From a virus (taxonomy: Duplodnaviria > Caudoviricetes), in the IMG/VR virus record IMGVR_UViG_2593339203_000002, positions 32,745-96,744 of that record: a stretch of 64,000 nt of DNA; one strand, given 5' to 3'. The translations under genes were made by a program, and so were the position numbers. The stretch's first letter is position 1; each line of letters begins with the position of its first letter. Positions 1 through 64,000 of the stretch are shown in pieces. The notes beneath the pieces are model-generated. The model ran no database searches. It was given only the letters and a program-made list of their open reading frames with translations, and was not told the origin of the DNA.

Positions 1-441
1 ACGGCCCCGGCGCGCACCGCCGGGGAGGAGGCCGTCCTCCAGGACGTCCGGGAGTACATCCAGGACGCGCCCGGCGTCGGCGCCCGCACGGTCGCCGCGG
101 CCACCGCCGCGATCGGCTCGAAGGTCCAGGCCGGCCGGATCACCCGGGACCGGCTTACCGGCGCCCTCCCCGCCCTCACGGCCGCCGTGACCGCGAAGGC
201 CGTCCGCGACATGCGCGGCCAGGGCCTCACCCACGAGCAGATCCGTATGCGCCTGGAGCGCAAGCGCGCCGAGGCCATCCACGCCCGCGACCACGGCCGC
301 GTGACGGTGGCGGAGGCCATGCTCGCCGCCCACGCCGGGATCGTCGCGGACGAGGAGGCGCGCGCCGCCACCGCGGCCCACCAGCTCCCCGCCGCAGACC
401 GGCCCGCCCTCCCGGGCCCGGAATCCGACCGCCGGGCCTGA
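1..441 (+). CDS. Hypothetical protein, 5' truncated by window edge
   Basis: Frame is open from base 1 to TGA at 439-441 with GC3-rich codons; followed by a hairpin. Confidence 0.7.
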   Translation, partial: TAPARTAGEEAVLQDVREYIQDAPGVGARTVAAATAAIGSKVQAGRITRDRLTGALPALTAAVTAKAVRDMRGQGLTHEQIRMRLERKRAEAIHARDHGRVTVAEAMLAAHAGIVADEEARAATAAHQLPAADRPALPGPESDRRA

Positions 442-460
442 CTCGCCCCCGCCCGCTCCC

Positions 461-493
461 GGCCGGGCGCCGTCCCCCTCACGGCGCCCGGCC
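461..493 (+). terminator. GC-rich hairpin, likely terminator
   Basis: GGCCGGGCGCCGT-N7-ACGGCGCCCGGCC, perfect 13-bp stem just after a stop codon. Confidence 0.6.
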
Positions 494-499
494 TCACCC

Positions 500-1138
500 A
501 TGAGACGAGTTGAGATGAGCAGCAGCACGCCGCGCGCAACCCACCTCACCCCGGAGGAGCTGGAGGAGCTGCGCGCCCGCGCCCGCCGGGAGGCCGGCCC
601 CTTCGTCAACCCAACCATCCTGGGCACCGCCCGGGCGCACAACCCGGAGTGGGCGACGGAGATCCTGGGCCGCCCCTCCGGCGCCCGCCGGGCGACCTGG
701 CCGGAGCTCTACCTCCTCCACCTCGCGGCCGAGGCCGAGCCCACACCGCCCCCGCCGCCGAAGGAGACCGCAGCCCGGGCCGCCCGCGAGGTGCAGGAGG
801 AGGAACGCCGCCGCGCCGCCGCCGAGGAGCGGGCCCGGCAGGTGGAGGCATGGCGGGAGCTGGAGGCCGCCCTCCTCAAGGCCGGGGCCCGCGTGGACGT
901 CCGGCACAACTACACCTCCCACCGCCACCTGGAGACGTACACGCAGGGCGGGGACCACGTGGTCCTCCTGGACCCGCTCCACGTCGGCCGGCTCCACCGG
1001 GAGGCCGGGGTGAGCCTCTGTCACACCCCCAGCAACGCGCACAACGTGGCGATCCTGGAGCCGATCCCAGACGGCCGCCTCCCGTCATGCCAGGCATGCC
1101 TACGGATCGCGCGGAGCGTGGCCCGCCGCGTGACCTGA
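500..1138 (+). CDS. Hypothetical protein with coiled coil and C-terminal Cys/CxxC motif (start may be 515)
   Basis: 212-aa ORF, coding-like codon bias, SLCH...PSCQAC. Confidence 0.7.
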   Translation: MRRVEMSSSTPRATHLTPEELEELRARARREAGPFVNPTILGTARAHNPEWATEILGRPSGARRATWPELYLLHLAAEAEPTPPPPPKETAARAAREVQEEERRRAAAEERARQVEAWRELEAALLKAGARVDVRHNYTSHRHLETYTQGGDHVVLLDPLHVGRLHREAGVSLCHTPSNAHNVAILEPIPDGRLPSCQACLRIARSVARRVT

Positions 1139-1200
1139 CCTGCGGGGACACCGTGTCCCCGCCCATGTCCCCCGGCAGCGCCACGCCACACAGATAACGT

Positions 1201-1230
1201 GTTGACTTTGCAAAGTGAGTGTGTGAGTAT
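1201..1230 (+). promoter_or_regulatory. Promoter with palindromic operator over the -35 (copy 1)
   Basis: TTGACT-N17-GAGTAT; ACTTTGCAAAGT palindrome; near-identical copy at 3449. Confidence 0.75.
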
Positions 1231-1280
1231 CGAGGTGTCAGGGAGGCCGAACGGCCAACCGGCAGAAGGGACCACGCGCC

Positions 1281-1553
1281 ATGAGCACCGCCATCCGCAT
1301 CGAGACCACCGCGGACGCCGTCCGGGAGATCACCCGCCTCGCCATCCGCACCATCGCCGCCGGCGGCCACCGCGGCCACCACACGGCCCGGGTCACGGAG
1401 CTCATGGAGGCGGACGACGTCCAGGCGGCCATCCGGCGCTCCTTCAACCGCAACATCGCCCGCGGCCTCACCGTCCGGGACGCGTTCACCGTCACCGGCC
1501 AGGCCCTCATCGCCCACTACTGCAACTCCGCCCGCATCCCCACCGCGAGCTGA
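1281..1553 (+). CDS. Hypothetical protein
   Basis: 90 aa, purine-rich SD (AAGGG) upstream, directly downstream of promoter. Confidence 0.7.
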   Translation: MSTAIRIETTADAVREITRLAIRTIAAGGHRGHHTARVTELMEADDVQAAIRRSFNRNIARGLTVRDAFTVTGQALIAHYCNSARIPTAS

Positions 1554-1619
1554 ACACCCCCGCCGGGCGCCCCACCCCGGGCGCCCGCCCCCCACCCCCA
1601 CACCACGCCAGGAGGACCC

Positions 1620-2123
1620 GTGTTCGTTGAGACGTTCATCCACGCCGGCGGCGTCGCCGAGGGCCACGCCAGCGAGGCCCACGCCCTCCAGCTCATCCGC
1701 CGCGCCTTCCGCCGCGGCCACACCGTGGACGCCACCCCCGAGGGAGGCGCCGTCATCACCTGGACCGCCCGCCGCCTGGTCGACGGGGAGGCCGTGGAGC
1801 AGGGCCGTTCGATCTCCTTCACCCCGCAGACCCCGGCCGGGCCGCTCACCGACGCCGTACGCGGCCACCTCTTCACCCTCCACACCGGCGCCGCCGCCTT
1901 CCCCGGACGCCTGGACGGCCGCCCCGTCATCCGCGCCGGCCTCCAGACCATCCCGCCCGCGGCCACCTCCCACCTCTACGCCCACCGCCTGGTGACGGAG
2001 GACGGCGGCCGGGTCCGCCTCACCCTCGTGGCCCGCCTGGCCCTCCTCTCCATCCTCACCGCCGCCTCCCCGGAGGACCTGGCCGCCATCGCCGAGACGG
2101 ACGGCGTGGAGCTCCCCGCCTGA
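1620..2123 (+). CDS. Hypothetical protein
   Basis: 167 aa, AGGAGG SD before GTG. Confidence 0.75.
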   Translation: MFVETFIHAGGVAEGHASEAHALQLIRRAFRRGHTVDATPEGGAVITWTARRLVDGEAVEQGRSISFTPQTPAGPLTDAVRGHLFTLHTGAAAFPGRLDGRPVIRAGLQTIPPAATSHLYAHRLVTEDGGRVRLTLVARLALLSILTAASPEDLAAIAETDGVELPA

Positions 2124-2203
2124 CACCCCGGCCCGCGGGCCGTCCCCGCCAGGACGGCCCGCCCCGTACCCTCCACCACCTCCCGAGCAAAGGAGCTCAC
2201 CCT

Positions 2204-2917
2204 ATGCGCAACTACGCCACCGCCCGCAACATCGGAGGACGCTCCCGCCAGTGCGACGCCACCGCCGTGGTCGCCGCCCCCGGCAACGTCCGGGCGTACG
2301 TCCTCCTGGACGGCGTGGGGAGCTCCCCGGAGGTCGCTCACTGGACCCGCGGCGCCGCCCTCCGCGTCGCTGCCTCCTCCGCCCGCCACCAGCACGCGGA
2401 GGCCGGCCTCCGCGCCGCCTACGCCCACTACGCCGACCAGCCCGACCGCTGGAACCCGTGGCTGGACCTCCCGCACGCCGCCGCCGTCGTGGCCGTCACC
2501 GCCCCCGGAAAGCCGTTGACCGTCGCCTGGTGCGGCGACTCCCGCGCCTACCTCTGGAGCGGCGGCGGCTTCGTCAAGCTCACCAACGACCACAACCTTC
2601 GGCGCACCCGCCCGCCGTACGGCCGCGCAAACATCCTCACCTCCTGCCTCGGCTCCACGAAGACCGACGAAGAGGTGGAGGGCGAGCACGGCCACCCCAC
2701 GGTGGAATCCGTCACCCGCGCCCTCACCGGCCGGGAGCGCCTGTTCCTCATGAGCGACGGCGCATACGAGCCGATCGAGGAGTCCACCCTCCACCTGGAG
2801 GACTTCGCCCCCGGCGCCCTGGAGGACGTCCCCGGCGGCATCGTGGAGGCCGCCGTGGAGATGTGGGGAGAGGACGCCGACAACGCCACCGCCCTCGTCG
2901 CGGACCTCTGGTACTGA
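2204..2917 (+). CDS. PP2C/PPM-family Ser/Thr protein phosphatase
   Basis: Motifs LLDGVG, WCGDSRAY, LTNDH, MSDG, DNAT; AAGGAG SD. Confidence 0.85.
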   Translation: MRNYATARNIGGRSRQCDATAVVAAPGNVRAYVLLDGVGSSPEVAHWTRGAALRVAASSARHQHAEAGLRAAYAHYADQPDRWNPWLDLPHAAAVVAVTAPGKPLTVAWCGDSRAYLWSGGGFVKLTNDHNLRRTRPPYGRANILTSCLGSTKTDEEVEGEHGHPTVESVTRALTGRERLFLMSDGAYEPIEESTLHLEDFAPGALEDVPGGIVEAAVEMWGEDADNATALVADLWY

Positions 2918-2974
2918 CCACCCCCCCCGGGGCGGCGGAACGTCCGCCGCCCCCGCACCGAAGGAGCCCGCACG

Positions 2975-3256
2975 ATGGCCGCCAGTGACCTCCCCTCCTG
3001 CTGCTTCACCCGAGACCACCACCTCCATTGCCCCCGGCACGGCCAGCCCGCGCCGTACCCCGTCGGCCGGCGCGTCCGCACCCTCGTGGACGCCCCCGCC
3101 GCCTGGCCGGGCGCCTTCGCCGCCCCGGCCGGGACGGAGGGCACTGTGACCGGCCTCCCGGTCCCGCCCGGCACCTCCTACGGCGTCACCCTGGACGGCG
3201 ACCCCGACGCCTTCCCGGCGGCCTACGAGCCGGGGGAGATCACCGCCGCCGACTGA
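2975..3256 (+). CDS. Hypothetical protein (Cys/His N-terminus, SH3-like beta fold possible)
   Basis: 93 aa, AAGGAG SD. Confidence 0.65.
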   Translation: MAASDLPSCCFTRDHHLHCPRHGQPAPYPVGRRVRTLVDAPAAWPGAFAAPAGTEGTVTGLPVPPGTSYGVTLDGDPDAFPAAYEPGEITAAD

Positions 3257-3448
3257 CCTCCCGCCGCCACACGCCAGGGGCGGGGGACAACCTCCGGGCG
3301 CCAGCCCGGGGACGTGTCCCCCGCCCCTGACCTGTGGGGACACCAGCTCCTCCCCGTCGTCCCCGCCAGTGTCCCCGGCCCCGGGGGACACCGTCCCCCG
3401 TCTCGTCCCCCATGTCCCCGCGCGTCGCGCCACCACACCGGTAAGCAA

Positions 3449-3478
3449 GTTGACTTTGCAAAGTCAACGCGTCAGTAT
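3449..3478 (+). promoter_or_regulatory. Promoter with perfect 20-bp palindromic operator (copy 2)
   Basis: GTTGACTTTGCAAAGTCAAC at 3449-3468; TTGACT-N17-CAGTAT. Confidence 0.8.
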
Positions 3479-3524
3479 GGGAGTGCAGGGAGGGCACGGA
3501 GCCCGACCGGGAGAGGAGTGCACC

Positions 3525-4820
3525 ATGTGGGACCGCGTACCGGGGATCATCGCCGGACCGGGCGTCGTCAAGACCGGCGTTCACGTGGAGTACCTTCCGC
3601 AGCACCAGCCCGGCCCCCGCACCCGCCACGCCCGCGGCGGCGTGATCGTCTCCGTGGGCCCGAAGTGCGTCCGCTGGACCCCCTACGGCTCGGACCAGGC
3701 CGTCCGTACCCCCCTGGCCCACATGCGCGTGGACGCCGCCTCCCACATCAACAACCGCGTGGCCGTCCGCGCCGAGCTCGCCGCCCGGGCCGCCGGCAAC
3801 CCCCTGCCCTACCCCGAGTGGACGGAATGGTCCCTCGCCCGCCACCTGGAGCACGCCGCCGCCGAGGCCGCCAACCAGGCCGCAGACGCCGCCCGCATCA
3901 CGTGGGACGGCCAGGAGGACGTCACCGCCGGCCCCGGCGTCATCCAGCCCGGCGTCCACGTCGCGCTCCTCCCCGCGCACCGCCCCGGCCCGCGCGTCCG
4001 CCACGCCGACTCCGGCGTGATCATCTCCGTGGGAACGAAGTGCGTCCGGTGGCGCCCCTACGGCTCGGACCGGGACGTCCGTACGCCGCTGGACCACATG
4101 ACCATCAACGCGGTGGCCCACATCAACCAGGACTCCATGGTCCGCGCCTACTCTGCCGCCCTCGCGGCCGGCCGCTCCCTCCCGCGCTACCCGGAGTGGA
4201 CCCGCTGGACCCTGGCCGCCCACCTGGAGCACGCCGCCGCCCGGGCCGCCGCACGCCGCGCCCGCCTCATCCGCCTCGCCGTGAAGGTGGCCGCCCGCCA
4301 CACCCCCGCCGCGCGCCCGGTCGCCGTCCAGCTCCCGCGCCTGGCCCTCCCCGCCCCCGCCCCGGCCGTCGTCCCCGTCACCGTGCGCCCGGCCCGCGTC
4401 ATCGTCGTCCCGTGCGGCGCCGCGAAGCTGGACCGTCCGGCCTCCGCCGGGGAGCTCTACACCGGCAGCTTTCATAAGGCGTGCCGGAGGGCCGCGGACG
4501 CCCTCGCCCGGCCCGGGACCACCGTCCTGGTCCTCTCCGCGCTCCACGGCCTGGTCCCCCTGGACCGCGTCCTGGAGCCGTACGAGCTCCGCATGGGCCA
4601 GCCCGGCTCCGTCACCGGCGACGAGCTCCGCGCGCAGGCCCGGGAGCTCGGCGTGGACCGTACCGCGGAGGTCACCGTCCTCGCGGGCTCCGCGTACACC
4701 GCGGCGGCCCGCCACGTCTGGCCCCACGCCGCCGCCCCGCTGGAGGGCGCCGGCGGCATGGGCTACCAGCTCCAGCGGCTCAAGGCCCTCCGAGAGGGCC
4801 GCTACGCCCTCGCCGCCTGA
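3525..4820 (+). CDS. Protein with tandemly duplicated N-terminal domain and C-terminal DUF6884-like domain
   Basis: AGGAG SD before ATG 3525; two copies of AGPGV..GVHV...GVI.SVG.KCVRW.PYGSD...YPEWT.W.LA.HLEH; C-terminal PCGAAK..A.ELYTG...LSALHGLV..LEPYE. Confidence 0.75.
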   Translation: MWDRVPGIIAGPGVVKTGVHVEYLPQHQPGPRTRHARGGVIVSVGPKCVRWTPYGSDQAVRTPLAHMRVDAASHINNRVAVRAELAARAAGNPLPYPEWTEWSLARHLEHAAAEAANQAADAARITWDGQEDVTAGPGVIQPGVHVALLPAHRPGPRVRHADSGVIISVGTKCVRWRPYGSDRDVRTPLDHMTINAVAHINQDSMVRAYSAALAAGRSLPRYPEWTRWTLAAHLEHAAARAAARRARLIRLAVKVAARHTPAARPVAVQLPRLALPAPAPAVVPVTVRPARVIVVPCGAAKLDRPASAGELYTGSFHKACRRAADALARPGTTVLVLSALHGLVPLDRVLEPYELRMGQPGSVTGDELRAQARELGVDRTAEVTVLAGSAYTAAARHVWPHAAAPLEGAGGMGYQLQRLKALREGRYALAA

Positions 4821-4905
4821 ACAACCCGCCCGGCCCGGCCCCACGCCCGGGCCGCCACCCGTAATCTGACCTTCAATCCCGGCATGAAGAGGAGCACTGA
4901 TCACC

Positions 4906-5334
4906 ATGGGGGCCTGCCTGGAACCCACACCGGCCATGCGCCGGTACCGCGTCGAGAGCAGCGGCCAGTCGTTCTACCTCACGCGCACCGCGGCGAGCCC
5001 GGCCACCCACGAGAGCCGCTTTCACGCGGTCCTCCCGGCCCCGGACCTGGACGCCATCCTGGCCGCCCTGGACCAGGTCACCAGTCACCCCGACTGGGCC
5101 AGGTGGGAGGAGGCAGGCAGGCTGGCGGAGCCGGACACCTCCTGGACCATCAAGCCGGGCGAGGACGGACCCGCCGCCCCATCGGCCTGGGCCGTGGAGC
5201 GCGACCGAGAGGCCCTTTACCTCTCCGGCCCGTGGATCACCGGCCATGAGTACGACCGATGGAGTGCGGAGATCCCGTACAGCGAGCTGGAGGACCTGCG
5301 GAAGGCCCTCACCGCCCTACTCGCGGAGGACTGA
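4906..5334 (+). CDS. Hypothetical protein
   Basis: 142 aa, GAGGAG SD. Confidence 0.7.
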   Translation: MGACLEPTPAMRRYRVESSGQSFYLTRTAASPATHESRFHAVLPAPDLDAILAALDQVTSHPDWARWEEAGRLAEPDTSWTIKPGEDGPAAPSAWAVERDREALYLSGPWITGHEYDRWSAEIPYSELEDLRKALTALLAED

Positions 5335-5368
5335 CCCCGACGCACCCCGTGTGAAGGAGCACCACCCC

Positions 5369-5785
5369 ATGAGCAACGCACCCCGCTGCACCGCGTACTA
5401 CCAGGGCGGCGTCCAGACAGCCAACGGGACCGTGGACACCCTCCTGGTCACCCTCCCGGACTCAGAGGACCAGAACGGGGACTCCAGCCCGTCCTACCAC
5501 CGCCTTTCCACGGGGGAGTGGACAGCGGATGACATGGTCACCGCCAACGGCTGGACCCGCCTCACCGAGTGGGAGCCCGTCCCCGGCGAGGACTTCCACC
5601 AGGCGAAGGTCCAGCGGACTCCGGCCCCGCAGCCGGTCGCCCTCACGGTCGTGCGGGACACCGTGAACGCGGAGATCACGGTCTCCGCGCACGGCATCGC
5701 CCCGGCGGACCTGGACGCCCTGACCGCCGCGGTGGAGGACGCCGCCGCCCCGTACAGAGCGATCGTGAACGTGTCCCGCGACTGA
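5369..5785 (+). CDS. Hypothetical protein
   Basis: AAGGAG SD before ATG 5369; followed by a hairpin. Confidence 0.7.
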   Translation: MSNAPRCTAYYQGGVQTANGTVDTLLVTLPDSEDQNGDSSPSYHRLSTGEWTADDMVTANGWTRLTEWEPVPGEDFHQAKVQRTPAPQPVALTVVRDTVNAEITVSAHGIAPADLDALTAAVEDAAAPYRAIVNVSRD

Positions 5786-5913
5786 CCGCCGACCGTTCTG
5801 CAGGCCCGCCCGGCACCCCGCCCGGGCGGGCCCCTTTCACATGCCGGAACTGATCACCACGGGTGCCTATCCTCCTGCGGCCCTCACCCCGGACCGACCA
5901 GGAAGAGTCCCCG

Positions 5914-6756
5914 ATGACCACCAGCACCGAGCCCACCGGCGCCGTCTTCAAGCGGCTGGAGACACGCCCCCTCGGGGACCTCACCCCCTACCCGGGCAAC
6001 GCCCGCCGTGGTGACGTCGGGATGATCCTGGAGTCCCTGACCGCCAGTGGGCAGTTCCGGCCCCTGGTCGTGCGGGAGCAGGCGGACGGCGCCCTGGTCG
6101 TCCTCGCCGGTAACCACACCCTCCAGGCCATCGAGCGCCACGGCTACGGCCCCTGCGGCCGGGTCACCCGCCACGACGGCCAGGAGCGGCCGTGCGCCCT
6201 CTGCCACGGCCAGGAATGGGCACCCACCGCGCAGGTCGCCGTCTACACGTGCACCGACGACACCGCCCGCCGCATCGTCCTCGCCGACAATAGGACCAGC
6301 GACGCCGGCGCCTACGACGACCAGGCCCTCGCGGACCTCCTGGCCGACATGGACGGCGACCTCGCCGGTACCGGCTACACGGACGATGACCTGGAAGACC
6401 TCTTGCAGTACCTGGAGGAGGACGAGCCCGAGCCGGAGCCGGACGAGGACGACGACCAGGAGCAGGAGGAGCCCGCCCCGGCCGGTGAGCCGGCCACCTC
6501 GAGCGCCCCCGCCACCGGCGGGGACACCCCGCCGCCCGGACACGCCTCCCTGGTCCTCACCTACCGCCAGGCCGACAAGGACGAGACCTCCCGCCTCATC
6601 GCCGCGGCCGGGGAAGTCATCCAGGGCGCCGACTCCGCGGAGATCATCCTCCGCGCCCTGCGCACCCTCGTTGCCGTGATCGACTCCCGGCACGCCCCGG
6701 ACGGCGTGGTCACTGTTGCCGCCCTCCTCAAGGCGGCCGACCTGGACCAGACGTGA
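5914..6756 (+). CDS. ParB/Srx N-terminal-domain protein (phage DNA-modification-associated type), copy 1
   Basis: L.PYPGNARRGD...SL...GQ.RPLVV...VLAGNHT...LADNR motifs. Confidence 0.8.
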   Translation: MTTSTEPTGAVFKRLETRPLGDLTPYPGNARRGDVGMILESLTASGQFRPLVVREQADGALVVLAGNHTLQAIERHGYGPCGRVTRHDGQERPCALCHGQEWAPTAQVAVYTCTDDTARRIVLADNRTSDAGAYDDQALADLLADMDGDLAGTGYTDDDLEDLLQYLEEDEPEPEPDEDDDQEQEEPAPAGEPATSSAPATGGDTPPPGHASLVLTYRQADKDETSRLIAAAGEVIQGADSAEIILRALRTLVAVIDSRHAPDGVVTVAALLKAADLDQT

Positions 6757-6798
6757 CCACCTGACCGTCCAGGGCCCGCCCGGCACGGGCCCCACACG

Positions 6799-7077
6799 TC
6801 ACCGGACCGGGGCCGCGCTCCAGTCGTCCACCAGGAGGTCCCGCATCGTCGGCACCCAGGGGCCGAACGTCTTCGCGTTGCCGTTCCACGCCATCAGGTA
6901 CGGGTCGAACACGCACCGCGTGCCCTGCTCCACGCCCGTGGACGCCGCCGTGTTCGCATTGATCTCGATACCGTCCGGGTAGCCCGGCTGCAGCACCACG
7001 TAGGAGTCCTCGCTCCACCCCTCGCGGCGGATGCGGTGACCGTTCTTGACGGCGCTCAGCGCCTCACTGAAGTCCAT
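6799..7077 (-). CDS. DUF2829 / Tad2-like (Thoeris anti-defence 2) protein
   Basis: MDFSEAL..VK.G.RI.R.GW ... PY.....PWVPT..DLL.DDW signature. Confidence 0.8.
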   Translation of the reverse strand: MDFSEALSAVKNGHRIRREGWSEDSYVVLQPGYPDGIEINANTAASTGVEQGTRCVFDPYLMAWNGNAKTFGPWVPTMRDLLVDDWSAAPVR

Positions 7078-7243
7078 ACCCCCATGCTGGCAGGCGGGTT
7101 CCGGGGGAGCGTTTACACGGAGGTCGCCTCACCCGCCACGGGGACATGACCGGCACGGGCCGTCCCCGCACCCCGTCAAAGTGATCATCTCGGGCGCTTA
7201 TCCTCCAGGGCCGCCGAACCCCTCCGGACCAGGAGTAACGCCC

Positions 7244-7840
7244 ATGCCGCCCGCCGTACACGTGCGCACCGACACCATTCCCCTGGCCGACCTCCAACAC
7301 TTCCCCGGCAACGCCCGCCGCGGGGACGTGGAGCTCATCCTCTCCAGCCTCAAACGGAACGGGCAGTACCGCGGCCTGGTGGCCCGTCACGTCCAGCCGG
7401 ACGGCCCGCTGGTCGTCCTGGCCGGCAACCACACGATGCAAGCCCTCCAGCTTCACGGCCCCGGCGCGTGCGACTACCGGACCACCCACCAGGGCGAGGA
7501 ACGGCCGTGCGGCGTCTGCCACGGGGAGGACTGGTCCCCGTCCGCCCGGTGTGAGGTGATCATCTGCGACGACGACACCGCCCGCCGCGTGAACCTCATC
7601 GACAACCGGGCGTCGGACGTGGGGGAGTACGACCGGGACGCCCTCGCGGAGCTCCTGTCCTACCTGGAGGAGGACGGGTTCGAGGGCACCGGCTACACGG
7701 AGGCCGAGGTCCGGCAACTCGCCCACGCCGTCCCCCCGCTGGAGACCAGCGAGGAGGAGTTCCCGGCCTACGACGAGGACGTCCCCACGGCCTACACGTG
7801 CCCCCGCTGCTCCTACAGCTGGTCGGGGAAGCCGGCATGA
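7244..7840 (+). CDS. ParB/Srx N-terminal-domain protein, copy 2, with C-terminal CPRC zinc ribbon
   Basis: AGGAG SD; paralogous motifs PGNARRGD, VLAGNHT, DNR; ATGA overlap with the methyltransferase. Confidence 0.8.
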   Translation: MPPAVHVRTDTIPLADLQHFPGNARRGDVELILSSLKRNGQYRGLVARHVQPDGPLVVLAGNHTMQALQLHGPGACDYRTTHQGEERPCGVCHGEDWSPSARCEVIICDDDTARRVNLIDNRASDVGEYDRDALAELLSYLEEDGFEGTGYTEAEVRQLAHAVPPLETSEEEFPAYDEDVPTAYTCPRCSYSWSGKPA

Positions 7841-9093
7841 GCCCGCGCCGCGCCCCACGGACCCGCCCCTCCAACCGGGCCGTCGTCAAACCGCCCTACC
7901 GCGTCCCGACCATGGCCGAGATCGCCGCCCTGCCCTGGAACGGCTTCACCGCCGCCTCCTCGTTCTCCGGGTGCGGCGGCTCCTCCCTCGGCTATCGCAT
8001 GGCCGGCTTCCGGATGCGGTGGGCGTCGGAGTTCATCCCGGCCGCGCAGGAGACCTACCGGGCCAACGCCCGCCCGTACACCGTCCTGGACACCCGGGAC
8101 ATCCGCGAGGTGACCGCGGAGGACGTCCTCGCGGCGTGCGGCGTGGCCGTGGGGGAGCTGGACCTCTGGGACGGCAGCCCGCCGTGCGCGTCGTTCTCGA
8201 CCATGGGCAAGCGCGAAAAGGGCTGGGGCCTGGTCAAGCCGTACTCGGACACCGTCCAGCGCACCGACGACCTCTTCTTCGAGTACGCCCGTCTCCTCAA
8301 GGCACTCCAACCCCGCACGTTCGTCGCGGAGAACGTGAGCGGCCTGGTCAAAGGCACCGCGAAGGGCTATTTCCTGGAGATCCTGGCCGCGCTCAAGGCC
8401 TGCGGCTACCTGGTGGAGGCCCGCCTCCTGGACGCCTCCCGCCTCGGCGTCCCCCAGTCCCGGCAGCGGCTCATCTTCGTGGGCGTCCGGGAGGACCTGG
8501 ACATGCCGCCGGCGTTCCCCCGCCCGCTCCCGTACCAGTACACGGTCCGCGACGCCCTCCCGGAGCTGCCGCGCCTCGTCCACGACACGTCCGGCGCCCG
8601 CGGCCAGGGCGACGTCACCGACCGCCCGTCCCCCGCGATCACCGTCGGCACGGACGCGATCAACAGCTACCACTTCCGCGTCCTCGACCCCGCCGAGGGC
8701 CGGGAGGTCACGCACGACCCGGAGACCGGGAAGAACATCCATATCGGCCGGTACGCCATCGGGGAGGCCTGGCGCGACACCCCGCCCGGCGGCTCCTCGG
8801 AACGGTTCTTCAGCCTGAAGCGGATGGACCCGGACCGGCCGTCCCAGACGATCACCGCCGAGGGCGGGAACGTCACGAAGGCCTCCGTGACCCACTACGC
8901 CGAGGCCCGCAAACTGACGCTCGGCGAGCTCCGGAAGATCGGCGGGTTCCCGGACGACTTCCAGCTCACCGGCACCTACGAACAGCGATGGGAGCGCATC
9001 GGCCGCGCCGTCCCCCCGGTGATGATGAGCCACATCGCGGCCGCCGTCCGGGACCAGATCCTCATTCCCCTCCGCGAGCGGGGGGTGATCTGA
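7837..9093 (+). CDS. DNA cytosine-C5 methyltransferase family protein; predicted carboxymethyltransferase
   Basis: Motif I FSGCGG, IV SPPC, VI ENV, VIII QSRQR; motif X reads GRAVPP instead of GNAVPP. Confidence 0.9.
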   Translation: MSPRRAPRTRPSNRAVVKPPYRVPTMAEIAALPWNGFTAASSFSGCGGSSLGYRMAGFRMRWASEFIPAAQETYRANARPYTVLDTRDIREVTAEDVLAACGVAVGELDLWDGSPPCASFSTMGKREKGWGLVKPYSDTVQRTDDLFFEYARLLKALQPRTFVAENVSGLVKGTAKGYFLEILAALKACGYLVEARLLDASRLGVPQSRQRLIFVGVREDLDMPPAFPRPLPYQYTVRDALPELPRLVHDTSGARGQGDVTDRPSPAITVGTDAINSYHFRVLDPAEGREVTHDPETGKNIHIGRYAIGEAWRDTPPGGSSERFFSLKRMDPDRPSQTITAEGGNVTKASVTHYAEARKLTLGELRKIGGFPDDFQLTGTYEQRWERIGRAVPPVMMSHIAAAVRDQILIPLRERGVI

Positions 9094-9095
9094 CC

Positions 9096-10505
9096 GTGTG
9101 CGGCATCATCGCGGCCGCCGGCCACCTCGACCTGGCCCCGGCCGTGGAGGCCCTGGCACACCGGGGCCCGGACGCCGCCGCCGTCGTCCAGGAGTACGGC
9201 GTCACCCTCGGCCACACCCGCCTGGCCATCCAGGACCCGGGCTCCCGCTCGGACCAGCCGTACAGGGACGGCCCCGTGACGCTGGTCTATAACGGGGAAC
9301 TGTTCAACGCCCCCCGCGTGTGCGCCCTCGTGGAGTCCATGGACCCGCGCCGCAACTGGACCACCACGGGGGACACGGAGGTCGTCGCGGCCGCCCTGGC
9401 CACGCTCGGCCCGGAGGCGACGCTCCCGGAGCTGGACGGCATGTACGGCCTCGTCTGGACCGATGCCCGCCGCCCCGGCGTCCTCATGGCAGCCCGGGAC
9501 CGCCACGGGGAGGTCCCCCTCCACGTCCACCGTGGCGCCCCCGCCCTCATCGCCTCCGAGCTCAAGGCCTTCCGCGCGCTCGGCCGGCGCTGCGGGAAGG
9601 CCGTGGTCGACGTCCCCCCGGGGGAGTGGTGGGAGCTCTACGGCGGCGCCCTGACCCGCCACGTCTTCCACCGGCTCACCGCCACACCCGCCCCCGGCCT
9701 CACCCGAGAGACCGCCGCCGCACAGCTACGCCATGCCCTGGCCCGCGCGGTGGACCGCCGGGTGATCGCGGACGTGCCGGTGTGCGCGCTCCTCTCCGGC
9801 GGCATCGACTCCGCCGCCATCGTCGCCGAGCTGGTCCGGCACCACCCCGGCCTCACCACGTACACCGCCGTACTGGACCCGAAGTCGGCGGACCTCCGCC
9901 ACGCCCGGGAGACCGCCGAAGCGCTCGGCGTGACGCTGGTGGAGGTCCCCGTGGCCCCGCCCACGGCGGACGACCTCACCCGCGCCCTGGAGGTGATCGA
10001 GCAGCCCTCCAAAGCTCAGGTGGAGATCGCCTGGCCGTGCCTGGCCCTCGCGTCCGCCATGCGCGCGGACGGCTACCGCGTCACCTACACCGGCGAAGGC
10101 AGTGACGAGCTATGGGCGTCCTACGGCTTCGCCTACCGCGGCATCCGGGAGGCCGGCTGGTACCCCTACCGCCGGGACCTCATCGCCGCGCAGGCCGTAC
10201 GGAACTTCCCCAGGGTGAACAAGGCGTTCATGTCGGCCGGGGTGGAGGGCCGCCTCCCCTTCCTGGACCCCGACCTGGTCACCCTGGCGCTCTCCATGCC
10301 CGAGGCCACCGTCCGGGACGCCGACACCCCCACCGGCCGTAAAGCCGTCCTCTCCGCCGCCTACCGCGACCGCCTCCCCGCCTCCGTCCTCCGCCGGGCG
10401 AAGGTCGCGTTCCAGGACGGCCTAGGCCTGAAACCGATCATCACCAGCGCCCTCCCCAACCCCGTGAGGTACTACCGTGCAGAACACTTCCGCCTCTACG
10501 GCTGA
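9096..10505 (+). CDS. Asparagine synthase (glutamine-hydrolysing)-like amidotransferase
   Basis: N-terminal MCGI nucleophile, HRGPD, GHTRLAI, NGELFN, DTEV, SGGIDS PP-loop, TGEGSDEL, RLPFLD. Confidence 0.9.
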   Translation: MCGIIAAAGHLDLAPAVEALAHRGPDAAAVVQEYGVTLGHTRLAIQDPGSRSDQPYRDGPVTLVYNGELFNAPRVCALVESMDPRRNWTTTGDTEVVAAALATLGPEATLPELDGMYGLVWTDARRPGVLMAARDRHGEVPLHVHRGAPALIASELKAFRALGRRCGKAVVDVPPGEWWELYGGALTRHVFHRLTATPAPGLTRETAAAQLRHALARAVDRRVIADVPVCALLSGGIDSAAIVAELVRHHPGLTTYTAVLDPKSADLRHARETAEALGVTLVEVPVAPPTADDLTRALEVIEQPSKAQVEIAWPCLALASAMRADGYRVTYTGEGSDELWASYGFAYRGIREAGWYPYRRDLIAAQAVRNFPRVNKAFMSAGVEGRLPFLDPDLVTLALSMPEATVRDADTPTGRKAVLSAAYRDRLPASVLRRAKVAFQDGLGLKPIITSALPNPVRYYRAEHFRLYG

Positions 10506-11409
10506 CACCGCCGCCGGCCCGGGGCCCGCTCCGGAGGACGCCGCCCGCTGCCGGTGCGGCCACCCGAAGGGCGACCACAGCGACCGCCGCGACCACCCGT
10601 CATCCCCGACCGTCCCCCGCCGCCCCTGGTGCCACGCCTGTGAGGGCACGTGCGACTACGCCCCGCGCGGCCAGGAGCCGGAGGACATCGCGGAGTCCTT
10701 CGCCACCGGCGCGTGGGAGTTCACCCCCGCCGTCGTGGACGTCTTCCCCGAGCACGTCCGCGCCTCCGTCCCGTACTACGACGCCATTCAAGACCTGGTC
10801 GCGGAGGCCGCGGACTGGCTCCTCCCGGATGACGGCCTGGTCGCCGACCTCGGCGCCTCCACCGGGACCACCGTCCACCGCATCGCCCAACGGCACCCCA
10901 CACGCCAACTCCGCGCCTCCCTCTACGACCAGGAGACCGCCATGCTGGACCGGGCCGCGGAAACCCTGGCCGGCGTCTCCAACCTCCACGTGGACTACGT
11001 CCCGGCCGACATCCGCCGCTCCCCCCTCGGCCACCAGGACGCGAACCTCACCCTGGCCCTCTTCACCCTCCAGTTCCTCCCCCTGGCCGACCGCGTCCAC
11101 GTCCTACGCCAGGCTCGCCACGCCGCCGCCTCCACCGGCGCCCTCATCGTCGCCGAGAAGGTCCGCCCGCCGGACGCCCGCTGGGCGGAGATCGCCGCGG
11201 ACGCCTCCCACGACTGGAAGGCCGCCCACGGGATCACGGACTCCGCCATCCGCGCGAAGGCCCGCGCTCTCCGCGGTGTCCTCCAGCCTTACCCGGAGGT
11301 CGCCCTCGTCCAGGCCGTCCATGACGCCGGCTGGTGCTGCCCGGAGGTCCTATTCCGCTGGCACTCCTGGCTCGTCCTCGGCGCGTTCGCCACCCCTACC
11401 GGCCTCTAA
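10477..11409 (+). CDS. CmoA-like class I SAM enzyme (putative carboxy-SAM synthase) with N-terminal Cys/His extension
   Basis: WEF...V.DVFP..VR.SVPYY, DLGASTG, FTLQFL, LIVAEK, HDWK...G....I..K resemble CmoA; start uncertain. Confidence 0.8.
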   Translation: MQNTSASTADTAAGPGPAPEDAARCRCGHPKGDHSDRRDHPSSPTVPRRPWCHACEGTCDYAPRGQEPEDIAESFATGAWEFTPAVVDVFPEHVRASVPYYDAIQDLVAEAADWLLPDDGLVADLGASTGTTVHRIAQRHPTRQLRASLYDQETAMLDRAAETLAGVSNLHVDYVPADIRRSPLGHQDANLTLALFTLQFLPLADRVHVLRQARHAAASTGALIVAEKVRPPDARWAEIAADASHDWKAAHGITDSAIRAKARALRGVLQPYPEVALVQAVHDAGWCCPEVLFRWHSWLVLGAFATPTGL

Positions 11410-11496
11410 CCCACCACCCGCACCGCGGCCCCCGGGGAGCCCACCCGGCCCGGCCGTCCCTGGAACCCATAAGACTCTGGAAAGTGAGGGGGCCTC

Positions 11497-11922
11497 ATGG
11501 GCGCATCGAAGGCACAGCGCGCGGCTGCGGCGAAGAAAAGAGCGCAGGCCACGGCCCTACGCGTCGCCGGGGTGGACTGGGCGACGATCGCGGAACGCGT
11601 CGGCTACGCCTCGGCCGGCGCCGCCTGCACCGCCGTGGGCGAGGCCTTGAAAGCCAACCTCCGTGAGCAGGACCAGAACGTGGACGAGCTCCGCGCGCTC
11701 GGCCTGGCGAAGGTCAACCGGCTCCAGGCCGCGTTCTGGCCCGCCGCCATCCAGGACAAGGACCCGAAGGCCGCGAAGGTCGTCCTGGAGTGCATCAAGC
11801 AGGAGGCCCGGTTCCAGGGCACGGAGGCACCGACCCGCGTCAACATGGAGGCGCAGCGCCTCGCGGACGAGATCCTGGCCGTCTTCGACGAGGGGGCCGG
11901 CGGCCCGGGTGAGGGGACGTGA
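11497..11922 (+). CDS. Terminase small subunit (HTH)
   Basis: HTH LRVAGVDWATIAERVGY; GTGA overlap with large subunit. Confidence 0.75.
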   Translation: MGASKAQRAAAAKKRAQATALRVAGVDWATIAERVGYASAGAACTAVGEALKANLREQDQNVDELRALGLAKVNRLQAAFWPAAIQDKDPKAAKVVLECIKQEARFQGTEAPTRVNMEAQRLADEILAVFDEGAGGPGEGT

Positions 11923-13562
11923 GGACCCGAGAGGAGCTGGAGCGGGAGGTCCGGGAACTCGCCCGTACGGGAGACATCACCGCCCTGCGCGAGGTCCGGG
12001 ACGCCGTCCGCAGCGCCCGCTCCCGGAAGAACTCCCGCCGGGTCCTGCGCTACATGTACGACCCGGTGGGGTGGGCGCGGGACTGCATCGCGTGGGAGGA
12101 GGGGGAGGGCCTGACCGCCTATCAGGCGGACTCCCTCGGCGCGATCCCCCGGCAACGGCGCGTGGCCGTACGTGGCCCTCACGGCCTCGGCAAGACCGGC
12201 ATGGCCGCTATCTGCGTGCTCTGGTTCGCCACCACCCGGGAGGCCGCCGGGATCGACTGGAAGGTCATCATGACCGCCTCCGCGTGGAGGCACCTCTCCG
12301 TGTACCTGGTGCCTGAGCTCCGGAAGTGGGCGAAGCGCATCCGGTGGGACGCCGTGGGGCGGGAGCCGTTCTCCGAGCGGACGGAGCTCCTGGCACTCAA
12401 CCTCAAGTTGGAGAACGGCGCCGCCACCCCGGTCGCCTCGAACAAGCCGGAGCTCATCGAGGGTGCGCACGCGGACAGCCTCCTCTACCTGATCGACGAG
12501 GCCAAGATCGTCCCGGATGGGACGTGGGACGCGATTGAGGGAGCGTTCTCCGGCGGCCGTACGGACGGCCCGCCCGGGGAACTCCCCGAGGCCTTCGCCT
12601 TCGCCATCTCCACGCCCGGGCCGCCGGCGGGCCGGTTCTACGACATCCACCGCCGCGCCCCGGGCCTGGAGGACTGGTGGGTCCGTCACGTCCGGCTGGA
12701 AGAGGCCATCGCCGCCGGCCGGATCTCCCGCCAGTGGGCGGAGCAGCGCGCCCGCCAGTGGGGCCGGGACTCCGCCGTCTACGCCAACCGCGTGGAGGGC
12801 GAGTTCCAGGCGTCGGACGAGGACTCCGTCATCCCCCTGGCATGGGTGGAGGCCGCCGTGGAGCGCTGGCACGAGTGGGACCAGGCCGGCCGCCCCGACC
12901 TCGACGGCCGGGAGTACGTCGGCGTGGACGTCGCCCGGGCCGGCGGGGACTCCACCATCCTCGCCCGCCGGTGGGGCGTCGCCGTCGTGGAACTGGAGAG
13001 CCACGACCGGGAAGACACCATGCGCACCACGGCGCGCGTCCAGGCGGCCACTGGAGAGGACGGGGAGGTGATCCCGGTCGTGGACTCCATCGGGGTCGGC
13101 GGCGGCGTCGTGGACCGCCTCCGGGAGCTCTCCGTCCCCGTCCTGGCGTACACCGGCGCGGCCAAGACCCGGGCGCGCACCCGGGACGGGGAGTGGGGGT
13201 TCCGCAACGTCCGCTCCGCGGCGTACTGGCGGATGCGGGAGCTCCTGGACCCCGCATACGAGCCGGAGGTGATGCTCCCCCCGGACGATGAGCTCCTGGC
13301 CGACCTCACCGCCCCCACGTGGGACACCACCACCGGCGTCCCGCCGAAGATCTACGTGGAGCCGAAGGAGGACCTGGTGAAGCGGATGGGCCGCTCCCCC
13401 GACAAGGGGGACGCCGTGGTCATGTCCTACTGGGCGGAGATGCTGGCCGCCACCGCCGTCCACTCCCCGGCACGCCGCGGGCAGTCGGCCGGCACCGGCG
13501 GCCGGACGGCGGCCTCCCGGTACGGGCGCACCATCGGAGGCGGAGGCACCCGCACCCGGTGA
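11919..13562 (+). CDS. terL: Terminase large subunit
   Basis: Walker A GPHGLGKT, Walker B LIDEA, ISTP, nuclease GVDVARAGGD and SPDKGDA. Confidence 0.92.
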   Translation: MRTREELEREVRELARTGDITALREVRDAVRSARSRKNSRRVLRYMYDPVGWARDCIAWEEGEGLTAYQADSLGAIPRQRRVAVRGPHGLGKTGMAAICVLWFATTREAAGIDWKVIMTASAWRHLSVYLVPELRKWAKRIRWDAVGREPFSERTELLALNLKLENGAATPVASNKPELIEGAHADSLLYLIDEAKIVPDGTWDAIEGAFSGGRTDGPPGELPEAFAFAISTPGPPAGRFYDIHRRAPGLEDWWVRHVRLEEAIAAGRISRQWAEQRARQWGRDSAVYANRVEGEFQASDEDSVIPLAWVEAAVERWHEWDQAGRPDLDGREYVGVDVARAGGDSTILARRWGVAVVELESHDREDTMRTTARVQAATGEDGEVIPVVDSIGVGGGVVDRLRELSVPVLAYTGAAKTRARTRDGEWGFRNVRSAAYWRMRELLDPAYEPEVMLPPDDELLADLTAPTWDTTTGVPPKIYVEPKEDLVKRMGRSPDKGDAVVMSYWAEMLAATAVHSPARRGQSAGTGGRTAASRYGRTIGGGGTRTR

Positions 13563-13566
13563 CCAG

Positions 13567-13821
13567 CTACCGCGCCCGGCGCTCCCTGGCGAACCGCTCG
13601 AAGCTCCTCCGAGCCCACACCAGCCCGACACTCACCAGAAAGAGGAACCCCGCGACCACGGCAAACCCCCACTCCCCGAGGCACGCACAGAGGGCCACAC
13701 CAGCGGCCACAGCGGCCAACGCCACGTTGTCCAGGACCTCCCACCGGATGCCAGTACGGAACCGGGCGTAGAGGGTGAACCACGCCAGCACGCCGAGGAT
13801 GCCAACCAGGACGAAAGCCAT
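13567..13821 (-). CDS. Small membrane protein
   Basis: Three hydrophobic segments, basic C-terminus; start chosen at MAFVLV. Confidence 0.6.
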   Translation of the reverse strand: MAFVLVGILGVLAWFTLYARFRTGIRWEVLDNVALAAVAAGVALCACLGEWGFAVVAGFLFLVSVGLVWARRSFERFARERRAR

Positions 13822-13904
13822 GATCACGGTGAAGCTCCCGGGGTGAGATCGAGCGACCAGGGTAGCGAGCGGCGGAGGAGCGGCACGCGCCCGATTGGCG
13901 GCCG

Positions 13905-14408
13905 TCAGGGCAGGAGCGGGCCCACGGGGTCCACCACGGCGTACGCCTCCCCGAGCTCCCGCCACACCCGGCCCCGGAGGTCCTGGCGCGCCTCCTCCCC
14001 GAGCATCCACCACAACGCCCCGGAGACGGGGAGGTGATACGAGCGCGTCCCGCCCTCCGCCGGCGTGGTGCCGCAGAGGGTGACCACGTCCGCGCCGTCC
14101 TCCAGCGGGGCGTGGACGTGCCGCTCACTGACCTCCCGGCCATCGGCCAGGGCCGCGGCCACCCGGGCAAGCGCAGTCGGGCCGAAGCCACGGATGTCCA
14201 GGAGCGCGTGGCCCTTGACCGCGCCCACCCACGGCACGGGCCGCTCATACTCCGCCCGCAGCGCCTCCACGTCCTCGATGCCCTCACGGCGCAGCGCCCG
14301 CGCGTACCGGTACGCGTACTCATCGCCGCCGAGGAGGTCCCCCAACACTCGGTTCGTCGGGTCCGGGGCAGCGGGCCGGGCCGGGCGTCGCTCCGTCTCA
14401 TGACTCAT
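13905..14408 (-). CDS. Protein with RNA polymerase alpha-CTD-like (HhH) domain
   Basis: ALRREGIEDVEAL...LLDIRGFGPTALARV resembles RpoA-CTD; TACGCT -10 six nt before ATG. Confidence 0.6.
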   Translation of the reverse strand: MSHETERRPARPAAPDPTNRVLGDLLGGDEYAYRYARALRREGIEDVEALRAEYERPVPWVGAVKGHALLDIRGFGPTALARVAAALADGREVSERHVHAPLEDGADVVTLCGTTPAEGGTRSYHLPVSGALWWMLGEEARQDLRGRVWRELGEAYAVVDPVGPLLP

Positions 14409-14430
14409 GCCGGGAGCGTAGCCGTGGCCG

Positions 14431-14811
14431 TCAGGCTCCTTCGAAGGTGACCAGCTCCGCGTCCCCGTCCAGCCGGATCGCCATACGGTGCCCGCACTCC
14501 TGGTACACGGCGACGGCGTACCGCCCTTCCCCCGGGCCGCCCTCAATTTCGTGGCTCATCAGCCCTTGATTGACGTCCGGGCATAGGGGACACCCCCGCT
14601 CCAGCGCGGCCCGGCGAATGTTCGCCGGAGTGTCAGCGGGAATGAGGAGCGTCCCGCCGTTGAGTACCTGGCCCCCCTCGCCCACGGAGTACAGCAGGAG
14701 CTCGCGGCCGTGGTCCGTCTCCAGCTCCACCGTGTCCATCGGAGGCGCGGGGCGGAAAGCGCCCTCCGCCATGGCCTCGAACGCGCGGACGAGGTCCTGG
14801 TCATCGCTCAT
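14431..14811 (-). CDS. Hypothetical protein with CPLC...CGH zinc-ribbon-like motif
   Basis: Same GGCTACGCT-N6-ATG leader as the neighbouring gene. Confidence 0.6.
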   Translation of the reverse strand: MSDDQDLVRAFEAMAEGAFRPAPPMDTVELETDHGRELLLYSVGEGGQVLNGGTLLIPADTPANIRRAALERGCPLCPDVNQGLMSHEIEGGPGEGRYAVAVYQECGHRMAIRLDGDAELVTFEGA

Positions 14812-15082
14812 GCCGTGAGCGTAGCCGCACCTGAGTTGCTGCGGGGTTGTCTCAGTTCGTCCCACCGGCTCCGCCCCGGGGCCGCGGTCCGCTACGGTCG
14901 TTCCACCACCGCAAGACGGCCCTCCTTCGGCCGGCCCTGCTCGTGGCTCCAACCGGGCCGGGGTCCGGCTCCTCGCTCTTCCTGTTGGTGCAGGAAGGGG
15001 CCGCGCCCCGGCTTGAGCCGTCATCAGCACACCGCCCACTCCCGTACGCTTCCCGGCCGCGTCACGACGGAGAGGGGCAGAC

Positions 15083-15793
15083 ATGAGCGGCGGAGGCTTC
15101 GACTACCTCCACGAGCACGCCGGGACGCTGGACGCGCTCGCGGCCCGGCGGTCCACCGTGCAGTCCGTGGGGGACTATCTCGTGGCCCTGGACGTCCTCG
15201 GCTACGGCGACACCGACCGGGCCGGCCGGGACACCCTGGAGCTCGCCCGGCTCCTCCGCCGGTGGGAGCGCCACGCCGTGGCCCACGCCGCGCCCCTCCT
15301 GGCCGTCTGGCGGGTAGCGGACCGCGTGGAGTCCGGCGACGCCGGGGAGGCCGAGCTCCGCGCGGCCACCGCCGGGTACGCCGCTCGGCAGGTCTCACCC
15401 GGACGGCGCCCCGTGGACGACCCGGCCGGCTACCTGCGGGACGCCCTGGCCACCCACGAGCGCAGTGAGCGTGACCGCCGCACCCTCCACCCCGGCGCCC
15501 CTGACATCGAGCTCACCTACCGCCACGGCGCGATGGAGTGGGCCACGGAAGACGGCCAGGTCCTCACGGCCGAGTGGTGGGAGCAGCACTCCGACTCCGC
15601 CGCGGACCCGTTCGTCCTCGCCCTCATCGCCTCCATGCGGGACCTCCTGGACGACTACGACCAGGACGCCGCACTCCTCAAGACGTTGGACCCTGCCGGG
15701 GAGGCGTACGGCATGACGGTGAAGGGCCAGGCCGTCCGCGCCGGGATCATCCGCCAGTGGGCCGCCGCGTACGCTGCCCGGCAGGAGGGATGA
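15083..15793 (+). CDS. Hypothetical phage protein
   Basis: 236 aa, GGAGAGGGG SD, begins MSGGGFDYL. Confidence 0.7.
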   Translation: MSGGGFDYLHEHAGTLDALAARRSTVQSVGDYLVALDVLGYGDTDRAGRDTLELARLLRRWERHAVAHAAPLLAVWRVADRVESGDAGEAELRAATAGYAARQVSPGRRPVDDPAGYLRDALATHERSERDRRTLHPGAPDIELTYRHGAMEWATEDGQVLTAEWWEQHSDSAADPFVLALIASMRDLLDDYDQDAALLKTLDPAGEAYGMTVKGQAVRAGIIRQWAAAYAARQEG

Positions 15794-16020
15794 CCGTGGA
15801 GCAGGAGTACGCCCCCGGCGGCCTGGTGCCGCCCGCCCCGACCGCCGGCCGGTTCAACGGGCCCGTGGTGTTCGTGCCGCTCGGCTACGGTCCCGCGGTC
15901 GCCGCCCGGGCCGCGCGCCTGGCGCTCCTCCACGGCGTGGAGGAGGCGGAGGCCTACGTGAACGAGGCCGCCGCGTCACGGCCTACTCCCCGGGGTACGG
16001 ACCGACGTCCTCCCGGGTGA
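15790..16020 (+). CDS. Small hypothetical protein
   Basis: ATGA overlap with previous gene, AGGAGG upstream. Confidence 0.45.
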   Translation: MTVEQEYAPGGLVPPAPTAGRFNGPVVFVPLGYGPAVAARAARLALLHGVEEAEAYVNEAAASRPTPRGTDRRPPG

Positions 16021-16210
16021 CCACGGTCACGGGGAGCTCGGCGTCCCCGGACGGCCGGCGGGCGATCCCGCGCCACGTCTCCCGGACGTCCTCCGGGGCG
16101 ACCTCCCACGCGATGGCGGCCACGGGGGCGTGCCACCAGCGGGTCCCGTTGTCCACGCAGAGCGTGACGCAGTCGGGCGGGACGTCCAGGGGGGTATGGG
16201 TGTGGCTCAT
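15983..16210 (-). CDS. Small hypothetical protein
   Basis: GAAAGGTG SD before ATG at 16210. Confidence 0.55.
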   Translation of the reverse strand: MSHTHTPLDVPPDCVTLCVDNGTRWWHAPVAAIAWEVAPEDVRETWRGIARRPSGDAELPVTVVTREDVGPYPGE

Positions 16211-16301
16211 CAGACACCTTTCGGAGAGTGTGATCAGGTCGTGGACCTCGATAGGCCGGCGTCCACGGCCCGGCAGCGGGCGGCCCCAGTCGCACCAGCC
16301 G

Positions 16302-16520
16302 CTAAAGGTCTTGTGTCCAGCGGCAGCCACGCGCGGGGCAGTAGAGGTACCTGCCGCCGTTCGATCCGTCCTCTGACAGGACGCGCCCCCTTCCGCAGGC
16401 GGGGCAGCGGTCGCCGTGCCGAGCCTCTGGAAGATCGCCGGCTGACTCCTCATGCCGAGTTTCAACCGTGGCGGGGTTCAGCCCAAGGACTCGCCGAATG
16501 ACGCGCTCCAAGCCGCTCAT
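16302..16520 (-). CDS. Small zinc-ribbon protein
   Basis: CPAC...C...GCRW; ATGA overlap with upstream gene, AGGAGG SD. Confidence 0.6.
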   Translation of the reverse strand: MSGLERVIRRVLGLNPATVETRHEESAGDLPEARHGDRCPACGRGRVLSEDGSNGGRYLYCPARGCRWTQDL

Positions 16521-16981
16521 GACTGCCCCTCCTGGTGGGCCGTCTCGTTGAAGGTGTACACGTCGAGCACCGCCTCCAGCTCCTCATCGTGGTCCATGCA
16601 TGAGCGGAACGGGCACGGTAGGTCCTCCGTGGGCGGGGCGGTGAGCGCGGCCCGGGCGGCGGACACTACCTCCGCGGGCTCCGGCACTAGGGAGCGGCAC
16701 GCGGTGACGGAGGCGCCGCACACGTCACCGGCCGGTCCCCACCCCACGGACCAGCCGGCCTCATCGGTCCATAGGAGGGAGACCTCCTGGTCCCCGTACG
16801 CCCGCCAGGTGGCGCGCATGTCGAGGTCGAGGACGGCCCGGCGAAGGAGGACCAAGTCCGCTTCCTCGTCGTGGGGGTAGGACACGGCGCTCACGGGGAC
16901 GTCGGCGGCGGCGAGGGCGGCGGCCACGGCCCGGATGTAGGCGCGGTGGGTGAGCTGGTCCGGAAGGTCGAGCAGAGGCAT
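16517..16981 (-). CDS. DUF6292-like protein
   Basis: AYIRAVAAAL...LLWTDEAGWS...LVPEPAEV; AGGAG SD. Confidence 0.65.
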   Translation of the reverse strand: MPLLDLPDQLTHRAYIRAVAAALAAADVPVSAVSYPHDEEADLVLLRRAVLDLDMRATWRAYGDQEVSLLWTDEAGWSVGWGPAGDVCGASVTACRSLVPEPAEVVSAARAALTAPPTEDLPCPFRSCMDHDEELEAVLDVYTFNETAHQEGQS

Positions 16982-17009
16982 GAGGGCACTCCTGTGGAGT
17001 CGTTCCTCG

Positions 17010-17026
17010 CCCGGCCCGCAACCAGC
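17010..17026 (-). promoter_or_regulatory. 17-nt leader element, minus-strand copy
   Basis: GCTGGTTGCGGGCCGGG on minus strand, 28 nt before ATG at 16981. Confidence 0.7.
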
Positions 17027-17451
17027 AGCGTAAGAGCCTGCCCGGCGTTCCAGCGCGGGCGGCAGAGCCACCGTAGCGCGTAACCGGCCGGGCGTGGGGG
17101 AGAACGGCCGCGGTCCCCGGACCGGGAGGGCACGGGGACCGCAGGGTGGAAGGGCGCCGCCCCCCTTGCGAGGACCAGGGCGGTGCCTTCCGGCGGGGCG
17201 GGCGGCGGCCAGTGGGGCGCGTACTCCCACGCCGTCCGGACACTGCATCGGCATAACCGCCGGGGCCCCGTGCCCGCACCCTACCGGAATTCCCGGAGCA
17301 TTCCGCCGCGGAATTGATCAGAATTACTACGCGCTAAACCCCCGAATTGATCGAAAGAGTGGCCGTGACCAGCGGATTTGCCTGCCCTGACGCTCTCCGC
17401 ATTGGCCTATGATGCGGCGCCGAACATCGGCGGATCATGCAAGGGGCGGAA

Positions 17452-17790
17452 ATGATCGGAATTCCGGAGATCGGCATCCTGGCACTCGCCGGATATCGGC
17501 TCACACAGCTCGGCGTTCATGACGCCATCCTGGACCCCGCACGAGACCGGGTATTCGACTGGCAGACACGCCGCCCGGAGTCCTCCGTGAGGGCCTTTCT
17601 CGTCACCCTCATCTCCTGCGTGTACTGCCTCGGCTGGTGGCTCTCCGGCGCCGTCCTGGCCGCCTACCTCCTCACCACCGACCAGTGGACCGGAACCCCC
17701 CTCCTCCTCCACGGCCTGGAATGGCTGGCCGTCGCCGGCGGCGCCGTCCTCCTCAACCGCTGGGACGACTCCCGCAAGGACGCATCGTGA
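17452..17790 (+). CDS. DUF1360-like membrane protein with CxxC
   Basis: YRLT.L...D.I..P.R...LISCVYCLGWW; TATGAT -10 upstream. Confidence 0.75.
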   Translation: MIGIPEIGILALAGYRLTQLGVHDAILDPARDRVFDWQTRRPESSVRAFLVTLISCVYCLGWWLSGAVLAAYLLTTDQWTGTPLLLHGLEWLAVAGGAVLLNRWDDSRKDAS

Positions 17791-19526
17791 CCGCCGCCGC
17801 GCCCCGCCGCGTCATCACGGCCGCCGCCTCCCGATACACCTCCCGCAAGCTCAAGGGCAACACGAAGAAACCGGACTCCGGCTGGCAGGAACGCGCCTGG
17901 ACGTTCTACGACACCACCCCCGAGGTCCGGTTCGCCGCACAGTGGGTGTCCGGCGCCATGAGCGCGGCCACCCTCTACGCCGGCCGCCTCGCCGACGACG
18001 GGAAGACGGTGGAGCCGGTCCCGGACACCCACCCGGCCGCGGAGATCGTCGCCCAGATCGCCGGAGGCCCCGAGGGACAGGCGCAGTTGCTCAGCGCGTT
18101 CGGCCCCCACCTGGTGGTCCCCGGGGAGGGCTGGATCGTCGTCCGGCCACGTGAGAAAGGCGGCCAGGACTGGCACGTCCTCTCCGTCCAGGAGATGCGC
18201 CAGCAGGGACAGAAACTCCTCGCGGAGATCGACGGGGAGGAGGTCGAGATCCCGCCGGCCGACCCGGACGGCACCGCCGACGACTCGGCCCCCGTGGGCA
18301 TCCGTGTGTGGCAGCCGCACCCCCGCCGCTTCCTGGAGGCCGACTCCCCGGTACGCGCCTCCCTCGGCCTCCTGGAAGAGCTCCAGCTCCTCAACGCCGC
18401 GGTGGCCGCCATCGCCCGCTCCCGCCTCACCGGCCGCGGCGTCCTCCTGGTCCCGCAGGGCACCCGCTTCCCCTCCACCCCCGTCCAGGGCAACGCCGAG
18501 GACGACCTGATCGAGGTGTTCATGGAGGTGGCGGAGACCGCCTACCGCGAGCCCGAGAGCGCGGCGGCCACGGTCCCGATCATCCTGGAGGTGCCGGCCG
18601 AGTCCATCGGCGCCATCAAGCGCCTCACGTTCGAAAGCGACTTTGACGAGCTCGCCCTGAAGCTGAGGGACGAGGCCATCCGCCGCTTCGCCACCGGCCT
18701 GGACACGCCCGCAGAGGTCGTGCTCGGCATGGGCGGCATCAACCACTGGGGCGCCTGGGCCTTGAAGGAGGAGGCGGTCACGCTCGGGGTGGAACCCCGC
18801 CTCAACACCGTTGCCCACGCCCTGACCACACAGTGGCTCCGTCCGCTCCTCCAGGACGTGGACGAGGAGGAGGCGGAGCGGTGCGTCGTCGTCGCCGACA
18901 CCTCCGGCCTCCGCGTCCGCGCCAACCGGTCCGCGACCGCGCTGGAGGTCTTCAAGGCCGGCGCGATCTCCGCCGCCGCGCTCCGCCGGGAGACCGGGTT
19001 CGACGAGAGCGACGCCCCCACCGCCGAGGAGGAGGCCGCCCGCCGCCGCGAGGAGGAGAACCAGGAGCAGCCCGGCCAGGAGGAGGGCGAGGAGGAGACG
19101 GACGTCCCCGTGGACGAGAGCGAGGAGGCCCCGGACACCCTCCCCGCCTCCGCCGCCGGACACCTCCCGTCCGCCGTCCTGGAGGCCGCGGACGGCCTGA
19201 TCTGGACCGCGCTCTCCGTCGCCGGGGAAAAGCTCCGCAAGACGCCGGCCTGCCCGCGCTCCGAGCGGTCGAAGGCCCGCGAGATCGAGCCCGCCCGCCT
19301 CCACACCGTCATCCGCGTGGAGCCCGGCCAGGTCGAACAGTGGCGGCTCCTGGAAGGCGCCTGGTCCCGCCTCCCGGAGGTCGCCACCCGCTACGGCCTG
19401 GACCCGGATTGCCTCTCCGCCTCCCTGGAGACGTACTGCCGGGAGCTCATCACCGCCGGGATCGGCCACGACTTCGACCTGACCCCGGGCGCGCTACGCA
19501 CCTCATGCCTGGCGGTGGCCGCATGA
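17787..19526 (+). CDS. Portal protein (actinophage type)
   Basis: WQERAW.FY...PEVRFAA, RVWQPHP...ADSP.R, NHWGAW; position; GTGA overlap. Confidence 0.8.
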   Translation: MTAAAPRRVITAAASRYTSRKLKGNTKKPDSGWQERAWTFYDTTPEVRFAAQWVSGAMSAATLYAGRLADDGKTVEPVPDTHPAAEIVAQIAGGPEGQAQLLSAFGPHLVVPGEGWIVVRPREKGGQDWHVLSVQEMRQQGQKLLAEIDGEEVEIPPADPDGTADDSAPVGIRVWQPHPRRFLEADSPVRASLGLLEELQLLNAAVAAIARSRLTGRGVLLVPQGTRFPSTPVQGNAEDDLIEVFMEVAETAYREPESAAATVPIILEVPAESIGAIKRLTFESDFDELALKLRDEAIRRFATGLDTPAEVVLGMGGINHWGAWALKEEAVTLGVEPRLNTVAHALTTQWLRPLLQDVDEEEAERCVVVADTSGLRVRANRSATALEVFKAGAISAAALRRETGFDESDAPTAEEEAARRREEENQEQPGQEEGEEETDVPVDESEEAPDTLPASAAGHLPSAVLEAADGLIWTALSVAGEKLRKTPACPRSERSKAREIEPARLHTVIRVEPGQVEQWRLLEGAWSRLPEVATRYGLDPDCLSASLETYCRELITAGIGHDFDLTPGALRTSCLAVAA

Positions 19527-19738
19527 CACCCCGCCCTCGGCCGTCGTCCCCGCGCCCGTTCCCGGTCCTCACCGTCTACGTGACGGCCGGCACCGCGCGC
19601 CCGGACTGGTGCCACGTCTGCAAGGCATACACCCGGTTCACCGGGGACGTCCTCCTCCTCACCCCGGAGGGCGTGTCCGTCGTCGGCTCCTACGCCGGGT
19701 GCGAGATCTGCGACGAGCCGGAGGAACACCGTGGATGA
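19523..19738 (+). CDS. Small zinc-binding protein
   Basis: CHVC...CEIC; ATGA overlap. Confidence 0.55.
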   Translation: MTPRPRPSSPRPFPVLTVYVTAGTARPDWCHVCKAYTRFTGDVLLLTPEGVSVVGSYAGCEICDEPEEHRG

Positions 19739-19991
19739 GCTGCCCTTCCTGATCAAAGAGGCGTCGGCCGAGCACGCTGCCAACCGCGTGAGCCTGATTG
19801 AGGAGGCCGGCACGGTGGCGATGGCCCACTTCGACACCCTCGCCCCGGGGTACGCGAGCGTGTACGTCACGCTGACGGCCCGCACGACGTACGGCACGGC
19901 GATGCTCGGCCAGTGGGGGTTCAGGCGCTCCGCTGACGGTGCGGTGACTCTCATCGGAGCGCTCCCGGATACGGAGGCCGCCCGTGTCTGA
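19731..19991 (+). CDS. Hypothetical protein
   Basis: GGAGG SD, overlapping coupling on both sides. Confidence 0.55.
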   Translation: MDELPFLIKEASAEHAANRVSLIEEAGTVAMAHFDTLAPGYASVYVTLTARTTYGTAMLGQWGFRRSADGAVTLIGALPDTEAARV

Positions 19992-20406
19992 CCAGACCAC
20001 CGCGCCGAACGGCCGGCCCCTGGACCACACCGGGCCGCCCGGGCACTGGAGGCCCGCTCACCGCGTACACGGCTGGTGCTCCGCGTGCCCTGGCATCGAG
20101 CCGTGGGAGGAGCTGGTGGCGTGGCGCCTCTGGGAGGACGAGCGCCACCGCAACGCCCGCCCCGAGACACCGGCAGGGGATGACTACCCCGGGCCGGAGG
20201 AGCCCGAGGACACGGAGCTGCCGTTCTTCGTGGACTCGACCGTCAAGCCGGAGCGGTGCCCGGTGTGCCGCGCGGAGGTTCCCTCCGCGCTGGTCTCCAC
20301 GTTCACGGTCACCACCGGAGCCGGCACGTACACGATCGGCTCCTTCACCTACTGCCTCACTTGCAAGGCATCCCCCCTCACGCGCCCGGAGGTTACCCAT
20401 GGCTGA
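19984..20406 (+). CDS. Hypothetical zinc-binding protein
   Basis: GGAGG SD; CSAC, CPVC, CLTC. Confidence 0.6.
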   Translation: MSDQTTAPNGRPLDHTGPPGHWRPAHRVHGWCSACPGIEPWEELVAWRLWEDERHRNARPETPAGDDYPGPEEPEDTELPFFVDSTVKPERCPVCRAEVPSALVSTFTVTTGAGTYTIGSFTYCLTCKASPLTRPEVTHG

Positions 20407-23400
20407 CGGAGAGGCCTCGCTCCAGGAGGCGGAGGCCGAGGTGGGGCGCACCGTCCGCAACGTCCTACGCGAGGTGGCCGCAGAGTTCACCGACGCCGTA
20501 CGGGACGCGGATGAGCTGGTGGCCGCCCGGTTCTCCGTCGGCTCCATCGCCCGCATGTGGACGTCCCGCGTCCCCCGGATCGTCCGAAAGCTCCTCGGCG
20601 TCTCCGAGACCGCCGCCAACGAGGCCGCCGGTGACGTGGGCGGGGAGCTGGACGACACCTGGCGCGACCTCCCGGGCCGGTACGACGACGGCCGGGAACT
20701 CCCCCCGGGCATGGGCCAGTACGTGGAGACCACGGAACACCTCCTCCGCGCCGTGGGAGACCGCCTGGCCGACGTGGCCCGGGAAGAGCTCGCGGCGGGG
20801 GTGGAGGCCGGGGAGGACGTGGACCAGCTCCGGGACCGGCTCCGTGCCCGGTTCGCCGCGGACGGCGCGCAGCTCGGCCGCGCCCGCCAGGAGCGCACCG
20901 CCGCCACGGAGGCCTCCCGCGCCTGGAACACCGCCACCCTGGAGGCCGGCCGCGCCCTCACCGGCCCGGACCGCCCCCTGGTCAAGCAGTGGCGCACCCG
21001 CGGGGACCGGAAGGTCCGGGACGCGCATGACGACGTAGACGGGCAACTCCGGCTCCTGGACGAGCCGTTCCGTGTCGGCGGCCACGACATGGACGGCCCG
21101 GGCGACCCGACCGCCCCGGCCTCCCTGGTCGTGAACTGCCGGTGCCGTCTCCGCCTGGCCCGCGCCGAACGCGCCGCCCTCACCCCCCAGTCCGAAGACG
21201 ACGGACGGGCGCCCTCTAACGAATCTCAGGAGGCGCCCGTGGGCGCACCTACGAATGTGACCGCCGCAGCGGACGGGAGCCACCTCATGGGCGGCATGAT
21301 CGCGCTCATCCCCACCGAGGAGGACGCCGCCCGCCTCGCCATCGAGGGCGGCGAGGACGCCGGGGAGCTCCACCTCACCCTCTACTTCCTCGGGGACCAG
21401 GGCGGCGACTGGACACAGGACCAGCGCCAGGACCTCGCGGGCCGTGTCCGCTCCTGGCTCGCGGACCTCAGCGGCCCCGTCACCGGCCGGGCGTTCGGCG
21501 CGAACCACTGGAACGCCGGCAGCGATTCCCCGTCATGGGTGTGGGCCGTGGGAGACGACCGGGACGCGGACGCACCCGGCCTCACCGACATTCACGACGC
21601 CATCACGGAGGCCCTGGAAGACACCCACGAGCGGCCGGAGCTCCCCCGCCAGCACTCCCCGTGGGTCCCGCACGTCTGCGCCGCCTACAGCGACGACCCC
21701 GCCCTCCTGGAGCAGCTGGAGGCGCGCCTAGGACCGATCACGTTCGACCGCGTACGCCTGGCCTTCGCCGGCGACCACATCGACATCCCCCTGACTCCCG
21801 AGGAGGAGCCCATGCCGGAAGAGGAGAGCGCGGCCGGAATGCCCACCCGCGCCTGGTCCACCCCCGGGGACACGGCCCTGGCCTTCGAGAACCAGACCAC
21901 CGGCGACGGCCGCGTGTTCGCCCCAGGCGCCCTGGAGTGGACCGGGCCCGGCCCGTGGCCGCTCCAGTACGCCGACCAGATGCTCGGCGGCCACGAGGGC
22001 GCGGAGCTCGCCGGAGCCATCACCACCGTGAGCCGGGACGGCGACCGCATCCCCGGCGCCGGCGTCCTCTACCTCTCACAGCGCGCCGGCGCCGAGGCCG
22101 CGATGCTCCTGGAGGAGGAGGCCCCCCTCGGCGTGTCCGTCGACCTGGACGACGTGGACGTCGAGTTCGTGGACCGCACCCTGGAGGAAGGGGAGGACGG
22201 CGTCCTGGTCCTGGCCGCGTCCCTCGCCTCCGCGTCCGTCCTCCACATGGAAGACGGCGGCTGGTGCATCAGCGCCCACCCCGCCGTGGAGTGGGAGGCC
22301 TCCGCCGGCGTCCTCTCCCGGCAGCGGCCCACCGTCCAGCTCATCACCGGGCCCGGCGGCCAGGTCAACGCGTCCTCCATCGTCAACGCGTTCGCCGGTA
22401 CCGGCCTCCTCCCCGACCGGATCATGGCCGCCGCCGGGGAGCCGGACGACCCGGACGCCGGAGTGGTCGTCCACGCGGAGAACAGCGGGGACTTTTTGAT
22501 CAGGATCACCCGCGCCCGGCTCCGCGGCGCCACCCTCGTATCCGTGCCCGCGTTCGCCGGCGCCCGCATCGTCCTGGACCCCCTGGAGGACGAGGAGGAG
22601 GCCCGGGCCGCGTCCGCCCGCGCGGCGCGCCTGGACGACATCACCGCGGCGTCCGGGGAGACCCGTAAGCGCGTCGTCACCTACGTCCGATCCTGCCCCG
22701 GCCCCGTCGGCGCCGCCGAGGTCGCCCGCGCGGTAAAGGTCTCCGTCTCCACGGCACGCCGGCACCTCAACGAGGCCGTGAAGGAAGGCCACCTCGTCCG
22801 GCTCCGCCCGGGCCTCTACACCGGCGCCTCCTCCATCCCCGAGGGCCAGGAGGAAACGGCCTCCGCCGCCCCCGCGGGCGCGCACGCGGCCGTGGGCGGG
22901 CCGCACCTCCACCCCGTCCCGGAGGAGGTCATGACGGACCTGGTGGCCTCCGCGTGGACGGCCATGCAGGACGCCGACCCCATGCCCGCCGCCTGGTTCG
23001 CGGAGCCCACGGAGGCCGAGCTCCCGGACGGGAGCGGCGGCGTCCACTACTCCGGAGGCCGGATCTACGGGTGGGTGGCCCGAGCCGGGGAGCCGCACGC
23101 CGGCCACCCCGGCCGCAACCTCACCGTGGAGTCCCTGGGGCAGCTGGACATGTCCCACTTCCTCCGCGCCCGCTTCAAGCTGGACGACGGCACGTTCGTC
23201 AAGGCCGGCGCCTTCACCATGAACGTCCCGCACTCCCGGGACGGCGCCGAGTGCGACACGGCCGCCTGCCAGTTCGACGACACCCGCACCGTCGCCGGAG
23301 TGATCACGACCGGCCTCAACGAACGCGGACTCTGGTTCTCCGGCGCGGCGGCCCCCTGGCTCTCAGCGTGGGACCGGACCGTGTTCGCCGCGTGCCAGCC

Positions 23401-23860
23401 GAGCTATCACATGCTCAAGGGCGGTGACGGCCGCTGGCAGCTCCGCGCCGTGCTCTCCGTGCCCGTACCCGGCCACTCCTCCCCGCTCATCGCCGCGGCG
23501 GTCGAGCGGTCCAACCTCGCGTTGGCGGCCTCCGCCGCCCTGGCCCCCGCCGCCGGGACGGAGGGCGTCATCGTCACCGCACCCCGGACGGCCGGGGACC
23601 TCGAGGTGGCGGCGCAGCCGCTCACCGTCTCCGCCGCTGGCGCCCTGGTCCCCACCGTGGACGTACCCGGCCCTTCCGTCCCGGCGACGGACACGGCCGC
23701 GCTCACCGCGGCACTCCTGGAACGCCCGGACGTCCTGGACCGGTTGGCGGACGCCCTGGACGCCCGCCGCACCACCAGGGAGGAGGAGCGGCGCGCCGAG
23801 GTAGAACGCCTCTCCGCCTCCTTCGCGAAGGTCCCGGCCGGGACCACCGCCTCCTTCTGA
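20399..23860 (+). CDS. Multidomain head protein: MuF minor head domain, 2H phosphoesterase, putative maturation protease/scaffold region with inserted wHTH
   Basis: KQWRTRGD.KVR.AH...PGDP.AP....VNCRC (MuF); HLT and HVC motifs 100 aa apart; AAEVARAVKVSVSTARRHL wHTH; lies between portal and capsid. Confidence 0.8.
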   Translation: MADGEASLQEAEAEVGRTVRNVLREVAAEFTDAVRDADELVAARFSVGSIARMWTSRVPRIVRKLLGVSETAANEAAGDVGGELDDTWRDLPGRYDDGRELPPGMGQYVETTEHLLRAVGDRLADVAREELAAGVEAGEDVDQLRDRLRARFAADGAQLGRARQERTAATEASRAWNTATLEAGRALTGPDRPLVKQWRTRGDRKVRDAHDDVDGQLRLLDEPFRVGGHDMDGPGDPTAPASLVVNCRCRLRLARAERAALTPQSEDDGRAPSNESQEAPVGAPTNVTAAADGSHLMGGMIALIPTEEDAARLAIEGGEDAGELHLTLYFLGDQGGDWTQDQRQDLAGRVRSWLADLSGPVTGRAFGANHWNAGSDSPSWVWAVGDDRDADAPGLTDIHDAITEALEDTHERPELPRQHSPWVPHVCAAYSDDPALLEQLEARLGPITFDRVRLAFAGDHIDIPLTPEEEPMPEEESAAGMPTRAWSTPGDTALAFENQTTGDGRVFAPGALEWTGPGPWPLQYADQMLGGHEGAELAGAITTVSRDGDRIPGAGVLYLSQRAGAEAAMLLEEEAPLGVSVDLDDVDVEFVDRTLEEGEDGVLVLAASLASASVLHMEDGGWCISAHPAVEWEASAGVLSRQRPTVQLITGPGGQVNASSIVNAFAGTGLLPDRIMAAAGEPDDPDAGVVVHAENSGDFLIRITRARLRGATLVSVPAFAGARIVLDPLEDEEEARAASARAARLDDITAASGETRKRVVTYVRSCPGPVGAAEVARAVKVSVSTARRHLNEAVKEGHLVRLRPGLYTGASSIPEGQEETASAAPAGAHAAVGGPHLHPVPEEVMTDLVASAWTAMQDADPMPAAWFAEPTEAELPDGSGGVHYSGGRIYGWVARAGEPHAGHPGRNLTVESLGQLDMSHFLRARFKLDDGTFVKAGAFTMNVPHSRDGAECDTAACQFDDTRTVAGVITTGLNERGLWFSGAAAPWLSAWDRTVFAACQPSYHMLKGGDGRWQLRAVLSVPVPGHSSPLIAAAVERSNLALAASAALAPAAGTEGVIVTAPRTAGDLEVAAQPLTVSAAGALVPTVDVPGPSVPATDTAALTAALLERPDVLDRLADALDARRTTREEERRAEVERLSASFAKVPAGTTASF

Positions 23861-23888
23861 CCCCCGACCACCTGAGAGGAGCACCGCC

Positions 23889-24290
23889 ATGGCGTGCGCG
23901 TGCCAGAACAAGCACAAGTCGTTTGAGGTCGTCACGAAGGCTGGCACCGCCACCCGGCCAGCGTTCACCAGCAGCAGCCAGGGCACCGCGGAAGCCGTCG
24001 CCGACCGCTACCCCACCGCCATCGTCCGGGACAAGAAGACCAGCGAGCCCGTCTACTTCGCGTGGCCGAAGGGCACGTACGAGGTCGTCCTGCAGGCCGG
24101 GGACGGGCCGGTCCTCAAGGCCGCCGCCCACGTACGCAACGGCAGCGACCGGGGCACGCTCAAGGCCCTCGCGGACGACCGGGCCGGGGAGGGCGCCGTG
24201 GTCCGCTCCACCACGGACGGCACCGTGGTCTACCCCCTGGCCGCCGCTCTGACCGCCGCAGCCGTCCAGACGGCCCCCGCCACCCCGTAG
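23889..24290 (+). CDS. Small head-region protein with MACAC N-terminus and internal duplication
   Basis: GAGGAG SD; two (F/Y)EVV...A.AD.....VR halves. Confidence 0.7.
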   Translation: MACACQNKHKSFEVVTKAGTATRPAFTSSSQGTAEAVADRYPTAIVRDKKTSEPVYFAWPKGTYEVVLQAGDGPVLKAAAHVRNGSDRGTLKALADDRAGEGAVVRSTTDGTVVYPLAAALTAAAVQTAPATP

Positions 24291-24318
24291 CGTCCTGCCG
24301 TCACCCCTGGTAGGCAGC

Positions 24319-24357
24319 TACTATTCAGCCCTAGCAGACCGCTGGTTTTGGGCCGGG
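24319..24357 (+). promoter_or_regulatory. -10-like hexamer plus 17-nt leader element before capsid gene
   Basis: TACTAT...GCTGGTTTTGGGCCGGG (24341-24357), 30 nt before ATG. Confidence 0.75.
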
Positions 24358-24387
24358 TCCCCAGCTTCAACACTGGAGACCCGACCC

Positions 24388-26088
24388 ATGGCCGACGAGT
24401 TCGAGCTCCCGCAGGACCTCAACCAGCTCTCCGACTCCGCGTTCCTCACGTCCCTCTCGGACGAGGAACTGGCGGACGCCCTCAGCGTCTCGTCCGTGAC
24501 CTTCGCCGCGCTCTCCGCGCAGGACGCCATCACGGACGATGCTCTCCAGCAGATGCGCGCCCTGGCCACCGGCTCCGAGGCGATCCGGCTGGAGCAGCGC
24601 TCCCGTACCGAGGCCGCGGAAGCCGCCGCCGCCGAGATCGAGGCCATGGCCGCCCGGGTCCGCGGAGACCAGGCCACCACCGAGGAGACGGCGGCAGCCG
24701 AGGGCGGGGAGGGCGGTGACGGCCAGGAGGCCACCGCCTCCACCGAGACCGCCCCGGCCGCTCCGGAGCAGCCCGCGGCACCCGCGGCCCCGGCCGCGCC
24801 GGCGGCGACGGCGTCCGCGGTCGTCGCCCGGCCGCCGCTCAACCTGAGCGCGGTCCGCCGCGTCCAGCCGCGCGTCCTCCCCGAGGCCCCGGCCCCCACG
24901 ACCCGCATCACCGCGGCCGTGGACGTCCCCGGCTACACCCCGGGCGCGCCCCTGGACTTCGACGACATCACCGCCGGCATCATCAGCCGCGCCAACGCGC
25001 TCAAGACGGCCGGCGGCGGGGTCGGGCAGGTGATCTCCTACCGGCACCCGTACGAGCAGGACCAGATCGTCACGGACTCCTCCTCCGCGCCGGAGGGGAC
25101 CACAGTCTCCCTGAGGGCGTCGGACCAGCGGCGCCTTCCGCAGAAGGAGCTCGTCGCCTCCGGTGGCTGGTGCGCGCCGTCGGAGACGATCTACGAACTG
25201 ACGGACACCGCGTGCCCTGACCTCCTCTGGGACGCACCGGAGATCCAGCTTGCGCGAGGTGGCCTGCGCTACTACAAGCCGCTCTCCCTGGACGTCGCCG
25301 CCATGACGTGGGTGCACACGGAGGCGGACGACATCTCCGGGGCCGAAAAGCCCTGCTACCGGGTGCCGTGCCCCGACCCGGTCGAGGTCCGGTGTGACGC
25401 GATCGGCGTCTGCCTGGAGGCTGGCATCCTCACGCAGCGCCACTTCCCGGAGCTCGTCTCCTGGTACCTCCGCAACGCCATGGTGGCGCACGAGATCCGC
25501 GTCAAGCAGTACCTCTTCCAGCAGGCCCTGAACACGGCCACGACGGTGGACATCCCGCAGTCCTTCGGCGCGCTCTCCTCCGTCTTCGCGGCGGTGGCGC
25601 TCCAGGCCGCCGACATGATCGAGCGTCACAGCCTCTGCGAGTCCACGGCCCTGGAGGTCGTGTTCCCGTACTGGTCCCGTCAGCTCTTCCTCGCGGACCT
25701 GGCGCGGCAGAACGGCAAGGACATCTGCGACCTCGACCCGGGGTGCATCCAGAACACGTTCGCCAAGCTCGGCGTACGCGTCCAGTTCGCCCGCGGCCTC
25801 AACCCGGCCGTGCCGGACGAGATCGGCGGGGAGACCCCGGCCACCGCGTTCCCGTCCACCGTGAAGTTCCTCATCTACCCGTCCGGCGGGCTGGTCATCG
25901 GACGCGGCGAAGAGGTCAATCTCGGGGTAATTCATGATTCAACTAAGTTCCGGTTCAACGACTACACGGCGCTTTTCGCGGAGGAATGCACGGCCCTCGT
26001 GGACAGGTCGGTGGACACCCGGCTGGTGACCGTCCCGGTCTGCCCGTCCGGTGAGACCGGCGCACAGACCCTCCTCGCCTGCGCCTGA
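24388..26088 (+). CDS. Major capsid protein with N-terminal scaffold-like extension
   Basis: Coiled/Ala-Pro N-terminus, LVASGGWCAPSE.IY, NDYTALF.EE; followed by a strong hairpin. Confidence 0.85.
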   Translation: MADEFELPQDLNQLSDSAFLTSLSDEELADALSVSSVTFAALSAQDAITDDALQQMRALATGSEAIRLEQRSRTEAAEAAAAEIEAMAARVRGDQATTEETAAAEGGEGGDGQEATASTETAPAAPEQPAAPAAPAAPAATASAVVARPPLNLSAVRRVQPRVLPEAPAPTTRITAAVDVPGYTPGAPLDFDDITAGIISRANALKTAGGGVGQVISYRHPYEQDQIVTDSSSAPEGTTVSLRASDQRRLPQKELVASGGWCAPSETIYELTDTACPDLLWDAPEIQLARGGLRYYKPLSLDVAAMTWVHTEADDISGAEKPCYRVPCPDPVEVRCDAIGVCLEAGILTQRHFPELVSWYLRNAMVAHEIRVKQYLFQQALNTATTVDIPQSFGALSSVFAAVALQAADMIERHSLCESTALEVVFPYWSRQLFLADLARQNGKDICDLDPGCIQNTFAKLGVRVQFARGLNPAVPDEIGGETPATAFPSTVKFLIYPSGGLVIGRGEEVNLGVIHDSTKFRFNDYTALFAEECTALVDRSVDTRLVTVPVCPSGETGAQTLLACA

Positions 26089-26109
26089 GCGGCACCTCCC
26101 GCCCGAGAC

Positions 26110-26146
26110 GTGCCGGGCCCGCGGACCTGAGACGCGGGCCCGGCAC
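26110..26146 (+). terminator. Hairpin after capsid gene
   Basis: GTGCCGGGCCCGCG-N9-CGCGGGCCCGGCAC, 14-bp perfect stem. Confidence 0.7.
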
Positions 26147-26174
26147 CCCCTGACCCTGACTGGAGGTCCGCGCG

Positions 26175-27014
26175 ATGCCGGGTATGCGCAAGCTCGTTCA
26201 GCCGATCCCGGGCGTGCCGCTACCGCACGGCATCCTCAACGCCTGCACCACCGTGGAGGACGTCACGGACGTCCATGAGCTCATGGGCGTGGAGTGGCGG
26301 GCCCTCGGCTGCTGCCCCGTCCACGAGTGGAAGGACCCGTGCCTGACGGACGACTCCCCCGGGGAGGAGTCCCCCGGCGAGCCGGTAGCCAAGCAGTTCT
26401 GCAGGCCGGAGTTCGAGCACGCCCAACCCATCACGCTCTACGCCGGCGCGGAGTGCTCCACGTTCGGCTGGTCCTACGAGGAGGCCGTGACCCACGCCCG
26501 GGCCACGATGGCCCTCGGGGAGCAGCACGGCCTGGAGGCCGCGTTCTGGTCCGGGAAGCTCACCGTGGACGCGGTGGACCTCACCCCCGCGGCCGGGCCG
26601 GTGTCCGTCGCGCAGGGCGTCGCGGCGCTGGAAGGCTGCTTGGCCGAGTCCTACGGCGGCGTGGGCGTCCTCCACGTTCCGGCCGGTGCCGCCGCGCTCC
26701 TCGGCTGCTGCAACGTCCTCACGAGGGACCCGGCCACCGGGAGCCTGGAGACCCTGGCGGGGAACTGCGCCGTGATCGGTGCCGGCTACTCCGCCGAGAA
26801 CACCGGGCCGGGCGGTATCCCGGCCGAGCCGGGGACGGCCTGGCTCTACATCACCGGGCCCGTCCACATCCGGCGCGGCCCCCTGGACGTCATCCCGGAC
26901 CGGTCCGCGTCCGTCAACCCCCGCACCAACGATCGCCGCGTGCTGGTGGAGCGGACGTACGTGGTCGGCACGACGTGCACCGTGTGCGCGGTGCTCGTGG
27001 AGGTCTGCGCGTGA
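26175..27014 (+). CDS. Putative minor capsid/decoration protein, Cys-rich
   Basis: GGAGG SD; directly follows capsid; 279 aa. Confidence 0.65.
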   Translation: MPGMRKLVQPIPGVPLPHGILNACTTVEDVTDVHELMGVEWRALGCCPVHEWKDPCLTDDSPGEESPGEPVAKQFCRPEFEHAQPITLYAGAECSTFGWSYEEAVTHARATMALGEQHGLEAAFWSGKLTVDAVDLTPAAGPVSVAQGVAALEGCLAESYGGVGVLHVPAGAAALLGCCNVLTRDPATGSLETLAGNCAVIGAGYSAENTGPGGIPAEPGTAWLYITGPVHIRRGPLDVIPDRSASVNPRTNDRRVLVERTYVVGTTCTVCAVLVEVCA

Positions 27015-27679
27015 ACGACTTCATCCGTATCCGCCCGGCCGCGCGCCGGCGTGTGCCGTTCGCCCGGTGGGCGGTGAGCCAGAACCCGAAGATCCGCACC
27101 GTCAGCCAGTCCGAGTTCGGCGTCCCGCCAGTCCTCTTCGTCGACATGCCGGAGGACCTACTCCGCGGCTCCCTGGTCGACGGCCGCCCGTACGTCTCCC
27201 CCCTCGACCAGGAGGAGGAGACAGAGGCGGCCGGACCGGGCGCGCCGGAGCTCCTGGGCGTCGCCACGCGCGGCCCGGACGGCTTCCTGGAGGCGGTCCC
27301 GGGCCAGCCGCTCCCGGAGGTCCCCGCCCACATCTACGGCCCGGACGCCGTCCCGCTCCCGGCCGACTTCGCGCCGCTGGAGGACGCCCCCGAGACGTAC
27401 GAGCTCTCCGGTGTCCTGGTGGGGGAGACCGGCCCGGAGACCTATGTCCCCCTCGGGGACACCAGCGGGGACACCCCCGGGGGCGCCCTCGCGCAAGGAG
27501 GGGACACGGCCGGAGAGACACCGGCCGTGACCAGCGAGGACACCCCGGGGGACACCGGAGACACGGCGGGGGACACCAGCGGGGGCACCGGCCGGTCGTT
27601 CCCGTGCGGGGCGTGCCCGCGCGCCTTCAAGAGCGAGCGCGGCCGGGACTCCCACCGCCGCCAGGTCCACGGGAGGTAG
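27011..27679 (+). CDS. Hypothetical protein with GDT repeats and C-terminal C2H2 zinc finger
   Basis: GTGA overlap; FPCGACPRAFKSERGRDSHRRQVH. Confidence 0.7.
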   Translation: MNDFIRIRPAARRRVPFARWAVSQNPKIRTVSQSEFGVPPVLFVDMPEDLLRGSLVDGRPYVSPLDQEEETEAAGPGAPELLGVATRGPDGFLEAVPGQPLPEVPAHIYGPDAVPLPADFAPLEDAPETYELSGVLVGETGPETYVPLGDTSGDTPGGALAQGGDTAGETPAVTSEDTPGDTGDTAGDTSGGTGRSFPCGACPRAFKSERGRDSHRRQVHGR

Positions 27680-27682
27680 CCG

Positions 27683-28600
27683 GTGCCGGTCGAACCAATC
27701 CCCTGCGCCCCGGGCGGCGGTGGCGAGCCCCCCGGCCCGTCCTGCTGCGCCCCGTCCATCGCCTCCACGCCCCTGTGCCAGGAGGACGGGACCACCATCC
27801 TCCTGGTGCTCCGCTCCGCGTGCGCGTGTGACGGCGCGGAGCCCACACCGCCGGAAGTCGTCGGCTGGCTCGATCCGGTCACCGGCGACTTCACGGAGGG
27901 CCCGGCACCGGCCGGCGCCGGGCCGTGCGGCGCGGACGACTGCGCGTCCGTCTCCCTCCTCCGCCTGTGCGACCTGACGGAGGAGGAGTGCGTCCCGTTC
28001 CTCCGCCACCTGGTCCACGACTGCACGGGCGCCGTCACCTCGAGCACGGACACCGCCCTGGACGGCGTCACCCCCTACACGCCGACCGGAACGGTAGGGG
28101 ACTGCGAGGACTGCCCGTGCCCGCCGAAGACGCGCGTACTCCCGCTCTGTGACTACCTCGGCCCGGGCCCCACGCCCGTCGTCCAGTTCCTCCGCCACGT
28201 CACCTACGACTGCACCACCGGCGAGGTCCTGGAGCAGACGGACACCCTCCCGGACGCGGTGACGCCGTACACGCCCGTGGGGGAGGTCGGGGAGTGCGGC
28301 CAGTGCCGGCCCACCCCGATGTGCCCCACCCTCCTCGGCCTCTCCGGCCCGGAGACCTGGTCCATGCCGGAGGGCACGGAGTCGCTGGCCATCACCGTGG
28401 CGTGCGGCCCCGTCACCGTCACTGACTGCTCCGGGAACGCGACCACGATCAACGAGTGCGGCGCCTCCTTCACCTGGGCTGCCCCGCCTGGCGACTGCAC
28501 CCCCGGACGCCTCTGCACTCCCGTCACGGTCGACGTCCCCGAGGGCGCGGCCGTCTACCTCAACCTGCTCATCCCGTGCGGCATGGGAGACGTCTCGTGA
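27683..28600 (+). CDS. Cys-rich virion protein with two LCD..FLRH..DC..DT.LDG.TPYTP modules
   Basis: 305 aa, 25 Cys by hand count; module shared with 30083 and 35674 proteins. Confidence 0.75.
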   Translation: MPVEPIPCAPGGGGEPPGPSCCAPSIASTPLCQEDGTTILLVLRSACACDGAEPTPPEVVGWLDPVTGDFTEGPAPAGAGPCGADDCASVSLLRLCDLTEEECVPFLRHLVHDCTGAVTSSTDTALDGVTPYTPTGTVGDCEDCPCPPKTRVLPLCDYLGPGPTPVVQFLRHVTYDCTTGEVLEQTDTLPDAVTPYTPVGEVGECGQCRPTPMCPTLLGLSGPETWSMPEGTESLAITVACGPVTVTDCSGNATTINECGASFTWAAPPGDCTPGRLCTPVTVDVPEGAAVYLNLLIPCGMGDVS

Positions 28601-30057
28601 GCTGTGACAACTGCTGCCCGCCCGTCATCCTCGGCGGCTCCGGCCAGCCCGGCCCCCAAGGACCCGCAGGGCCGACGGGTCCGCCCGGCCCGGGAGTATG
28701 CGTCTCCAACGACCCGGGGAACGCCCTCCAGCTCGGCACGGACGGCTGCATGTACGTCGCCGAAGCGGACGCCGGCGCCGAGGGCCCGCCCGGCCCCCAG
28801 GGACCCGCAGGCCCGGCCGGACCGGCCGGAGAGGGCGTGTGTATCTCCACGGACCCGGACAACGCCCTCCAGCTCGGCACGGACGGCTGCATGTACGTCG
28901 CCGCGGCCGAGGCCGGCGCCGAGGGCCCGCCCGGCCCCCAGGGACCCGCAGGCCCGGCCGGACCGGCCGGGGAAGGCGCGTGCATCTCCACCGACGCCGG
29001 GAACCAGCTCCAGGAGGGCACAGACGGCTGTCTCTACGTCGCCGAGCCCGCCCCCGCAGAACTGTGCATTGCCGCCGACTCGGCGGACGTCCTGGCCGTG
29101 GACGCGAACGGCTGCCTCAGCCTCACCACCGACCCGACCGGCCCCGTACGGCCCGGGGAGAACGGACTCACCCTCTGCCTGTCCGAGGACCCCGGCCAGA
29201 CCGCGACCCTGGACGGTGACGGCTGCCTCCTGGTCACCGGCGGCGGCACCGGCGCGCTGCCCGTCGTGGAGATGACCACCGCGGTCGAGGTGTTCGAGGA
29301 AGACGGCACCTTCGACCCGGCCGCCTACCCCGGGCTTCAGTACGTGCGTGTCCGTGTCCAGGGTGCGGGTGGCGGCTCCACCGGGTCCGGGCCCAACCCC
29401 GGCCCGGTCGGCTCAGGGTTCGTGTCGATCGGCGCGGCCGGCGGGGGCGGCGGCTACAGCGAATCCCTCCTCAACGCCGCCGACCTGCCCGGGCCCGTCC
29501 CGGTCGCTATCGGGGCGGGCGGTGCCGGATCGCCGGTCAACGTCAACGCGGGGAACGGCGGAGGGTCCTCCTTCGGCACGCTCGTCACCGCGAACGGGGG
29601 CTCGGGCGGCTTCCTCACCAACGGCGGGATGCCGGAGTCCTGGGACGACTCCCGGGGCCAGATCGCCCGCGCCGGCGGTGGCACCACCACTGCGGCAGGC
29701 CAGCTGAAGATCCCGGGCAGCGCGAGCATGCCCGGATGGGCGGCAGGCGGCGGCGCCCTGGTCGACGTCCCGCAAGTCCCCACCGGCACCGTCATGAACT
29801 CCCGGATGAGCTTCGGCGGCAACGGCGGCGGCTCCCACCTCGGCGGCGCCTCCGCCGGCGGCAAGAGCAGCGGACCGAACGACACCACCGTGGGTGTCGG
29901 CTCCGCCCTCGGCTACGGCAGCGGCGCACCGGCGCCCGCCTCCGCATCCGGGAGCGGTACCGGCGGCGGCAACCCGAGCCCCGCGGTGCCCGGCCGGGAC
30001 GGAGCGCCGGGGGTCGTGATCGTCGAGGTCCACATGCTCACCGTCACCGCCGCCTGA
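28597..30057 (+). CDS. Fibre-like protein: short collagen (GXY) repeats alternating with Cys knobs, plus glycine-rich C-terminal domain
   Basis: GPPGPQGPAGPAGPAG repeats, 141-bp DNA repeat period; RVRVQGAGGG..GGGGGYSES. Confidence 0.75.
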   Translation: MSCDNCCPPVILGGSGQPGPQGPAGPTGPPGPGVCVSNDPGNALQLGTDGCMYVAEADAGAEGPPGPQGPAGPAGPAGEGVCISTDPDNALQLGTDGCMYVAAAEAGAEGPPGPQGPAGPAGPAGEGACISTDAGNQLQEGTDGCLYVAEPAPAELCIAADSADVLAVDANGCLSLTTDPTGPVRPGENGLTLCLSEDPGQTATLDGDGCLLVTGGGTGALPVVEMTTAVEVFEEDGTFDPAAYPGLQYVRVRVQGAGGGSTGSGPNPGPVGSGFVSIGAAGGGGGYSESLLNAADLPGPVPVAIGAGGAGSPVNVNAGNGGGSSFGTLVTANGGSGGFLTNGGMPESWDDSRGQIARAGGGTTTAAGQLKIPGSASMPGWAAGGGALVDVPQVPTGTVMNSRMSFGGNGGGSHLGGASAGGKSSGPNDTTVGVGSALGYGSGAPAPASASGSGTGGGNPSPAVPGRDGAPGVVIVEVHMLTVTAA

Positions 30058-30082
30058 GCGGCCACCAGCAAGGAGAACCACA

Positions 30083-33000
30083 GTGCCCAGCGGCGGGAAC
30101 TTCAGCTCATGCAACTGCGGCCCGGACGTGTCGGCATGTGACAGCCCGACACAGCCCGTGGCCACGGTCGGCCTCTGCCTCGCGGACGGCTCCCCGATCG
30201 CGGTCACCGTCGTACGGGACTGCGCCGGCACCGTCACCAGCGAGGGATGGATCGACCTCACCACGGGCGCGTGGTCGTCCGGTCCGCCACCGGCCGGGAC
30301 CATCGCGTGCGGCGACAGCCGGTCCATCACGACGAACGGCACCTTCTGTGACGTCCTGGAGGACGGCACGGTCGCCGGCCTGGTCCTCGTCGAGTACCAG
30401 TACGCCGCCGACGGCTCGATCGCGTCCGTGCGCCTGGTCGACGCCGTCACCGGGACCACCTACACCCCGCAGGGCGAGGTGACCACCTGCCCCGCCGGGG
30501 TCGAGGCGCCGGAGCGGGACATGCTCCAGCTCTGCGACACCACCGATGACGAGTCCGGCGCGATCACCAGCGTGCCGTTCCTGCGGGACTACGCGCGGGA
30601 CGAGTCCGGCGCGGTGGTCGGGCACACCGACTACACCCTGGACGGGGACCCGTACACGCCGTCCGGCACCGTCGGCGTCTGCGGCCCCCAGACCGAGCCC
30701 GTGGAGCCGTGCGCGTCGACCGTCACCGTGCTGCGCCTGTGCGACCTCAACCCCGACGCACCCCCGGACGACGAGGGCAAGCGGTGCGCCATCCCGTTCC
30801 TGCGGCACCTCGTCCACGACTGCACCGGTGCCCTTGCGGAGACCCGCGACACCACCACGGACGGCACCACCCCGTACACGCCCGTCGAGGCCGTGGACTG
30901 CGGCTCCGGCGGCGTCCCGGCCATGGTGGAAGTTCCCTGGGAGGTCGTGGACATCCAGCCGGACCCGGCCAGCCCGGTCGGCCGCGGCCTCATCTACACC
31001 CTCTCGCCGATCGACGACCCGGCAACGGTGGGCACGGTCACGGTCACCACCACGGCCACCGCGAACACCGCATGCCCCGGCACCCCGCCCTCGTACAACT
31101 TCCGCAACCCGTGCACGTACACGTTCACGCCGGACCAGGCGCTCCAGGACGCGGCCACCTACGTGCGCTGCGACTTGATCGACTTCGACACCTTCGAGCC
31201 GGTCACCGGCCTGAACCCGCCGCCGTCCCGGCTCGGCGGAACCGCGTACTGGGACGGCACGACGATCCGCCCGACCGAGTCCAACGGCACGGGCGAGATG
31301 TACTACGACGGCCCGCCGGCCTCCTGGTCCTACCGGGTCGGGAACACCGGCGGCGGCAACTCCTGCTCCAGCCTCTCCTTCGCCGCGGTCTCGCTGCGCC
31401 CGGAGGGCTGCTGCGCCCCGTGCGGGAGCAGCGGCGGCGGGGACGGAAGCGGGCGCACCGTGCAGGAGGTGTGCGTCATCGCCAACTCCGCCCCCACGGA
31501 GGTGATGACGTGGACGCGGGTGATCGAGGACGGCGGCGCCACGATCTACTACCTCGACCAGGACGGCGCCCGCTACGACGACACCCTCCCGGCCGGACAC
31601 CAGATCATCGCCTGCGCTGTGGAGCCGGAACCGTGCCGCAACAGCACGACGCTGCTCCTGTGCGACACGCAGGCCGAGCCTGAGGAGCCCGTCCCCGCCG
31701 AGGGCGAGCCGACCGCGACGGATCTCGTCCCGCCCGCCCCGCTGCCCGCCGGAGGCGCGCACGTCGCCCTGCCGGGAGGCGGGGCCGACCTGTGGTCCGG
31801 CGGAACGCTGGTGTTCCCCGCGGACCCGGACGCGACGGCGGGCGACGGCTCGCAGGTGTACCGCAGCGTCGCCGCCACCCTCCAGGCCGACCGGCCGGCG
31901 TGCGACGACGGCACGGCCACCGTGACCGCGTCGGTGCACGTCCACCTCGACGGCCCGACCGACGCCGGCGGCTACCCGGGCGCGTTCCACCTCGTCGACG
32001 GCTCCGGCACGGACATCGCCCTGGACGCCCCGCCGACGGACACCGTGTCCGGCTATGACGGCGTCCTCGTCGTCAGCGGCACCGTCCCGGCCGCCGACCT
32101 GGCCGCCGGAACCGTGACGCTGGTGCTCTCCCTGGAGACGTTCCAGAGCGGCGGGAAGGCATGGACGACCGATGGCTTCACCGCGGACTACGTCTTCGGG
32201 ACCGGCGAGGAATGCGCCAGCCCGGAGCCGGTCCAGTTCCTGCGGACCCTGGTGACGGACTGCGTCACCGGAGACATCGTCAGCGTCACGGACACCACCC
32301 TGGACGGACAGCCGTACACGGCGGCCGGGGAGGTCAGCCAGTGCACCGCCACCGGAAGCGACGCCGGGGAGTGCCGGCACTGCGAGACGCTGACCCTGTG
32401 CGACGTCCAGCCCGACGAGGAGGAGTCACCGGGCGAAGGAACCGAAGTGCCGTGGACCACGGTGAGCGTGGTCGAGGACCCCGCAACTGCTGGGCAGCAC
32501 ACGGACTTCATCTTCACGATCTCGCCGCAGGACGACCCCAGCACGGTGGGCACCGTCCACGTCAACGTGAGCCGCGCGGCAGGCGGGGCGTGCGGTGACT
32601 TCGACATCAACGACCTGATCTTTTCCAACACCGCGCAGTACCACCTGACGCTGGACGAGGTCGCCCAACAGGTCGACTTCCTGCGCGTAGACCTGCTCGA
32701 CTTCGACGGCTTCGAACCGGTCGCGATCCTCACCGGCACCCCGGAGCCCACCCGGCTGGGCGGCACCGCCGTATGGAACGCCAGCCACGACCGGATCATC
32801 CCGACCGAGGACAACAGCACCGGCGAGCTGTACTGGGACAACCCGCCCGCCACGATCGCCTACGAGATCTTCAACACCGGCGGCGGCACCAGCTGCTCGC
32901 GGCTGTCCTTCGCCGGAGTGACGATCGTGCCCCCGCCGCCCCCGCCACCCGCGGGCACAAGGACACCGTTCCTCCGCACGATCTGCCGGGCCTGCGACGG

Positions 33001-35593
33001 CTCTGCCCTGTCCGTCACCGACACCAGCGTGGACGGCGACCCCTACACCCCGGCTGGCCAGGTCACCGTGTGCGCCACCGGCAGCGGCGGCGGGACGGAA
33101 CCGGGACCGGACGTCGAAGTCCTCCAGCTCTGCGACACCCCCACGGAGGGCGCGGACCCGGTGCCGTTCCTCCGGCACCTCATCTACAGCGACGGCGCCG
33201 TACCGCCCTTCGTGCTCGATACCGAGCTGGACGGCGTCACCCCGTACGTGCTGGCCGGTGAGGCAGTCGACTGCGCGGCGTCGGAGCCGTGCCGGGACAG
33301 CTCCTCCACGCTCCTGTGCGACACGTCGGCCGCGGACCTGATCACCGTCTTCGACCCGGCCAACCGGCCGGACGATGACGGCTGGGAGGTTGTCTCCTTC
33401 ACCGGTTACCACGCGGACGCACCGCCGGAGGCGCCGCTGCCCTACCCGGCCCGCTACGGCACGCCGTACGGGTATCCGGCCCTCGGCGCCCGCGCCGACC
33501 AGTACGGCGGATACGGCGGCGGCTCCTGGCAGGGCTACGACAGCGCGCCCGTCCGGTGGGTGCTCCGCAAGACCTTCACGGCCCCCGAGGACGGCGTCGC
33601 GATCGCCCAGAGCATCGGCTTCCGCGGCGACGGCGGCGCCCGCGTCCGCATCAACGGCATCGACGCCGGCATGTACGGGCAGTGGAACCAGCCCGCCACC
33701 AGCGGCACGGCGGAGATCCCGGTCACCGCCGGCGCGAACACGGTGGAGATCGAGGTCCGTGACGTCAACGGCGTCAACAACGTCGTGGGCAGGCTGGACA
33801 TCGCGCTCCCGAAGACGGTCCAGTTCATGCGCCGTCAGACGGTGGACTGCGAGACCGGCGACGTCATCTCAACCACCGACACCACCTTGGACGGCGAGCC
33901 GTACGAGGTGACGGGCGAGGTCGGCCAGTGCACCCCGACGTCGGAGTGCTGCGAACAGCCACCACCGGAGCTCCGGGTCGACGTCGAGTCGGACGTCATG
34001 TGCATCCGCGACGCGGACGGGGAGATCACCGGCCAGGTCGTGGTGGAGCGCGTCTACGACGACCAGTCCGGCGACCGCACGGAGCAGCGCCTCACGGACC
34101 CGACGACCGGGGACCCGGTGGAGCTCCCGGACGGCGCGGAACTGGTCCTCTGCCAGGACCCGCCGTGTCCCACGGCGTTCTCCACGGAGTGCGTGGGCGC
34201 CGTGACCCGCACGGAGGCCGGCTACGACAACACCTCAACGATCAACGGGGTGCCCGGCAAGTGCGGGTCGGTGCAGGGCCCGAACGGGCAGTTCCCGTGC
34301 CAGCCGACCACGGGCGCTCTGACGATCACCTCGTGGGTCGTGGACGGGGAGGAAGTCATCGGCGAGGGCGGCGGTCGAGCCTTCAACGGCGGCCCCTGCG
34401 GCGAGGGCACCACCGCCAACCCGGGCATGCACCACAACTGGGCACTGGCCCTGACCAACCTGGACCCGTCCGGCGCCAACTGGAGCGCGCAGGAAGCCGA
34501 CGGGTGCGCGTGGTTCGTCGGCTCCACCGGCGGCACACAGACCGTGTACGGCCCCATGACCGTGGTGGACGCCGAGGGCCGGCAATGGATCCTCGGCCCG
34601 GCGCAGGCCTGCGAAGAGGTCCAGTTCACGAAGGTCTACAACCAGCAGTGCGACGGCTCCGTGACCGTGTCGTGGCTGGACGCCCAAGGGGTGGAGACCG
34701 ACGCCCCGGAGGGTGACCTCGTCCCGTGCGGTACGGGCTGCGGTACGGGCGGCGGCGCCGGCCTGGACGTGGAGACCGTGGCGCTCTGTGACGTCGCCGA
34801 GGACGGCACCACCGTGCCGTTCCTCCGGCACATCACCTACGGGACGGGCGGGCAGGTCTCCGTCGTCCTGGACACGGGCCTAGACGCGTTCTCCGCGTAC
34901 ACACCGAGCGGCACCGTGGGCGTGTGCCAGCCGCGCGAGGACGGCCAGGACGTGGAGCTCCTGGCCCTCTGCGACGTCGCCGAGGACGGCACCTCTACGC
35001 CGTTCCTCCGGCACCTGGTCTACATGGCCGCGGCGACCGCCCCGGCCGTCCTGGACACCCTCCTGGACGGCGCGACGCCGTACACGCCGGCCGGTGAGGT
35101 GGGCACGTGCGCGCCGGAGGAGGAGTGCCCGAGCCGGAACATGCTCTCCGCCTGCCGGTGTGACGACACGGACGGCGACGGCGTCGCGGACACCGGGTAC
35201 GTGGAGCTCCTGGCCGTCGACTGTGAAGGCGTCCTCACCTCCGTGGGCACCTACACGGAGGACCTGTCCGCCCCGTACACGCCGGTCGCTCCGGTGGACT
35301 GCGAGACGGCCGACCCGGGCCCGGAGCCGGTCGTCTCCGTCCAGGCGCACCGCGTGCAGCTGGCCCCGGGGCAGTCGTGGGACGCCTCGACGGTGGCGTC
35401 CCTGCGCTCCGTCACGCTGACCGCGCACACCGGGGACGGCCTGATCACCACCGGGGACGGCGTCTCCACCCTCTTCCAGGGGGAGTCCGTGTCCTGGTCC
35501 ATCAACAAGGAGACGGACGCCGCCCTCGTCGGCCCGCTCACGGTGGACGCCGTGGACGGCGTGATCACCGTTACGTGGACCCGAACCTCCTGA
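30083..35593 (+). CDS. Giant (1836 aa) acidic Cys-rich repeat virion/fibre protein
   Basis: AAGGAG SD; at least 8 (P/Q)F(L/M)R modules; duplicated globular domain; hairpin after stop. Confidence 0.8.
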   Translation: MPSGGNFSSCNCGPDVSACDSPTQPVATVGLCLADGSPIAVTVVRDCAGTVTSEGWIDLTTGAWSSGPPPAGTIACGDSRSITTNGTFCDVLEDGTVAGLVLVEYQYAADGSIASVRLVDAVTGTTYTPQGEVTTCPAGVEAPERDMLQLCDTTDDESGAITSVPFLRDYARDESGAVVGHTDYTLDGDPYTPSGTVGVCGPQTEPVEPCASTVTVLRLCDLNPDAPPDDEGKRCAIPFLRHLVHDCTGALAETRDTTTDGTTPYTPVEAVDCGSGGVPAMVEVPWEVVDIQPDPASPVGRGLIYTLSPIDDPATVGTVTVTTTATANTACPGTPPSYNFRNPCTYTFTPDQALQDAATYVRCDLIDFDTFEPVTGLNPPPSRLGGTAYWDGTTIRPTESNGTGEMYYDGPPASWSYRVGNTGGGNSCSSLSFAAVSLRPEGCCAPCGSSGGGDGSGRTVQEVCVIANSAPTEVMTWTRVIEDGGATIYYLDQDGARYDDTLPAGHQIIACAVEPEPCRNSTTLLLCDTQAEPEEPVPAEGEPTATDLVPPAPLPAGGAHVALPGGGADLWSGGTLVFPADPDATAGDGSQVYRSVAATLQADRPACDDGTATVTASVHVHLDGPTDAGGYPGAFHLVDGSGTDIALDAPPTDTVSGYDGVLVVSGTVPAADLAAGTVTLVLSLETFQSGGKAWTTDGFTADYVFGTGEECASPEPVQFLRTLVTDCVTGDIVSVTDTTLDGQPYTAAGEVSQCTATGSDAGECRHCETLTLCDVQPDEEESPGEGTEVPWTTVSVVEDPATAGQHTDFIFTISPQDDPSTVGTVHVNVSRAAGGACGDFDINDLIFSNTAQYHLTLDEVAQQVDFLRVDLLDFDGFEPVAILTGTPEPTRLGGTAVWNASHDRIIPTEDNSTGELYWDNPPATIAYEIFNTGGGTSCSRLSFAGVTIVPPPPPPPAGTRTPFLRTICRACDGSALSVTDTSVDGDPYTPAGQVTVCATGSGGGTEPGPDVEVLQLCDTPTEGADPVPFLRHLIYSDGAVPPFVLDTELDGVTPYVLAGEAVDCAASEPCRDSSSTLLCDTSAADLITVFDPANRPDDDGWEVVSFTGYHADAPPEAPLPYPARYGTPYGYPALGARADQYGGYGGGSWQGYDSAPVRWVLRKTFTAPEDGVAIAQSIGFRGDGGARVRINGIDAGMYGQWNQPATSGTAEIPVTAGANTVEIEVRDVNGVNNVVGRLDIALPKTVQFMRRQTVDCETGDVISTTDTTLDGEPYEVTGEVGQCTPTSECCEQPPPELRVDVESDVMCIRDADGEITGQVVVERVYDDQSGDRTEQRLTDPTTGDPVELPDGAELVLCQDPPCPTAFSTECVGAVTRTEAGYDNTSTINGVPGKCGSVQGPNGQFPCQPTTGALTITSWVVDGEEVIGEGGGRAFNGGPCGEGTTANPGMHHNWALALTNLDPSGANWSAQEADGCAWFVGSTGGTQTVYGPMTVVDAEGRQWILGPAQACEEVQFTKVYNQQCDGSVTVSWLDAQGVETDAPEGDLVPCGTGCGTGGGAGLDVETVALCDVAEDGTTVPFLRHITYGTGGQVSVVLDTGLDAFSAYTPSGTVGVCQPREDGQDVELLALCDVAEDGTSTPFLRHLVYMAAATAPAVLDTLLDGATPYTPAGEVGTCAPEEECPSRNMLSACRCDDTDGDGVADTGYVELLAVDCEGVLTSVGTYTEDLSAPYTPVAPVDCETADPGPEPVVSVQAHRVQLAPGQSWDASTVASLRSVTLTAHTGDGLITTGDGVSTLFQGESVSWSINKETDAALVGPLTVDAVDGVITVTWTRTS

Positions 35594-35595
35594 CC

Positions 35596-35639
35596 CCGTC
35601 CCGCGGGCCCGCTCTGTGTGCGGCGGGCCCGCGGGACGG
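35596..35639 (+). terminator. Hairpin after giant gene
   Basis: CCGTCCCGCGGGCCCGC-N10-GCGGGCCCGCGGGACGG. Confidence 0.7.
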
Positions 35640-35673
35640 CCTTCCCTTCCCTCACCAGTAGAGGAGTCCCCTC

Positions 35674-36144
35674 ATGTCCGGTACCAACGGCAGCGTGGCC
35701 GCCGCCTCCACGGACGCGGAGTACGCCGTCCTCTGTGACGAGACCGGAGACCAGTTCCTCCGCCGCTACACGAACACCGGGAGCGGCGCCCCGACCGTCA
35801 CGGACACGGAACTGGACGGCGTCACCCCGTACGCGCCGACCGGCGAAGTGGTCCGGTGCGGCGCCCCGGCCGTGAACCCGGAGATCACGTCCACCGTCCA
35901 GAGGCAGACCGACGCCGGCGCAGTCACCATCGACGCCGGCGCCCGCTCCGTCACCGTCCTCGTGTACGCCGGGGAGCCCACCGTGGCCATCGGCGGCGGC
36001 CCGGCCGTGACGCTCCTTCCGGGGACGTCGCTCTCCTGGGGCGTGAACCGGGGCGGGAACCTCGGGGAGGCACTGGCGGACGCGTTCGTGTTCACCGCGG
36101 AGGCCGGTGAGGACCTGGTCGTCTCCAGCACGCGGGAGGCGTAG
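35674..36144 (+). CDS. Virion protein with one LCD/FLR module and the C-terminal domain shared with the giant protein
   Basis: GAGGAG SD; LCDETGDQFLRR...DTELDGVTPY; RSVT...G.S.SW. Confidence 0.75.
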   Translation: MSGTNGSVAAASTDAEYAVLCDETGDQFLRRYTNTGSGAPTVTDTELDGVTPYAPTGEVVRCGAPAVNPEITSTVQRQTDAGAVTIDAGARSVTVLVYAGEPTVAIGGGPAVTLLPGTSLSWGVNRGGNLGEALADAFVFTAEAGEDLVVSSTREA

Positions 36145-36146
36145 CC

Positions 36147-36464
36147 GTGGCAGCGGGGACGGACGGCTCCTACGCCCGGCCGCCCGGGCCCCGGGTGGAG
36201 GCCGCCCGGGGTGTCACGGACGGCTCCGGGAACGTCACCTTCACCTGGCCGCCGGGGGCGTTCGCCGCACCGCCCGTCGTCACCATCGGCCTCCAGGGCG
36301 CGGCCGGGTTCCGCGTGCACTCGATCACCGGGAACACCGCGGCGGCCACGACGGTGAACGTCCAGGCCTCCACCGGTGTGACGCTCCTCGGGATCGGGGT
36401 CCTGGCCGTGGGCGGGCCGGCGGCCGGGGTCACCGTCCACGCTCACGCGGTCGCCGCGCCCTGA
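36147..36464 (+). CDS. Small beta-rich protein (H-type-lectin/gp53-like motif)
   Basis: GGAGG SD; VTFTWP..AF..PPVV. Confidence 0.6.
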   Translation: MAAGTDGSYARPPGPRVEAARGVTDGSGNVTFTWPPGAFAAPPVVTIGLQGAAGFRVHSITGNTAAATTVNVQASTGVTLLGIGVLAVGGPAAGVTVHAHAVAAP

Positions 36465-36514
36465 CCCCTGCCCGGGCGGGCGCGCAGAGCCGCCCGGGCG
36501 CGTGGGGGCCCGGC

Positions 36515-36587
36515 TAGACTCCTGGTAGCTGCTGGTTCTGGGCCGGGCTGACACCACGTTTGTTACGCCTGCTGGTTTAGGGCCGAG
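36515..36587 (+). promoter_or_regulatory. -10 TAGACT plus two tandem 17-nt leader elements
   Basis: GCTGGTTCTGGGCCGGG 36531-36547; GCTGGTTTAGGGCCGAG 36571-36587, 31 nt before GTG. Confidence 0.75.
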
Positions 36588-36618
36588 CCGTCCAACTTCC
36601 TTTGTTGGAGGCTCCACC

Positions 36619-37320
36619 GTGGCAGCTCCGCTCATCTCGAACGCGGCCACCGTCCGGGTCACCCGCGTTGACGGCTGCGGCCGTCCCGTCTGTGGTGACG
36701 ACTCCTCATACGTCACCGACTGCTTCGCCTCCGTCGCCATGGCCGCGAACGTGGAGGACGGGGAAGACATCGTCTTTACCGCCGCCAACGGGAGGCAATG
36801 CGGATTCAAGCGCGGTTGCCCGACTCTGAACGGGTATGACCTGACCTTCACGTTCTTCCAGGCCTCCCCGGAGCTCATGGAGATCATGACGGGGTCCCCG
36901 GTCTACTTCGACTACGCTGGCAACCCGATCGGCTTCGACTCCTGCTCCATCCCCTGCAACACGGGCTTTGCCTTGGAGGTCTGGACGGACGTCCTGGGCG
37001 AGGACGTGTGTGAGGACGAGGCCGCGGAAGGCGCCTGGGTCTACTTCGTCTTGCCGTGGATCACGAACGGCATGATCGGGGACCTGGAGCTCGCCAACGA
37101 AGCCGTGAACCTGGAGCTCACCGGCGCCACCCGCGCGGGCGGGAAGTGGGGCACCGGCCCCTACGACGTCCAGCCGCAGGACGCCGCCGGCACCCCCGGC
37201 CCGATGCTCACCCCGCTCGGCTCCTCGTGCCACCGCCGCATGTTCATCACCTCCACCCCGCCGCCCGAGCCGTCGACCACCTACATCCCGGTGGCCGGCG
37301 AGTACTGCATGGCCTCCTGA
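36619..37320 (+). CDS. Major tail (tube) protein
   Basis: RVTRVDGCGRP...GFALEVWT...YFVLPW; GGAGG SD; size and context. Confidence 0.7.
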   Translation: MAAPLISNAATVRVTRVDGCGRPVCGDDSSYVTDCFASVAMAANVEDGEDIVFTAANGRQCGFKRGCPTLNGYDLTFTFFQASPELMEIMTGSPVYFDYAGNPIGFDSCSIPCNTGFALEVWTDVLGEDVCEDEAAEGAWVYFVLPWITNGMIGDLELANEAVNLELTGATRAGGKWGTGPYDVQPQDAAGTPGPMLTPLGSSCHRRMFITSTPPPEPSTTYIPVAGEYCMAS

Positions 37321-37322
37321 CC

Positions 37323-38030
37323 ATGAGCGCGCTCGACATCGTGGTACCGGTGCGGGAGGGCGCCGCGAACGAACAGCTCCGCTACGCCCTGCGGAGCTGG
37401 TCAGCGAACCTCCCGCACCGGCGGGTGTGGCTGATCGGGGGACGTCCGGCATGGGCTACGGGGGTCGAGCACATCCCCACCCGGCAGGCCGGGACGAAGT
37501 ACCAGAACACGACGTCCGCGGTGGCGGCGGCCTGCCTCCACCCGGACGTCTCCGACCCGTTCATCTACTGCAACGACGACTTCTTCGTCCTCCGCCGCCG
37601 CACGAGCCTGCCCGTGTTCCACCGTGGGCCCGTGGCGGAGGTGGAGGCGTACTACGCGACCAGGGGGAACGGCCGGTACCTCCGCGGGCTCCGGGAGACC
37701 CGGGATCTCCTGGTGGAGCTCGGCCACCCGGACCCGGTCTCCTACGAGCTCCACGTCCCCCTCCCAATCGCGAAGGGCGGGATGCTCGCCGCGCTGGAGG
37801 CCGGCCGCCACCTCGACGTCATCCACAAGCGGACCGCGTACGGCGTCCTGGCCGGGATCGGCGGGGAGCGGATGCGGGACGTCAAGGTCCTCAGTCGCGG
37901 TCCCGGCTACGACACCTCCAGCGGGTTCCTCTCGACCATGCCGGACTCCTTCGCCCACGGCATGGTGGGCCGCTACCTCCGTCAAGCGTTCTTCCAGCCG
38001 AGCCCGTACGAGAAGGGGCGCCGTCGGTGA
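37323..38030 (+). CDS. Stealth/GT-A-like glycosyl- or hexose-phosphotransferase
   Basis: DIVVP, EQLRYALRS, FIYCNDDFF motifs. Confidence 0.65.
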   Translation: MSALDIVVPVREGAANEQLRYALRSWSANLPHRRVWLIGGRPAWATGVEHIPTRQAGTKYQNTTSAVAAACLHPDVSDPFIYCNDDFFVLRRRTSLPVFHRGPVAEVEAYYATRGNGRYLRGLRETRDLLVELGHPDPVSYELHVPLPIAKGGMLAALEAGRHLDVIHKRTAYGVLAGIGGERMRDVKVLSRGPGYDTSSGFLSTMPDSFAHGMVGRYLRQAFFQPSPYEKGRRR

Positions 38031-38848
38031 GCCTCCAGGTAGGGCCGTGCGATCCCTGGCCCACGCGCCTGTGCTGTGACGTGGAGGACCGGGACCCGGA
38101 GGACGTGGAGCACTGGACACGGGTCGCCTCCACGATCCTCTGGTACCTCTCCGGGATGCGGTGGGGGCCGTGCCCGGTGACCGTGAGGCCGTGCTCCCGC
38201 TCGTGCTTGGACACGGCCGGCCCTATCTCCTTCCAGGCCGTCTCCGGGGCGTCCGTGGGCGGGTGGGTGCCGTACATCGACTCCTTCGGCGTGTGGCGTA
38301 ACGCGTCGCTGTGCGGCTGTAAGAGCTCCTGCTCCTGCGGAGAGCTCTCCGAGCTCTACCTTCCCGGCCCCGTCTATGACGTCCTGGAGGTCAACGACGG
38401 CGGGACCATCCTCACGCCGGGGCTGGAGTACCGGGTGGACGCCCCGGGCAAGCTGGTCCGCCTCGGCGGCCAGCAGTGGCCGAAGTGCCAGGAGATGGCC
38501 GAGCCGGAAGGCGCGCCCGGCACCCTCACCGTCACCTACCGGTGGGGCCTACCCCTGGAGGCCGCCGCGATCGCCGCGGTGTCGGAGTTGGTGTGCCACC
38601 TCCTCAAGGGGTGTGGCCCGGGCGCCGGCGGATGCGGCTGCAAGGCGAACCCCCGCGTGACCCGGACGACGCGCCAGGGCGTGGAGATCGAGCGCCAGGA
38701 CGTCACGCTGCTCTACGCGGAAGGCCTCACCGGCCTCTCCACCACGGACATGTGGCTCAAGGCCGTGAATCCCTACGGCCTGCGTTCCCCGGGCCGTGTC
38801 CATAGCCCGGACTTCAAGCGCCCGCGCGTCACCACCTGGCCCCCGTAG
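38027..38848 (+). CDS. Head-tail adaptor/connector protein, Cys-rich
   Basis: AS.ILW.LSG, TRQGV...TGL...D.W...VNP; GTGA overlap. Confidence 0.7.
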   Translation: MSLQVGPCDPWPTRLCCDVEDRDPEDVEHWTRVASTILWYLSGMRWGPCPVTVRPCSRSCLDTAGPISFQAVSGASVGGWVPYIDSFGVWRNASLCGCKSSCSCGELSELYLPGPVYDVLEVNDGGTILTPGLEYRVDAPGKLVRLGGQQWPKCQEMAEPEGAPGTLTVTYRWGLPLEAAAIAAVSELVCHLLKGCGPGAGGCGCKANPRVTRTTRQGVEIERQDVTLLYAEGLTGLSTTDMWLKAVNPYGLRSPGRVHSPDFKRPRVTTWPP

Positions 38849-38857
38849 GAGACCCGC

Positions 38858-39457
38858 ATGCCCTTGAAGCCGTTCAGTGTCCATGACCTGGCGGAGGCCG
38901 TCCTCGGCTGCGTGTGTGCGGCCCTGGACGCGGTGGCCGAGGAGGTCCCCGGGCAGCCCGGGTGCCCGTGCCGGGCGTGTGTCGTCCCCGGCGTGGTGGC
39001 GTGGGACGGGTGCGGCCCCGACGACTGCACCGACGGCGGGGAACCCGGGCAGCTCACCGTGTCCGTGGCACGGATCTACCCCGCCAGTCATGCCTTCCCG
39101 GCGGAGGACCGGAGCGTCCAGGGTGTCCGCGGCTGCACCCCGCCCCCGCTCACTGCCGTGGAGCTCATCGTCACCCTCCTGCGGTGCGCGCCGATCCCGG
39201 ACGAGGAGGGGTGTCCGCCCACGTGTGAGGAGCAGGCGGAGGCCGCGCGGGTCCTTCACGTGGACGCCTCCACCGTCTACTCCGCGCTCTGGTGCTGCCT
39301 TCCCGGTATCGGCCCCAACCCGCGCAAGCCACGCCGGTTCATGATCGGCGCGCAACGGATGATCGGGCCGGAAGGCGGTTGCGTGGGCGTGGAGCAACGC
39401 GTCACCGTGGCCCTGCCCGGCTGCGGGCCCTGCCCCGGGGAGGACGGCACGTCATGA
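38858..39457 (+). CDS. Putative tail terminator/neck protein, Cys-rich
   Basis: AGGAG SD; GPEGGCVG; 16 Cys in 199 aa. Confidence 0.6.
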   Translation: MPLKPFSVHDLAEAVLGCVCAALDAVAEEVPGQPGCPCRACVVPGVVAWDGCGPDDCTDGGEPGQLTVSVARIYPASHAFPAEDRSVQGVRGCTPPPLTAVELIVTLLRCAPIPDEEGCPPTCEEQAEAARVLHVDASTVYSALWCCLPGIGPNPRKPRRFMIGAQRMIGPEGGCVGVEQRVTVALPGCGPCPGEDGTS

Positions 39458-39831
39458 GCGTTCAAGTGCGGGTGAACCCTGGTGCCCTGGCCCGGCTCCT
39501 CCGGCTCCGCAACGGGCCCGTGGAGCGGCGCCTCCGTGAGAAGACACGGAAGGTCGCCGGCATCGCAGCCCGGGAGGCTCCGGGCTCGATGGGGGATTAC
39601 GTGGACTGGGACGTGGTGGAGAGCCGGCGCGGCCTCCAAGGCGTCATCACGTGCGACCACCCGGCCGTCCGCTTTGTCCTGGACGGCACGCCCCCGCACC
39701 TCATCCGGCCGCGTCGCCGGACGTACCTCCGGTTCCAGGTCGGCGGCCGGGTCGTCTACACGAAACTCGTCCGCCACCCGGGCACGGATGCAAACAACTT
39801 CCTCGAACGCGCCCTACGCGCCGGCCGGTAG
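39454..39831 (+). CDS. HK97 gp10-like neck/tail completion protein
   Basis: FV.DGT.PH.IRP...LRF...V.HPGT..N.FL.RAL; ATGA overlap. Confidence 0.7.
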   Translation: MSVQVRVNPGALARLLRLRNGPVERRLREKTRKVAGIAAREAPGSMGDYVDWDVVESRRGLQGVITCDHPAVRFVLDGTPPHLIRPRRRTYLRFQVGGRVVYTKLVRHPGTDANNFLERALRAGR

Positions 39832-39985
39832 TTGACCCCCGCCCGGGCCTCGTGCCAGCCTGCCGGGAGCTGATCAGTGCAGCGGCGGAGGCCGCTCCCC
39901 TTTACCCCGGCCTGGCCGGGGGCCCCTCATGCCGGGAGGGCGGGGAGCGGCCTCCGTGTCGTCTCACGCCCCGCCCGGGCCCGGC

Positions 39986-40029
39986 TACCCTCTGCCCCTG
40001 GACGCGTTCACTGCTGGTTGTGGGCCGGG
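39986..40029 (+). promoter_or_regulatory. -10-like TACCCT plus 17-nt leader element
   Basis: GCTGGTTGTGGGCCGGG 40013-40029, 33 nt before GTG 40063. Confidence 0.7.
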
Positions 40030-40062
40030 TGACGGCGCGTCGGAGGCATGAGGGGCGAGCCC

Positions 40063-40605
40063 GTGAGGAAGTCATTCGCGCTCAACACCGAGCCGCACGT
40101 CGCGGAGATCGGGGCGGAGCTGGAGCTCCAGTTCCAGGCGGAAGTCATGGGGGACGAGTACCTGGACGCGTACGCGGAGTTCCGCGAGGCGCAGCAGTCG
40201 GAGAGCGGCGTGGACGTCGATGAGCTCCAGTCGGGGGACGTGGAACAGCTCCGGAAGGTCACCGGCGGCCTCCGTATCTTCCTCGCCCGCCTGGCCGTCC
40301 CGGAGTCGGCGGTGCTCCTGACCCGCGTGGACGTCGTCAAGGGCGGCGAGGTGCTGGAGTCCTTCCAGTCGTGGGGTGAGGCCGCGGCGTACGCCGACGG
40401 CATCGACGGTGCCAAACCGCAGTGGGGCCTTCGCCTCCCGGAGCGCGTCCTCCTCCAACTCCTGGAGTGGACCGTGGAGCTCTACGCCGGAGGCAAGCGC
40501 CCTCCTACGTCGCCTGGCGCCTCTGCAAGGCCCTCACCGAAGGCTGGGAAGCGTTCGACGGGAACCTCGCGCTCAAAGGGGTCGACCCGCACGGCTGGAC
40601 GCTGA
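40063..40605 (+). CDS. Tail assembly chaperone (gpG-like; alternative start 40048)
   Basis: Position before tape measure; overlapping -1 frame ORF; RPPT followed by S/T/R-rich tail. Confidence 0.75.
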   Translation: MRKSFALNTEPHVAEIGAELELQFQAEVMGDEYLDAYAEFREAQQSESGVDVDELQSGDVEQLRKVTGGLRIFLARLAVPESAVLLTRVDVVKGGEVLESFQSWGEAAAYADGIDGAKPQWGLRLPERVLLQLLEWTVELYAGGKRPPTSPGASARPSPKAGKRSTGTSRSKGSTRTAGR

Positions 40606-40943
40606 GACGGCTCCTCAACGCGGCGGAGGCGTACATCTACTCCCACGCGGAGGACGAGGCCGCCCTCGAACGGGTCCGGCTGGAGCTGTGGGCCGAGCCC
40701 GGCGCGAAGGCCGGCGGCCGACGGATCGGCGCCACCAGACCAGCGCGGCCCGCGCCCGCGGAGGCCGCCGAGGACCAGGACCAGGAGGCGGCGGCGCCGC
40801 CCACCGCCGGGGCCGGGCCGCCCCCCGAACCGCCGCGCGCTACGCCGCCGGAGGGCGGGGGCGGGATGAGACGGTCCGCGGCGATGGCGCTCATGGCGCA
40901 GGTAGCGGCCGAGGACGCCCGGTTCTCCGGGCCGCGTGGCTGA
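40500..40943 (+). CDS. C-terminal (T) segment of frameshifted tail chaperone gpGT
   Basis: -1 frame becomes protein-like from about 40500 (VAWRLC...FDGNLALKGVDP); no obvious start of its own. Confidence 0.65.
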   Translation, partial: PSYVAWRLCKALTEGWEAFDGNLALKGVDPHGWTLRRLLNAAEAYIYSHAEDEAALERVRLELWAEPGAKAGGRRIGATRPARPAPAEAAEDQDQEAAAPPTAGAGPPPEPPRATPPEGGGGMRRSAAMALMAQVAAEDARFSGPRG

Positions 40944-41000
40944 CGTGACCAGCGGCTAACCTGGGGACGTCCGGCCCCCCTTGTGCGCGGCCGGCGCGCC

Positions 41001-41017
41001 GCTGGTTTTGGGCCGGG
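41001..41017 (+). promoter_or_regulatory. 17-nt leader element before tape measure gene
   Basis: GCTGGTTTTGGGCCGGG, 29 nt before GTG 41047; TAACCT 38 nt upstream. Confidence 0.75.
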
Positions 41018-41046
41018 CAACCACACACGACACGTGAGGTTGCCCG

Positions 41047-44000
41047 GTGGCCGGCGATGAGATCGACTACGGCAGCGCCCGCATCACGATCGACCTGGAC
41101 GACACGGACGCGGAGCGTCAGGCGTCCAGCATCGGCGCCGACATCGAACGGGCGTTGACCAGGGCCACCCGGAACATCGGCCGGACCGTCTCCCGCAACC
41201 TCCAGCGGAGCCTTCGCCGTCTCTCCATCGGCGCGCGCGTGGAGCCGGACCTCAGCCGGTTCGAGCGGACTCTACGCCGCAGCATCCGCGGGATGGCGCC
41301 CGTGGCCGTCCCGGTCACCGCGGACCTCCGGCAGTTCCAGCGCGGCATCCGACGGGGCGGCGGTGACGCCGTCTCCGTCCCCGTCTCCCCGGACCTACGC
41401 CGCTTCGCCCGGGACCTCCGCCGAGGCCTGCGCGGCATTCAGGCGGAGGTCCAGGTCCGGGCCGACGCACGGGCCCTGATCCGGGATATCGAGCGGGAGC
41501 TGCGCCGGGTCTCCCCGCCGGCCATCAGGATCCCGGCGGAGGTGGACCTCTCCCGACTCCGGTCCGAGCTCGCCAGCCTGGACGTCCCCCGGATTCACGT
41601 ACAGGTGTCCCTGGACGTCGCGCGGGTGGAGGCGGAGCTCCGGGATCTGGCCTCCCGCACGATCACCATTCCCGTCACGCTCGGGGAGCCCGGCGGCGGT
41701 GATCCCGGGGGCGGGCTCCTGGACGCTCTGCGCGGCTCGTTGAGCGGGGCCGGGGGGATCGGTCTCGGCGCGGGCGCCGCCGCGTTGGGCGGTATCCGTG
41801 CCGGGCTCCTGGCCGCCGGGCCGTGGGGCGCGATCGCTGCCGGCGTCGCCGCGTACGCCGCGGCGATCGGCAAGGTGCTCATGACCGGCATTGAGGGGGT
41901 CATCGAGCACCAGCAGATCGCCGGGGCCCTCCGCGCCGCGCTCGGCCTCGGCGAGGCCGCCGCGAACCAGGTCGGCCGGGTCGTCGGGCAGCTCTACGCC
42001 CGCGGCGTGGTGGAGTCCGTGGAGGAGGGCACCGCCGCGGTGCAGGCGGCCCTCCGTAACGGCCTGGCCGCCCCGGACGACCTCCCGGGGCTGGAGTCGA
42101 TCTCCACGAAGGTGTCCGACCTCGGGCGCCTCATGGAGGAGGACATCGGCAAGGTGGCCCGCGCCATCGGGACGATGGTGAAGACGGGCCTGGTCGACAA
42201 CGCCACGGAGGGCCTGGACCTCCTGACGCGGTCCGTCCAGCAGGGCGGGAACGTCGCGGAGGACCTGCTCGACACCTTCACGGAGTACCCCACTCAGTTC
42301 CGGCAGTTGGGGCTTTCCGCGGAGGAGGCGTTCGGCCTCATCCAGCAGGGCCTACGCGGTGGCGCCCGGGACTCGGACGTGATCGCGGACGCGCTCAAAG
42401 AGTTCTCGATCGAGGCCGCGCAGGGCGGTAAGCGGGTGGTCGACGCCTTCAAGGCGATGCACCTGGACGCCGAGCGGCTGACGGACCAGTTCGCGAAGGG
42501 CGGCCCGGAGGCCCGGTCCGCGCTGGCCGAGATCTTCGACGAGCTCCAGAAGATCGAGGACCCGCTAGAGCGGAACCAGGCCGCCGTCGGGTTGTTCGGT
42601 ACCAAAGCGGAGGACCTGGCGGGGGCCCTCGCCAGCCTGGACCTGACGAACGCGGCGAAGGAGCTGGACGGCTTCGGCGGCGCCGCCGGCCGGGCTGGTG
42701 ACGCCCTCCGGGACGACCTGGGGACGAAGCTCCAGACGATCGGCCGGGAGATCAAACAGGCCTTTCAGGGCCTCTTTACCGGGGACTTTTCCCAGTTCGC
42801 GGACGTCGGCCGGGCTATCGAGGACGCCCTACCGGACCTCAAGGCCACCGGCGCGCACATCGCCGAGTCCATCCAGCAGGGCATTACGGAGTACGGCCCG
42901 AAGGTGTTCGCGGCCCTCTTCGATCTCGCCTTCGAGATCGGGGAGCGGGTGGACATCTGGGGCCCGCTCCTCCTCAAGATCATCGCTGGTGCGTCGGCGC
43001 TCCCGGCCGTCATCGGATCCCTGATCCTCACCGCTATCGCCGGCGGGCTCGCCGGGATCGGCTCCAAGCTCCTCCCGTACCTGGAGACGGCTTGGGACGC
43101 CGTGGCCTCGTTCATCACGGAGACCGTCCCCCAGGTTGGCGCGGACCTGGCGTCCGGCCTGGCCGACGTCTTCACCGGCGCGTTTGCCTCCGCGCGGGAC
43201 GCCGTCTCCTCCGGGATCGACACCGTGGTCGGGTTCTTCACCGGCCTGCCCGGCCGGATCGCGTCCGCCGCCTCCTCCCTGGGCGGACAGATCGGCGGAT
43301 TCTTCACGAGCGCTTTCGAGACCGGGAAGCAGGCGGTGAGCGACGGGACCACCGCGGTGGTCGACTTCTTCGTCCAGCTCCCCGGCCGCATCCTCGCGGG
43401 CCTGGCCGCGCTCCCCGGGCTCCTCCTGGACGCCTTCACCTCCGCCGTGGCGTACGTGGCCATCGGGCTCCTCACCGCGGTCGCAGGGATCGTCTTCGTC
43501 TTTACCGAGCTGCCAGGCCGGATCTGGAACGCCCTACTGGGTTTGGGAGCGCTGCTCCTGGCGGCCTTCCAGGCCGGTTGGTCGGCGGTGACGGCGTGGC
43601 TCGGCCAGGCGCTCACCTCCACCATCGCGTTCTTCGCCGCGCTCCCCGGGCGGGTGGGTGGCGCCCTGGCGTCCTTCGGCTCGTTCCTCCTCGGCGCCCT
43701 GGTGTCCGGGTTCAACTCCGCCCGGTCCCGGATCTCCGGGTGGATCTCGGAGGCCGTCGGGTTCTTCGCCGCGCTCCCCGGCCGGGTGGGTGGCGCCCTG
43801 TCGTCCTTCGGCTCGTTCCTGCTGCGGAACATCGTTGCCGGGTTCAACTCCGCCCGGTCCCGGATCTCCGGGTGGATCTCGGAGGCGGTCGGGTTCTTCC
43901 GGGCCCTCCCCGGCAAGATCGGCTCCGCACTCTCCGCGCTCCCCGGCCGTCTGGCGTCGGCGTTCTCCAGTGCGGCCAGCCGCGCCCGGTCCGCCGTCTC

Positions 44001-44418
44001 CAGCCTGATCAGCGGCATCGTGGGCCTCTTCCGCGGCCTACCCGGCAAGATCGTCTCGGCCGTCGGCAACATCGGCGGCCAGATCATGAGCAAGATCAAA
44101 TCCGGGCTCCCGTCCGCCGTGAAGAAATACCTCCCCTTCGCCAACGGCGGCGTGGTCCTCGGCCCGACCCACGCCCTGATCGGCGAGGCCGGCCCGGAGG
44201 TCGTCATTCCCCTGACACGGCCGAAGCGGGCGCGGCAGCTCGCGCAGGAGTCCGGGCTCCTGGACATCCTCGGCGGAGCCCGGCCACCGCGGCCCGGAGG
44301 CGGGGAGACGGCGGGCCGGACCGTGAACCAGTACGTGACCATCAACGAGGTTGGGGACGCGCGCACGACCGCGCACCGCGTCACGTCCCGCCTCGCCGTG
44401 GCGGGAGGCCTGCTCTAG
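41047..44418 (+). CDS. Tail tape measure protein
   Basis: 1123 aa, DLLDTF.EY..QF..LG, LFGTKAEDL, FF..LPGR repeats, FANGG..IGEAGPEVVIPL. Confidence 0.93.
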   Translation: MAGDEIDYGSARITIDLDDTDAERQASSIGADIERALTRATRNIGRTVSRNLQRSLRRLSIGARVEPDLSRFERTLRRSIRGMAPVAVPVTADLRQFQRGIRRGGGDAVSVPVSPDLRRFARDLRRGLRGIQAEVQVRADARALIRDIERELRRVSPPAIRIPAEVDLSRLRSELASLDVPRIHVQVSLDVARVEAELRDLASRTITIPVTLGEPGGGDPGGGLLDALRGSLSGAGGIGLGAGAAALGGIRAGLLAAGPWGAIAAGVAAYAAAIGKVLMTGIEGVIEHQQIAGALRAALGLGEAAANQVGRVVGQLYARGVVESVEEGTAAVQAALRNGLAAPDDLPGLESISTKVSDLGRLMEEDIGKVARAIGTMVKTGLVDNATEGLDLLTRSVQQGGNVAEDLLDTFTEYPTQFRQLGLSAEEAFGLIQQGLRGGARDSDVIADALKEFSIEAAQGGKRVVDAFKAMHLDAERLTDQFAKGGPEARSALAEIFDELQKIEDPLERNQAAVGLFGTKAEDLAGALASLDLTNAAKELDGFGGAAGRAGDALRDDLGTKLQTIGREIKQAFQGLFTGDFSQFADVGRAIEDALPDLKATGAHIAESIQQGITEYGPKVFAALFDLAFEIGERVDIWGPLLLKIIAGASALPAVIGSLILTAIAGGLAGIGSKLLPYLETAWDAVASFITETVPQVGADLASGLADVFTGAFASARDAVSSGIDTVVGFFTGLPGRIASAASSLGGQIGGFFTSAFETGKQAVSDGTTAVVDFFVQLPGRILAGLAALPGLLLDAFTSAVAYVAIGLLTAVAGIVFVFTELPGRIWNALLGLGALLLAAFQAGWSAVTAWLGQALTSTIAFFAALPGRVGGALASFGSFLLGALVSGFNSARSRISGWISEAVGFFAALPGRVGGALSSFGSFLLRNIVAGFNSARSRISGWISEAVGFFRALPGKIGSALSALPGRLASAFSSAASRARSAVSSLISGIVGLFRGLPGKIVSAVGNIGGQIMSKIKSGLPSAVKKYLPFANGGVVLGPTHALIGEAGPEVVIPLTRPKRARQLAQESGLLDILGGARPPRPGGGETAGRTVNQYVTINEVGDARTTAHRVTSRLAVAGGLL

Positions 44419-45734
44419 TGCTCGACTGGTACCTATCCCTGGGAGGCGTGGAGGTAGCCAACCACGCCCGCCTGGCGGCCTATCTGGAGACGGTGGGCTC
44501 CCCGCTGGACTCCGTGGAGGCCTGCCGGTGCGAGACGTTCACCGCGGAGATGGTGGGGGACCTCCCGTACACGACGCCGGCCGCGGATGCCGCGCCCTGG
44601 TACGACCCCTCCGTCCCCGAGTCCGCCGACTTCGCCGGGCTCCTGGTCCTGGATGTGGACGGCCTGGACGCGCACCCGGTGAAGCGGACCGTGACGACCG
44701 CGGTAACCGGCGGCGGTGCCCTCGGCCCGGCGCGGGTCCTCCCGCGCACCATCACGGTCACCGCGGTCCTCCTCGGCGCCTCCTGCTGCGCCACGGCGTA
44801 CGGCCTCCACTGGCTCGGGGAGGTCCTGACCGGATGCACCACCGGCGAGTGCGAAGGCGACTGCCTGACCCTCTTCAACTGCTGCCCCTCGGAGGACCTG
44901 ACGCCGGAGGAGTTCGCGGAACGGCACCGGCGGAGCATGCGGCGCGTGGGCCTGGTCGACGGGCCCACGGTCACCGCCCGGCACGGCAACGGGTGCGGGC
45001 GCGGTGCGTGCTCCGCGGGCGGGGAGATCCTGACCGTGGAGTTCATCCTCTCGGCCAACACCCCCTGGCTCTACACGGACACGGTCCCCGTGCTCGAGGT
45101 GGCTCCTCCGCTGGACCCGTCCACGGAGTGCGTCACCTGGTGCCTCCACGGCGGCGGGGACCAGGAGGGGTGTGACGGGGAGTGCCGTCTCTCCCCGTGC
45201 CCGGACCCCACGGCGGCGTGCGGTGACCCGCTCTGCCGCCCGCCGGCGCCGCCCGTGCCGAACATGCCGGACACGTGCTACTGCATGCCGCTCGCCGCGG
45301 AGCGCGAGTGCTACGACGTGGACCTCACCGACCGCCCGGGCTGGTCCGTGGACGTCCCCATGATCACCGTGCGGGCCGAGGACAAGGAGATCCGGAACCT
45401 CACCCTGACGTTCTACGAGCGGACGCCCGGGGATGAGGACCTGACGTGTGAGGAGATGGCCGAGCTCCAGCGCTGCAACCCCCACTCCGTCTACCACGTG
45501 CGCTACCTCCCGGCCGGCGGTGCGCTCACCCTCGACGGGCAGATCGGCCGGGCCACCGTGGAGTGCGGCGGCGTGTGTGAGTCCAGTTCGGACGTGTACG
45601 GCCGGGACGGCCTCCCGGTCTCCTTCAAGCCGTTGTCCTGCGCGACGTACTGCCTGTGCGTGGAGACGGACGTGGCCAACCCGCCGTCACCGAACGCCGT
45701 GATCAGCGTGGGCGTGTCCGGACGGGGGTACTGA
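44418..45734 (+). CDS. Distal tail/minor tail protein, very Cys-rich
   Basis: Follows tape measure with TAGTG overlap; APWYDP..PES.DF.G. Confidence 0.75.
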   Translation: MLDWYLSLGGVEVANHARLAAYLETVGSPLDSVEACRCETFTAEMVGDLPYTTPAADAAPWYDPSVPESADFAGLLVLDVDGLDAHPVKRTVTTAVTGGGALGPARVLPRTITVTAVLLGASCCATAYGLHWLGEVLTGCTTGECEGDCLTLFNCCPSEDLTPEEFAERHRRSMRRVGLVDGPTVTARHGNGCGRGACSAGGEILTVEFILSANTPWLYTDTVPVLEVAPPLDPSTECVTWCLHGGGDQEGCDGECRLSPCPDPTAACGDPLCRPPAPPVPNMPDTCYCMPLAAERECYDVDLTDRPGWSVDVPMITVRAEDKEIRNLTLTFYERTPGDEDLTCEEMAELQRCNPHSVYHVRYLPAGGALTLDGQIGRATVECGGVCESSSDVYGRDGLPVSFKPLSCATYCLCVETDVANPPSPNAVISVGVSGRGY

Positions 45735-45736
45735 CG

Positions 45737-46774
45737 ATGGCTCAAGCGGGCTGCGGCACGCACCAGGCGCGCATCGTGGACCGGAGCGGCGCCACCATCG
45801 CGGAGGCCGACGTCCTCACGGAGGTGGAGTGGACGAGGGAGCTGGACGAGTTCTCCAGCGCCCGCGTGCTCATCCGTCCCTCCGGTGACTGCTGCAACCG
45901 CCTGGAGCGCGTGGAGCCCTGGCGCCACGAGCTCCACGTGTTCCGGGACGGACAGCCTGTGTGGAACGGGCCCGTCATCCAACCCGAGTGGCGCGCCGGA
46001 CAGATCGAGATCTTCGCCGCGGACATCCTGGCGTGGCTGGACCGCCGTGTCCCGCACCGGTCCCAGACCTTCGGGGACTCCGACCTCACGGACATCGCCA
46101 CGTGGTTGATTGAGGACGGGTTCGAGCCGGACGACCCCGGCCATGAGCTCTACGTCGTGGCCCCGTCCCGGGTGACCGGCGGCCGGGCCTACACGGTGAA
46201 CGTGGGGCAGACCGGGGACCACCTCCGGGACCTGGCGGAGACCGGCCTCGACTACACCGCGGTGGGCCGCACGGTCATCCTCCTGCCCGAGGACTACACG
46301 GGGAGCGTCGGCCGGCTGACGGACGCGGACTTCCCGGAGGAGCTGGTGGTGGGCCAGGACGGCTCCAACCTCATCACCCGGTGGGTCGTGGCGGGGGATG
46401 AGGACTCCGGCGTGATGGGGGAGGCCGGGGGCGTGGACCCGTATTACGGGCTCCTGGAGCGGTACGAGGAGCAGACGTCTATCAAGACGGCCGGCTCCGC
46501 CATCGCGGCCGCCCGGGCGAAGCTCCGCGCGTCGCTACCGGCGCCGGTGTTCGTGGACACGCAGCAAGTGACGATTTCGCCGGACGCCGCGGTGGACGTG
46601 GCGAAGCTGGTGCCGGGCTGGTGCCTGGACGTCACCACGGAGGCCACGTGCCGGGTGGTCACGCAGCGGATGAAGATCGTGGGGCTCAAGGTCTCCGAGG
46701 ACGGCGGTACGGACAGCAGCCCCGGGCAGGAGAGCGTGCAAGTGCAGTTGGCGGCGACCGGGGCGGAGGCATAG
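45737..46774 (+). CDS. Minor tail protein (baseplate hub/Tal-like)
   Basis: WTRELD..S.A, V.NGPV, LVPG; position. Confidence 0.7.
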   Translation: MAQAGCGTHQARIVDRSGATIAEADVLTEVEWTRELDEFSSARVLIRPSGDCCNRLERVEPWRHELHVFRDGQPVWNGPVIQPEWRAGQIEIFAADILAWLDRRVPHRSQTFGDSDLTDIATWLIEDGFEPDDPGHELYVVAPSRVTGGRAYTVNVGQTGDHLRDLAETGLDYTAVGRTVILLPEDYTGSVGRLTDADFPEELVVGQDGSNLITRWVVAGDEDSGVMGEAGGVDPYYGLLERYEEQTSIKTAGSAIAAARAKLRASLPAPVFVDTQQVTISPDAAVDVAKLVPGWCLDVTTEATCRVVTQRMKIVGLKVSEDGGTDSSPGQESVQVQLAATGAEA

Positions 46775-47248
46775 GTGGCGAGGCGTGGAGGACCGACCAG
46801 GCTCCTGACCGGCAATCCCCTCGGGGGGATGCTCCGGGACCTGGACCGGCGGTCGAGGAGCACCACCAGGAGGAGCGGGACCTCCCGCCCCGCCGACACG
46901 GAGCGGGAGCCGCGGGAAGGCCGTGTGACGCCCCTCCCGCCGCATCCCGGGCCGCCGGTGGCCGCCCGGCCCCGGACGGCCGTCGCGATCGCCGTGACGG
47001 GTGAGGACGGCCGCGCTCGCTGGACCTACCCCGTGCCGTTCACCCGGCCGCCGGTGCTCACCGCGCTCCCCGTCGACCCCGCCCCCGAGGACGAGCAGCG
47101 GACGGCCACCGTGGCCCTGGAGGAAGTCACGCCGACCCATGCGGTGGTGCGGGTGTGGAGGACCAGGGCGCGCCGGGGGAGCGGGGTGTCCTCCCCGGCA
47201 GGGGACGGCGTCACGGTTCACCTCGCGGCGTACGAGGCGGACGCGTAG
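46775..47248 (+). CDS. Tail-associated protein with H-type-lectin-like motif
   Basis: GGAGG SD; WTYPVPFTRPPV. Confidence 0.6.
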   Translation: MARRGGPTRLLTGNPLGGMLRDLDRRSRSTTRRSGTSRPADTEREPREGRVTPLPPHPGPPVAARPRTAVAIAVTGEDGRARWTYPVPFTRPPVLTALPVDPAPEDEQRTATVALEEVTPTHAVVRVWRTRARRGSGVSSPAGDGVTVHLAAYEADA

Positions 47249-47254
47249 CGCGGT

Positions 47255-47288
47255 TACCCTCTGGTCACGCCGCTGGTTGTGGGCCGGG
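47255..47288 (+). promoter_or_regulatory. -10-like TACCCT plus 17-nt leader element
   Basis: GCTGGTTGTGGGCCGGG 47272-47288, 31 nt before GTG. Confidence 0.75.
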
Positions 47289-47319
47289 CGCCCGTCCTCT
47301 CCCTTGAAGGGGCCAGACC

Positions 47320-48039
47320 GTGGCGTCCGTATGCGTGTGTGACGACTACTTCACCGTGACCGACACCGGGGAGCTCTGCCTCATCCCCGGCCGCCAGGGC
47401 CTCCGCCAGGTCCTGAAGTTCAGCGAGCCCGGCACCTTCCAGTTCCGGAAGGCTGACTATCCCTGGCTCGCGCGGGTGCTGGTCCGCGTCCAGGCGGCGG
47501 GCGGTGGCGCGGCGGGAGCGTCGGCGGGGAATGACCTCCTGGCGTGCCAGCCCGGAGGGGCGGGCGGCGGCTACTCGGAATCCCTCCTCGCCGTGTCCGC
47601 GCTCGGCCCTGTGGAGACCGTGATCGTGGGCGAGGGCGGAGAAGCCGGCGGCTCCACCACGGACGGCGGCAACGGCGGAGGCTCTAGCTTCGGGGGCCTG
47701 GTGACCGCGAACGGCGGCGGAGGAGGCTCGGCCGTCATGACGGCCGGGAGCACACCGATCTGCTACTCCGGCACGGCCGGCCCGCTCGCTGGATCGGGAC
47801 AGACGGCCATGGGCGGTGGAGCGGGCGGCGGCGCAATCCGGATCAGCGGCACTCAAGGCCTGGCCGGTTCCGGCGGCGAGTCGCACATGGGACACGGCGG
47901 GTTCCAGCGGGCCTCCACCGGCGGTGGTGGCGCTCCCCGTGGGTACGGCGGCGGCGCGGCCGGCGGCATGGCGCGCGGCGGAACCGTGGACGGCACGAAG
48001 GGCCAGGACGGAGCCGTGTGGGTGGAGCTCTACGGCTGA
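47320..48039 (+). CDS. Glycine-rich tail protein (paralogous to C-terminus of 28597 protein)
   Basis: VRVQAAGGG..GGAGGGYSES..GGGSSFG.LVTANGG. Confidence 0.75.
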   Translation: MASVCVCDDYFTVTDTGELCLIPGRQGLRQVLKFSEPGTFQFRKADYPWLARVLVRVQAAGGGAAGASAGNDLLACQPGGAGGGYSESLLAVSALGPVETVIVGEGGEAGGSTTDGGNGGGSSFGGLVTANGGGGGSAVMTAGSTPICYSGTAGPLAGSGQTAMGGGAGGGAIRISGTQGLAGSGGESHMGHGGFQRASTGGGGAPRGYGGGAAGGMARGGTVDGTKGQDGAVWVELYG

Positions 48040-48072
48040 CCGCAGCCCGGCCGCCGGCGGGCCGTCCGTCGC

Positions 48073-48107
48073 TAGACTCGACGGGACGCCGCTGGTTGTG
48101 GGCCGGG
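48073..48107 (+). promoter_or_regulatory. -10 TAGACT plus 17-nt leader element
   Basis: GCTGGTTGTGGGCCGGG 48091-48107, 31 nt before TTG. Confidence 0.75.
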
Positions 48108-48138
48108 CCGAGGACTTACCCCGTGAGGACGGTGTCCC

Positions 48139-48972
48139 TTGGCTCGTTGCGGATGCGGCGGTGGCGTGTGCAACTGCTCGCTGATCGCAGGTGAGAACGT
48201 CACGATCAGCGGCACGGGATCAGTGGCGAACCCCTTCAAGGTCTCCGCGGAGGTTCCGTGCGAGACGGTCCGGACGTGCTTTAGCGCCGGCCCCGGGATC
48301 GACCTGGACCAGACGTCCGGGATCATCGCCGCGGACCTCTCCGGGGAGGCCGGGAACAATCTGGTGATCGGGCCGGACGGCGGGCTCCTGGTGCCCACGG
48401 CGGCCGGGCAGATCCTCACCGGGTGCGGCCTGACCGGTGACGGATCGGGGAGCTCTCCGGTTGAGGCGGCCACCGGGACGTGGCCGTACGAGTGCCCGGT
48501 GGACGAGGCCGGCACGGTAATCGCGTGCGATTCGGCCGGCGTCCTGCGCGGGGAGCCGCGCGCGGTGGCTACGTTCACCACGTACTCCGAGGAGCGGACG
48601 TTCCCGGACATTGAGATCCCGCCGGGCTCCGTCCAGACGGTGGACAACTACGCTGTAACCGCCACGAACCCCTCCTCCTGCCGCCCGGCGATGATCCTGG
48701 CGGAGCAGGAGGTGGACGTGTGGATGGTCCTCCCGGCCGGCGCTGGCGGGGCGACTGGCTTCGACGGTGACGAGTGCTTCTACATGCGGAACACCGGCAC
48801 CAGCACCCTGACGAGCGTGCACGCGCAGGCAACGAAGTTCCTCTCCCGCGGCATGCTCGCGCCCGGGGCGTCCACGTCCGTCGGGTTCGGGGCGTCGGTC
48901 GGCAAGGGCTCCGGTGGCGCCTACTACTGGCGCATCAACTACATCCTCCGCGTGTTCCTCCTGGCTCTGTGA
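48139..48972 (+). CDS. Tail fibre/receptor-binding-like protein
   Basis: MARCGCGGGVCNC N-terminus; G.GS...PF and GN.L..G.DGGL motifs shared with 49435 protein. Confidence 0.7.
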   Translation: MARCGCGGGVCNCSLIAGENVTISGTGSVANPFKVSAEVPCETVRTCFSAGPGIDLDQTSGIIAADLSGEAGNNLVIGPDGGLLVPTAAGQILTGCGLTGDGSGSSPVEAATGTWPYECPVDEAGTVIACDSAGVLRGEPRAVATFTTYSEERTFPDIEIPPGSVQTVDNYAVTATNPSSCRPAMILAEQEVDVWMVLPAGAGGATGFDGDECFYMRNTGTSTLTSVHAQATKFLSRGMLAPGASTSVGFGASVGKGSGGAYYWRINYILRVFLLAL

Positions 48973-48981
48973 GGTCTGCTC

Positions 48982-49341
48982 ATGACGACTCCTGACTTCC
49001 CCTGGCCCTGGCCGTGGCCGGACTGGGAGCCCAACCCGACGCCGGTGAAGGCCTACGTCCAGTACGAGGACGGCTCACTGGGCTCGATCACCGTCACGGG
49101 CGGGAAGGTCCCCGACCTCGCGCGGCCGGGCCGCCTCATCCCCCGGGACGAGTACAACCGGCTCACCACGGCCATGACCGCCGCGCACACGGCGCGCCTG
49201 GACGCCATGGCCGCCGAGGACGCGGAGCGGCAGGTCCGGGAGTTCCGGGACCTCACGGCGGCCGGTATCCGGGAGGAGACGGCCCGCCGTCTCTCCGGCT
49301 ACGAGGGCCCCGCGGACGCCTCGGCCATGAGCGCGCCCTAG
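48982..49341 (+). CDS. Hypothetical protein, possible fibre assembly chaperone
   Basis: GAGG SD; follows fibre gene. Confidence 0.6.
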   Translation: MTTPDFPWPWPWPDWEPNPTPVKAYVQYEDGSLGSITVTGGKVPDLARPGRLIPRDEYNRLTTAMTAAHTARLDAMAAEDAERQVREFRDLTAAGIREETARRLSGYEGPADASAMSAP

Positions 49342-49342
49342 C

Positions 49343-49405
49343 TAGACTCCTGGTAGCCGACTGGTTATGGGCCGGGCGCAGCGCTGCTGCTGGTTGTGGG
49401 CCGGG
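49343..49405 (+). promoter_or_regulatory. -10 TAGACT plus two tandem 17-nt leader elements
   Basis: ACTGGTTATGGGCCGGG 49360-49376; GCTGGTTGTGGGCCGGG 49389-49405, 29 nt before ATG. Confidence 0.75.
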
Positions 49406-49434
49406 CGTCCCTCCGAAGTCTCCGGAGTACACCC

Positions 49435-51183
49435 ATGGCTCAGTTCGGCTGCGGCGGCTCCCGCTGCACCTGCCAGGTCACCGCCGGCCCGGGCGTCACC
49501 GTCACCGGCAACGGTTCCGCCGGCGCCCCCTACGTCATCGAATCCGAAGCGGGCACGGTCACGTGTGACCAGGTCCGCCCCTGCATCTCCGCCGGAGACG
49601 GCGCCTCCTACGACCCGGCCACGGGGGTGGTCGCCGCACGACCGTCGACCGACGCCGGGAACAGCCTCGGCTTCGGGACGGACGGCGGCCTCCTGGTCCC
49701 GCCCGCCGGCGCGCCCGCCCTGGAGGCCGGGGACACGGACACCGTGGACACCACGGTCACGGGCGCCGGGGTGCCCGGGGACCCGTTCGTGGTCTCGGCG
49801 GACGTGAAGCTGGACCCGACGCCGCCGCAGGGCGGTACCAACCTGATCGGCTCCGGGGCGGAAGGCCTCTTCCTGGAGTGCGCCGACGTCCGCGGTTGCT
49901 TCACCGCCGGGGACGGCATCGCCTACGACCCGGACACGGGCGAGATCGCCGCCCGGGTCTCCGAGGACGCCGGGAACCAAACGGTGATCGGAACGGACGG
50001 CGGGATCTACACCCCGGCCTCCGGCGGCTCCTCCACGTCCCTGGCCGCCGGGGACTCGGACACGGTGGACACCACCGTGGCAGGGAGCGGCACGGAGGCG
50101 GACCCCTTCGTGGTCTCCTCCACGGTCATCCTGGACCCCACCCCGCCGCAGGGCGGTACCAACCTGATCGGCTCCGGGACGGAAGGCCTCTTCCTGGAGT
50201 GCGCCGACGTCCGGGGATGCTTCACCGCCGGGGACGGCATCGCCTACGACGAGACCACGGGCGAGATCGCCGCGCGGCCGTCGACCGACGCCGGGAACGG
50301 CGTCTCCTTCGGCACGGACGGCGGCCTCTACGCGCCTGCCGCCTCCACGGCTCTGCAGGCCGGGGACACGAACACCGTGGACACCACGATCACGGGCACG
50401 GGGGAGGCCGGGGACCCGTACGTGGTGGCGGCGGACGTCATCGTGGCGCCGGAGCCGAACGGCCTGGAGGCCACGGATGACGGGCTCCTGGTGGCGCCCT
50501 CGGCCGACGCCGGGAACCAGCTCACCATGGGCACGGACGGCCGGCTCTTCGTCCCGCCGGACGAGCCGCTGGAGATCGGGTGCGGTCTCCAGGGCGACGG
50601 CACCGCGGCTGCGCCCCTGGCCGCCTTCCCCATCGCCGGGGAGCAGCCCTGGACGGATGACTGGGACTGCGACGCGGCGGCGAACAGCACGCTGAAGTGT
50701 GACCCGGGCACGGGAGCCCTGTGGACCCCGCCGGAGCACACCAGCGCGGCCGTCACCCTCCAGCAGAACCACCCGGTGACCGGGCTCGCCTTCACGGACA
50801 CCGGCGGCGCCGTCGTCGTCTCCGAGGACGCCTGGTCCGCTGGCCAGTACACCGCGGACACCCTCACGACCTGCCGCGGCGTCTCCTACTCGGTCCGGTT
50901 CACCGGCCACCTCGAGGTGTCATGGACGGCCAACGCCCGGTTCGACGTCGGATACGCAATCCAGATCGACGGCGGCGGCCTGGCCGTGCGGCTCATGCAC
51001 AGCATCCTCGCGGACGGGCCCGCCGGCCGGGAGCGCTGGACGTTCAACCTCTCGGAGGCCGCCGTCCTGCCCCCGCACACCGGCAAGAACGTGCGGGTAT
51101 ACCCGGCCATCCGCGTGACCGCGGGCACCGCCACGATCCAACAGTGGATCACCGACACCGACCTCATCGTGATCACCCGGTAA
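49435..51183 (+). CDS. Long tail fibre-like protein with about 107-aa tandem repeats
   Basis: GGAG SD before ATG 49435; 321-bp DNA repeat period (LDPTPPQGGTNLIGSG.EGLFLECADVRGCF). Confidence 0.75.
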   Translation: MAQFGCGGSRCTCQVTAGPGVTVTGNGSAGAPYVIESEAGTVTCDQVRPCISAGDGASYDPATGVVAARPSTDAGNSLGFGTDGGLLVPPAGAPALEAGDTDTVDTTVTGAGVPGDPFVVSADVKLDPTPPQGGTNLIGSGAEGLFLECADVRGCFTAGDGIAYDPDTGEIAARVSEDAGNQTVIGTDGGIYTPASGGSSTSLAAGDSDTVDTTVAGSGTEADPFVVSSTVILDPTPPQGGTNLIGSGTEGLFLECADVRGCFTAGDGIAYDETTGEIAARPSTDAGNGVSFGTDGGLYAPAASTALQAGDTNTVDTTITGTGEAGDPYVVAADVIVAPEPNGLEATDDGLLVAPSADAGNQLTMGTDGRLFVPPDEPLEIGCGLQGDGTAAAPLAAFPIAGEQPWTDDWDCDAAANSTLKCDPGTGALWTPPEHTSAAVTLQQNHPVTGLAFTDTGGAVVVSEDAWSAGQYTADTLTTCRGVSYSVRFTGHLEVSWTANARFDVGYAIQIDGGGLAVRLMHSILADGPAGRERWTFNLSEAAVLPPHTGKNVRVYPAIRVTAGTATIQQWITDTDLIVITR

Positions 51184-51195
51184 GGAGCCCTACCC

Positions 51196-51369
51196 GTGCG
51201 CTACTTCCTCAACGACGCCGGCGGATGGATGTCCGTGAGCGGTGACGCCGACCTCTTCAACGTCGTGCCGGACGGGTACCGGGAGGTGACGGAAGCCGAG
51301 TTCAACGAGGCGGCCGGCGTCATCACCCTGGAGCCGCCGCAGCCGAAGGACCCCGAGCCGGCCGAGTAA
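51196..51369 (+). CDS. 57-aa acidic protein, possible fibre chaperone (absent from supplied ORF track)
   Basis: TAAGGAG SD; MRYFLNDAGGWMSVSG...YREVTEAEFNE. Confidence 0.7.
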   Translation: MRYFLNDAGGWMSVSGDADLFNVVPDGYREVTEAEFNEAAGVITLEPPQPKDPEPAE

Positions 51370-51378
51370 CGGCCCGCT

Positions 51379-51411
51379 GCTGTGGGCCGGGGAGCACCCC
51401 CGGCCCACAGC
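51379..51411 (+). terminator. Hairpin ending the tail module
   Basis: GCTGTGGGCCGGGG-N5-CCCCGGCCCACAGC. Confidence 0.65.
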
Positions 51412-51444
51412 TACACTCCCCGTAGCCGCTGGTTCTGGGCCGGG
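51412..51444 (+). promoter_or_regulatory. -10-like TACACT plus 17-nt leader element before lysis cassette
   Basis: GCTGGTTCTGGGCCGGG 51428-51444. Confidence 0.75.
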
Positions 51445-51610
51445 CCAAGGAACGTCCCCACACGGGAGACCTCTTGGCACCCGAAAGCCACCAGGCGGCG
51501 CCCGCCGTACGCGTCTCGTACGGCGTCTCCTCTCGGCCTCGCCGCCACCAGCTCCGCGCACGCCGCATTGCGCTGCCCGCATCCGGCCGGCCCGCCTGGA
51601 GGTGGTCACG

Positions 51611-52537
51611 GTGAAGTTCGTTGAGCGTGAGGACTGGGGCGCGCCGGCGTCGTCCCCGGCGGCCTACCTCGGGTCCGCCCGGGGCGTGAAGTTCCACTAC
51701 CTGGGGACGGAGTACACCTCCCGGTCGCACTCCCTCTGTGACGACTACGTGAGGTCCATCCGCGCCTCCCACCTGGCGAACGTCCAGGAGAACTATGTGG
51801 ACATCGCGTACACGGCCCTGGTGTGTGAGCACGGGTCCGTGTTCGAGGGGCGCGGCTCCCACAAGCGGCCGGGCGCGAACGGGAACGCGGACCTCAACTC
51901 CCGGGACTACGCCGTGTGCGCGCTCCTCGGCTCCAAGGGGCTGACGACCCCGCCGGATGCGATGCTCCACGGCCTTCGGGACGCCCTGGAGTGGCTGCGC
52001 CGGGACGGGAACGCCGGTACGTGGATCGGCGGCCACCGGGACGGCTACGCCACTGAGTGCCCCGGGGACAAGCTGTACGCGTGGGTCCAGCGGGGCGCGC
52101 CCCGGCCGGGCTCGGCGCCGGCCCCGGCGGATGACGTCTACGTGGTGAAGGCGGGGGACTACCTCTCCGTCATCGCCCGGCGCCTGGACGTCCCTTGGAA
52201 GGAACTCGCGAAGGTCAACGGGCTCCGCGCCCCGTACACGATCTATCCGGGCCAGGAGCTCACCATCCCCGACGGGGCCGCCCGACCGGTGCCGCCGTTC
52301 CCCGGTACGGGGGCGTTCGTGATCGGCCGCTCCCACTCGGCCGTGGTCACGCTGGACGAGGGCCTGATCCGGGGCGGCTGGACGCGCCACCACGACGGCA
52401 ACGGCTACCAGAAGGGGCCGGTGTTCACGGAGTACACCAGGCGGAACGTGGCGGACTTCCAGCGGTCCCGCGCCGAGCTCCGCGGGGACCCGGACGGCTA
52501 CCCCGGCCCGCTTACCTGGCGCCTCCTCCTCTCCTAG
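51611..52537 (+). CDS. Endolysin: amidase_2 (PGRP-like), LysM and peptidoglycan-binding domain
   Basis: REDWGA, HY, DIAY, VFEGRG, GHRD..ATECPG; YVVKAGDYLS.IA LysM; DGYPGPLTW; GGAGGTG SD. Confidence 0.9.
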   Translation: MKFVEREDWGAPASSPAAYLGSARGVKFHYLGTEYTSRSHSLCDDYVRSIRASHLANVQENYVDIAYTALVCEHGSVFEGRGSHKRPGANGNADLNSRDYAVCALLGSKGLTTPPDAMLHGLRDALEWLRRDGNAGTWIGGHRDGYATECPGDKLYAWVQRGAPRPGSAPAPADDVYVVKAGDYLSVIARRLDVPWKELAKVNGLRAPYTIYPGQELTIPDGAARPVPPFPGTGAFVIGRSHSAVVTLDEGLIRGGWTRHHDGNGYQKGPVFTEYTRRNVADFQRSRAELRGDPDGYPGPLTWRLLLS

Positions 52538-52550
52538 ACGGGACTTCCGC

Positions 52551-52796
52551 ATGGCACAGCACGCACGCCGCCCGGTGGAGGCGAAGGTCAAGGCCGGGAC
52601 GGCGCTCACCTACCTCGCCGGTGTCGCCGGGCTCTCCGTCGTCAACGCCGTCCAGGGTGACCCGCTCCTCATCGGCGGCCTCCCGGACTGGCTGGAGCCG
52701 TTCGTCCTCTCCCTCCTCCCGGCGGCAGGGTCGGCCATCGGCGGGTGGATAGCTCCGCACACCCCGGCACCGGACGCCGACGCGCAGGGCGGGTGA
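52551..52796 (+). CDS. Holin
   Basis: 81 aa, two hydrophobic segments, PVEAKVKA..GW.APHT; follows endolysin. Confidence 0.75.
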   Translation: MAQHARRPVEAKVKAGTALTYLAGVAGLSVVNAVQGDPLLIGGLPDWLEPFVLSLLPAAGSAIGGWIAPHTPAPDADAQGG

Positions 52797-52799
52797 CCC

Positions 52800-53297
52800 G
52801 TGGCGGCTGAAACGGGAATCCCAGCTCTGGACACGGTCCTGGTGTGGGGCGGGGCGGTCTCCCTCGGCGCCGGCCTCCTCACCCTGGGGTGGCGGCTCGT
52901 CCGTGGCCTGGTCCGACTCGGCCGGCGGGTGGAGCACGTGATGGACGACTGGCAGGGGGAGGAGGCACGGCCCGGGGTGGCCGCGCGGCCGGGCGTCATG
53001 GAGCGCATGGCCGGGCTGGAGGGCCGTATGGGAGGGGTGGAGGAAGACCTCCGGCGTATCCGGCACGAGCTCTACCCCAACTCCGGGGAAAGCCTCCGGG
53101 ACGCGGTGGACCTGGCGAACCATCGTCTGGCCCTCTTGTGCCCGGAGGAGCCCACCGGCCGTCCGGGGACGGGTGTCCCCGAGGGGGACAGGCGGGGAGA
53201 CAACCGTCCCGAGCCAGGAGACGCGGACGGGTGGGCACCCGACGTGACCAGCGGGGACACCTCCGGGGACAACCCCGGGGACGCCGGGGGACAGTGA
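52800..53297 (+). CDS. Lysis-cassette membrane protein (TM plus coiled coil)
   Basis: N-terminal TM, GVMERM, HELYPNSGESLRDAVD. Confidence 0.7.
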   Translation: MAAETGIPALDTVLVWGGAVSLGAGLLTLGWRLVRGLVRLGRRVEHVMDDWQGEEARPGVAARPGVMERMAGLEGRMGGVEEDLRRIRHELYPNSGESLRDAVDLANHRLALLCPEEPTGRPGTGVPEGDRRGDNRPEPGDADGWAPDVTSGDTSGDNPGDAGGQ

Positions 53298-53379
53298 CGG
53301 AACGTCCGTCCCCCGCCTGACTGAGCGCCCGCTCCCAACCGTCCCGGGGAGCGGGCGCTCTGCCGTACCATCCCGGGCC

Positions 53380-53829
53380 ATGACGAAGAGCTCGGGCGAA
53401 CGCACGACGACCACGGACGCGGACACGGAGGACCTGGAGGCCATCATCAGGAGCGCCGCGCCGACGCTCCTGGACGAGGCGTTCCGGGCCATGCTCGCCG
53501 AGCGAGAGCGGGCGCGTACGGCGCCGCCGGAGCCGGAGCCGGTCCTGCCCCGGCCGGACCCCGGCCCGGGCATCTTCGGGTACGGCGGGGAGGTCCGCTG
53601 GCACTGCCGGCACTGGTGCGGCTGGTACCACGCGGAGCGGCCCGACCTCGACGTGATCGGCCCCGTGGTGATCCCGGCGGACGGCGGCCCGGACGACGTC
53701 TCCGCGGCGATCACCCGGCAGGCGAAGGGACGTCATCAGGCCCGCCACGACCGGGTCTTGGCGGCCGTCACGGAGCACTACGAGCAGGAGCACCAGGAGG
53801 CGGAGTCCGCTTCGCACTCCGGCCGGTGA
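53380..53829 (+). CDS. Hypothetical protein with CxxxC motif
   Basis: 149 aa; TACCAT -10-like hexamer just before ATG. Confidence 0.6.
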   Translation: MTKSSGERTTTTDADTEDLEAIIRSAAPTLLDEAFRAMLAERERARTAPPEPEPVLPRPDPGPGIFGYGGEVRWHCRHWCGWYHAERPDLDVIGPVVIPADGGPDDVSAAITRQAKGRHQARHDRVLAAVTEHYEQEHQEAESASHSGR

Positions 53830-53920
53830 ACTAGGGTCGTCGGCGTCCAAGCTGGTGCTGCCAGATCGGATCCCAGGAAGAGCGCTCCGCCGGATGATGC
53901 CCCGGCGGGGCGCTCGTCTT

Positions 53921-54109
53921 CTACGCGGCGGTAGCAGGCCGGTCGCAGCCGGGGCAGCCCGGGCAGCCGTCGACCCACCGGGTGAGGAGGTGGAGCCACT
54001 GCGTGCTCCGGGCGTCGCTGGCTGGCTGTTCCATGAGGATTCGGATTCGCTCGTTGACCTCTTCCCGGGCAGGGCAGTAGAGGCCGTCTGGCCTGGTGGG
54101 GGAGGGCAT
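53921..54109 (-). CDS. Small protein divergent from XRE gene
   Basis: EVNERIR.LM motif; TACCGT-N6-ATG leaderless layout. Confidence 0.55.
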   Translation of the reverse strand: MPSPTRPDGLYCPAREEVNERIRILMEQPASDARSTQWLHLLTRWVDGCPGCPGCDRPATAA

Positions 54110-54231
54110 ACACCTACGGTAAGGCCGACCGCCGACAGCCGGATACGTCAACGCCCCGTGTGCTCGGGGGAGTCACGGGGCGTCAACGCGAGTACCGTTT
54201 TGAGTGTCTAGGTCAAAACGGAGGCTCCAGT

Positions 54232-55485
54232 ATGGCGCACAACTCAACCCCGTTGGGAGACACCGTCCGTGCGTACCGTCGGACAGCGGGATGGACTCAG
54301 GAACGGCTCGCGGAGGAGGCCGGTCTCTCCCTGGGCACCGTAAGGAACATCGAGCAGCGCGGACACGCGAGGTTGGACACTTTGAGTCAGGTCGCACAGG
54401 CATTTGACGTGCCGACCTCCGCCCTCTTCGCGCCGGGTGTCCCGCACCCGGTGGGCGAGGACGACAGCGCGAACCGGCAACTCCTGGCGTCCCTCCGGCA
54501 GGCGCTGATGCCGCCGGTAGGGATCGAGGGAGAGAACCTGGCGGACCCCGGCGAGGCGGCGGACATCCCGGCCATCCGGCGGTCGATCGAGGACGCCCTG
54601 TCTCTATACAACTCGGACCGGTACGAGTCGGTGGCCCTCATGCTCCCCGGGCTCCTGCGCCAGGCCGACGCCGCGGTGCTGGTTGCCGAGGAAGAGGAGC
54701 GGCAGCGGGAGGCCACCCTTGTGCGGGCCCACGCGCTCCTCCTGGCCGGGAAGTACCTGACGCAGGTACGGCAGTACGACATGGCTTACCAGGCGCTCGT
54801 GGAGGGCATCAGACTGGGCCGGGAGCTGGACAGCACGCTGACCGCGGCGACCGGTGTCACGGGACTGTGCTGGCTACTCCTCCGCCAGGACCGGTTCGAC
54901 GAGGCGGAGCGGCTGGCGGCCACCACGGCCGAGGCCATCGAGCCCAAGCTGTCCACCGCGTCCCTGGGGGAACTGGCGGCGTGGGGGGAGCTCTGCCTCC
55001 GTGTCGCCGCCGCAGCCATCCGGAACAACCGGGACGATGAGGCCGAGCAGGCGCGGCGGATGGCGGCCACTGCAGCGTCCGCTATGGGACACGAACATCG
55101 GGACTACCGGACCCACTGGGGCCGCTTCGGCCCGGCCACTGTGGAGGTCAAGTCCGTGGAGGACCTTTCCCTGGCCGGTGACGCACACGGTGTCCTCAGC
55201 CGTAAGGACAAGGGCCTCCTGTCGAAGGAGAGTCTGGAGGCTGTAGGCCGGCCTGCCGCGATCAACTGGTACCGCCACCGGCTGGACATCGCGAAGGCTC
55301 ACGTAAAGGTTGGGTCGACGCAGGACGCCATGGAAGAGCTCGGACGCATCCGGAAGAGGGCGCCCTCCTGGATCCGGCACCAGCCCATGGCGCGGTACGT
55401 CATGGAAGACATCCTCAAGACCCGGAAGCGGACTCTTACGCGGGACATGCGGCAGATGGCCGGGTTCCTCAACGTCCGTGCCTGA
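54232..55485 (+). CDS. XRE-family HTH regulator with large helical C-terminal domain
   Basis: GWTQERLAEEAGLSLGTVRNIEQ; GGAGG SD. Confidence 0.85.
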   Translation: MAHNSTPLGDTVRAYRRTAGWTQERLAEEAGLSLGTVRNIEQRGHARLDTLSQVAQAFDVPTSALFAPGVPHPVGEDDSANRQLLASLRQALMPPVGIEGENLADPGEAADIPAIRRSIEDALSLYNSDRYESVALMLPGLLRQADAAVLVAEEEERQREATLVRAHALLLAGKYLTQVRQYDMAYQALVEGIRLGRELDSTLTAATGVTGLCWLLLRQDRFDEAERLAATTAEAIEPKLSTASLGELAAWGELCLRVAAAAIRNNRDDEAEQARRMAATAASAMGHEHRDYRTHWGRFGPATVEVKSVEDLSLAGDAHGVLSRKDKGLLSKESLEAVGRPAAINWYRHRLDIAKAHVKVGSTQDAMEELGRIRKRAPSWIRHQPMARYVMEDILKTRKRTLTRDMRQMAGFLNVRA

Positions 55486-55508
55486 CGGATCACCAGAAAT
55501 ACCAAGCT

Positions 55509-55548
55509 GGTTGGTAGTTAGCCAGTCACCCACGGCTAACTACCAACC
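55509..55548. repeat. Perfect 15-bp inverted repeat (operator or terminator)
   Basis: GGTTGGTAGTTAGCC-N10-GGCTAACTACCAACC. Confidence 0.8.
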
Positions 55549-55624
55549 GCGCTGTGTGGTCCACGCCACACCCCGGCCGTACGGTCCATGTACCAACCAC
55601 TGGACCTACGCCAGGGACACAGTC

Positions 55625-55795
55625 ATGCGTAGAACAACCGCCGACCGGCAACGGCGCCGCGCGCTGGTGGACATCTCGGTAACGGCCACCACGCCCGTGA
55701 CGGAGCCCGGACCGGTCCTCCCTTTCCCCATCAACCCCCCGCTCCTCCCGCCGCGCGCCGAGCGCCCGCGCCGGAGCCTGGAGGCGGCCGAATGA
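55625..55795 (+). CDS. Small hypothetical protein
   Basis: AGGGA SD; ATGA overlap with next gene. Confidence 0.45.
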   Translation: MRRTTADRQRRRALVDISVTATTPVTEPGPVLPFPINPPLLPPRAERPRRSLEAAE

Positions 55796-56340
55796 GCGGG
55801 GACGAGTTCGAGTGCATGGCCGTGGAGGGGACGGCCGTGACAACGCTGCCGGAACGGCAGCTCGCCGTGGGCCACTGGCTCCTCAGCGCCGCCGAGAACC
55901 GACAGACCGCACAAGGCCAGTGGGACGCCCAGGACCTGGCGCTCTTGCAGTGCGGCGGCATCCTCTCCGCCGTCCGTGTCCCGGCCCGCCTGGTGTGGGC
56001 GGCGGCCAGCTCCGAAGACCTCCACGTAGTGGACGACTACCTCCGCCGCTGGTTCGACAGCGGCGCAGTGCTCATGGACCTCCACTCCCTCCTGTACTAC
56101 TTCCTGGTGCCCGGCACCACGCCGTGGCGGTGGACGGAACGGGAGTTCCCCGGCGTCCACTGTCTCGGCCGGGACGACCACTACCTGGGAGTGCCCGCGC
56201 CCCGGCTCACGGAGCCGCGCGGGCGCGCGTACTGGTGCGTCCCGATGGACTCACCCGGTGACCTCTGCTACCCGGACGAGGTGGAGGGGCTATTGAAGGC
56301 CGGCCGGGCGGCACGCGCCTTAGAGGGCGGCGCCCGATGA
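55792..56340 (+). CDS. Hypothetical protein, weakly Prim-Pol N-terminal-like
   Basis: GGAGG SD; YYFLVP, CLG...YLGVPAP, YW.VP. Confidence 0.65.
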   Translation: MSGDEFECMAVEGTAVTTLPERQLAVGHWLLSAAENRQTAQGQWDAQDLALLQCGGILSAVRVPARLVWAAASSEDLHVVDDYLRRWFDSGAVLMDLHSLLYYFLVPGTTPWRWTEREFPGVHCLGRDDHYLGVPAPRLTEPRGRAYWCVPMDSPGDLCYPDEVEGLLKAGRAARALEGGAR

Positions 56341-56888
56341 CGACGGAGACATATGCACCTACCCCGGCCGGGGAGATCCCCGCGCCGCGCCCGACACCGG
56401 GCGAAGCGGCCGCCGCGATGGGACCGATGCCGTGGCTGACGGCCACCGGGCGCATAGACCAGGTCCTCACCGCGTGGGGCCGCGGGGAACTCGCGGAGGT
56501 CCCGTCCGGGATCTCCTTCGACGTCCTCCTGACCCCGTTGACACTCGGCCGGGACACCGTCCACCGGATGCATGCGGCCGGCCGCCAGGTCGGGCCCGTC
56601 GTCCTCGGCCCGCTCGGCGCGGAGTTCATCGTCGAACGCGGCTCCGCTACTGGCTGGTCCGCCTCTCACTCTCTCGTCCTTCGCCAGGGCGCCCTGGTCC
56701 TCCTCCCGCCACCCGGCGACGACACTCACGTGGTGGGCTCCCGGAGCTGGCTCGTGCCGCCGTGCCGCCCCGAGACGGGCGCGCCGCTCTGCTGCGCCGA
56801 GCTGACGATGGCCGGCGCCCTCGCGGAGCCGTTCCAGGCGGCCGTCCAGGACGCGGCAGCCCGGAGGGAGTGGCCGTGCGCCCGGTGA
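56337..56888 (+). CDS. Hypothetical protein, distant relative of preceding gene
   Basis: FDV, VGPV, LLPP...SWLVPP; ATGA overlap. Confidence 0.6.
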   Translation: MTTETYAPTPAGEIPAPRPTPGEAAAAMGPMPWLTATGRIDQVLTAWGRGELAEVPSGISFDVLLTPLTLGRDTVHRMHAAGRQVGPVVLGPLGAEFIVERGSATGWSASHSLVLRQGALVLLPPPGDDTHVVGSRSWLVPPCRPETGAPLCCAELTMAGALAEPFQAAVQDAAARREWPCAR

Positions 56889-56977
56889 GGCCGGACAGCG
56901 CGGCCGGGCAGGTCCTCTACGCCGTGTCCCTGGCCGCCCTTGTGGCCGCCCTGGTGGCCGGCATCGCAACCCGGTAG
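56885..56977 (+). CDS. 30-aa single-TM peptide
   Basis: GTGA overlap; VLYAVSLAALVAALVAGIA. Confidence 0.4.
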   Translation: MRPDSAAGQVLYAVSLAALVAALVAGIATR

Positions 56978-57069
56978 ACCACCGCCCCCCCCGCTGGCCC
57001 GGCCCGGTCTGTCGTTCCTCCCCGGCCGCGGACGGGCCCGGCCCGGCGCACCCGAACTCAACCCCGAGT

Positions 57070-57798
57070 GTGCCGGGCCCCGCCCCTCCCTCCACGCACA
57101 GGAAGGCTCGAACCGTGCTCCCTCCGGCCCCGCCTGGCGTCGTCCCCTACGTCACCTCCGGCAGTGAGGAACGGCTCCTCCCGTCCCGGCTCATCCGCCG
57201 GCCCGTCTGGGACGGGATCGCGCACGCGGATGAGTCCCCCCATGACCGGGACAGCTTCGGCGTGACGTGGATCCGGCCCCGGCTCCTCCCGAAGCACCGG
57301 CGCGGGGAGCCCCGGTTGAAGGAAATTCATCCGTACCGGCAGCGGCGGGCCATGGACAACATGCTCTGCCAGGTCTGCGCCCGCCCGCCGGCCGACCCGG
57401 ACGGCGCGCAACTCTTCCTCCTCCGGGACACCGGCGGCCCGATCCGGGAGGGGGAGCGGACGGCGTCCCCGCCCGTGTGCGTGCCGTGCGCGGGGATCGC
57501 CGTCCAGCAGTGCCACGCCCTCCGCCCGGACCGGTGGGTGGCCGCGTGGGTCAGGCACGCCCCGGCGTGGGGGGTGCGCGGGACGGTCCACGACCCGCGG
57601 ACTCTCCAGGTGGTCCCGGGCCGGTACATGGAGGCCGTGGAGTACGGCTCCGCCCTGGCGCCGTGGACGATGGCCGCCCGTGTGGTGGTCGAGCTCCAGG
57701 GCGTGAGGCCGGCCTACCTGGAGCTGGAGTGGGCGGCCCTCGGCCGGGACCGGCTGGAGGCCGAGTTCGCCCGGGTCGCGGAGCTCACCGCCGTGTGA
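57070..57798 (+). CDS. Hypothetical zinc-binding protein (start uncertain)
   Basis: VPYVT, HPYRQRRAM...LCQVC, PPVCVPCA. Confidence 0.7.
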   Translation: MPGPAPPSTHRKARTVLPPAPPGVVPYVTSGSEERLLPSRLIRRPVWDGIAHADESPHDRDSFGVTWIRPRLLPKHRRGEPRLKEIHPYRQRRAMDNMLCQVCARPPADPDGAQLFLLRDTGGPIREGERTASPPVCVPCAGIAVQQCHALRPDRWVAAWVRHAPAWGVRGTVHDPRTLQVVPGRYMEAVEYGSALAPWTMAARVVVELQGVRPAYLELEWAALGRDRLEAEFARVAELTAV

Positions 57799-57937
57799 AG
57801 GCTCCCGTCACGTACATGGCGGCGGCGCGCCGTGTCCGTGGCGGGTCCCGGCCCGGCGCGCCCACACATCCCCCGGGGCGCGCCGGGCCCGTTCGTACCC
57901 CTGAACTGCGCAAGATCAGTCGCCCGAGGAGGCGCCC

Positions 57938-59152
57938 ATGATGATCAGCGTTACGACCGAGCGGGACCAGGACTACCGGCCTGGTATCGGGGACGTTTTC
58001 ACGTACGGAGCCGCGCAGATACACCAGGCCGCCGCCGCCCTATGGCCCACCGCGCCCGTCACGCTGGAGCGGCACGTCCCCAGCATCACCGGCTATGTGC
58101 ACCAGACCCGCGTGGGTGACCGCCTCCTCTACGGCAAGGTGTCCGTCCTCGGCGTCTCCCTCGTCTCCCTCCTCCGCGGTGCTTGCGGTGGCTGGCCCGC
58201 GGCCCTCCAGGCTCAAGGGGAGTACCTGACGCGGCAGGACGGCCTGGTCCCGCGCGAGGCGGCGCAGCTCGGCCTCCTGGCCGGCCTGGACGGGCCGAAG
58301 GTGTGCGACGTGGCCGCCGTGAGCCGGGGCGTCCTCTTCACGGAGCCCGTGCCCGGGCCGTGCCTGGCGGACCTACTCCTCCAGGAACCCGGCCGTACGG
58401 CCGATCTCCTGGCCGACGTCCACGCAGAGCTCCGTCCCCTTCACCGGCCGGGCGCGGCCCGGCTCATCGATGAGGGCACGGTGATCGGTGAGCGCGGTGT
58501 GGGCGGGACCTTCCTCCGGAAGTTCAACGGGATTTCCGGCCGGGTCTACGTGGACCGGATCGGGGAGGAGCGGTGCGCGCCGGAGGACCGGGAGGAGGTG
58601 GTGGCGCTGGTGCGGAGGTCCGTCCGGGAGCTCCGGAAGCTCCGGGCCACGCTGCCCGGCGCGGTGGGGACGACGCTGGTGTACGGGGACCTGAAACCGG
58701 AGCACGTGAAGTATCCGGACGGCCCCGGGGGACGGCCGGTGTTGCTGGACCCCGGGCTGATGCGGATGAGCCCGGCGGCGGACCTGGCGAAGCTCGTGAG
58801 CCGGATCGTGCTCTCCCTCTGCGCGCACCGGCCCGGGGAGAACACGGTCCGCCAGGTCGTGGAAGGTGTGGCAGCGTTCGCGGCCCGAGCCGTCCAGCTC
58901 TCCCACCGGGAGCGGGCGCTATGGCTGCGCAACGTGGTGACGCTCTGGCTCATGGACACCGTCAACATCCTGTCCTCCTACCTCTCCGCGCCGGCCGCGC
59001 TCCCGCTCCCCGGGCCCGGCCTGGCGCTGGTGGCCCGGGCGGTCCCTGTGGTCTCCTTCGTCGCCGCGGTGAGCAAGGACGTGGCGGGGAAGGCCGACCC
59101 GGCCGGCGTGTGGGACCGGGCGCTGGAGCGTGCCGCGGCGGTGGCGTCATGA
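57938..59152 (+). CDS. APH/choline-kinase-like phosphotransferase
   Basis: YGK, REA, YGDLKPEH catalytic loop, LLDPG, DLAK; GAGGAGG SD. Confidence 0.8.
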   Translation: MMISVTTERDQDYRPGIGDVFTYGAAQIHQAAAALWPTAPVTLERHVPSITGYVHQTRVGDRLLYGKVSVLGVSLVSLLRGACGGWPAALQAQGEYLTRQDGLVPREAAQLGLLAGLDGPKVCDVAAVSRGVLFTEPVPGPCLADLLLQEPGRTADLLADVHAELRPLHRPGAARLIDEGTVIGERGVGGTFLRKFNGISGRVYVDRIGEERCAPEDREEVVALVRRSVRELRKLRATLPGAVGTTLVYGDLKPEHVKYPDGPGGRPVLLDPGLMRMSPAADLAKLVSRIVLSLCAHRPGENTVRQVVEGVAAFAARAVQLSHRERALWLRNVVTLWLMDTVNILSSYLSAPAALPLPGPGLALVARAVPVVSFVAAVSKDVAGKADPAGVWDRALERAAAVAS

Positions 59153-60066
59153 GGGCGCCGGCGGTCGGGGTGATCGGGGCCGGGGCGGTCGGCCAGGCCG
59201 TGGGCGCCGCGCTGGTGGCCGTAGGCCTCTGTGACCGGCTCCTCCTGGCCTCCCGCTCCGTGGACCAGGCCGCCGCCCTGGCGGACGACCTCAACGACCT
59301 CCGGGCCGGGATCGGCTCCCCGGCCATGGCGTACCCCGTGAAGGTGGCCGAGCTCCGCGACTGCCCGGCCGTCGTGGTGGCCGTCCGCGCCCGCTTCACG
59401 AACACCCGCCAGACGGATGTCCGCATGGCCGGGATGCACGCGAACACCCCCGCCCTCCTGGCCCTGGCCGAGGAGTTCCGCGGCTACCCGGGGACGCTCC
59501 TGGTGGTCACGAACCCGGTCGACCTCATGACGCGCCTCGTGGCCGAGGCCTCCGGCTGCGCCCGCGTCTTCGGACTCGGATCGAGCCTGGACACGGCTCG
59601 CTACCGGCTGACTCTGGCCCGCCTCCTGGACGTGCCCGTGGACGCGGTCCGCGGGCACGTGATCGGTGAGCACGGGGACGCCGCCGTGGTGTGCGCCTCC
59701 ACCACCACCGTCAACGGCGCGCCCGTCACGGTCCCCCTTGAGCGGGTACGTGCCGAGCTCGCCGAGCGGCCCGGCCGGATCAGTGCCGGGATCGGCCGGA
59801 CCCGCTACGGCCCGGCCGGCGCCCTGGTGAGCGCGCTACGGCTGGCCCTCGGCCTGGAGGACGGCATTACCGAGCTCTCCGCCCCGCACGGGGACGTGTG
59901 CCTCGGAATCCCGTTGCAGTTCACGGGGGGCCGTCCTCTACCGTGCGTGCCTCCGCTGGACGACGCCGAGGCCCGGCAACTGGAGGCCGCCCGTTCCAAG
60001 CTCCGCGACGCCTATCAGGGCGTGTGCGGTGTCCCCGTCCAACACCTACCTGTGAGGAACACATGA
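59149..60066 (+). CDS. Lactate/malate dehydrogenase family protein
   Basis: GAGAVG, VTNPVD, SLDTARYR, GEHGD; ATGA overlaps on both sides. Confidence 0.88.
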   Translation: MRAPAVGVIGAGAVGQAVGAALVAVGLCDRLLLASRSVDQAAALADDLNDLRAGIGSPAMAYPVKVAELRDCPAVVVAVRARFTNTRQTDVRMAGMHANTPALLALAEEFRGYPGTLLVVTNPVDLMTRLVAEASGCARVFGLGSSLDTARYRLTLARLLDVPVDAVRGHVIGEHGDAAVVCASTTTVNGAPVTVPLERVRAELAERPGRISAGIGRTRYGPAGALVSALRLALGLEDGITELSAPHGDVCLGIPLQFTGGRPLPCVPPLDDAEARQLEAARSKLRDAYQGVCGVPVQHLPVRNT

Positions 60067-61193
60067 GCGCTCACGCCGTACGCCTGGAGACCGCCGGCGC
60101 CTCCGTAACCGTGGTCTCGTCCGAGAGGTCCGTCACGGACTGGACCGGCCGGTACCTCGGCCCGTGGTGGAACGCGGCCGAGGTGGCGCCGGAGACCATC
60201 TGTGCCGGGCCGCTGCTCACCGCGACCGTCGGCCGTGAGGCCTACGACGACGCCGCGTTCCTGGTGACGCAGGATCCGCACACCAGCACCATGTACGCGC
60301 GGGAGCAAATGCTCCTGGCGGGGGACGTCTCGGCCGGCGTGATCCGGGGCGTGACCCCTGGCAGCGGCCTCGCGTACCGGTCGGTGCTGGGCACCGGGTC
60401 CCTGGAGGTCACCGGCTGCGGCACGGAGGCCGTCGCCACGGCGACCGCGCGCCTGGCCCGGGAGATGATCCGCGGAGTCCTCCTCCGGGACGGCTGGTCC
60501 ATCCTCCACGCCTCCGCCGTCGTCCATGAGGGCCGGGTGATCCTCACCCTCGGCGAGAAGCGGGCCGGGAAGACGACCACCGCCCTGGCCCTGGCCAGTC
60601 GTCACCGGCTCGGGCTCCTGGCCAATGACCGGGTGTTCGTCCGCGCGAGCGGGGACGGGGGCGTGGACGTCCTCCCGTGGCCGTCCGCGGCGGCGGTCGG
60701 GTTCGGCCTCCTCGGCGCTCTCGGCTGGTTCGACATCGCCCGCCACCGGCTGGAGCGCGGTGAGTCCTTGCACCCCACGCAGGACGAGCGGGTCACGGAC
60801 GCCCTCCTCCGCGGCATGACGACGCCGCTGTGGGACGGCGGACGGGAATTGAAAGCGCAGGTATGGCCGGACCAGTTCGTGGACTGGTTCGGGCTGGACC
60901 TGGCGATGGGCGGGCAGGCGGCGGCCCTCGTGTTCCCGCGGGTGGAGGCCGGCGCCGTCCCCGCCGTGGAGGACCGAGGCCGGGTGCTGGAGGACGGTGA
61001 CTTCATGTCCGGGGCGACGGAGGACCGCTACCCCGACGTGTTCGCCCTGGCTCGGGTCGACGGAGGCGGATCACCCACCGCACGGCGGGAGGTCGCGCGG
61101 CGCCTGGCCGAGCTCCCGCACCACTGCGTGGTCCTCGGCCATGACGTGACCGCGAACGCGGACTTCCTCGCGAAGGTCACCGGCTGCCTGTAG
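60063..61193 (+). CDS. HprK-like P-loop kinase
   Basis: LHASAV, GEKRAGKTT, LANDRV. Confidence 0.75.
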   Translation: MSAHAVRLETAGASVTVVSSERSVTDWTGRYLGPWWNAAEVAPETICAGPLLTATVGREAYDDAAFLVTQDPHTSTMYAREQMLLAGDVSAGVIRGVTPGSGLAYRSVLGTGSLEVTGCGTEAVATATARLAREMIRGVLLRDGWSILHASAVVHEGRVILTLGEKRAGKTTTALALASRHRLGLLANDRVFVRASGDGGVDVLPWPSAAAVGFGLLGALGWFDIARHRLERGESLHPTQDERVTDALLRGMTTPLWDGGRELKAQVWPDQFVDWFGLDLAMGGQAAALVFPRVEAGAVPAVEDRGRVLEDGDFMSGATEDRYPDVFALARVDGGGSPTARREVARRLAELPHHCVVLGHDVTANADFLAKVTGCL

Positions 61194-61315
61194 CCCGAGC
61201 ATGACGAAGGGCCCGGCCTCCAGGGGGGATAAAGGCCAGGCCCTTCCGTGTGGTGGAGCGGCCCCGGGGGGGGTGAGGAACCGGTCCACCGTCTGTGGGG
61301 GTTGGGGGTTGGGGG

Positions 61316-61567
61316 TTAGGCCGCCACGGTGGCGGCGGCCTGGTCCTCGACGCCGAGCACGCGGCGGAGGTCCACGGTCTGGACGCGGAAGAGTCGGCCG
61401 GCCCGGATGACGCGGCACGGGAACTGGTCCGCGCGGGCCAGGGAGTAGCCGTAGGAGCGGGAGAACCCGAACGCGCGGGACGCGGTCTCCACGTCCACCG
61501 TGGCGGGGAGGTCCAAGACCTCCCGGACCGTCAGGGCCTTGACCGCGGCATCCGTTTGGGTTGTCAC
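61316..61567 (-). CDS. xis: Excisionase / HTH DNA-binding protein
   Basis: LPATVDVETASRAFGFSRS.GY.LA...FPC.VIR.GR; GGAGGAG SD. Confidence 0.8.
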   Translation of the reverse strand: MTTQTDAAVKALTVREVLDLPATVDVETASRAFGFSRSYGYSLARADQFPCRVIRAGRLFRVQTVDLRRVLGVEDQAAATVAA

Positions 61568-61657
61568 CGCTCAACTCCTCCCGTGCATTGGGTAGTACTG
61601 GCTGGACTGTAGGGCACGCGTTGCTACTGCGCAACACTCTCTGTACGTTGAGCCGTT
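61568..61657. promoter_or_regulatory. Divergent xis/repressor control region
   Basis: Lower GC; TACAGT (minus) and TACGTT (plus) -10-like hexamers flank a GTTGC..GCAAC inverted repeat. Confidence 0.55.
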
Positions 61658-62251
61658 GTGGAGCAACCAACGGAGTGGCCCGCCCGGGTCGGCCAGACCA
61701 TCGCCCGGGAGCTACGCAGACACCGGACAGCACGGAAGATGAGCGCGCAGCAGCTCGCGGACGAGTGCGCCCGCCTCGGCCATCCCGCCCTCCAGCGGAC
61801 GGTGATTTCCAACATGGAGAACGGCCGCCGGCGGGACGTCTCCGTGGCGGACGTCCTGGTCCTGGCCGCCGCGCTCGAGGTAGCGCCGGCGGCGCTCATC
61901 TTCCCGGCCGGGTACGCGGCGGAGGTGGAGCGCCTGCCCGGCCGGACCGCCGCGCCGCTGGAGGCCGTCGACTGGTTCGCCGGTGCCGAGGCGGAGGAGA
62001 ACTCCGCCCTGGCCCTCATGCGCCGTCACCGGGACCTGGAGCGCCGTATCCGCGGCGTCTACCGGCGTATCTGGGAGCAGGGGATCGCGGAGCAGCGGTA
62101 CGGCGTGGAGCTGGAGGACGCGGAGGCGGAGGCCGGCCGCGAGATGGCGCGCGAGCTCACCGACCAGCTCCACGAGCTCCGGGAGGAGATGACCGGCCGG
62201 GGCCTGGAGCTCCCGCCGCTTCCCGGCCTGGACGGGCCGAAGCAGAACTGA
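61658..62251 (+). CDS. XRE-family repressor
   Basis: MSAQQLAD.C..LG...RTVISNMENGRR..VSVADVLVLAAAL. Confidence 0.85.
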   Translation: MEQPTEWPARVGQTIARELRRHRTARKMSAQQLADECARLGHPALQRTVISNMENGRRRDVSVADVLVLAAALEVAPAALIFPAGYAAEVERLPGRTAAPLEAVDWFAGAEAEENSALALMRRHRDLERRIRGVYRRIWEQGIAEQRYGVELEDAEAEAGREMARELTDQLHELREEMTGRGLELPPLPGLDGPKQN

Positions 62252-62265
62252 CACGAAGGACAGAC

Positions 62266-62460
62266 ATGTTGAGGGAAAGTCAGGAGGCTGACCGCCAGGT
62301 GACGGTCCGTGAGTGGACGTCCGAGTGGTGGGCGGGACGGGTAGTGCCAGGAGGGATGGAGGACCACCTCCGCCAGGAGGTTGCGCGCCTCGGCGGCCAC
62401 GGGCTGGACCGGCTCAGCGCGATGCAGTCGCGTGCCCCGGGCCGGACCGCGGGCTCATAA
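62266..62460 (+). CDS. 64-aa protein resembling an integrase core-binding fragment
   Basis: GAAGGA SD; VTVREWTSEWWAG..HLR...LG...LDRL. Confidence 0.5.
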   Translation: MLRESQEADRQVTVREWTSEWWAGRVVPGGMEDHLRQEVARLGGHGLDRLSAMQSRAPGRTAGS

Positions 62461-62473
62461 GGGAGGGGGCGTC

Positions 62474-64000
62474 ATGCCTGGACCACGCCGCGCGGGCGGA
62501 ATCAGTAAGCGGTGCGAGTGCCGCGGTGAGGACGGTAAACGGCTGGCGGGGAGCTGCCCCGATCTCCCGAAGAAGAACCACGGCCGGTTCCGGCTCATCC
62601 AGGAGCTCCCACCCGGGGAGGACGGCAAGCGCCGGCGCTTCGAGCGCACCGGCTACGACACGTCCAAGGATGCACAGAAGGACCTGGACCGTATCCGCGC
62701 GATCCTCGACCTGGCCGGGGATGAGGAGGACTGGCTCCGCCGGGTCGGGGACCTCCTGGCGGGCGTGCAGAAGGAGCGGCGGGAGATCCCGGACCCCACG
62801 GAGGTCTCCCGAAAGCTCGGGGTCGGCGTCCCGCTGGACGGCAAGATGACCGTTGGGGAGTGGCTGGACACGTGGCTGGCCGGTAAGAAAACACGGGCCA
62901 CGACGAACCACGGGTACGGCTCCCACATCCGGGTCCACCTCCGGCCGCACCTCGGCCACCTCCGGTTGGACCGCCTCGGTATCCCGCACTTGGAGGACAT
63001 GTTCACCGCGATCGACGAGCGGAACGAAACCGTGGTCGCCGAGAACGCGGCGCGGCGGGAGCAGGAGGCCCGGTGCACGCTCGGCCGGCCGGGCGCACCG
63101 AAGGCGAAGGACCGGGCCCGCCTCGCGGAGGAGCGGGCGCGGCTGGCCGAGATGCCGCCCTATCGGAAGGTGACGGGGAAGGCCTCTCAGCAGGCGATCA
63201 GGACGACGCTCCGGACGGCCCTCAACGCGGCGATTGCCCGGAAGCTGATCACGTTCAACCCGGCGTCCTTCGTGGAGATGGAGACGGCGTCCCGGCCGAA
63301 GCCGATGCTGTGGACGCCGGAGCGGGTGGAGCGGTGGCGGGAGACGGGGGAGGCTCCCGGCCCGGTCATGGTCTGGACGCCGGAGCAGCTCGGGACGTTC
63401 CTGGACGAGGCCGAGGAGGACCGGCTCTACTCCCTGTTCCACACCATCGGTTTCCGGGGCCTTCGCCGCGGTGAGGCCGTGGGCCAGGCGTGGGAGGACA
63501 CGCAGCTGGAGGCCGGGCTCCTCACGGTCTCCACGGAGATCATCGTGGACGGCTGGACGCCCGTGGAGACGGTCCCGAAGACGGCCGGGTCTGTGGGCAC
63601 GATCAGTCTGGACTCCGTCACCGTCCAGGTCCTCCGGGAGCGCCGGGCGCAGCAGCTGCGGGAGCGGCTGGCCGCCGGGCCGAAGTGGGCGGAGACGGGG
63701 AAGGTCTGGACGACGGAGACCGGCGGTTGGCTCCACCCGGACACGGTCTCCAAAACCTTCCAGCGGATCCGCGCCCGGACGGACCTCCCGCCCATCAACC
63801 TCCGGGACCTCCGGCACGTGGCCGCGACGATCCTCCACGCCGCCGGCGCGGACCTCCACACCATCAAGGAGACGTTGCGGCACTCCACCATCAAGCTCAC
63901 GTCGGACACGTACACGTCGCTGCTGCGGGAGGTGGACCGTACGCACGCGGAGGCGGCCGTCGCTCTGGTCCCCCGTGCGAAGCGGCGGGCGGCGGAGTGA
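62474..64000 (+). CDS. int: Tyrosine integrase
   Basis: GLRRGE, PKT, RDLRH, LRHS, TSDTY; stop at 63998-64000. Confidence 0.93.
   Translation: MPGPRRAGGISKRCECRGEDGKRLAGSCPDLPKKNHGRFRLIQELPPGEDGKRRRFERTGYDTSKDAQKDLDRIRAILDLAGDEEDWLRRVGDLLAGVQKERREIPDPTEVSRKLGVGVPLDGKMTVGEWLDTWLAGKKTRATTNHGYGSHIRVHLRPHLGHLRLDRLGIPHLEDMFTAIDERNETVVAENAARREQEARCTLGRPGAPKAKDRARLAEERARLAEMPPYRKVTGKASQQAIRTTLRTALNAAIARKLITFNPASFVEMETASRPKPMLWTPERVERWRETGEAPGPVMVWTPEQLGTFLDEAEEDRLYSLFHTIGFRGLRRGEAVGQAWEDTQLEAGLLTVSTEIIVDGWTPVETVPKTAGSVGTISLDSVTVQVLRERRAQQLRERLAAGPKWAETGKVWTTETGGWLHPDTVSKTFQRIRARTDLPPINLRDLRHVAATILHAAGADLHTIKETLRHSTIKLTSDTYTSLLREVDRTHAEAAVALVPRAKRRAAE

What the first reader, a model, noticed from the sequence alone, without database searches (positions are those of the whole stretch)
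7837..11409. Predicted carboxy-SAM DNA hypermodification pathway ending in an amidated cytosine
Seen: three abutting or overlapping genes just before the terminases: a C5 cytosine methyltransferase, a complete asparagine-synthase-like glutamine amidotransferase and a CmoA-like protein. The methyltransferase has Arg (CGC, 9004-9006) where motif X normally has Asn (GRAVPP versus GNAVPP). Established: CmoA makes carboxy-SAM; a basic residue at this Asn position (M.MpeI N374K) lets C5 methyltransferases use carboxy-SAM to give 5-carboxymethylcytosine; AsnB-fold enzymes convert a carboxylate to an amide with ATP and Gln. I recall CmoA plus carboxymethyltransferase pairs being reported in a cyanophage (from memory, verify). 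Inference: this phage writes 5-carboxymethyl-dC and amidates it to 5-carbamoylmethyl-dC, a DNA analogue of tRNA ncm5U chemistry, probably against restriction. I do not know of the AsnB-coupled version being characterised. Caveat: by eye E. coli CmoA R199 aligns to Ala here, with an Arg one residue later.
Basis: partly seen in the sequence, partly recalled or inferred. Interest (0 to 1): 0.93.

Follow-up and report, generated by a model that had tools for sequence, protein, structure and literature searches.

The report
Prophage cytosine carboxymethylation-amidation gene cassette
A Streptomyces-type prophage carries the DNA-camouflage gene set published in 2025 (carboxy-SAM synthase, cytosine carboxymethyltransferase, amide-forming enzyme), here in the glutamine-using version whose predicted product, an amidated cytosine, has not yet been measured.

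Summary
Window 7837-11409 holds three tightly packed + strand genes just before the terminase. They are a C5 cytosine methyltransferase homologue with Arg (CGC 9004-9006) in motif X, a full-length glutamine-type asparagine-synthase homologue, and a CmoA-like protein.

Yang et al. (Nat Commun 2025, PMC12783734) proved CmoA/CmoX/CmoY chemistry in cyanophage S-B43: 5-carboxymethylcytosine, then its glycine amide. They also predicted an ammonia-using ligase cluster represented by A0A7T0Q3R0. That protein is Streptomyces phage TurkishDelight gp124, which is 77% identical to the enzyme here. It could not be made soluble, so the product is unmeasured.

- The transferase's best solved relative is SpCmoX (8YF3). 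The catalytic Cys, the carboxylate-binding Arg and four cofactor contacts are conserved.
- In genome scans, 8 of 8 close relatives of the amidotransferase sit between a CmoX and a CmoA. None of 71 distant relatives does.
- E. coli CmoA R199 aligns to Ala here, but to Glu in the experimentally active SpCmoA, so this caveat does not disqualify the protein.

Verdict: a new member of a known kind, with moderate-to-low interest. This scan already noted the system in at least 19 other genomes.

The parts
5863..6756 (+). ParB-like paralogue 1. The start is either GTG 5863 or ATG 5914.
   Evidence: phrog_723 ParB-like, E 2.4e-47. Pfam ParB_N is not hit. 68% identical to TurkishDelight gp121.
7244..7840 (+). 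ParB-like paralogue 2. Its stop overlaps the CmoX start (ATGA).
   Evidence: ATG 7244 lies after an AGGAG. phrog_723, E 6.9e-47. A ParB2-like gene lies upstream of CmoX in 9 of the 12 IMG/VR loci that have a CmoX hit and in 8 of 8 clade loci from GTDB. An invariant C-terminal CPxC is seen in alignment A4.
7837..9093 (+). CmoX-type DNA cytosine C5-carboxymethyltransferase homologue (P0001, 418 aa).
   Evidence: PF00145, 6.4e-53. The best PDB hit is 8YF3 SpCmoX at 210 bits; the next is HaeIII at 84 bits. 37% identical to SpCmoX over the full length.
8185..8187 (+). Codon of the catalytic Cys117 in the SPPC motif.
   Evidence: Aligns to SpCmoX C98. SPPC is invariant in 19 of 19 aligned homologues (A5).
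9004..9006 (+). CGC codon of Arg390 in motif X.
   Evidence: Aligns to SpCmoX R350, which replaces HhaI N304 and contacts the Cx-SAM carboxylate. Invariant in A5.
9096..10505 (+). Glutamine-type AsnB-like amidotransferase (P0002, 469 aa), the candidate 5cxmC amidating ligase.
   Evidence: GATase_6/7 plus Asn_synthase. E. coli AsnB 1CT9 at 1.7e-34. 77% identical to TurkishDelight gp124, which is UniRef100_A0A7T0Q3R0. Cys2, R42, N66, E68, D93, SGGIDS, E334, D337, E338 and K436 are conserved.
10477..11409 (+). CmoA-like candidate carboxy-SAM synthase (P0003, 310 aa).
   Evidence: TIGR00740 at 3.8e-28, below its cut-off. E. coli CmoA 4GEK at 1.2e-18. The AlphaFold model (pLDDT 85) has the CmoA structures as its top 6 Foldseek hits. 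24% identical to SpCmoA, E 4e-19.
10549..10653 (+). Cys/His-rich insert in the N-terminal part of the CmoA-like protein, with Cys at residues 25, 27, 52, 55 and 59.
   Evidence: Absent from 17 of 17 homologues in the fetched loci. Present with the same Cys pattern in a 310-aa Streptomyces scabiei homologue, P0016. Model confidence there is only 61-69.
11497..13562 (+). Context only: the small-terminase-position gene (11497-11922) and the large terminase (11919-13562).
   Evidence: phrog_645 and phrog_2. The same order is found in TurkishDelight genes 1-2.

Best explanation
This is the glutamine-dependent variant of the phage CmoA-CmoX-CmoY DNA hypermodification system. It sits in a complete, integrated, TurkishDelight-like actinophage.

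- Step 1 (inferred from homology): the CmoA-like protein converts SAM and prephenate into carboxy-SAM. The phage probably has to bring this enzyme because the cmo5U pathway is mainly a Gram-negative trait.
- Step 2 (inferred; shown for the 37%-identical SpCmoX): the C5 transferase flips out a cytosine in double-stranded DNA. Cys117 attacks C6, and the enzyme transfers the carboxymethyl group of carboxy-SAM to C5. Arg390 holds the cofactor's carboxylate. The product is 5-carboxymethylcytosine. The target sequence is unknown.
- Step 3 (inferred; predicted in print, never measured): the AsnB-like enzyme adenylates that carboxylate at its PP-loop site and amidates it. The ammonia is released from glutamine at the N-terminal Cys and passed between the two domains. 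The product is 5-carbamoylmethylcytosine (deoxynucleoside [M+H]+ about 285.1).
- The two ParB-like proteins upstream are conserved companions of unknown role.
- The likely benefit is protection of phage DNA from host nucleases. Carboxymethylation was shown to block HhaI in vitro.
For: - Transferase. The best solved relative by a wide margin is SpCmoX 8YF3 (E 3.8e-61, 210 bits, against 84 bits for HaeIII). Residues F43, E65, F66, D88, C117 and R390 align to SpCmoX F25, E47, F48, D69, C98 and R350, which the paper names as cofactor contacts, nucleophile and carboxylate binder. SPPC and G-R-x-VPP are present in all 12 IMG/VR relatives with a CmoX hit, in TurkishDelight and in 8 of 8 GTDB clade loci.
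- Published chemistry. SpCmoA, SpCmoX and SpCmoY activities and 5gcxmC in virion DNA were shown in PMC12783734.
- Ligase. It is 77% identical to A0A7T0Q3R0, the named representative of the cluster that Yang et al. predict to use glutamine-derived ammonia. The glutaminase network that PMC6748925 lists for human ASNS (Cys-1, Arg-48, Asn-74, Gly-75, Glu-76, Asp-96) is present. It is conserved in every clade locus where the position is covered: 21-22 of 24, with the rest cut off.
- Gene order. A CmoA-like gene directly follows the AsnB-like gene in 15 of 16 IMG/VR loci. CmoX is present in 12 of the 13 loci that have upstream sequence.
- Association control. 8 of 8 against 0 of 71 in GTDB genomes.
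- Order of steps. Arg390 is kept in every CmoX that sits next to a glutamine-type ligase. This argues that the carboxylate form of the cofactor is what gets transferred, and that amidation follows on DNA.
- CmoA-like protein. The only strong family matches are CmoA models, the top six fold hits are CmoA structures, and phrog_4752 matches at 4e-52.
- Uniqueness. The provirus record has only one C5 methyltransferase and one CmoA-like gene.
Against: - No experiment exists for this locus or for any glutamine-type ligase of this cluster. The paper's attempt to make the enzyme failed.
- The AsnB-like protein is only weakly similar to the characterised DNA ligase SpCmoY (30% over 110 residues, E 2e-6). 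It is much closer to true AsnB. It keeps the acidic cluster E334/D337/E338, which binds the aspartate alpha-amino group in ASNS. Free aspartate as substrate is therefore not excluded by residues.
- The CmoA-like protein scores below both curated CmoA cut-offs (98.8 against 193.3 bits; 71.2 against 285 bits). It also has Ala where E. coli CmoA has R199, the only side chain that contacts the Cx-SAM carboxylate (PMC4482062).
- In the fold search, the CysG/BelI methyltransferases follow CmoA with nearly equal TM-scores.
- One IMG/VR relative (L023) has the AsnB-like gene in three frames and no CmoX or CmoA nearby.
- The target motif and the expression timing are unknown.
Confidence: 0.7

Rival explanations
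1. The AsnB-like protein is an ordinary glutamine-dependent asparagine synthetase carried as an auxiliary metabolic gene. The DNA modification stops at 5-carboxymethylcytosine.
For: It aligns with E. coli AsnB over residues 19-448 (E 1.7e-34). It keeps the PP-loop, E348, D351, E352, R387 and K449 equivalents, including the acidic cluster that holds the aspartate amino group in ASNS.
Against: It scores below both curated asparagine synthase cut-offs (220.2 against 267.1 bits; 210.4 against 499 bits). It lacks about 70 C-terminal residues of AsnB. It has Asn where AsnB and ASNS have D384/D400, in 24 of 24 clade loci. Its clade is found only between CmoX and CmoA (8 of 8 against 0 of 71), with coupled or overlapping reading frames. 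In S-B43, virion DNA carried the amide and no free 5cxmC.
Confidence: 0.08
2. The AsnB-like enzyme activates 5cxmC but gives a different product: an amide with another amine, or an intramolecular lactam formed with the cytosine N4 amino group. The second would resemble AsnB-family beta-lactam synthetases and lasso-peptide cyclases.
For: The AsnB superfamily includes cyclases and ligases; NCBIfam lists weak matches to lasso-peptide and macrolactam cyclases. Yang et al. note ligase clusters with unidentified amine substrates. The activated carbonyl would lie next to N4 (chemical reasoning only).
Against: The complete glutaminase catalytic set is conserved across the clade. That is expected only if glutamine-derived ammonia is the nucleophile. 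From my own recollection, not checked in any call, known AsnB-family cyclases have lost or degraded this site.
Confidence: 0.08
3. The cassette does not make carboxymethyl-DNA at all. The transferase is a plain 5-methylcytosine methylase, and the CmoA-like protein is an unrelated small-molecule or RNA methyltransferase.
For: The CmoA-like protein is below the family cut-offs and lacks R199 by alignment. The CysG/BelI methyltransferases are near-equal fold matches.
Against: SpCmoX accepted only Cx-SAM, and its R350N mutant accepted neither SAM nor Cx-SAM. The same Arg and all named cofactor contacts are conserved here. The experimentally active SpCmoA also lacks Arg at the R199 column; it has Glu there. 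The actinophage clade has invariant Arg259, Lys261 and Arg266 on the same helix. The three genes stay together across Actinomycetota and in a Gemmataceae MAG.
Confidence: 0.06
4. Amidation happens on the cofactor, turning carboxy-SAM into carbamoylmethyl-SAM. The transferase then moves a ready-made carbamoylmethyl group to DNA.
For: The AsnB-like enzyme is closer to small-molecule AsnB than to the DNA-acting SpCmoY.
Against: The carboxylate-binding Arg of CmoX is invariant next to glutamine-type ligases: 19 of 19 in A5. SpCmoY was shown to act on 5cxmC already in DNA.
Confidence: 0.05

Closest known systems
CmoA-CmoX-CmoY system of Synechococcus phage S-B43 (Yang et al., Nat Commun 2025, PMC12783734; CmoX structure 8YF3)
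   Same: It has the same three enzyme families in one cassette. CmoX is 37% identical, with the SPPC Cys, the R350-equivalent Arg and the four named Cx-SAM contacts conserved. A CmoA homologue is present (24% identity, E 4e-19). ParB-type neighbours are noted in the paper and present here.
   Different: SpCmoY is a 271-aa synthetase-only protein that uses glycine. Here the ligase is 469 aa with a full glutamine-hydrolysing domain and shares only 30% identity over 110 residues with SpCmoY. The gene order differs: A-Y-X in S-B43 against X-ligase-A here. The region between the catalytic motifs of CmoX does not align convincingly, so the GC target motif cannot be transferred. The host is a high-GC actinobacterium and the phage is integrated.
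Streptomyces phage TurkishDelight gp121-gp125 (MW291017). gp124 is UniProt A0A7T0Q3R0, the representative of Yang et al.'s glutamine-amidase ligase cluster.
   Same: It has the same five-gene module in the same order, directly before the terminase genes: ParB, ParB, transferase (87% identity), amidotransferase (77%) and CmoA-like (82%).
   Different: TurkishDelight lacks the antisense Tad2-like gene between the ParB paralogues and the Cys/His insert in the CmoA-like protein. It is an isolated phage, not a provirus. Its ligase has also not been characterised.
E. coli CmoA (4GEK), carboxy-SAM synthase of the tRNA cmo5U pathway
   Same: Full-length alignment (E 1.2e-18). It is the top fold match, with target-normalised TM-score 0.87-0.88. 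K198 is conserved.
   Different: R199, the sole side-chain contact of the product carboxylate (PMC4482062), is Ala here and Glu in SpCmoA. Arg is invariant at E. coli positions 196 and 203, and at least 90% conserved at 200. There is no CmoB partner. This copy has a Cys/His N-terminal insert.
E. coli asparagine synthetase B (1CT9) and human ASNS (6GQ3)
   Same: Two-domain architecture, N-terminal Cys nucleophile, glutamine-binding network, PP-loop, and the E348, D351, E352, R387 and K449 equivalents.
   Different: Below the curated equivalog cut-offs. About 70 C-terminal residues are missing. D384 is replaced by Asn throughout the clade. The genomic context is strictly CmoX/CmoA.
Engineered M.MpeI N374K (and M.MedI) carboxymethyltransferases
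   Same: A basic residue at the motif X Asn position lets a C5 methyltransferase use carboxy-SAM. Yang et al. say so in their Discussion. The M.MedI abstract was seen only in a search listing.
   Different: Those are laboratory or bacterial CG-specific enzymes with Lys. This one is a natural phage enzyme with Arg and its own cofactor supply.
Phage Mu Mom (N6-carbamoylmethyladenine).
   Same: The same substituent, -CH2-CONH2, on a DNA base as an anti-restriction mark.
   Different: A different base and position (adenine N6), and an unrelated enzyme and chemistry.

Membership tests
CmoX (DNA cytosine C5-carboxymethyltransferase, Yang et al. 2025) | C5 cytosine methyltransferase fold | tested here: met
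   PF00145, E 6.4e-53, covering positions 4-321 of 324. TIGR00675, 2.9e-48, above its cut-off.
CmoX (DNA cytosine C5-carboxymethyltransferase, Yang et al. 2025) | SPPC motif with the catalytic Cys (SpCmoX S95-C98) | tested here: met
   S114-P115-P116-C117 aligns to SpCmoX S95-C98. Invariant in 19 of 19 homologues.
CmoX (DNA cytosine C5-carboxymethyltransferase, Yang et al. 2025) | Arg at the SpCmoX R350 / HhaI N304 position, which binds the Cx-SAM carboxylate | tested here: met
   R390 (CGC 9004-9006) aligns to R350 in phmmer and BLASTP alignments.
CmoX (DNA cytosine C5-carboxymethyltransferase, Yang et al. 2025) | Transfers carboxymethyl from Cx-SAM and not methyl from SAM | not testable with these tools
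   Needs an enzyme assay or nucleoside LC-MS.
CmoA (carboxy-SAM synthase) | Score above the curated equivalog cut-off | tested here: not met
   TIGR00740: 98.8 bits against a cut-off of 193.3. NF011995: 71.2 against 285. They are nevertheless the two best matches and cover the whole model.
CmoA (carboxy-SAM synthase) | Arg199 (E. coli) contacting the product carboxylate | tested here: not met
   Ala262 stands at that column in three independent alignments. The active SpCmoA has Glu there, so the feature does not define the phage enzymes. R259, K261 and R266 are invariant in 38 clade sequences.
CmoA (carboxy-SAM synthase) | CmoA fold as the nearest structure | tested here: met
   The model (pLDDT 85.2) has 4GEK, 4IWN and 1IM8 at ranks 1-6, with target TM-scores of 0.86-0.89. 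CysG/BelI follow closely.
CmoA (carboxy-SAM synthase) | Makes Cx-SAM from SAM and prephenate | not testable with these tools
   Needs an assay or complementation of an E. coli cmoA deletion.
Glutamine-amidase ligase cluster of Yang et al. (representative A0A7T0Q3R0) | Sequence similarity to the representative above the network threshold (about 30% identity) | tested here: met
   77% identity over 100% of the length to TurkishDelight gp124, which carries the accession UniRef100_A0A7T0Q3R0. The network itself, a figure with supplements, was not seen.
Glutamine-amidase ligase cluster of Yang et al. (representative A0A7T0Q3R0) | Glutamine-hydrolysing domain with an intact catalytic set | tested here: met
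   Cys2, R42, N66, G67, E68 and D93 match the ASNS network listed in PMC6748925.
Glutamine-amidase ligase cluster of Yang et al. (representative A0A7T0Q3R0) | Sits beside CmoX and CmoA | tested here: met
   Between them in this window. 8 of 8 clade loci against 0 of 71 outgroup loci.
CmoY in the strict sense (SpCmoY, 5cxmC-glycine ligase) | Close similarity to SpCmoY and a glycine-carboxylate binding site | tested here: not met
   Only 30% identity over 110 residues, E 2e-6. SpCmoY lacks the glutaminase domain and has Ile at the E348 position. The glycine-binding residues appear only in a supplementary figure, which I could not see.
Asparagine synthetase B (glutamine-hydrolysing) | Curated equivalog score | tested here: not met
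   TIGR01536: 220.2 against 267.1 bits. NF006949: 210.4 against 499 bits.
Asparagine synthetase B (glutamine-hydrolysing) | Complete aspartate amino-group pocket (human E364, D367 and D400, equal to E. coli E348, D351 and D384) | tested here: inconclusive
   E334 and D337 are kept. D384 is replaced by N370, invariant in 24 of 24 clade loci.

The most novel reading that the evidence does not exclude
The cassette writes 5-carbamoylmethylcytosine, a DNA base that has been predicted but never measured, into an actinophage genome after replication.

In this lineage the chemistry runs on a CmoA subfamily that holds the carboxy-SAM carboxylate without the canonical Arg199, using Arg on the next helical turns instead. 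That could explain faster product release, since SpCmoA turns over about ten times faster than E. coli CmoA.

The enzymes may also be tied to DNA by the two Cys-bearing ParB-like proteins that always precede the transferase.

An inducible Streptomyces lysogen, together with the isolated phage TurkishDelight, would give a native source for the base. This would bypass the insoluble recombinant enzyme.
Probability: 0.55. Interest if true: 0.5.

Novelty: new member of a known kind. Interest (0 to 1): 0.33.

Why it matters
The chemistry and its enzymes were published in December 2025. The glutamine-type ligase was predicted there, from a protein 77% identical to this one, so the locus adds no new kind of system.

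Its value is practical.
- It is a complete provirus with all five conserved genes. With phage TurkishDelight, it offers a native route to test the one step the authors could not test: whether the final base is the primary amide 5-carbamoylmethylcytosine.
- The clean 8-of-8 against 0-of-71 association marks this amidotransferase clade as a DNA-modification enzyme rather than an asparagine synthetase.
- The comparison shows that Arg199 is not a defining residue of phage carboxy-SAM synthases. This matters for annotating them.

Tried and rejected
- Asparagine-synthetase reading: considered and judged unlikely from family cut-offs, the clade-wide D384-to-Asn change and strict synteny.
- R199 as a disqualifier for CmoA: rejected, because the experimentally active SpCmoA has Glu at that column.
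- A cos site between the CmoA-like gene and the terminase, with 'first DNA to enter' reasoning: dropped. The TurkishDelight record starts exactly at its gene 1, so its ends may be conventional rather than physical.
- Transfer of the S-B43 GC target motif: not justified, because the variable region aligns poorly. As arithmetic only, a GC specificity would touch 31% of the window's cytosines.
- Pfam ParB_N on the two upstream genes: no hit even at E 10. PHROGs identifies them.
- A residue-level structural check of which Arg reaches the cofactor in the CmoA model was not possible, because the tools return no coordinates.
- Literature: searches for carbamoylmethylcytosine, 5ncmC, CmoX and CmoY and for carboxy-SAM with 5-carboxymethylcytosine found no paper that measures the amide base in DNA. 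The library misses most subscription journals.
- Two searches for AsnB active-site residues: one search found nothing; led to PMC6748925.
- The original CmoA paper could not be read.
- Supplements of PMC12783734 (sequence comparison table, ligase active-site figure) were not seen. They may bear on cluster membership and on glycine-binding residues.
- My remembered AsnB residue numbers T322/R325 did not map onto the alignment as expected and are not used.

Full report
**What is in the sequence.**
The window has about 73% G+C. It is the right-hand 64 kb of a 96,744-base provirus record that CheckV rates as complete. A tyrosine integrase lies at the record's far end. Between 5863 and 13562 all relevant genes lie on the + strand, in this order:
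- A ParB-like gene at 5863 or 5914 to 6756.
- A second ParB-like gene at 7244-7840, with an AGGAG before its ATG. Both match phrog_723 at about 1e-47.
- A C5 cytosine methyltransferase homologue at 7837-9093 (PF00145, 6.4e-53).
- A two-domain asparagine-synthase homologue at 9096-10505 (GATase_6/7 plus Asn_synthase).
- A CmoA-like protein at 10477-11409.
- The terminase genes.

The junctions are an ATGA overlap, a 2-base gap and a 29-base overlap. Codon 390 of the methyltransferase is CGC at 9004-9006, giving IGRAVPP. A Tad2-like gene (PF11195, 1.6e-18) lies antisense between the two ParB paralogues. So is its caveat that E. coli CmoA R199 aligns to Ala with an Arg one residue later.

**What is already known.**
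Two literature searches found Yang et al., Nat Commun 2025 (PMC12783734). I read its outline, Results and Discussion. In Synechococcus phage S-B43 the authors showed the following:
- SpCmoA makes carboxy-SAM.
- SpCmoX, a C5 methyltransferase homologue, makes 5-carboxymethylcytosine. It accepts only Cx-SAM.
- In the 8YF3 structure, R350 replaces HhaI N304 and contacts the carboxymethyl group.
- SpCmoY, an asparagine-synthetase homologue, ligates glycine to the carboxylate.
- Virion DNA contains the glycine amide.

Their survey found 5,615 CmoX candidates (SPPC plus R350), 4,257 CmoA, 2,251 ligases and 1,660 ParBc proteins. The second-largest ligase cluster, represented by A0A7T0Q3R0, has a glutamine-hydrolysing domain. 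The authors take this to mean that the substrate is glutamine-derived ammonia. They could not obtain soluble enzyme from that cluster.

A further search for the amide base and for the names CmoX and CmoY found no paper measuring it.

**How this locus relates to the published system.**
- Transferase. The best solved relative is SpCmoX (8YF3) at E 3.8e-61 and 210 bits; HaeIII follows at 84 bits. A full-length BLASTP alignment gives 37% identity. It places F43, E65, F66, D88, C117 and R390 opposite SpCmoX F25, E47, F48, D69, C98 and R350.
- Amidotransferase. It is 77% identical over its whole length to gp124 of Streptomyces phage TurkishDelight. An exact-sequence look-up shows that protein to be UniRef100_A0A7T0Q3R0. 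The enzyme here is thus a close orthologue of the paper's named but uncharacterised representative.
- Module. TurkishDelight carries the same five genes in the same order, directly before its terminase: ParB, ParB, transferase (87%), amidotransferase (77%) and CmoA-like (82%).

**Is the association real?**
- IMG/VR. A scan with the amidotransferase gave 16 loci.
  - A CmoA-like gene follows directly in 15 of them.
  - A CmoX homologue is present in 12: directly upstream in 11 and downstream in L021.
  - Three loci are cut at the contig end.
  - One (L023) has the amidotransferase in three frames and neither partner.
  - All 12, and TurkishDelight, have SPPC and G-R-(A/S/C)-VPP.
- GTDB representative genomes. 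A scan gave 79 loci.
  - The 8 with at least 51% identity come from two Streptomyces, four Nonomuraea, one Streptosporangium and one Gemmataceae MAG. All have CmoX upstream and a CmoA-like gene downstream.
  - None of the other 71 has either within 4 kb. Their best segments are at most 43% identical, and their full-length matches at most 35%.
- L010 and L027 seem to be one contig held in both collections.
- A protein search with the CmoA-like core found 346 relatives at E 1e-5 or better. The 120 listed are all at least 59% identical. Many lie on multi-megabase chromosomes or large contigs of Streptomyces, Nonomuraea, Verrucosispora or Streptosporangium. The module is therefore common in actinobacterial prophages.

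**The CmoA-like protein.**
Points against membership:
- It scores below both curated CmoA models.
- It lacks R199. PMC4482062 describes that residue as the only one contacting the carboxyl group of Cx-SAM in CmoA.

Points in favour:
- The CmoA models are its best family matches and are covered end to end.
- An AlphaFold model (pLDDT 85.2) has the three CmoA entries as its six best Foldseek hits. The CysG/BelI methyltransferases come close behind.
- SpCmoA, which turns over at 2.33 per second against 0.23 for E. coli CmoA, has Glu at the R199 column in both MAFFT and BLASTP alignments.
- The actinophage clade has invariant Arg259, Lys261 and Arg266, and nearly invariant Arg263, on that helix (38 sequences). 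SpCmoA shares the Lys and the Arg at E. coli position 203.

I infer that phage CmoAs bind the carboxylate differently. The weaker grip may relate to their faster turnover, since E. coli CmoA holds its product very tightly. This is inference only.

**The amidotransferase.**
- It has the N-terminal Cys and the residues equivalent to the ASNS glutaminase network listed in PMC6748925.
- It also has the PP-loop, the SGEGSDE-type motif with the E348, D351 and E352 equivalents, R387 and K449.
- These are conserved wherever covered in 24 clade loci.
- SpCmoY and the PaBG homologue lack the glutaminase domain. They have Ile or His at the E348 position. That fits a different nucleophile.
- Differences from true AsnB:
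  - scores below the curated cut-offs;
  - about 70 C-terminal residues missing;
  - Asn instead of D384 (human D400) in 24 of 24 clade loci.
- The retained acidic residues bind the aspartate amino group in ASNS models. They could equally contact the N4 amino group of a flipped-out 5-carboxymethylcytosine. That is speculation.
- Direct similarity to SpCmoY is weak (E 2e-6 over 110 residues). The DNA substrate is therefore inferred from context, not from close homology.

**Mechanism and rivals.**
The best reading (0.7) is Cx-SAM synthesis, then C5 carboxymethylation of DNA cytosine, then ATP- and glutamine-dependent amidation to 5-carbamoylmethylcytosine. The carboxylate-binding Arg is invariant in transferases next to glutamine-type ligases. 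This argues that amidation follows transfer.

The rivals are a plain asparagine synthetase (0.08), another amine or a lactam product (0.08), no carboxymethylation at all (0.06), and amidation of the cofactor before transfer (0.05).

**Verdict.**
The finding is real and the interpretation sound, but the system and this variant's predicted product are in print. The same scan has already recorded the system in at least 19 genomes, including a glutamine-type cassette in a cyanophage. It is a new member of a known kind. What remains open is the measurement of the amide base, the target motif, the role of the ParB-like proteins and the carboxylate-binding residue of phage CmoAs.

Noticed in passing
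window 6799-7077 (- strand): A 92-aa Tad2-like (anti-Thoeris) gene lies antisense between the two ParB-like paralogues (PF11195, E 1.6e-18). tblastn found no counterpart in TurkishDelight or in any of the related loci.
   Followed up: partly
window 10549-10653 (residues 25-59 of the CmoA-like protein): A roughly 50-residue Cys/His-rich insert (CxCxH ... CxxC...C) is absent from 17 of 17 homologues in the fetched loci. It is present, with the same cysteines, in a 310-aa Streptomyces scabiei homologue (P0016). It may be a zinc knuckle. Model confidence there is only 61-69.
   Followed up: partly
window 7244-7840 and 5863-6756; alignment A4: The ParB-like proteins end in an invariant CPxC...WSGKP motif. 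Part of the family, including both copies here, also has an internal C...ERPCxxC insert. Pfam's ParB_N model does not detect them, although PHROGs does. They accompany CmoX in most related loci, and their role is unknown.
   Followed up: partly
L002 (Gordonia phage Evaa, OP434461) 1-3952: Evaa has a CmoA-like gene (49% identical) next to its terminase but no C5 CmoX homologue. Instead, gp2 joins a ParB-N domain to an unassigned Rossmann-like domain with a VDFGAGH motif (phrog_5475, function unknown; no Pfam or PDB match for that part). It could be a carboxy-SAM user of another class. Yang et al. report finding no N6-adenine or N4-cytosine candidates.
   Followed up: partly
L033 (Gemmataceae MAG contig, GTDB): The full ParB-CmoX-glutamine-type ligase-CmoA cassette also occurs on a planctomycete MAG contig (ligase 51% identical). 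The variant is therefore not confined to Actinomycetota.
   Followed up: no
L023 (IMG/VR contig): A relative of the amidotransferase is split over three reading frames and has no CmoX or CmoA within 5 kb. It is either a decayed remnant or a sequencing artefact.
   Followed up: no
window 11497-11922: The gene in the small-terminase position matches phrog_645, which is labelled 'Rnase E'. TurkishDelight annotates its counterpart as a helix-turn-helix DNA-binding protein. The family label looks unreliable.
   Followed up: no

Follow-up and report, generated by a model that had tools for sequence, protein, structure and literature searches.

Eleven copies of a short asymmetric sequence, here called the box, are spread over nine loci of the window, that is, of the whole 64,000-nucleotide stretch of provirus DNA that was analysed. 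All of them are intergenic, belong to the virion module and have the same orientation as transcription, and at all nine loci, including the one on the minus strand, the box is in the sense orientation of the next gene, as the earlier note had claimed for its 17-nt element. The box-preceded genes encode capsid, tail tube, chaperone, tape-measure, minor tail and fibre-type proteins, which confirms the virion-gene targets proposed in that note (capsid, tail tube, chaperone, tape measure and fibres). The loci comprise the following features:

16517-16981, minus strand: DUF6292 gene (PF19809, E 1.7e-9), ATG 28 nt after the box
17007-17029, minus strand: leader box of the minus-strand locus, before the DUF6292 gene (core 17010-17026, GC at positions 8-9)
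24319-24324, plus strand: -10-like hexamer TACTAT of the capsid locus, 16 nt before the box
24338-24358, plus strand: leader box of the major capsid locus (core 24341-24357; pair -3:+1 is A-U)
24388-26088, plus strand: major capsid gene, ATG 30 nt after the box, 84% identity to TurkishDelight gp17
36515-36520, plus strand: hexamer TAGACT of the major tail locus, gap of 10 nt to the first tandem box
36528-36548, plus strand: leader box, tandem copy 1 of the major tail locus (core 36531-36547)
36568-36588, plus strand: leader box, tandem copy 2 of the major tail locus (core 36571-36587, GCTGGTTTAGGGCCGAG; pair -1:16 is U-A)
36619-37320, plus strand: major tail protein gene, GTG 31 nt after the second box
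39986-39991, plus strand: hexamer TACCCT of the chaperone locus, gap of 21 nt to the box
40010-40030, plus strand: leader box of the tail assembly chaperone locus (core 40013-40029; pair -3:+1 is A-U)
40063-40605, plus strand: tail assembly chaperone gene, GTG 33 nt after the box
40957-40962, plus strand: hexamer TAACCT of the tape-measure locus, gap of 38 nt to the box
40998-41018, plus strand: leader box of the tape-measure locus (core 41001-41017)
41047-44418, plus strand: tape-measure gene, GTG 29 nt after the box
47255-47260, plus strand: hexamer TACCCT of the glycine-rich protein locus, gap of 11 nt to the box
47269-47289, plus strand: leader box of the glycine-rich protein locus (core 47272-47288)
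47320-48039, plus strand: gene for a glycine-rich domain protein (PF21722), GTG 31 nt after the box
48073-48078, plus strand: hexamer TAGACT of the MARCGCGG locus, gap of 12 nt to the box
48088-48108, plus strand: leader box of the MARCGCGG locus (core 48091-48107)
48139-48972, plus strand: gene for a protein with a Cys-rich N-terminus (MARCGCGG...), TTG 31 nt after the box
49343-49348, plus strand: hexamer TAGACT of the MAQFGCGG locus, gap of 11 nt to the first tandem box
49357-49377, plus strand: leader box, tandem copy 1 of the MAQFGCGG locus (core 49360-49376, ACTGG...)
49386-49406, plus strand: leader box, tandem copy 2 of the MAQFGCGG locus (core 49389-49405)
49435-51183, plus strand: 582-aa gene (MAQFGCGG...), ATG 29 nt after the second box
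51412-51417, plus strand: hexamer TACACT of the lysis-region locus, gap of 10 nt to the box
51425-51445, plus strand: leader box of the lysis-region locus (core 51428-51444)

The distances to the start codon given earlier (28, 30, 31, 33, 29, 31, 31, 29 and 29 nt) were reproduced. So were the TANNNT hexamers: each of the eight plus-strand loci has one, separated from the box by 16, 10, 21, 38, 11, 12, 11 and 10 nt, respectively. The choice of 40063 as the chaperone start is backed by the family N-terminus MRKSFALNTEPHVAEIG, and that of 51474 in the lysis region is doubtful, as this TTG opens just a 46-codon Arg-rich ORF and the endolysin runs from about 51611. The product of the gene at 48139-48972, for which no Pfam family was matched, is probably a tail fibre-type protein. 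The same DUF6292 gene with the same box variant as at the minus-strand locus was found at one further locus (L101).

A pattern search of the window with up to two mismatches yielded 13 matches against 0.52 expected (standard deviation 0.76, shuffle maximum 3), a number reached in none of the 100 shuffled windows, so that the 11 copies at nine loci reported before can be regarded as real. The two remaining matches, at 4507 (minus) and 46342 (plus), have two mismatches each, are located inside ORFs and were missed by a covariance model of the box, which recovered the same 11 copies and no others; they were treated as chance. In the full 96.7-kb provirus record all 10 matches with at most one mismatch, nine forward and one reverse, fall in the part covered by the window, the reversed-pattern control gives no match, and the immunity/early region contains no box copy. 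Results of our analysis indicate that the box is wider than the 17-nt core and comprises 21 nt, 5'-GCY-GCTGGTTNTGGGCCGGG-C, or, when spaced by structural element, 5'-GCY G C U GGUU NUG GGCC G GG C.

Phage TurkishDelight carries the same box, as do more than 119 viral contigs, and 13 of the 201 Streptomycetaceae genomes searched have it in clusters within prophages. The possibility of a common, randomly oriented host motif, raised earlier as a check, finds no support, since 188 of these genomes have no exact copy and the copies in the remaining 13 lie mostly in same-strand clusters (three matches in total for the reversed control). Apart from the prophage, a 7.2-Mb host genome contains no repeated copies of the 13-nt core in rRNA operons or elsewhere, and the idea of a mimic of a host RNA site was rejected. 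TurkishDelight has no box with up to two mismatches outside the 12.9-30.6 kb region, and the complete proviruses G009 and G010, as well as G006, have only the portal-to-lysis module in common with the phage studied here. The box thus travels with the virion module and not with early genes. Outside that module only a DUF6884 domain is shared, which gives no hint of regulation, and among the box-bearing phages and proviruses compared there is no shared early regulator. A variant of the box precedes the capsid and tail genes of three Woodruffvirus phages. The presence of both variants in tandem in one contig argues against strict lineage-specific recognition. None of the Rfam 15 covariance models, run over the whole window, matched at any box (E up to 1).

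The box can be folded into a bulged hairpin with the proposed pairs -3:+1, -2:17, -1:16, 2:15, 4:14, 5:13, 6.12 and 7.11, in which G1 and U3 are bulges. Among 192 unique sites, pair -1:16 is C-G in 139, U.G in 40, U-A in nine and another combination in four, pair -2:17 is C-G in 185, U.G in five and U-A in two, and pair -3:+1, which is unbiased because it lies outside the search pattern, is G-C in 169, A-U in 15, G.U in two and another combination in six; an A at position 16 always meets a U at -1 (9/9). In 150 sequences 98.3% of cells are paired, and changes on both sides of a pair occur in 19 cells against 2.6 +/- 1.5 in shuffles, none of 500 shuffles being as high; these covariation counts come from related sequences and are uncorrected for phylogeny. 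Sliding the partner by -1 or +1 lowers the pairing to 62% and 55%, respectively. The four outer pairs covary, and the four inner ones are invariant and hence give no covariation signal. Two further replacements were seen: C2-G15 is replaced by A2-U15 in a diverged prophage (G209), and U6.G12 by C6-G12 in the Woodruffvirus variant. Since the cells of the outer pairs include 47 U.G or G.U and a single A/C combination, that is, U.G is tolerated and A/C is not, the structure forms on the sense strand. Together with the complementarity found in capsid and tape-measure leaders (see below), the covariation of the flanks lends support, at the level of sequence comparison, to the RNA-level element of the earlier note: the box would act, or at least fold, as RNA on that strand. 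Taken alone, the box hairpin, with about -6 to -8 kcal/mol, does not exceed its shuffles in stability (z +0.5 and +1.1).

The position of the box is restricted on both sides. Of 188 unique contexts, 139 have a -10-like hexamer, TAnnCT, that ends 9-17 nt 5' of the box, distances of 9-13 nt being the commonest. The start codon follows 22-35 nt 3' of the box in 143 of the 178 contexts compared, most often at 28-29 nt, and a Shine-Dalgarno sequence (SD) lies about 16-20 nt after the box. The claim of a variable distance to the -10 hexamer combined with a fixed distance to the start therefore does not hold family-wide, where both are constrained. The logo of 157 hexamer sites has C at position 5 in 87% of them and no -35 element. 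Given these two constrained distances, short leaders are expected to begin with the hairpin, which would lie about 0-5 nt from the predicted 5' terminus if transcription begins where the hexamer suggests. It is not always 5'-terminal, because the hexamer is 20-54 nt away or absent in about one-fifth of the classified sites; in many tape-measure, tail and capsid leaders the gap between hexamer and box extends to 30-54 nt and the distance from box to start is kept.

In the leaders of the capsid and tape-measure genes, the SD, the spacer and the start codon are complementary to the box (z about -4). The capsid leader (24335-24396) folds with -31.2 kcal/mol (z -3.99) and the tape-measure leader (41001-41055) with -34.3 kcal/mol (z -4.30), none of 200 shuffles being as stable in either case, and the family alignment of tape-measure leaders contains three pairs with compensatory changes. 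RNAalifold was uninformative on capsid leaders, whose variable hairpins were misaligned by MAFFT. Over 143 leaders the mean energy is -21.3 kcal/mol vs. -18.3 kcal/mol in shuffled leaders (mean z -1.2, 31% below -2), and pairing of the box at positions 1-9 is lower than expected from shuffles (0.42 vs. 0.58). Pairing of GGGCCGGG with positions -14 to +6 amounts to -9.5 kcal/mol in box genes vs. -8.0 kcal/mol in 101 TurkishDelight control genes, with p 2e-5 uncorrected for relatedness. Sequestration of the SD as a universal feature was rejected: leaders of the chaperone, fibre and gp32 types do not differ from controls in their pairing with the initiation region, and the purine-rich leader of the chaperone gene at 40063 has a fold that is not significant (z +0.38). 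An enhancer that pairs with 16S rRNA was rejected as well, as the best duplex with host 16S rRNA falls inside the spread of 300 shuffled motifs; one of four motif variants reaches the 3% tail, with large internal loops.

On balance, we lean towards the box being a cis-acting RNA leader operator near the 5' end of virion mRNAs that is bound by a putative factor, and the hairpin probably controls the expression strength of the major virion genes. In such a unit a -10-only promoter (GC-TAnnCT, no -35), often preceded by a terminator-like hairpin, would be followed after about 10-13 nt by the box, and then by a 22-35 nt leader with the SD and by the start codon. Transcription would start about 7 nt after the hexamer and place the hairpin base 0-5 nt from the 5' end, where the invariant bulges and loop may be read by a sequence-specific factor, most likely a protein. 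Because the early regions of box-bearing phages are unrelated, this factor should be host-encoded or lie inside the virion module. Its binding may raise the output of the most abundant virion proteins by 5'-end protection and, in capsid, major tail and tape-measure leaders, may also hold the box in its own hairpin, whose 3' half would then be unable to pair with the SD, spacer and start codon. Such an anti-sequestering switch cannot be the general mechanism, because sequestration of the SD and start is specific to gene families.

Two genes of the virion module encode proteins that may be considered in this respect:

19523-19738, plus strand: candidate partner A, 71 aa, zinc-ribbon-like (WCxxC...CxxC), just after the portal gene
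27011-27679, plus strand: candidate partner B, 222 aa, in the capsid unit, after the capsid gene

Candidate A was found in 6 of 201 genomes by profile search and in one of four prophage regions by tblastn; small CxxC-bearing ORFs of uncertain reading frame occupy its place in two other prophage regions, and it was not found in two box-rich prophages. Candidate B has a conserved N-terminal domain, which all the modules examined contain, followed by a disordered acidic linker and, at the C-terminus, a classical C2H2 zinc finger. It has no significant overall fold match in the PDB; its C-terminal 28-30 residues match classical C2H2 fingers locally, and the ferredoxin-like matches of the N-terminal domain are insignificant. 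The idea that its C-terminal module tracks the box variant was rejected, since one genome (G140) combines canonical boxes with a basic tail. Both proteins are weak candidates for box-binding partners. A bolder extension of the favoured reading, which we regard as doubtful, makes the box the sensor in a portable cassette for late expression, in which a single factor, derived from the virion module (the zinc-ribbon protein A or the C2H2/basic-tail protein B) or from the host, would lock the 5' hairpin on every virion mRNA and release hidden ribosome-binding sites. The structural module would then regulate itself as a whole and could be exchanged freely among phages whose early regions are unrelated, and the box would define a natural phage regulon of many genes governed by a conformational RNA switch.

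It is also conceivable, though rather unlikely, that the box needs no specific factor and is purely a cis-acting 5'-terminal stabiliser against 5'-end-dependent decay of late mRNAs, for which RNase E and RNase J are the relevant actinobacterial enzymes, its near-invariance being due to repeated recombination or gene conversion among copies and between phages. The stem base of known 5' stabilisers lies within about 4 nt of the 5' end, a geometry consistent with the 9-13 nt spacing of hexamer and box, by which the predicted start and the stem base would be about 0-4 nt apart; besides, tandem and hybrid boxes resemble recombination scars, and no consistent partner gene was found among the genomes and modules compared. 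However, the 5'-terminal stabiliser hairpins of ompA, ermC and SP82 are not known to require a conserved sequence, whereas loop, bulges and stem of the box are almost invariant, the loop and bulge bases even across modules with capsids 45-70% identical, in which the adjacent leader drifts freely. The weakness of the hairpin (z > 0) and the constrained distance to the start codon also speak against mere stabilisation.

The DNA-level alternatives offered by the earlier note, a late-activator site or a stoperator, lose ground. The stoperators of mycobacteriophage L5 are asymmetric, oriented with transcription and located in short intergenic regions in many copies per genome; they correspond to the operator bound by the immunity repressor and are found in both arms of the genome. 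The box resembles them in its asymmetry, transcription-oriented intergenic location and copy number, and its place just 3' of a -10-only promoter, in tandem at some loci, is typical of operators, so that a repressor bound to the duplex at about +3 to +25 might block RNA polymerase. This is improbable in view of the lack of copies in the immunity/early region of the provirus or TurkishDelight, the immunity genes not common to box-bearing phages, and the occurrence of the variant in Woodruffvirus phages, in none of whose three records a tyrosine or serine integrase domain (PF00589, PF00239) was matched. Moreover, the flanks covary as base pairs within one genome, in the RNA manner, and G.U pairs take part in the complementarity of the box with spacer and start. 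Very improbable in our opinion is a promoter-proximal DNA element, be it an initially transcribed sequence or a downstream site for a late activator or alternative sigma factor. The unusual C at hexamer position 5, the missing -35 and the preferred distance of the box would suit it, but the gap stretches to 30-54 nt with the start distance kept, no early regulator is shared, and the covariation is of RNA type.

Several known systems may be compared with the leader operator favoured here. In phage Mu, Com, a small zinc-finger protein, activates mom from a site immediately 5' of a helix in which the ribosome-binding site of this late gene is hidden. A predicted helix that may hide the SD and start is strong in capsid and tape-measure leaders and absent from chaperone and fibre leaders, and a 71-aa CxxC...CxxC protein (candidate A) is encoded in many, though not all, of these virion modules; in contrast to the single target of Com, there are 7-11 box targets per genome. 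The lambda boxB/nut and RAT antiterminator RNAs are small, conserved, promoter-near hairpins read through loop and bulges that act on termination at few sites, and in RAT systems the bound hairpin competes with an alternative helix. The box would be a hairpin of the same kind, but its leader is not followed by a U-tract terminator, the alternative helix involves the initiation region, and each unit is served by a promoter of its own.

A further actinophage parallel concerns the Cluster K mycobacteriophages, whose Start-Associated Sequences (SAS/ESAS) are described as a 13-bp sequence that includes the SD, lies 3-7 bp from the start and precedes non-structural genes only, with a host- or phage-encoded RNA or protein as the proposed partner (Pope et al. 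2011, PMC3203893). The same paper mentions the stoperators of mycobacteriophage L5 and Cluster A, and states that no base-pairing support was found for the ESAS repeats. SAS and the box are both short asymmetric repeats that keep a single orientation and accompany gene starts; both are missing from the host genome and conserved across gene families. They differ in that the box has 21 nt, lies 22-35 nt from the start separately from the SD, belongs to virion genes only and, unlike ESAS, has flanks that covary as pairs.

Late gene control in actinophages is largely unknown, and the box is a widespread, easily recognised candidate RNA signal. In Streptomyces phages and prophages it would mark the promoters of virion genes along with their true start codons; it may offer a compact promoter-leader part for expression work in Streptomyces, and constitutes a testable case of a structural module that carries its own expression logic while being shuffled among phages. 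The literature searched on TurkishDelight, cluster BD and late promoters or conserved sequences of Streptomyces phages contains nothing on the box, and the paper on the Samy prophage makes no mention of it. In TurkishDelight, the annotated start of gp33 falls inside a box, so that the box already corrects at least one deposited start.

A search of the window with the 17-nt core GCTGGTTNYGGGCCGGG, at up to two mismatches, gave 13 matches against 0.52 expected, a number reached in 0 of 100 shuffles. Eleven of these are the copies at nine loci listed in the earlier note, and a covariance model built later finds exactly these 11; the remaining two lie inside ORFs, are missed by the model, and were treated as chance matches. 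Every window copy is oriented in the sense of the next gene, and this, like the box-to-start spacers, is as the earlier note had described. In the whole 96.7-kb IMG/VR provirus record (G+C 71-76%; the window covers 32745-96744), all copies of this element (the box) are confined to the virion part. The box is real and widespread, and apparently undescribed so far; the pattern of its sequence variation argues that it is a structured RNA leader element marking virion genes, where it may act on stability, translation, or both.

The window is colinear with the genome of Streptomyces phage TurkishDelight (NC_073473.1; 40-89% protein identity) through the immunity region, early genes, terminase, and virion genes to the integrase. 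TurkishDelight carries nine box copies, distributed over seven loci (capsid, major tail, chaperone, tape measure, gp30, gp32, and gp33), where the flanks have diverged and the box is intact. The deposited start of its tailspike gene gp33 (30557) falls within the box (region 30550-30598), and an ATG 23 nt past the box fits the family pattern. Its gp20, annotated as a glycosyltransferase, is encoded among the virion genes, with the capsid unit on one side and the major tail gene on the other; in the window, a tail-module gene at 37323-38030 has a weak match to Stealth CR2, of sugar-phosphate transferase type.

The core of the box stands as reported, but its width does not, as the conserved element extends to positions -3 to -1 and +1: among 192 sites, -3 is G in 90%, -2 is C in 96%, -1 is C in 72% or T in 26%, and +1 is C in 91%. 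A -10-like TANNNT hexamer ends 9-17 nt upstream of the box in 139 of 188 unique contexts (peak 9-13), and none is present within 60 nt in 21 of them. The hexamer-aligned logo of 157 sites reads G-C-T-A-n-n-C-T, with C at position 5 in 87%, and contains no -35 element. Downstream, the start codon of a high-GC3 ORF lies 22-35 nt from the box in 143 of the 178 contexts with enough downstream sequence (mode 28-29). For 27 contexts no such ORF was found: most of them are evidently chance matches, having C at position 9, and a handful are genuine sites preceding short ORFs. The 143 genes start with ATG (63), GTG (53), or TTG (27), in a context tending towards CCC-NUG-GCC. The genes served encode capsid, major tail, chaperone, tape-measure, and distal and minor tail proteins, as well as several proteins with Cys-rich N-termini; a minus-strand DUF6292 gene is also preceded by the box in the window phage and one other. 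At the tail, chaperone, and lysis loci of the window, the hexamer is closely preceded by a stable hairpin, which fits separate transcription units.

Strong G+C-rich hairpins without a U-tract directly upstream of the -10-like hexamer (window coordinates)
36465-36500, hairpin
39938-39975, hairpin
51380-51415, hairpin containing TGTGGGCCGGGG, a sequence similar to the box's 3' half

Downstream of the lysis-region box (51474-51620) lie a Shine-Dalgarno sequence (SD) and a TTG whose Arg-rich ORF spans just 46 codons. Other phages have a gene starting MATDAHLHTSGVLVCSLK at the position of this TTG; the gene may have decayed in the window phage, leaving a leader of ~165 nt before the endolysin gene.

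The conserved flanks pair with each other and with the end of the core, and in all nine sites with A at position 16, position -1 is U.

Base pairs formed by the flanks of the box (192 sites)
Pair -1:16, C-G 139, U.G 40, U-A 9, other 4
Pair -2:17, C-G 185, U.G 5, U-A 2
Pair -3:+1, G-C 169, A-U 15, G.U 2, other 6

Covariation was scored on the structure ...(((.(.((((...))))))))... in 150 sequences, namely the first 144 of 174 unique family windows (30 left out) and six from a diverged prophage. In this set, 98.3% of cells pair, and shifting the partners by one column in either direction lowers this value to 62% and 55%; 19 cells are changed on both sides, compared to 2.6 +/- 1.5 in shuffles (0 of 500 reach 19). 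The inner four pairs are invariant within the main family and give no covariation signal. The diverged prophage, of genome G209 (capsid 46% identical), has the box in the form (A)CTGGTTSAGGGCCGG(G/A) or (G/C)ATGGTTGAGGGCCTG(G/A), with C2-G15 replaced by A2-U15 and U-A at -2:17. Before the capsid and tail genes of the Woodruffvirus phages Xkcd426, YDN12, and phiSAJS1, the box takes the form GCTGGCGKTAGGCCGGG, with C6-G12 in place of U6.G12 and a different loop.

The window phage itself has both states of the -3:+1 pair, A-U at the capsid and chaperone boxes and G-C at the others, so the paired changes do not reflect a shifted half-site preference of a dimeric DNA-binding protein. The 47 wobble cells (U.G and G.U) against a single A/C cell are expected only if the sense strand, and not its complement, folds. 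The isolated box hairpin is not unusually stable relative to shuffles (z +0.5 and +1.1). The stoperator alternative of the earlier note, as in L5, fails, since the immunity region has no box copies and the box occurs in phages without detectable integrase. Pairing of the box with 16S rRNA was likewise rejected, its complementarity being unremarkable.

A second pairing, in competition with the box hairpin, is possible in the leaders of capsid, tail, and tape-measure genes: the SD, the spacer, and in many cases the start codon are complementary to the box's 3' half plus the bases that follow it. It includes several G.U pairs, a further sign of RNA. The window tape-measure leader (-34.3 kcal/mol, z -4.30) and capsid leader (-31.2 kcal/mol, z -3.99) each exceed all of 200 shuffles in stability, the tail leader reaches z -1.8, and no significant fold relative to shuffles is seen for the chaperone, fibre, and lysis leaders. 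The tape-measure family alignment contains 13 pairs, three with compensatory changes. Over 143 leaders, the mean fold z is -1.2, and shuffles show more pairing in the 5' half of the box. GGGCCGGG pairs better around starts of box genes than around 101 control genes of TurkishDelight, an excess stemming from the capsid, tail, and tape-measure families. This pairing is not universal among leaders.

The IMG/VR scan revealed at least 119 stretches with the box, many of them multi-copy. An exact copy is present in 13 of 201 Streptomycetaceae genomes (49 copies, mostly in same-strand clusters) and absent from 188, and the reversed pattern gives three matches in the same genomes; therefore, the box is phage-specific and not a host repeat. 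In five host genomes, the exact copies are grouped on one strand in clusters of 15-25 kb; beyond these, only one-mismatch matches occur, scattered over the two strands about as often as in the reversed control. The Woodruffvirus-type variant occurs in 64 IMG/VR stretches; 29 of its 50 unique contexts have the hexamer-box-leader layout of the main type, 26 of these 29 with a standard -3:+1 pair. One contig, L333 (IMGVR_UViG_2862281513_000001), has a Woodruffvirus-type and then a main-type box in tandem in one leader (~2340-2410) and uses the main type elsewhere; the tandem possibly records recombination at the box.

The box matches no Rfam 15 family, and no description of it was found in the literature searched. 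Mechanistically, it would stand closest to Com-mom, boxB/RAT-type leader hairpins, and 5'-terminal stabilizers. The nearest described case, the SAS/ESAS repeats of Cluster K mycobacteriophages (PMC3203893), differs in size, position, gene class, and the lack of pairing support.

The box-bearing proviruses G009 and G010 (both complete) and G006 have only the portal-to-lysis module in common with the window phage, except for one DUF6884 domain; a specific partner of the box would therefore have to be host-encoded or encoded within the module. The products of two genes in the module show nucleic-acid-binding features, and neither is a convincing candidate. The 71-aa WCxxC...CxxC protein encoded after the portal gene was detected in six of 201 genomes and missed in two box-rich prophages, which have small CxxC-bearing ORFs of uncertain reading frame at its place. 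The 222-aa protein encoded after the capsid unit is present in all modules examined. Its N-domain and C2H2 finger are confidently folded in the prediction, the finger superposing on classical ones at 1-1.5 A; its tail differs among phages, being either a zinc finger or a basic stretch, irrespective of box variant.

The DUF6884 domain, the only one outside the virion module that the window phage shares with both G009 and G010, is C-terminal in a 483-aa protein with an internal duplication (3369-4820); for ORF 1620-2123, one match was seen, in G010. A weak 6C RNA match (RF01066; 41 bits against a gathering score of 47) lies at 61202-61290 on the minus strand, near the excisionase/integrase end of the prophage. 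The 1836-aa ORF between the capsid unit and the tail gene (30083-35593) has no Pfam match, and its relatives in other box-bearing phages cover only the first ~210 residues; two neighbouring ORFs, 27683-28600 and 35674-36144, correspond to opposite ends of a single PHROG profile (phrog_18824).
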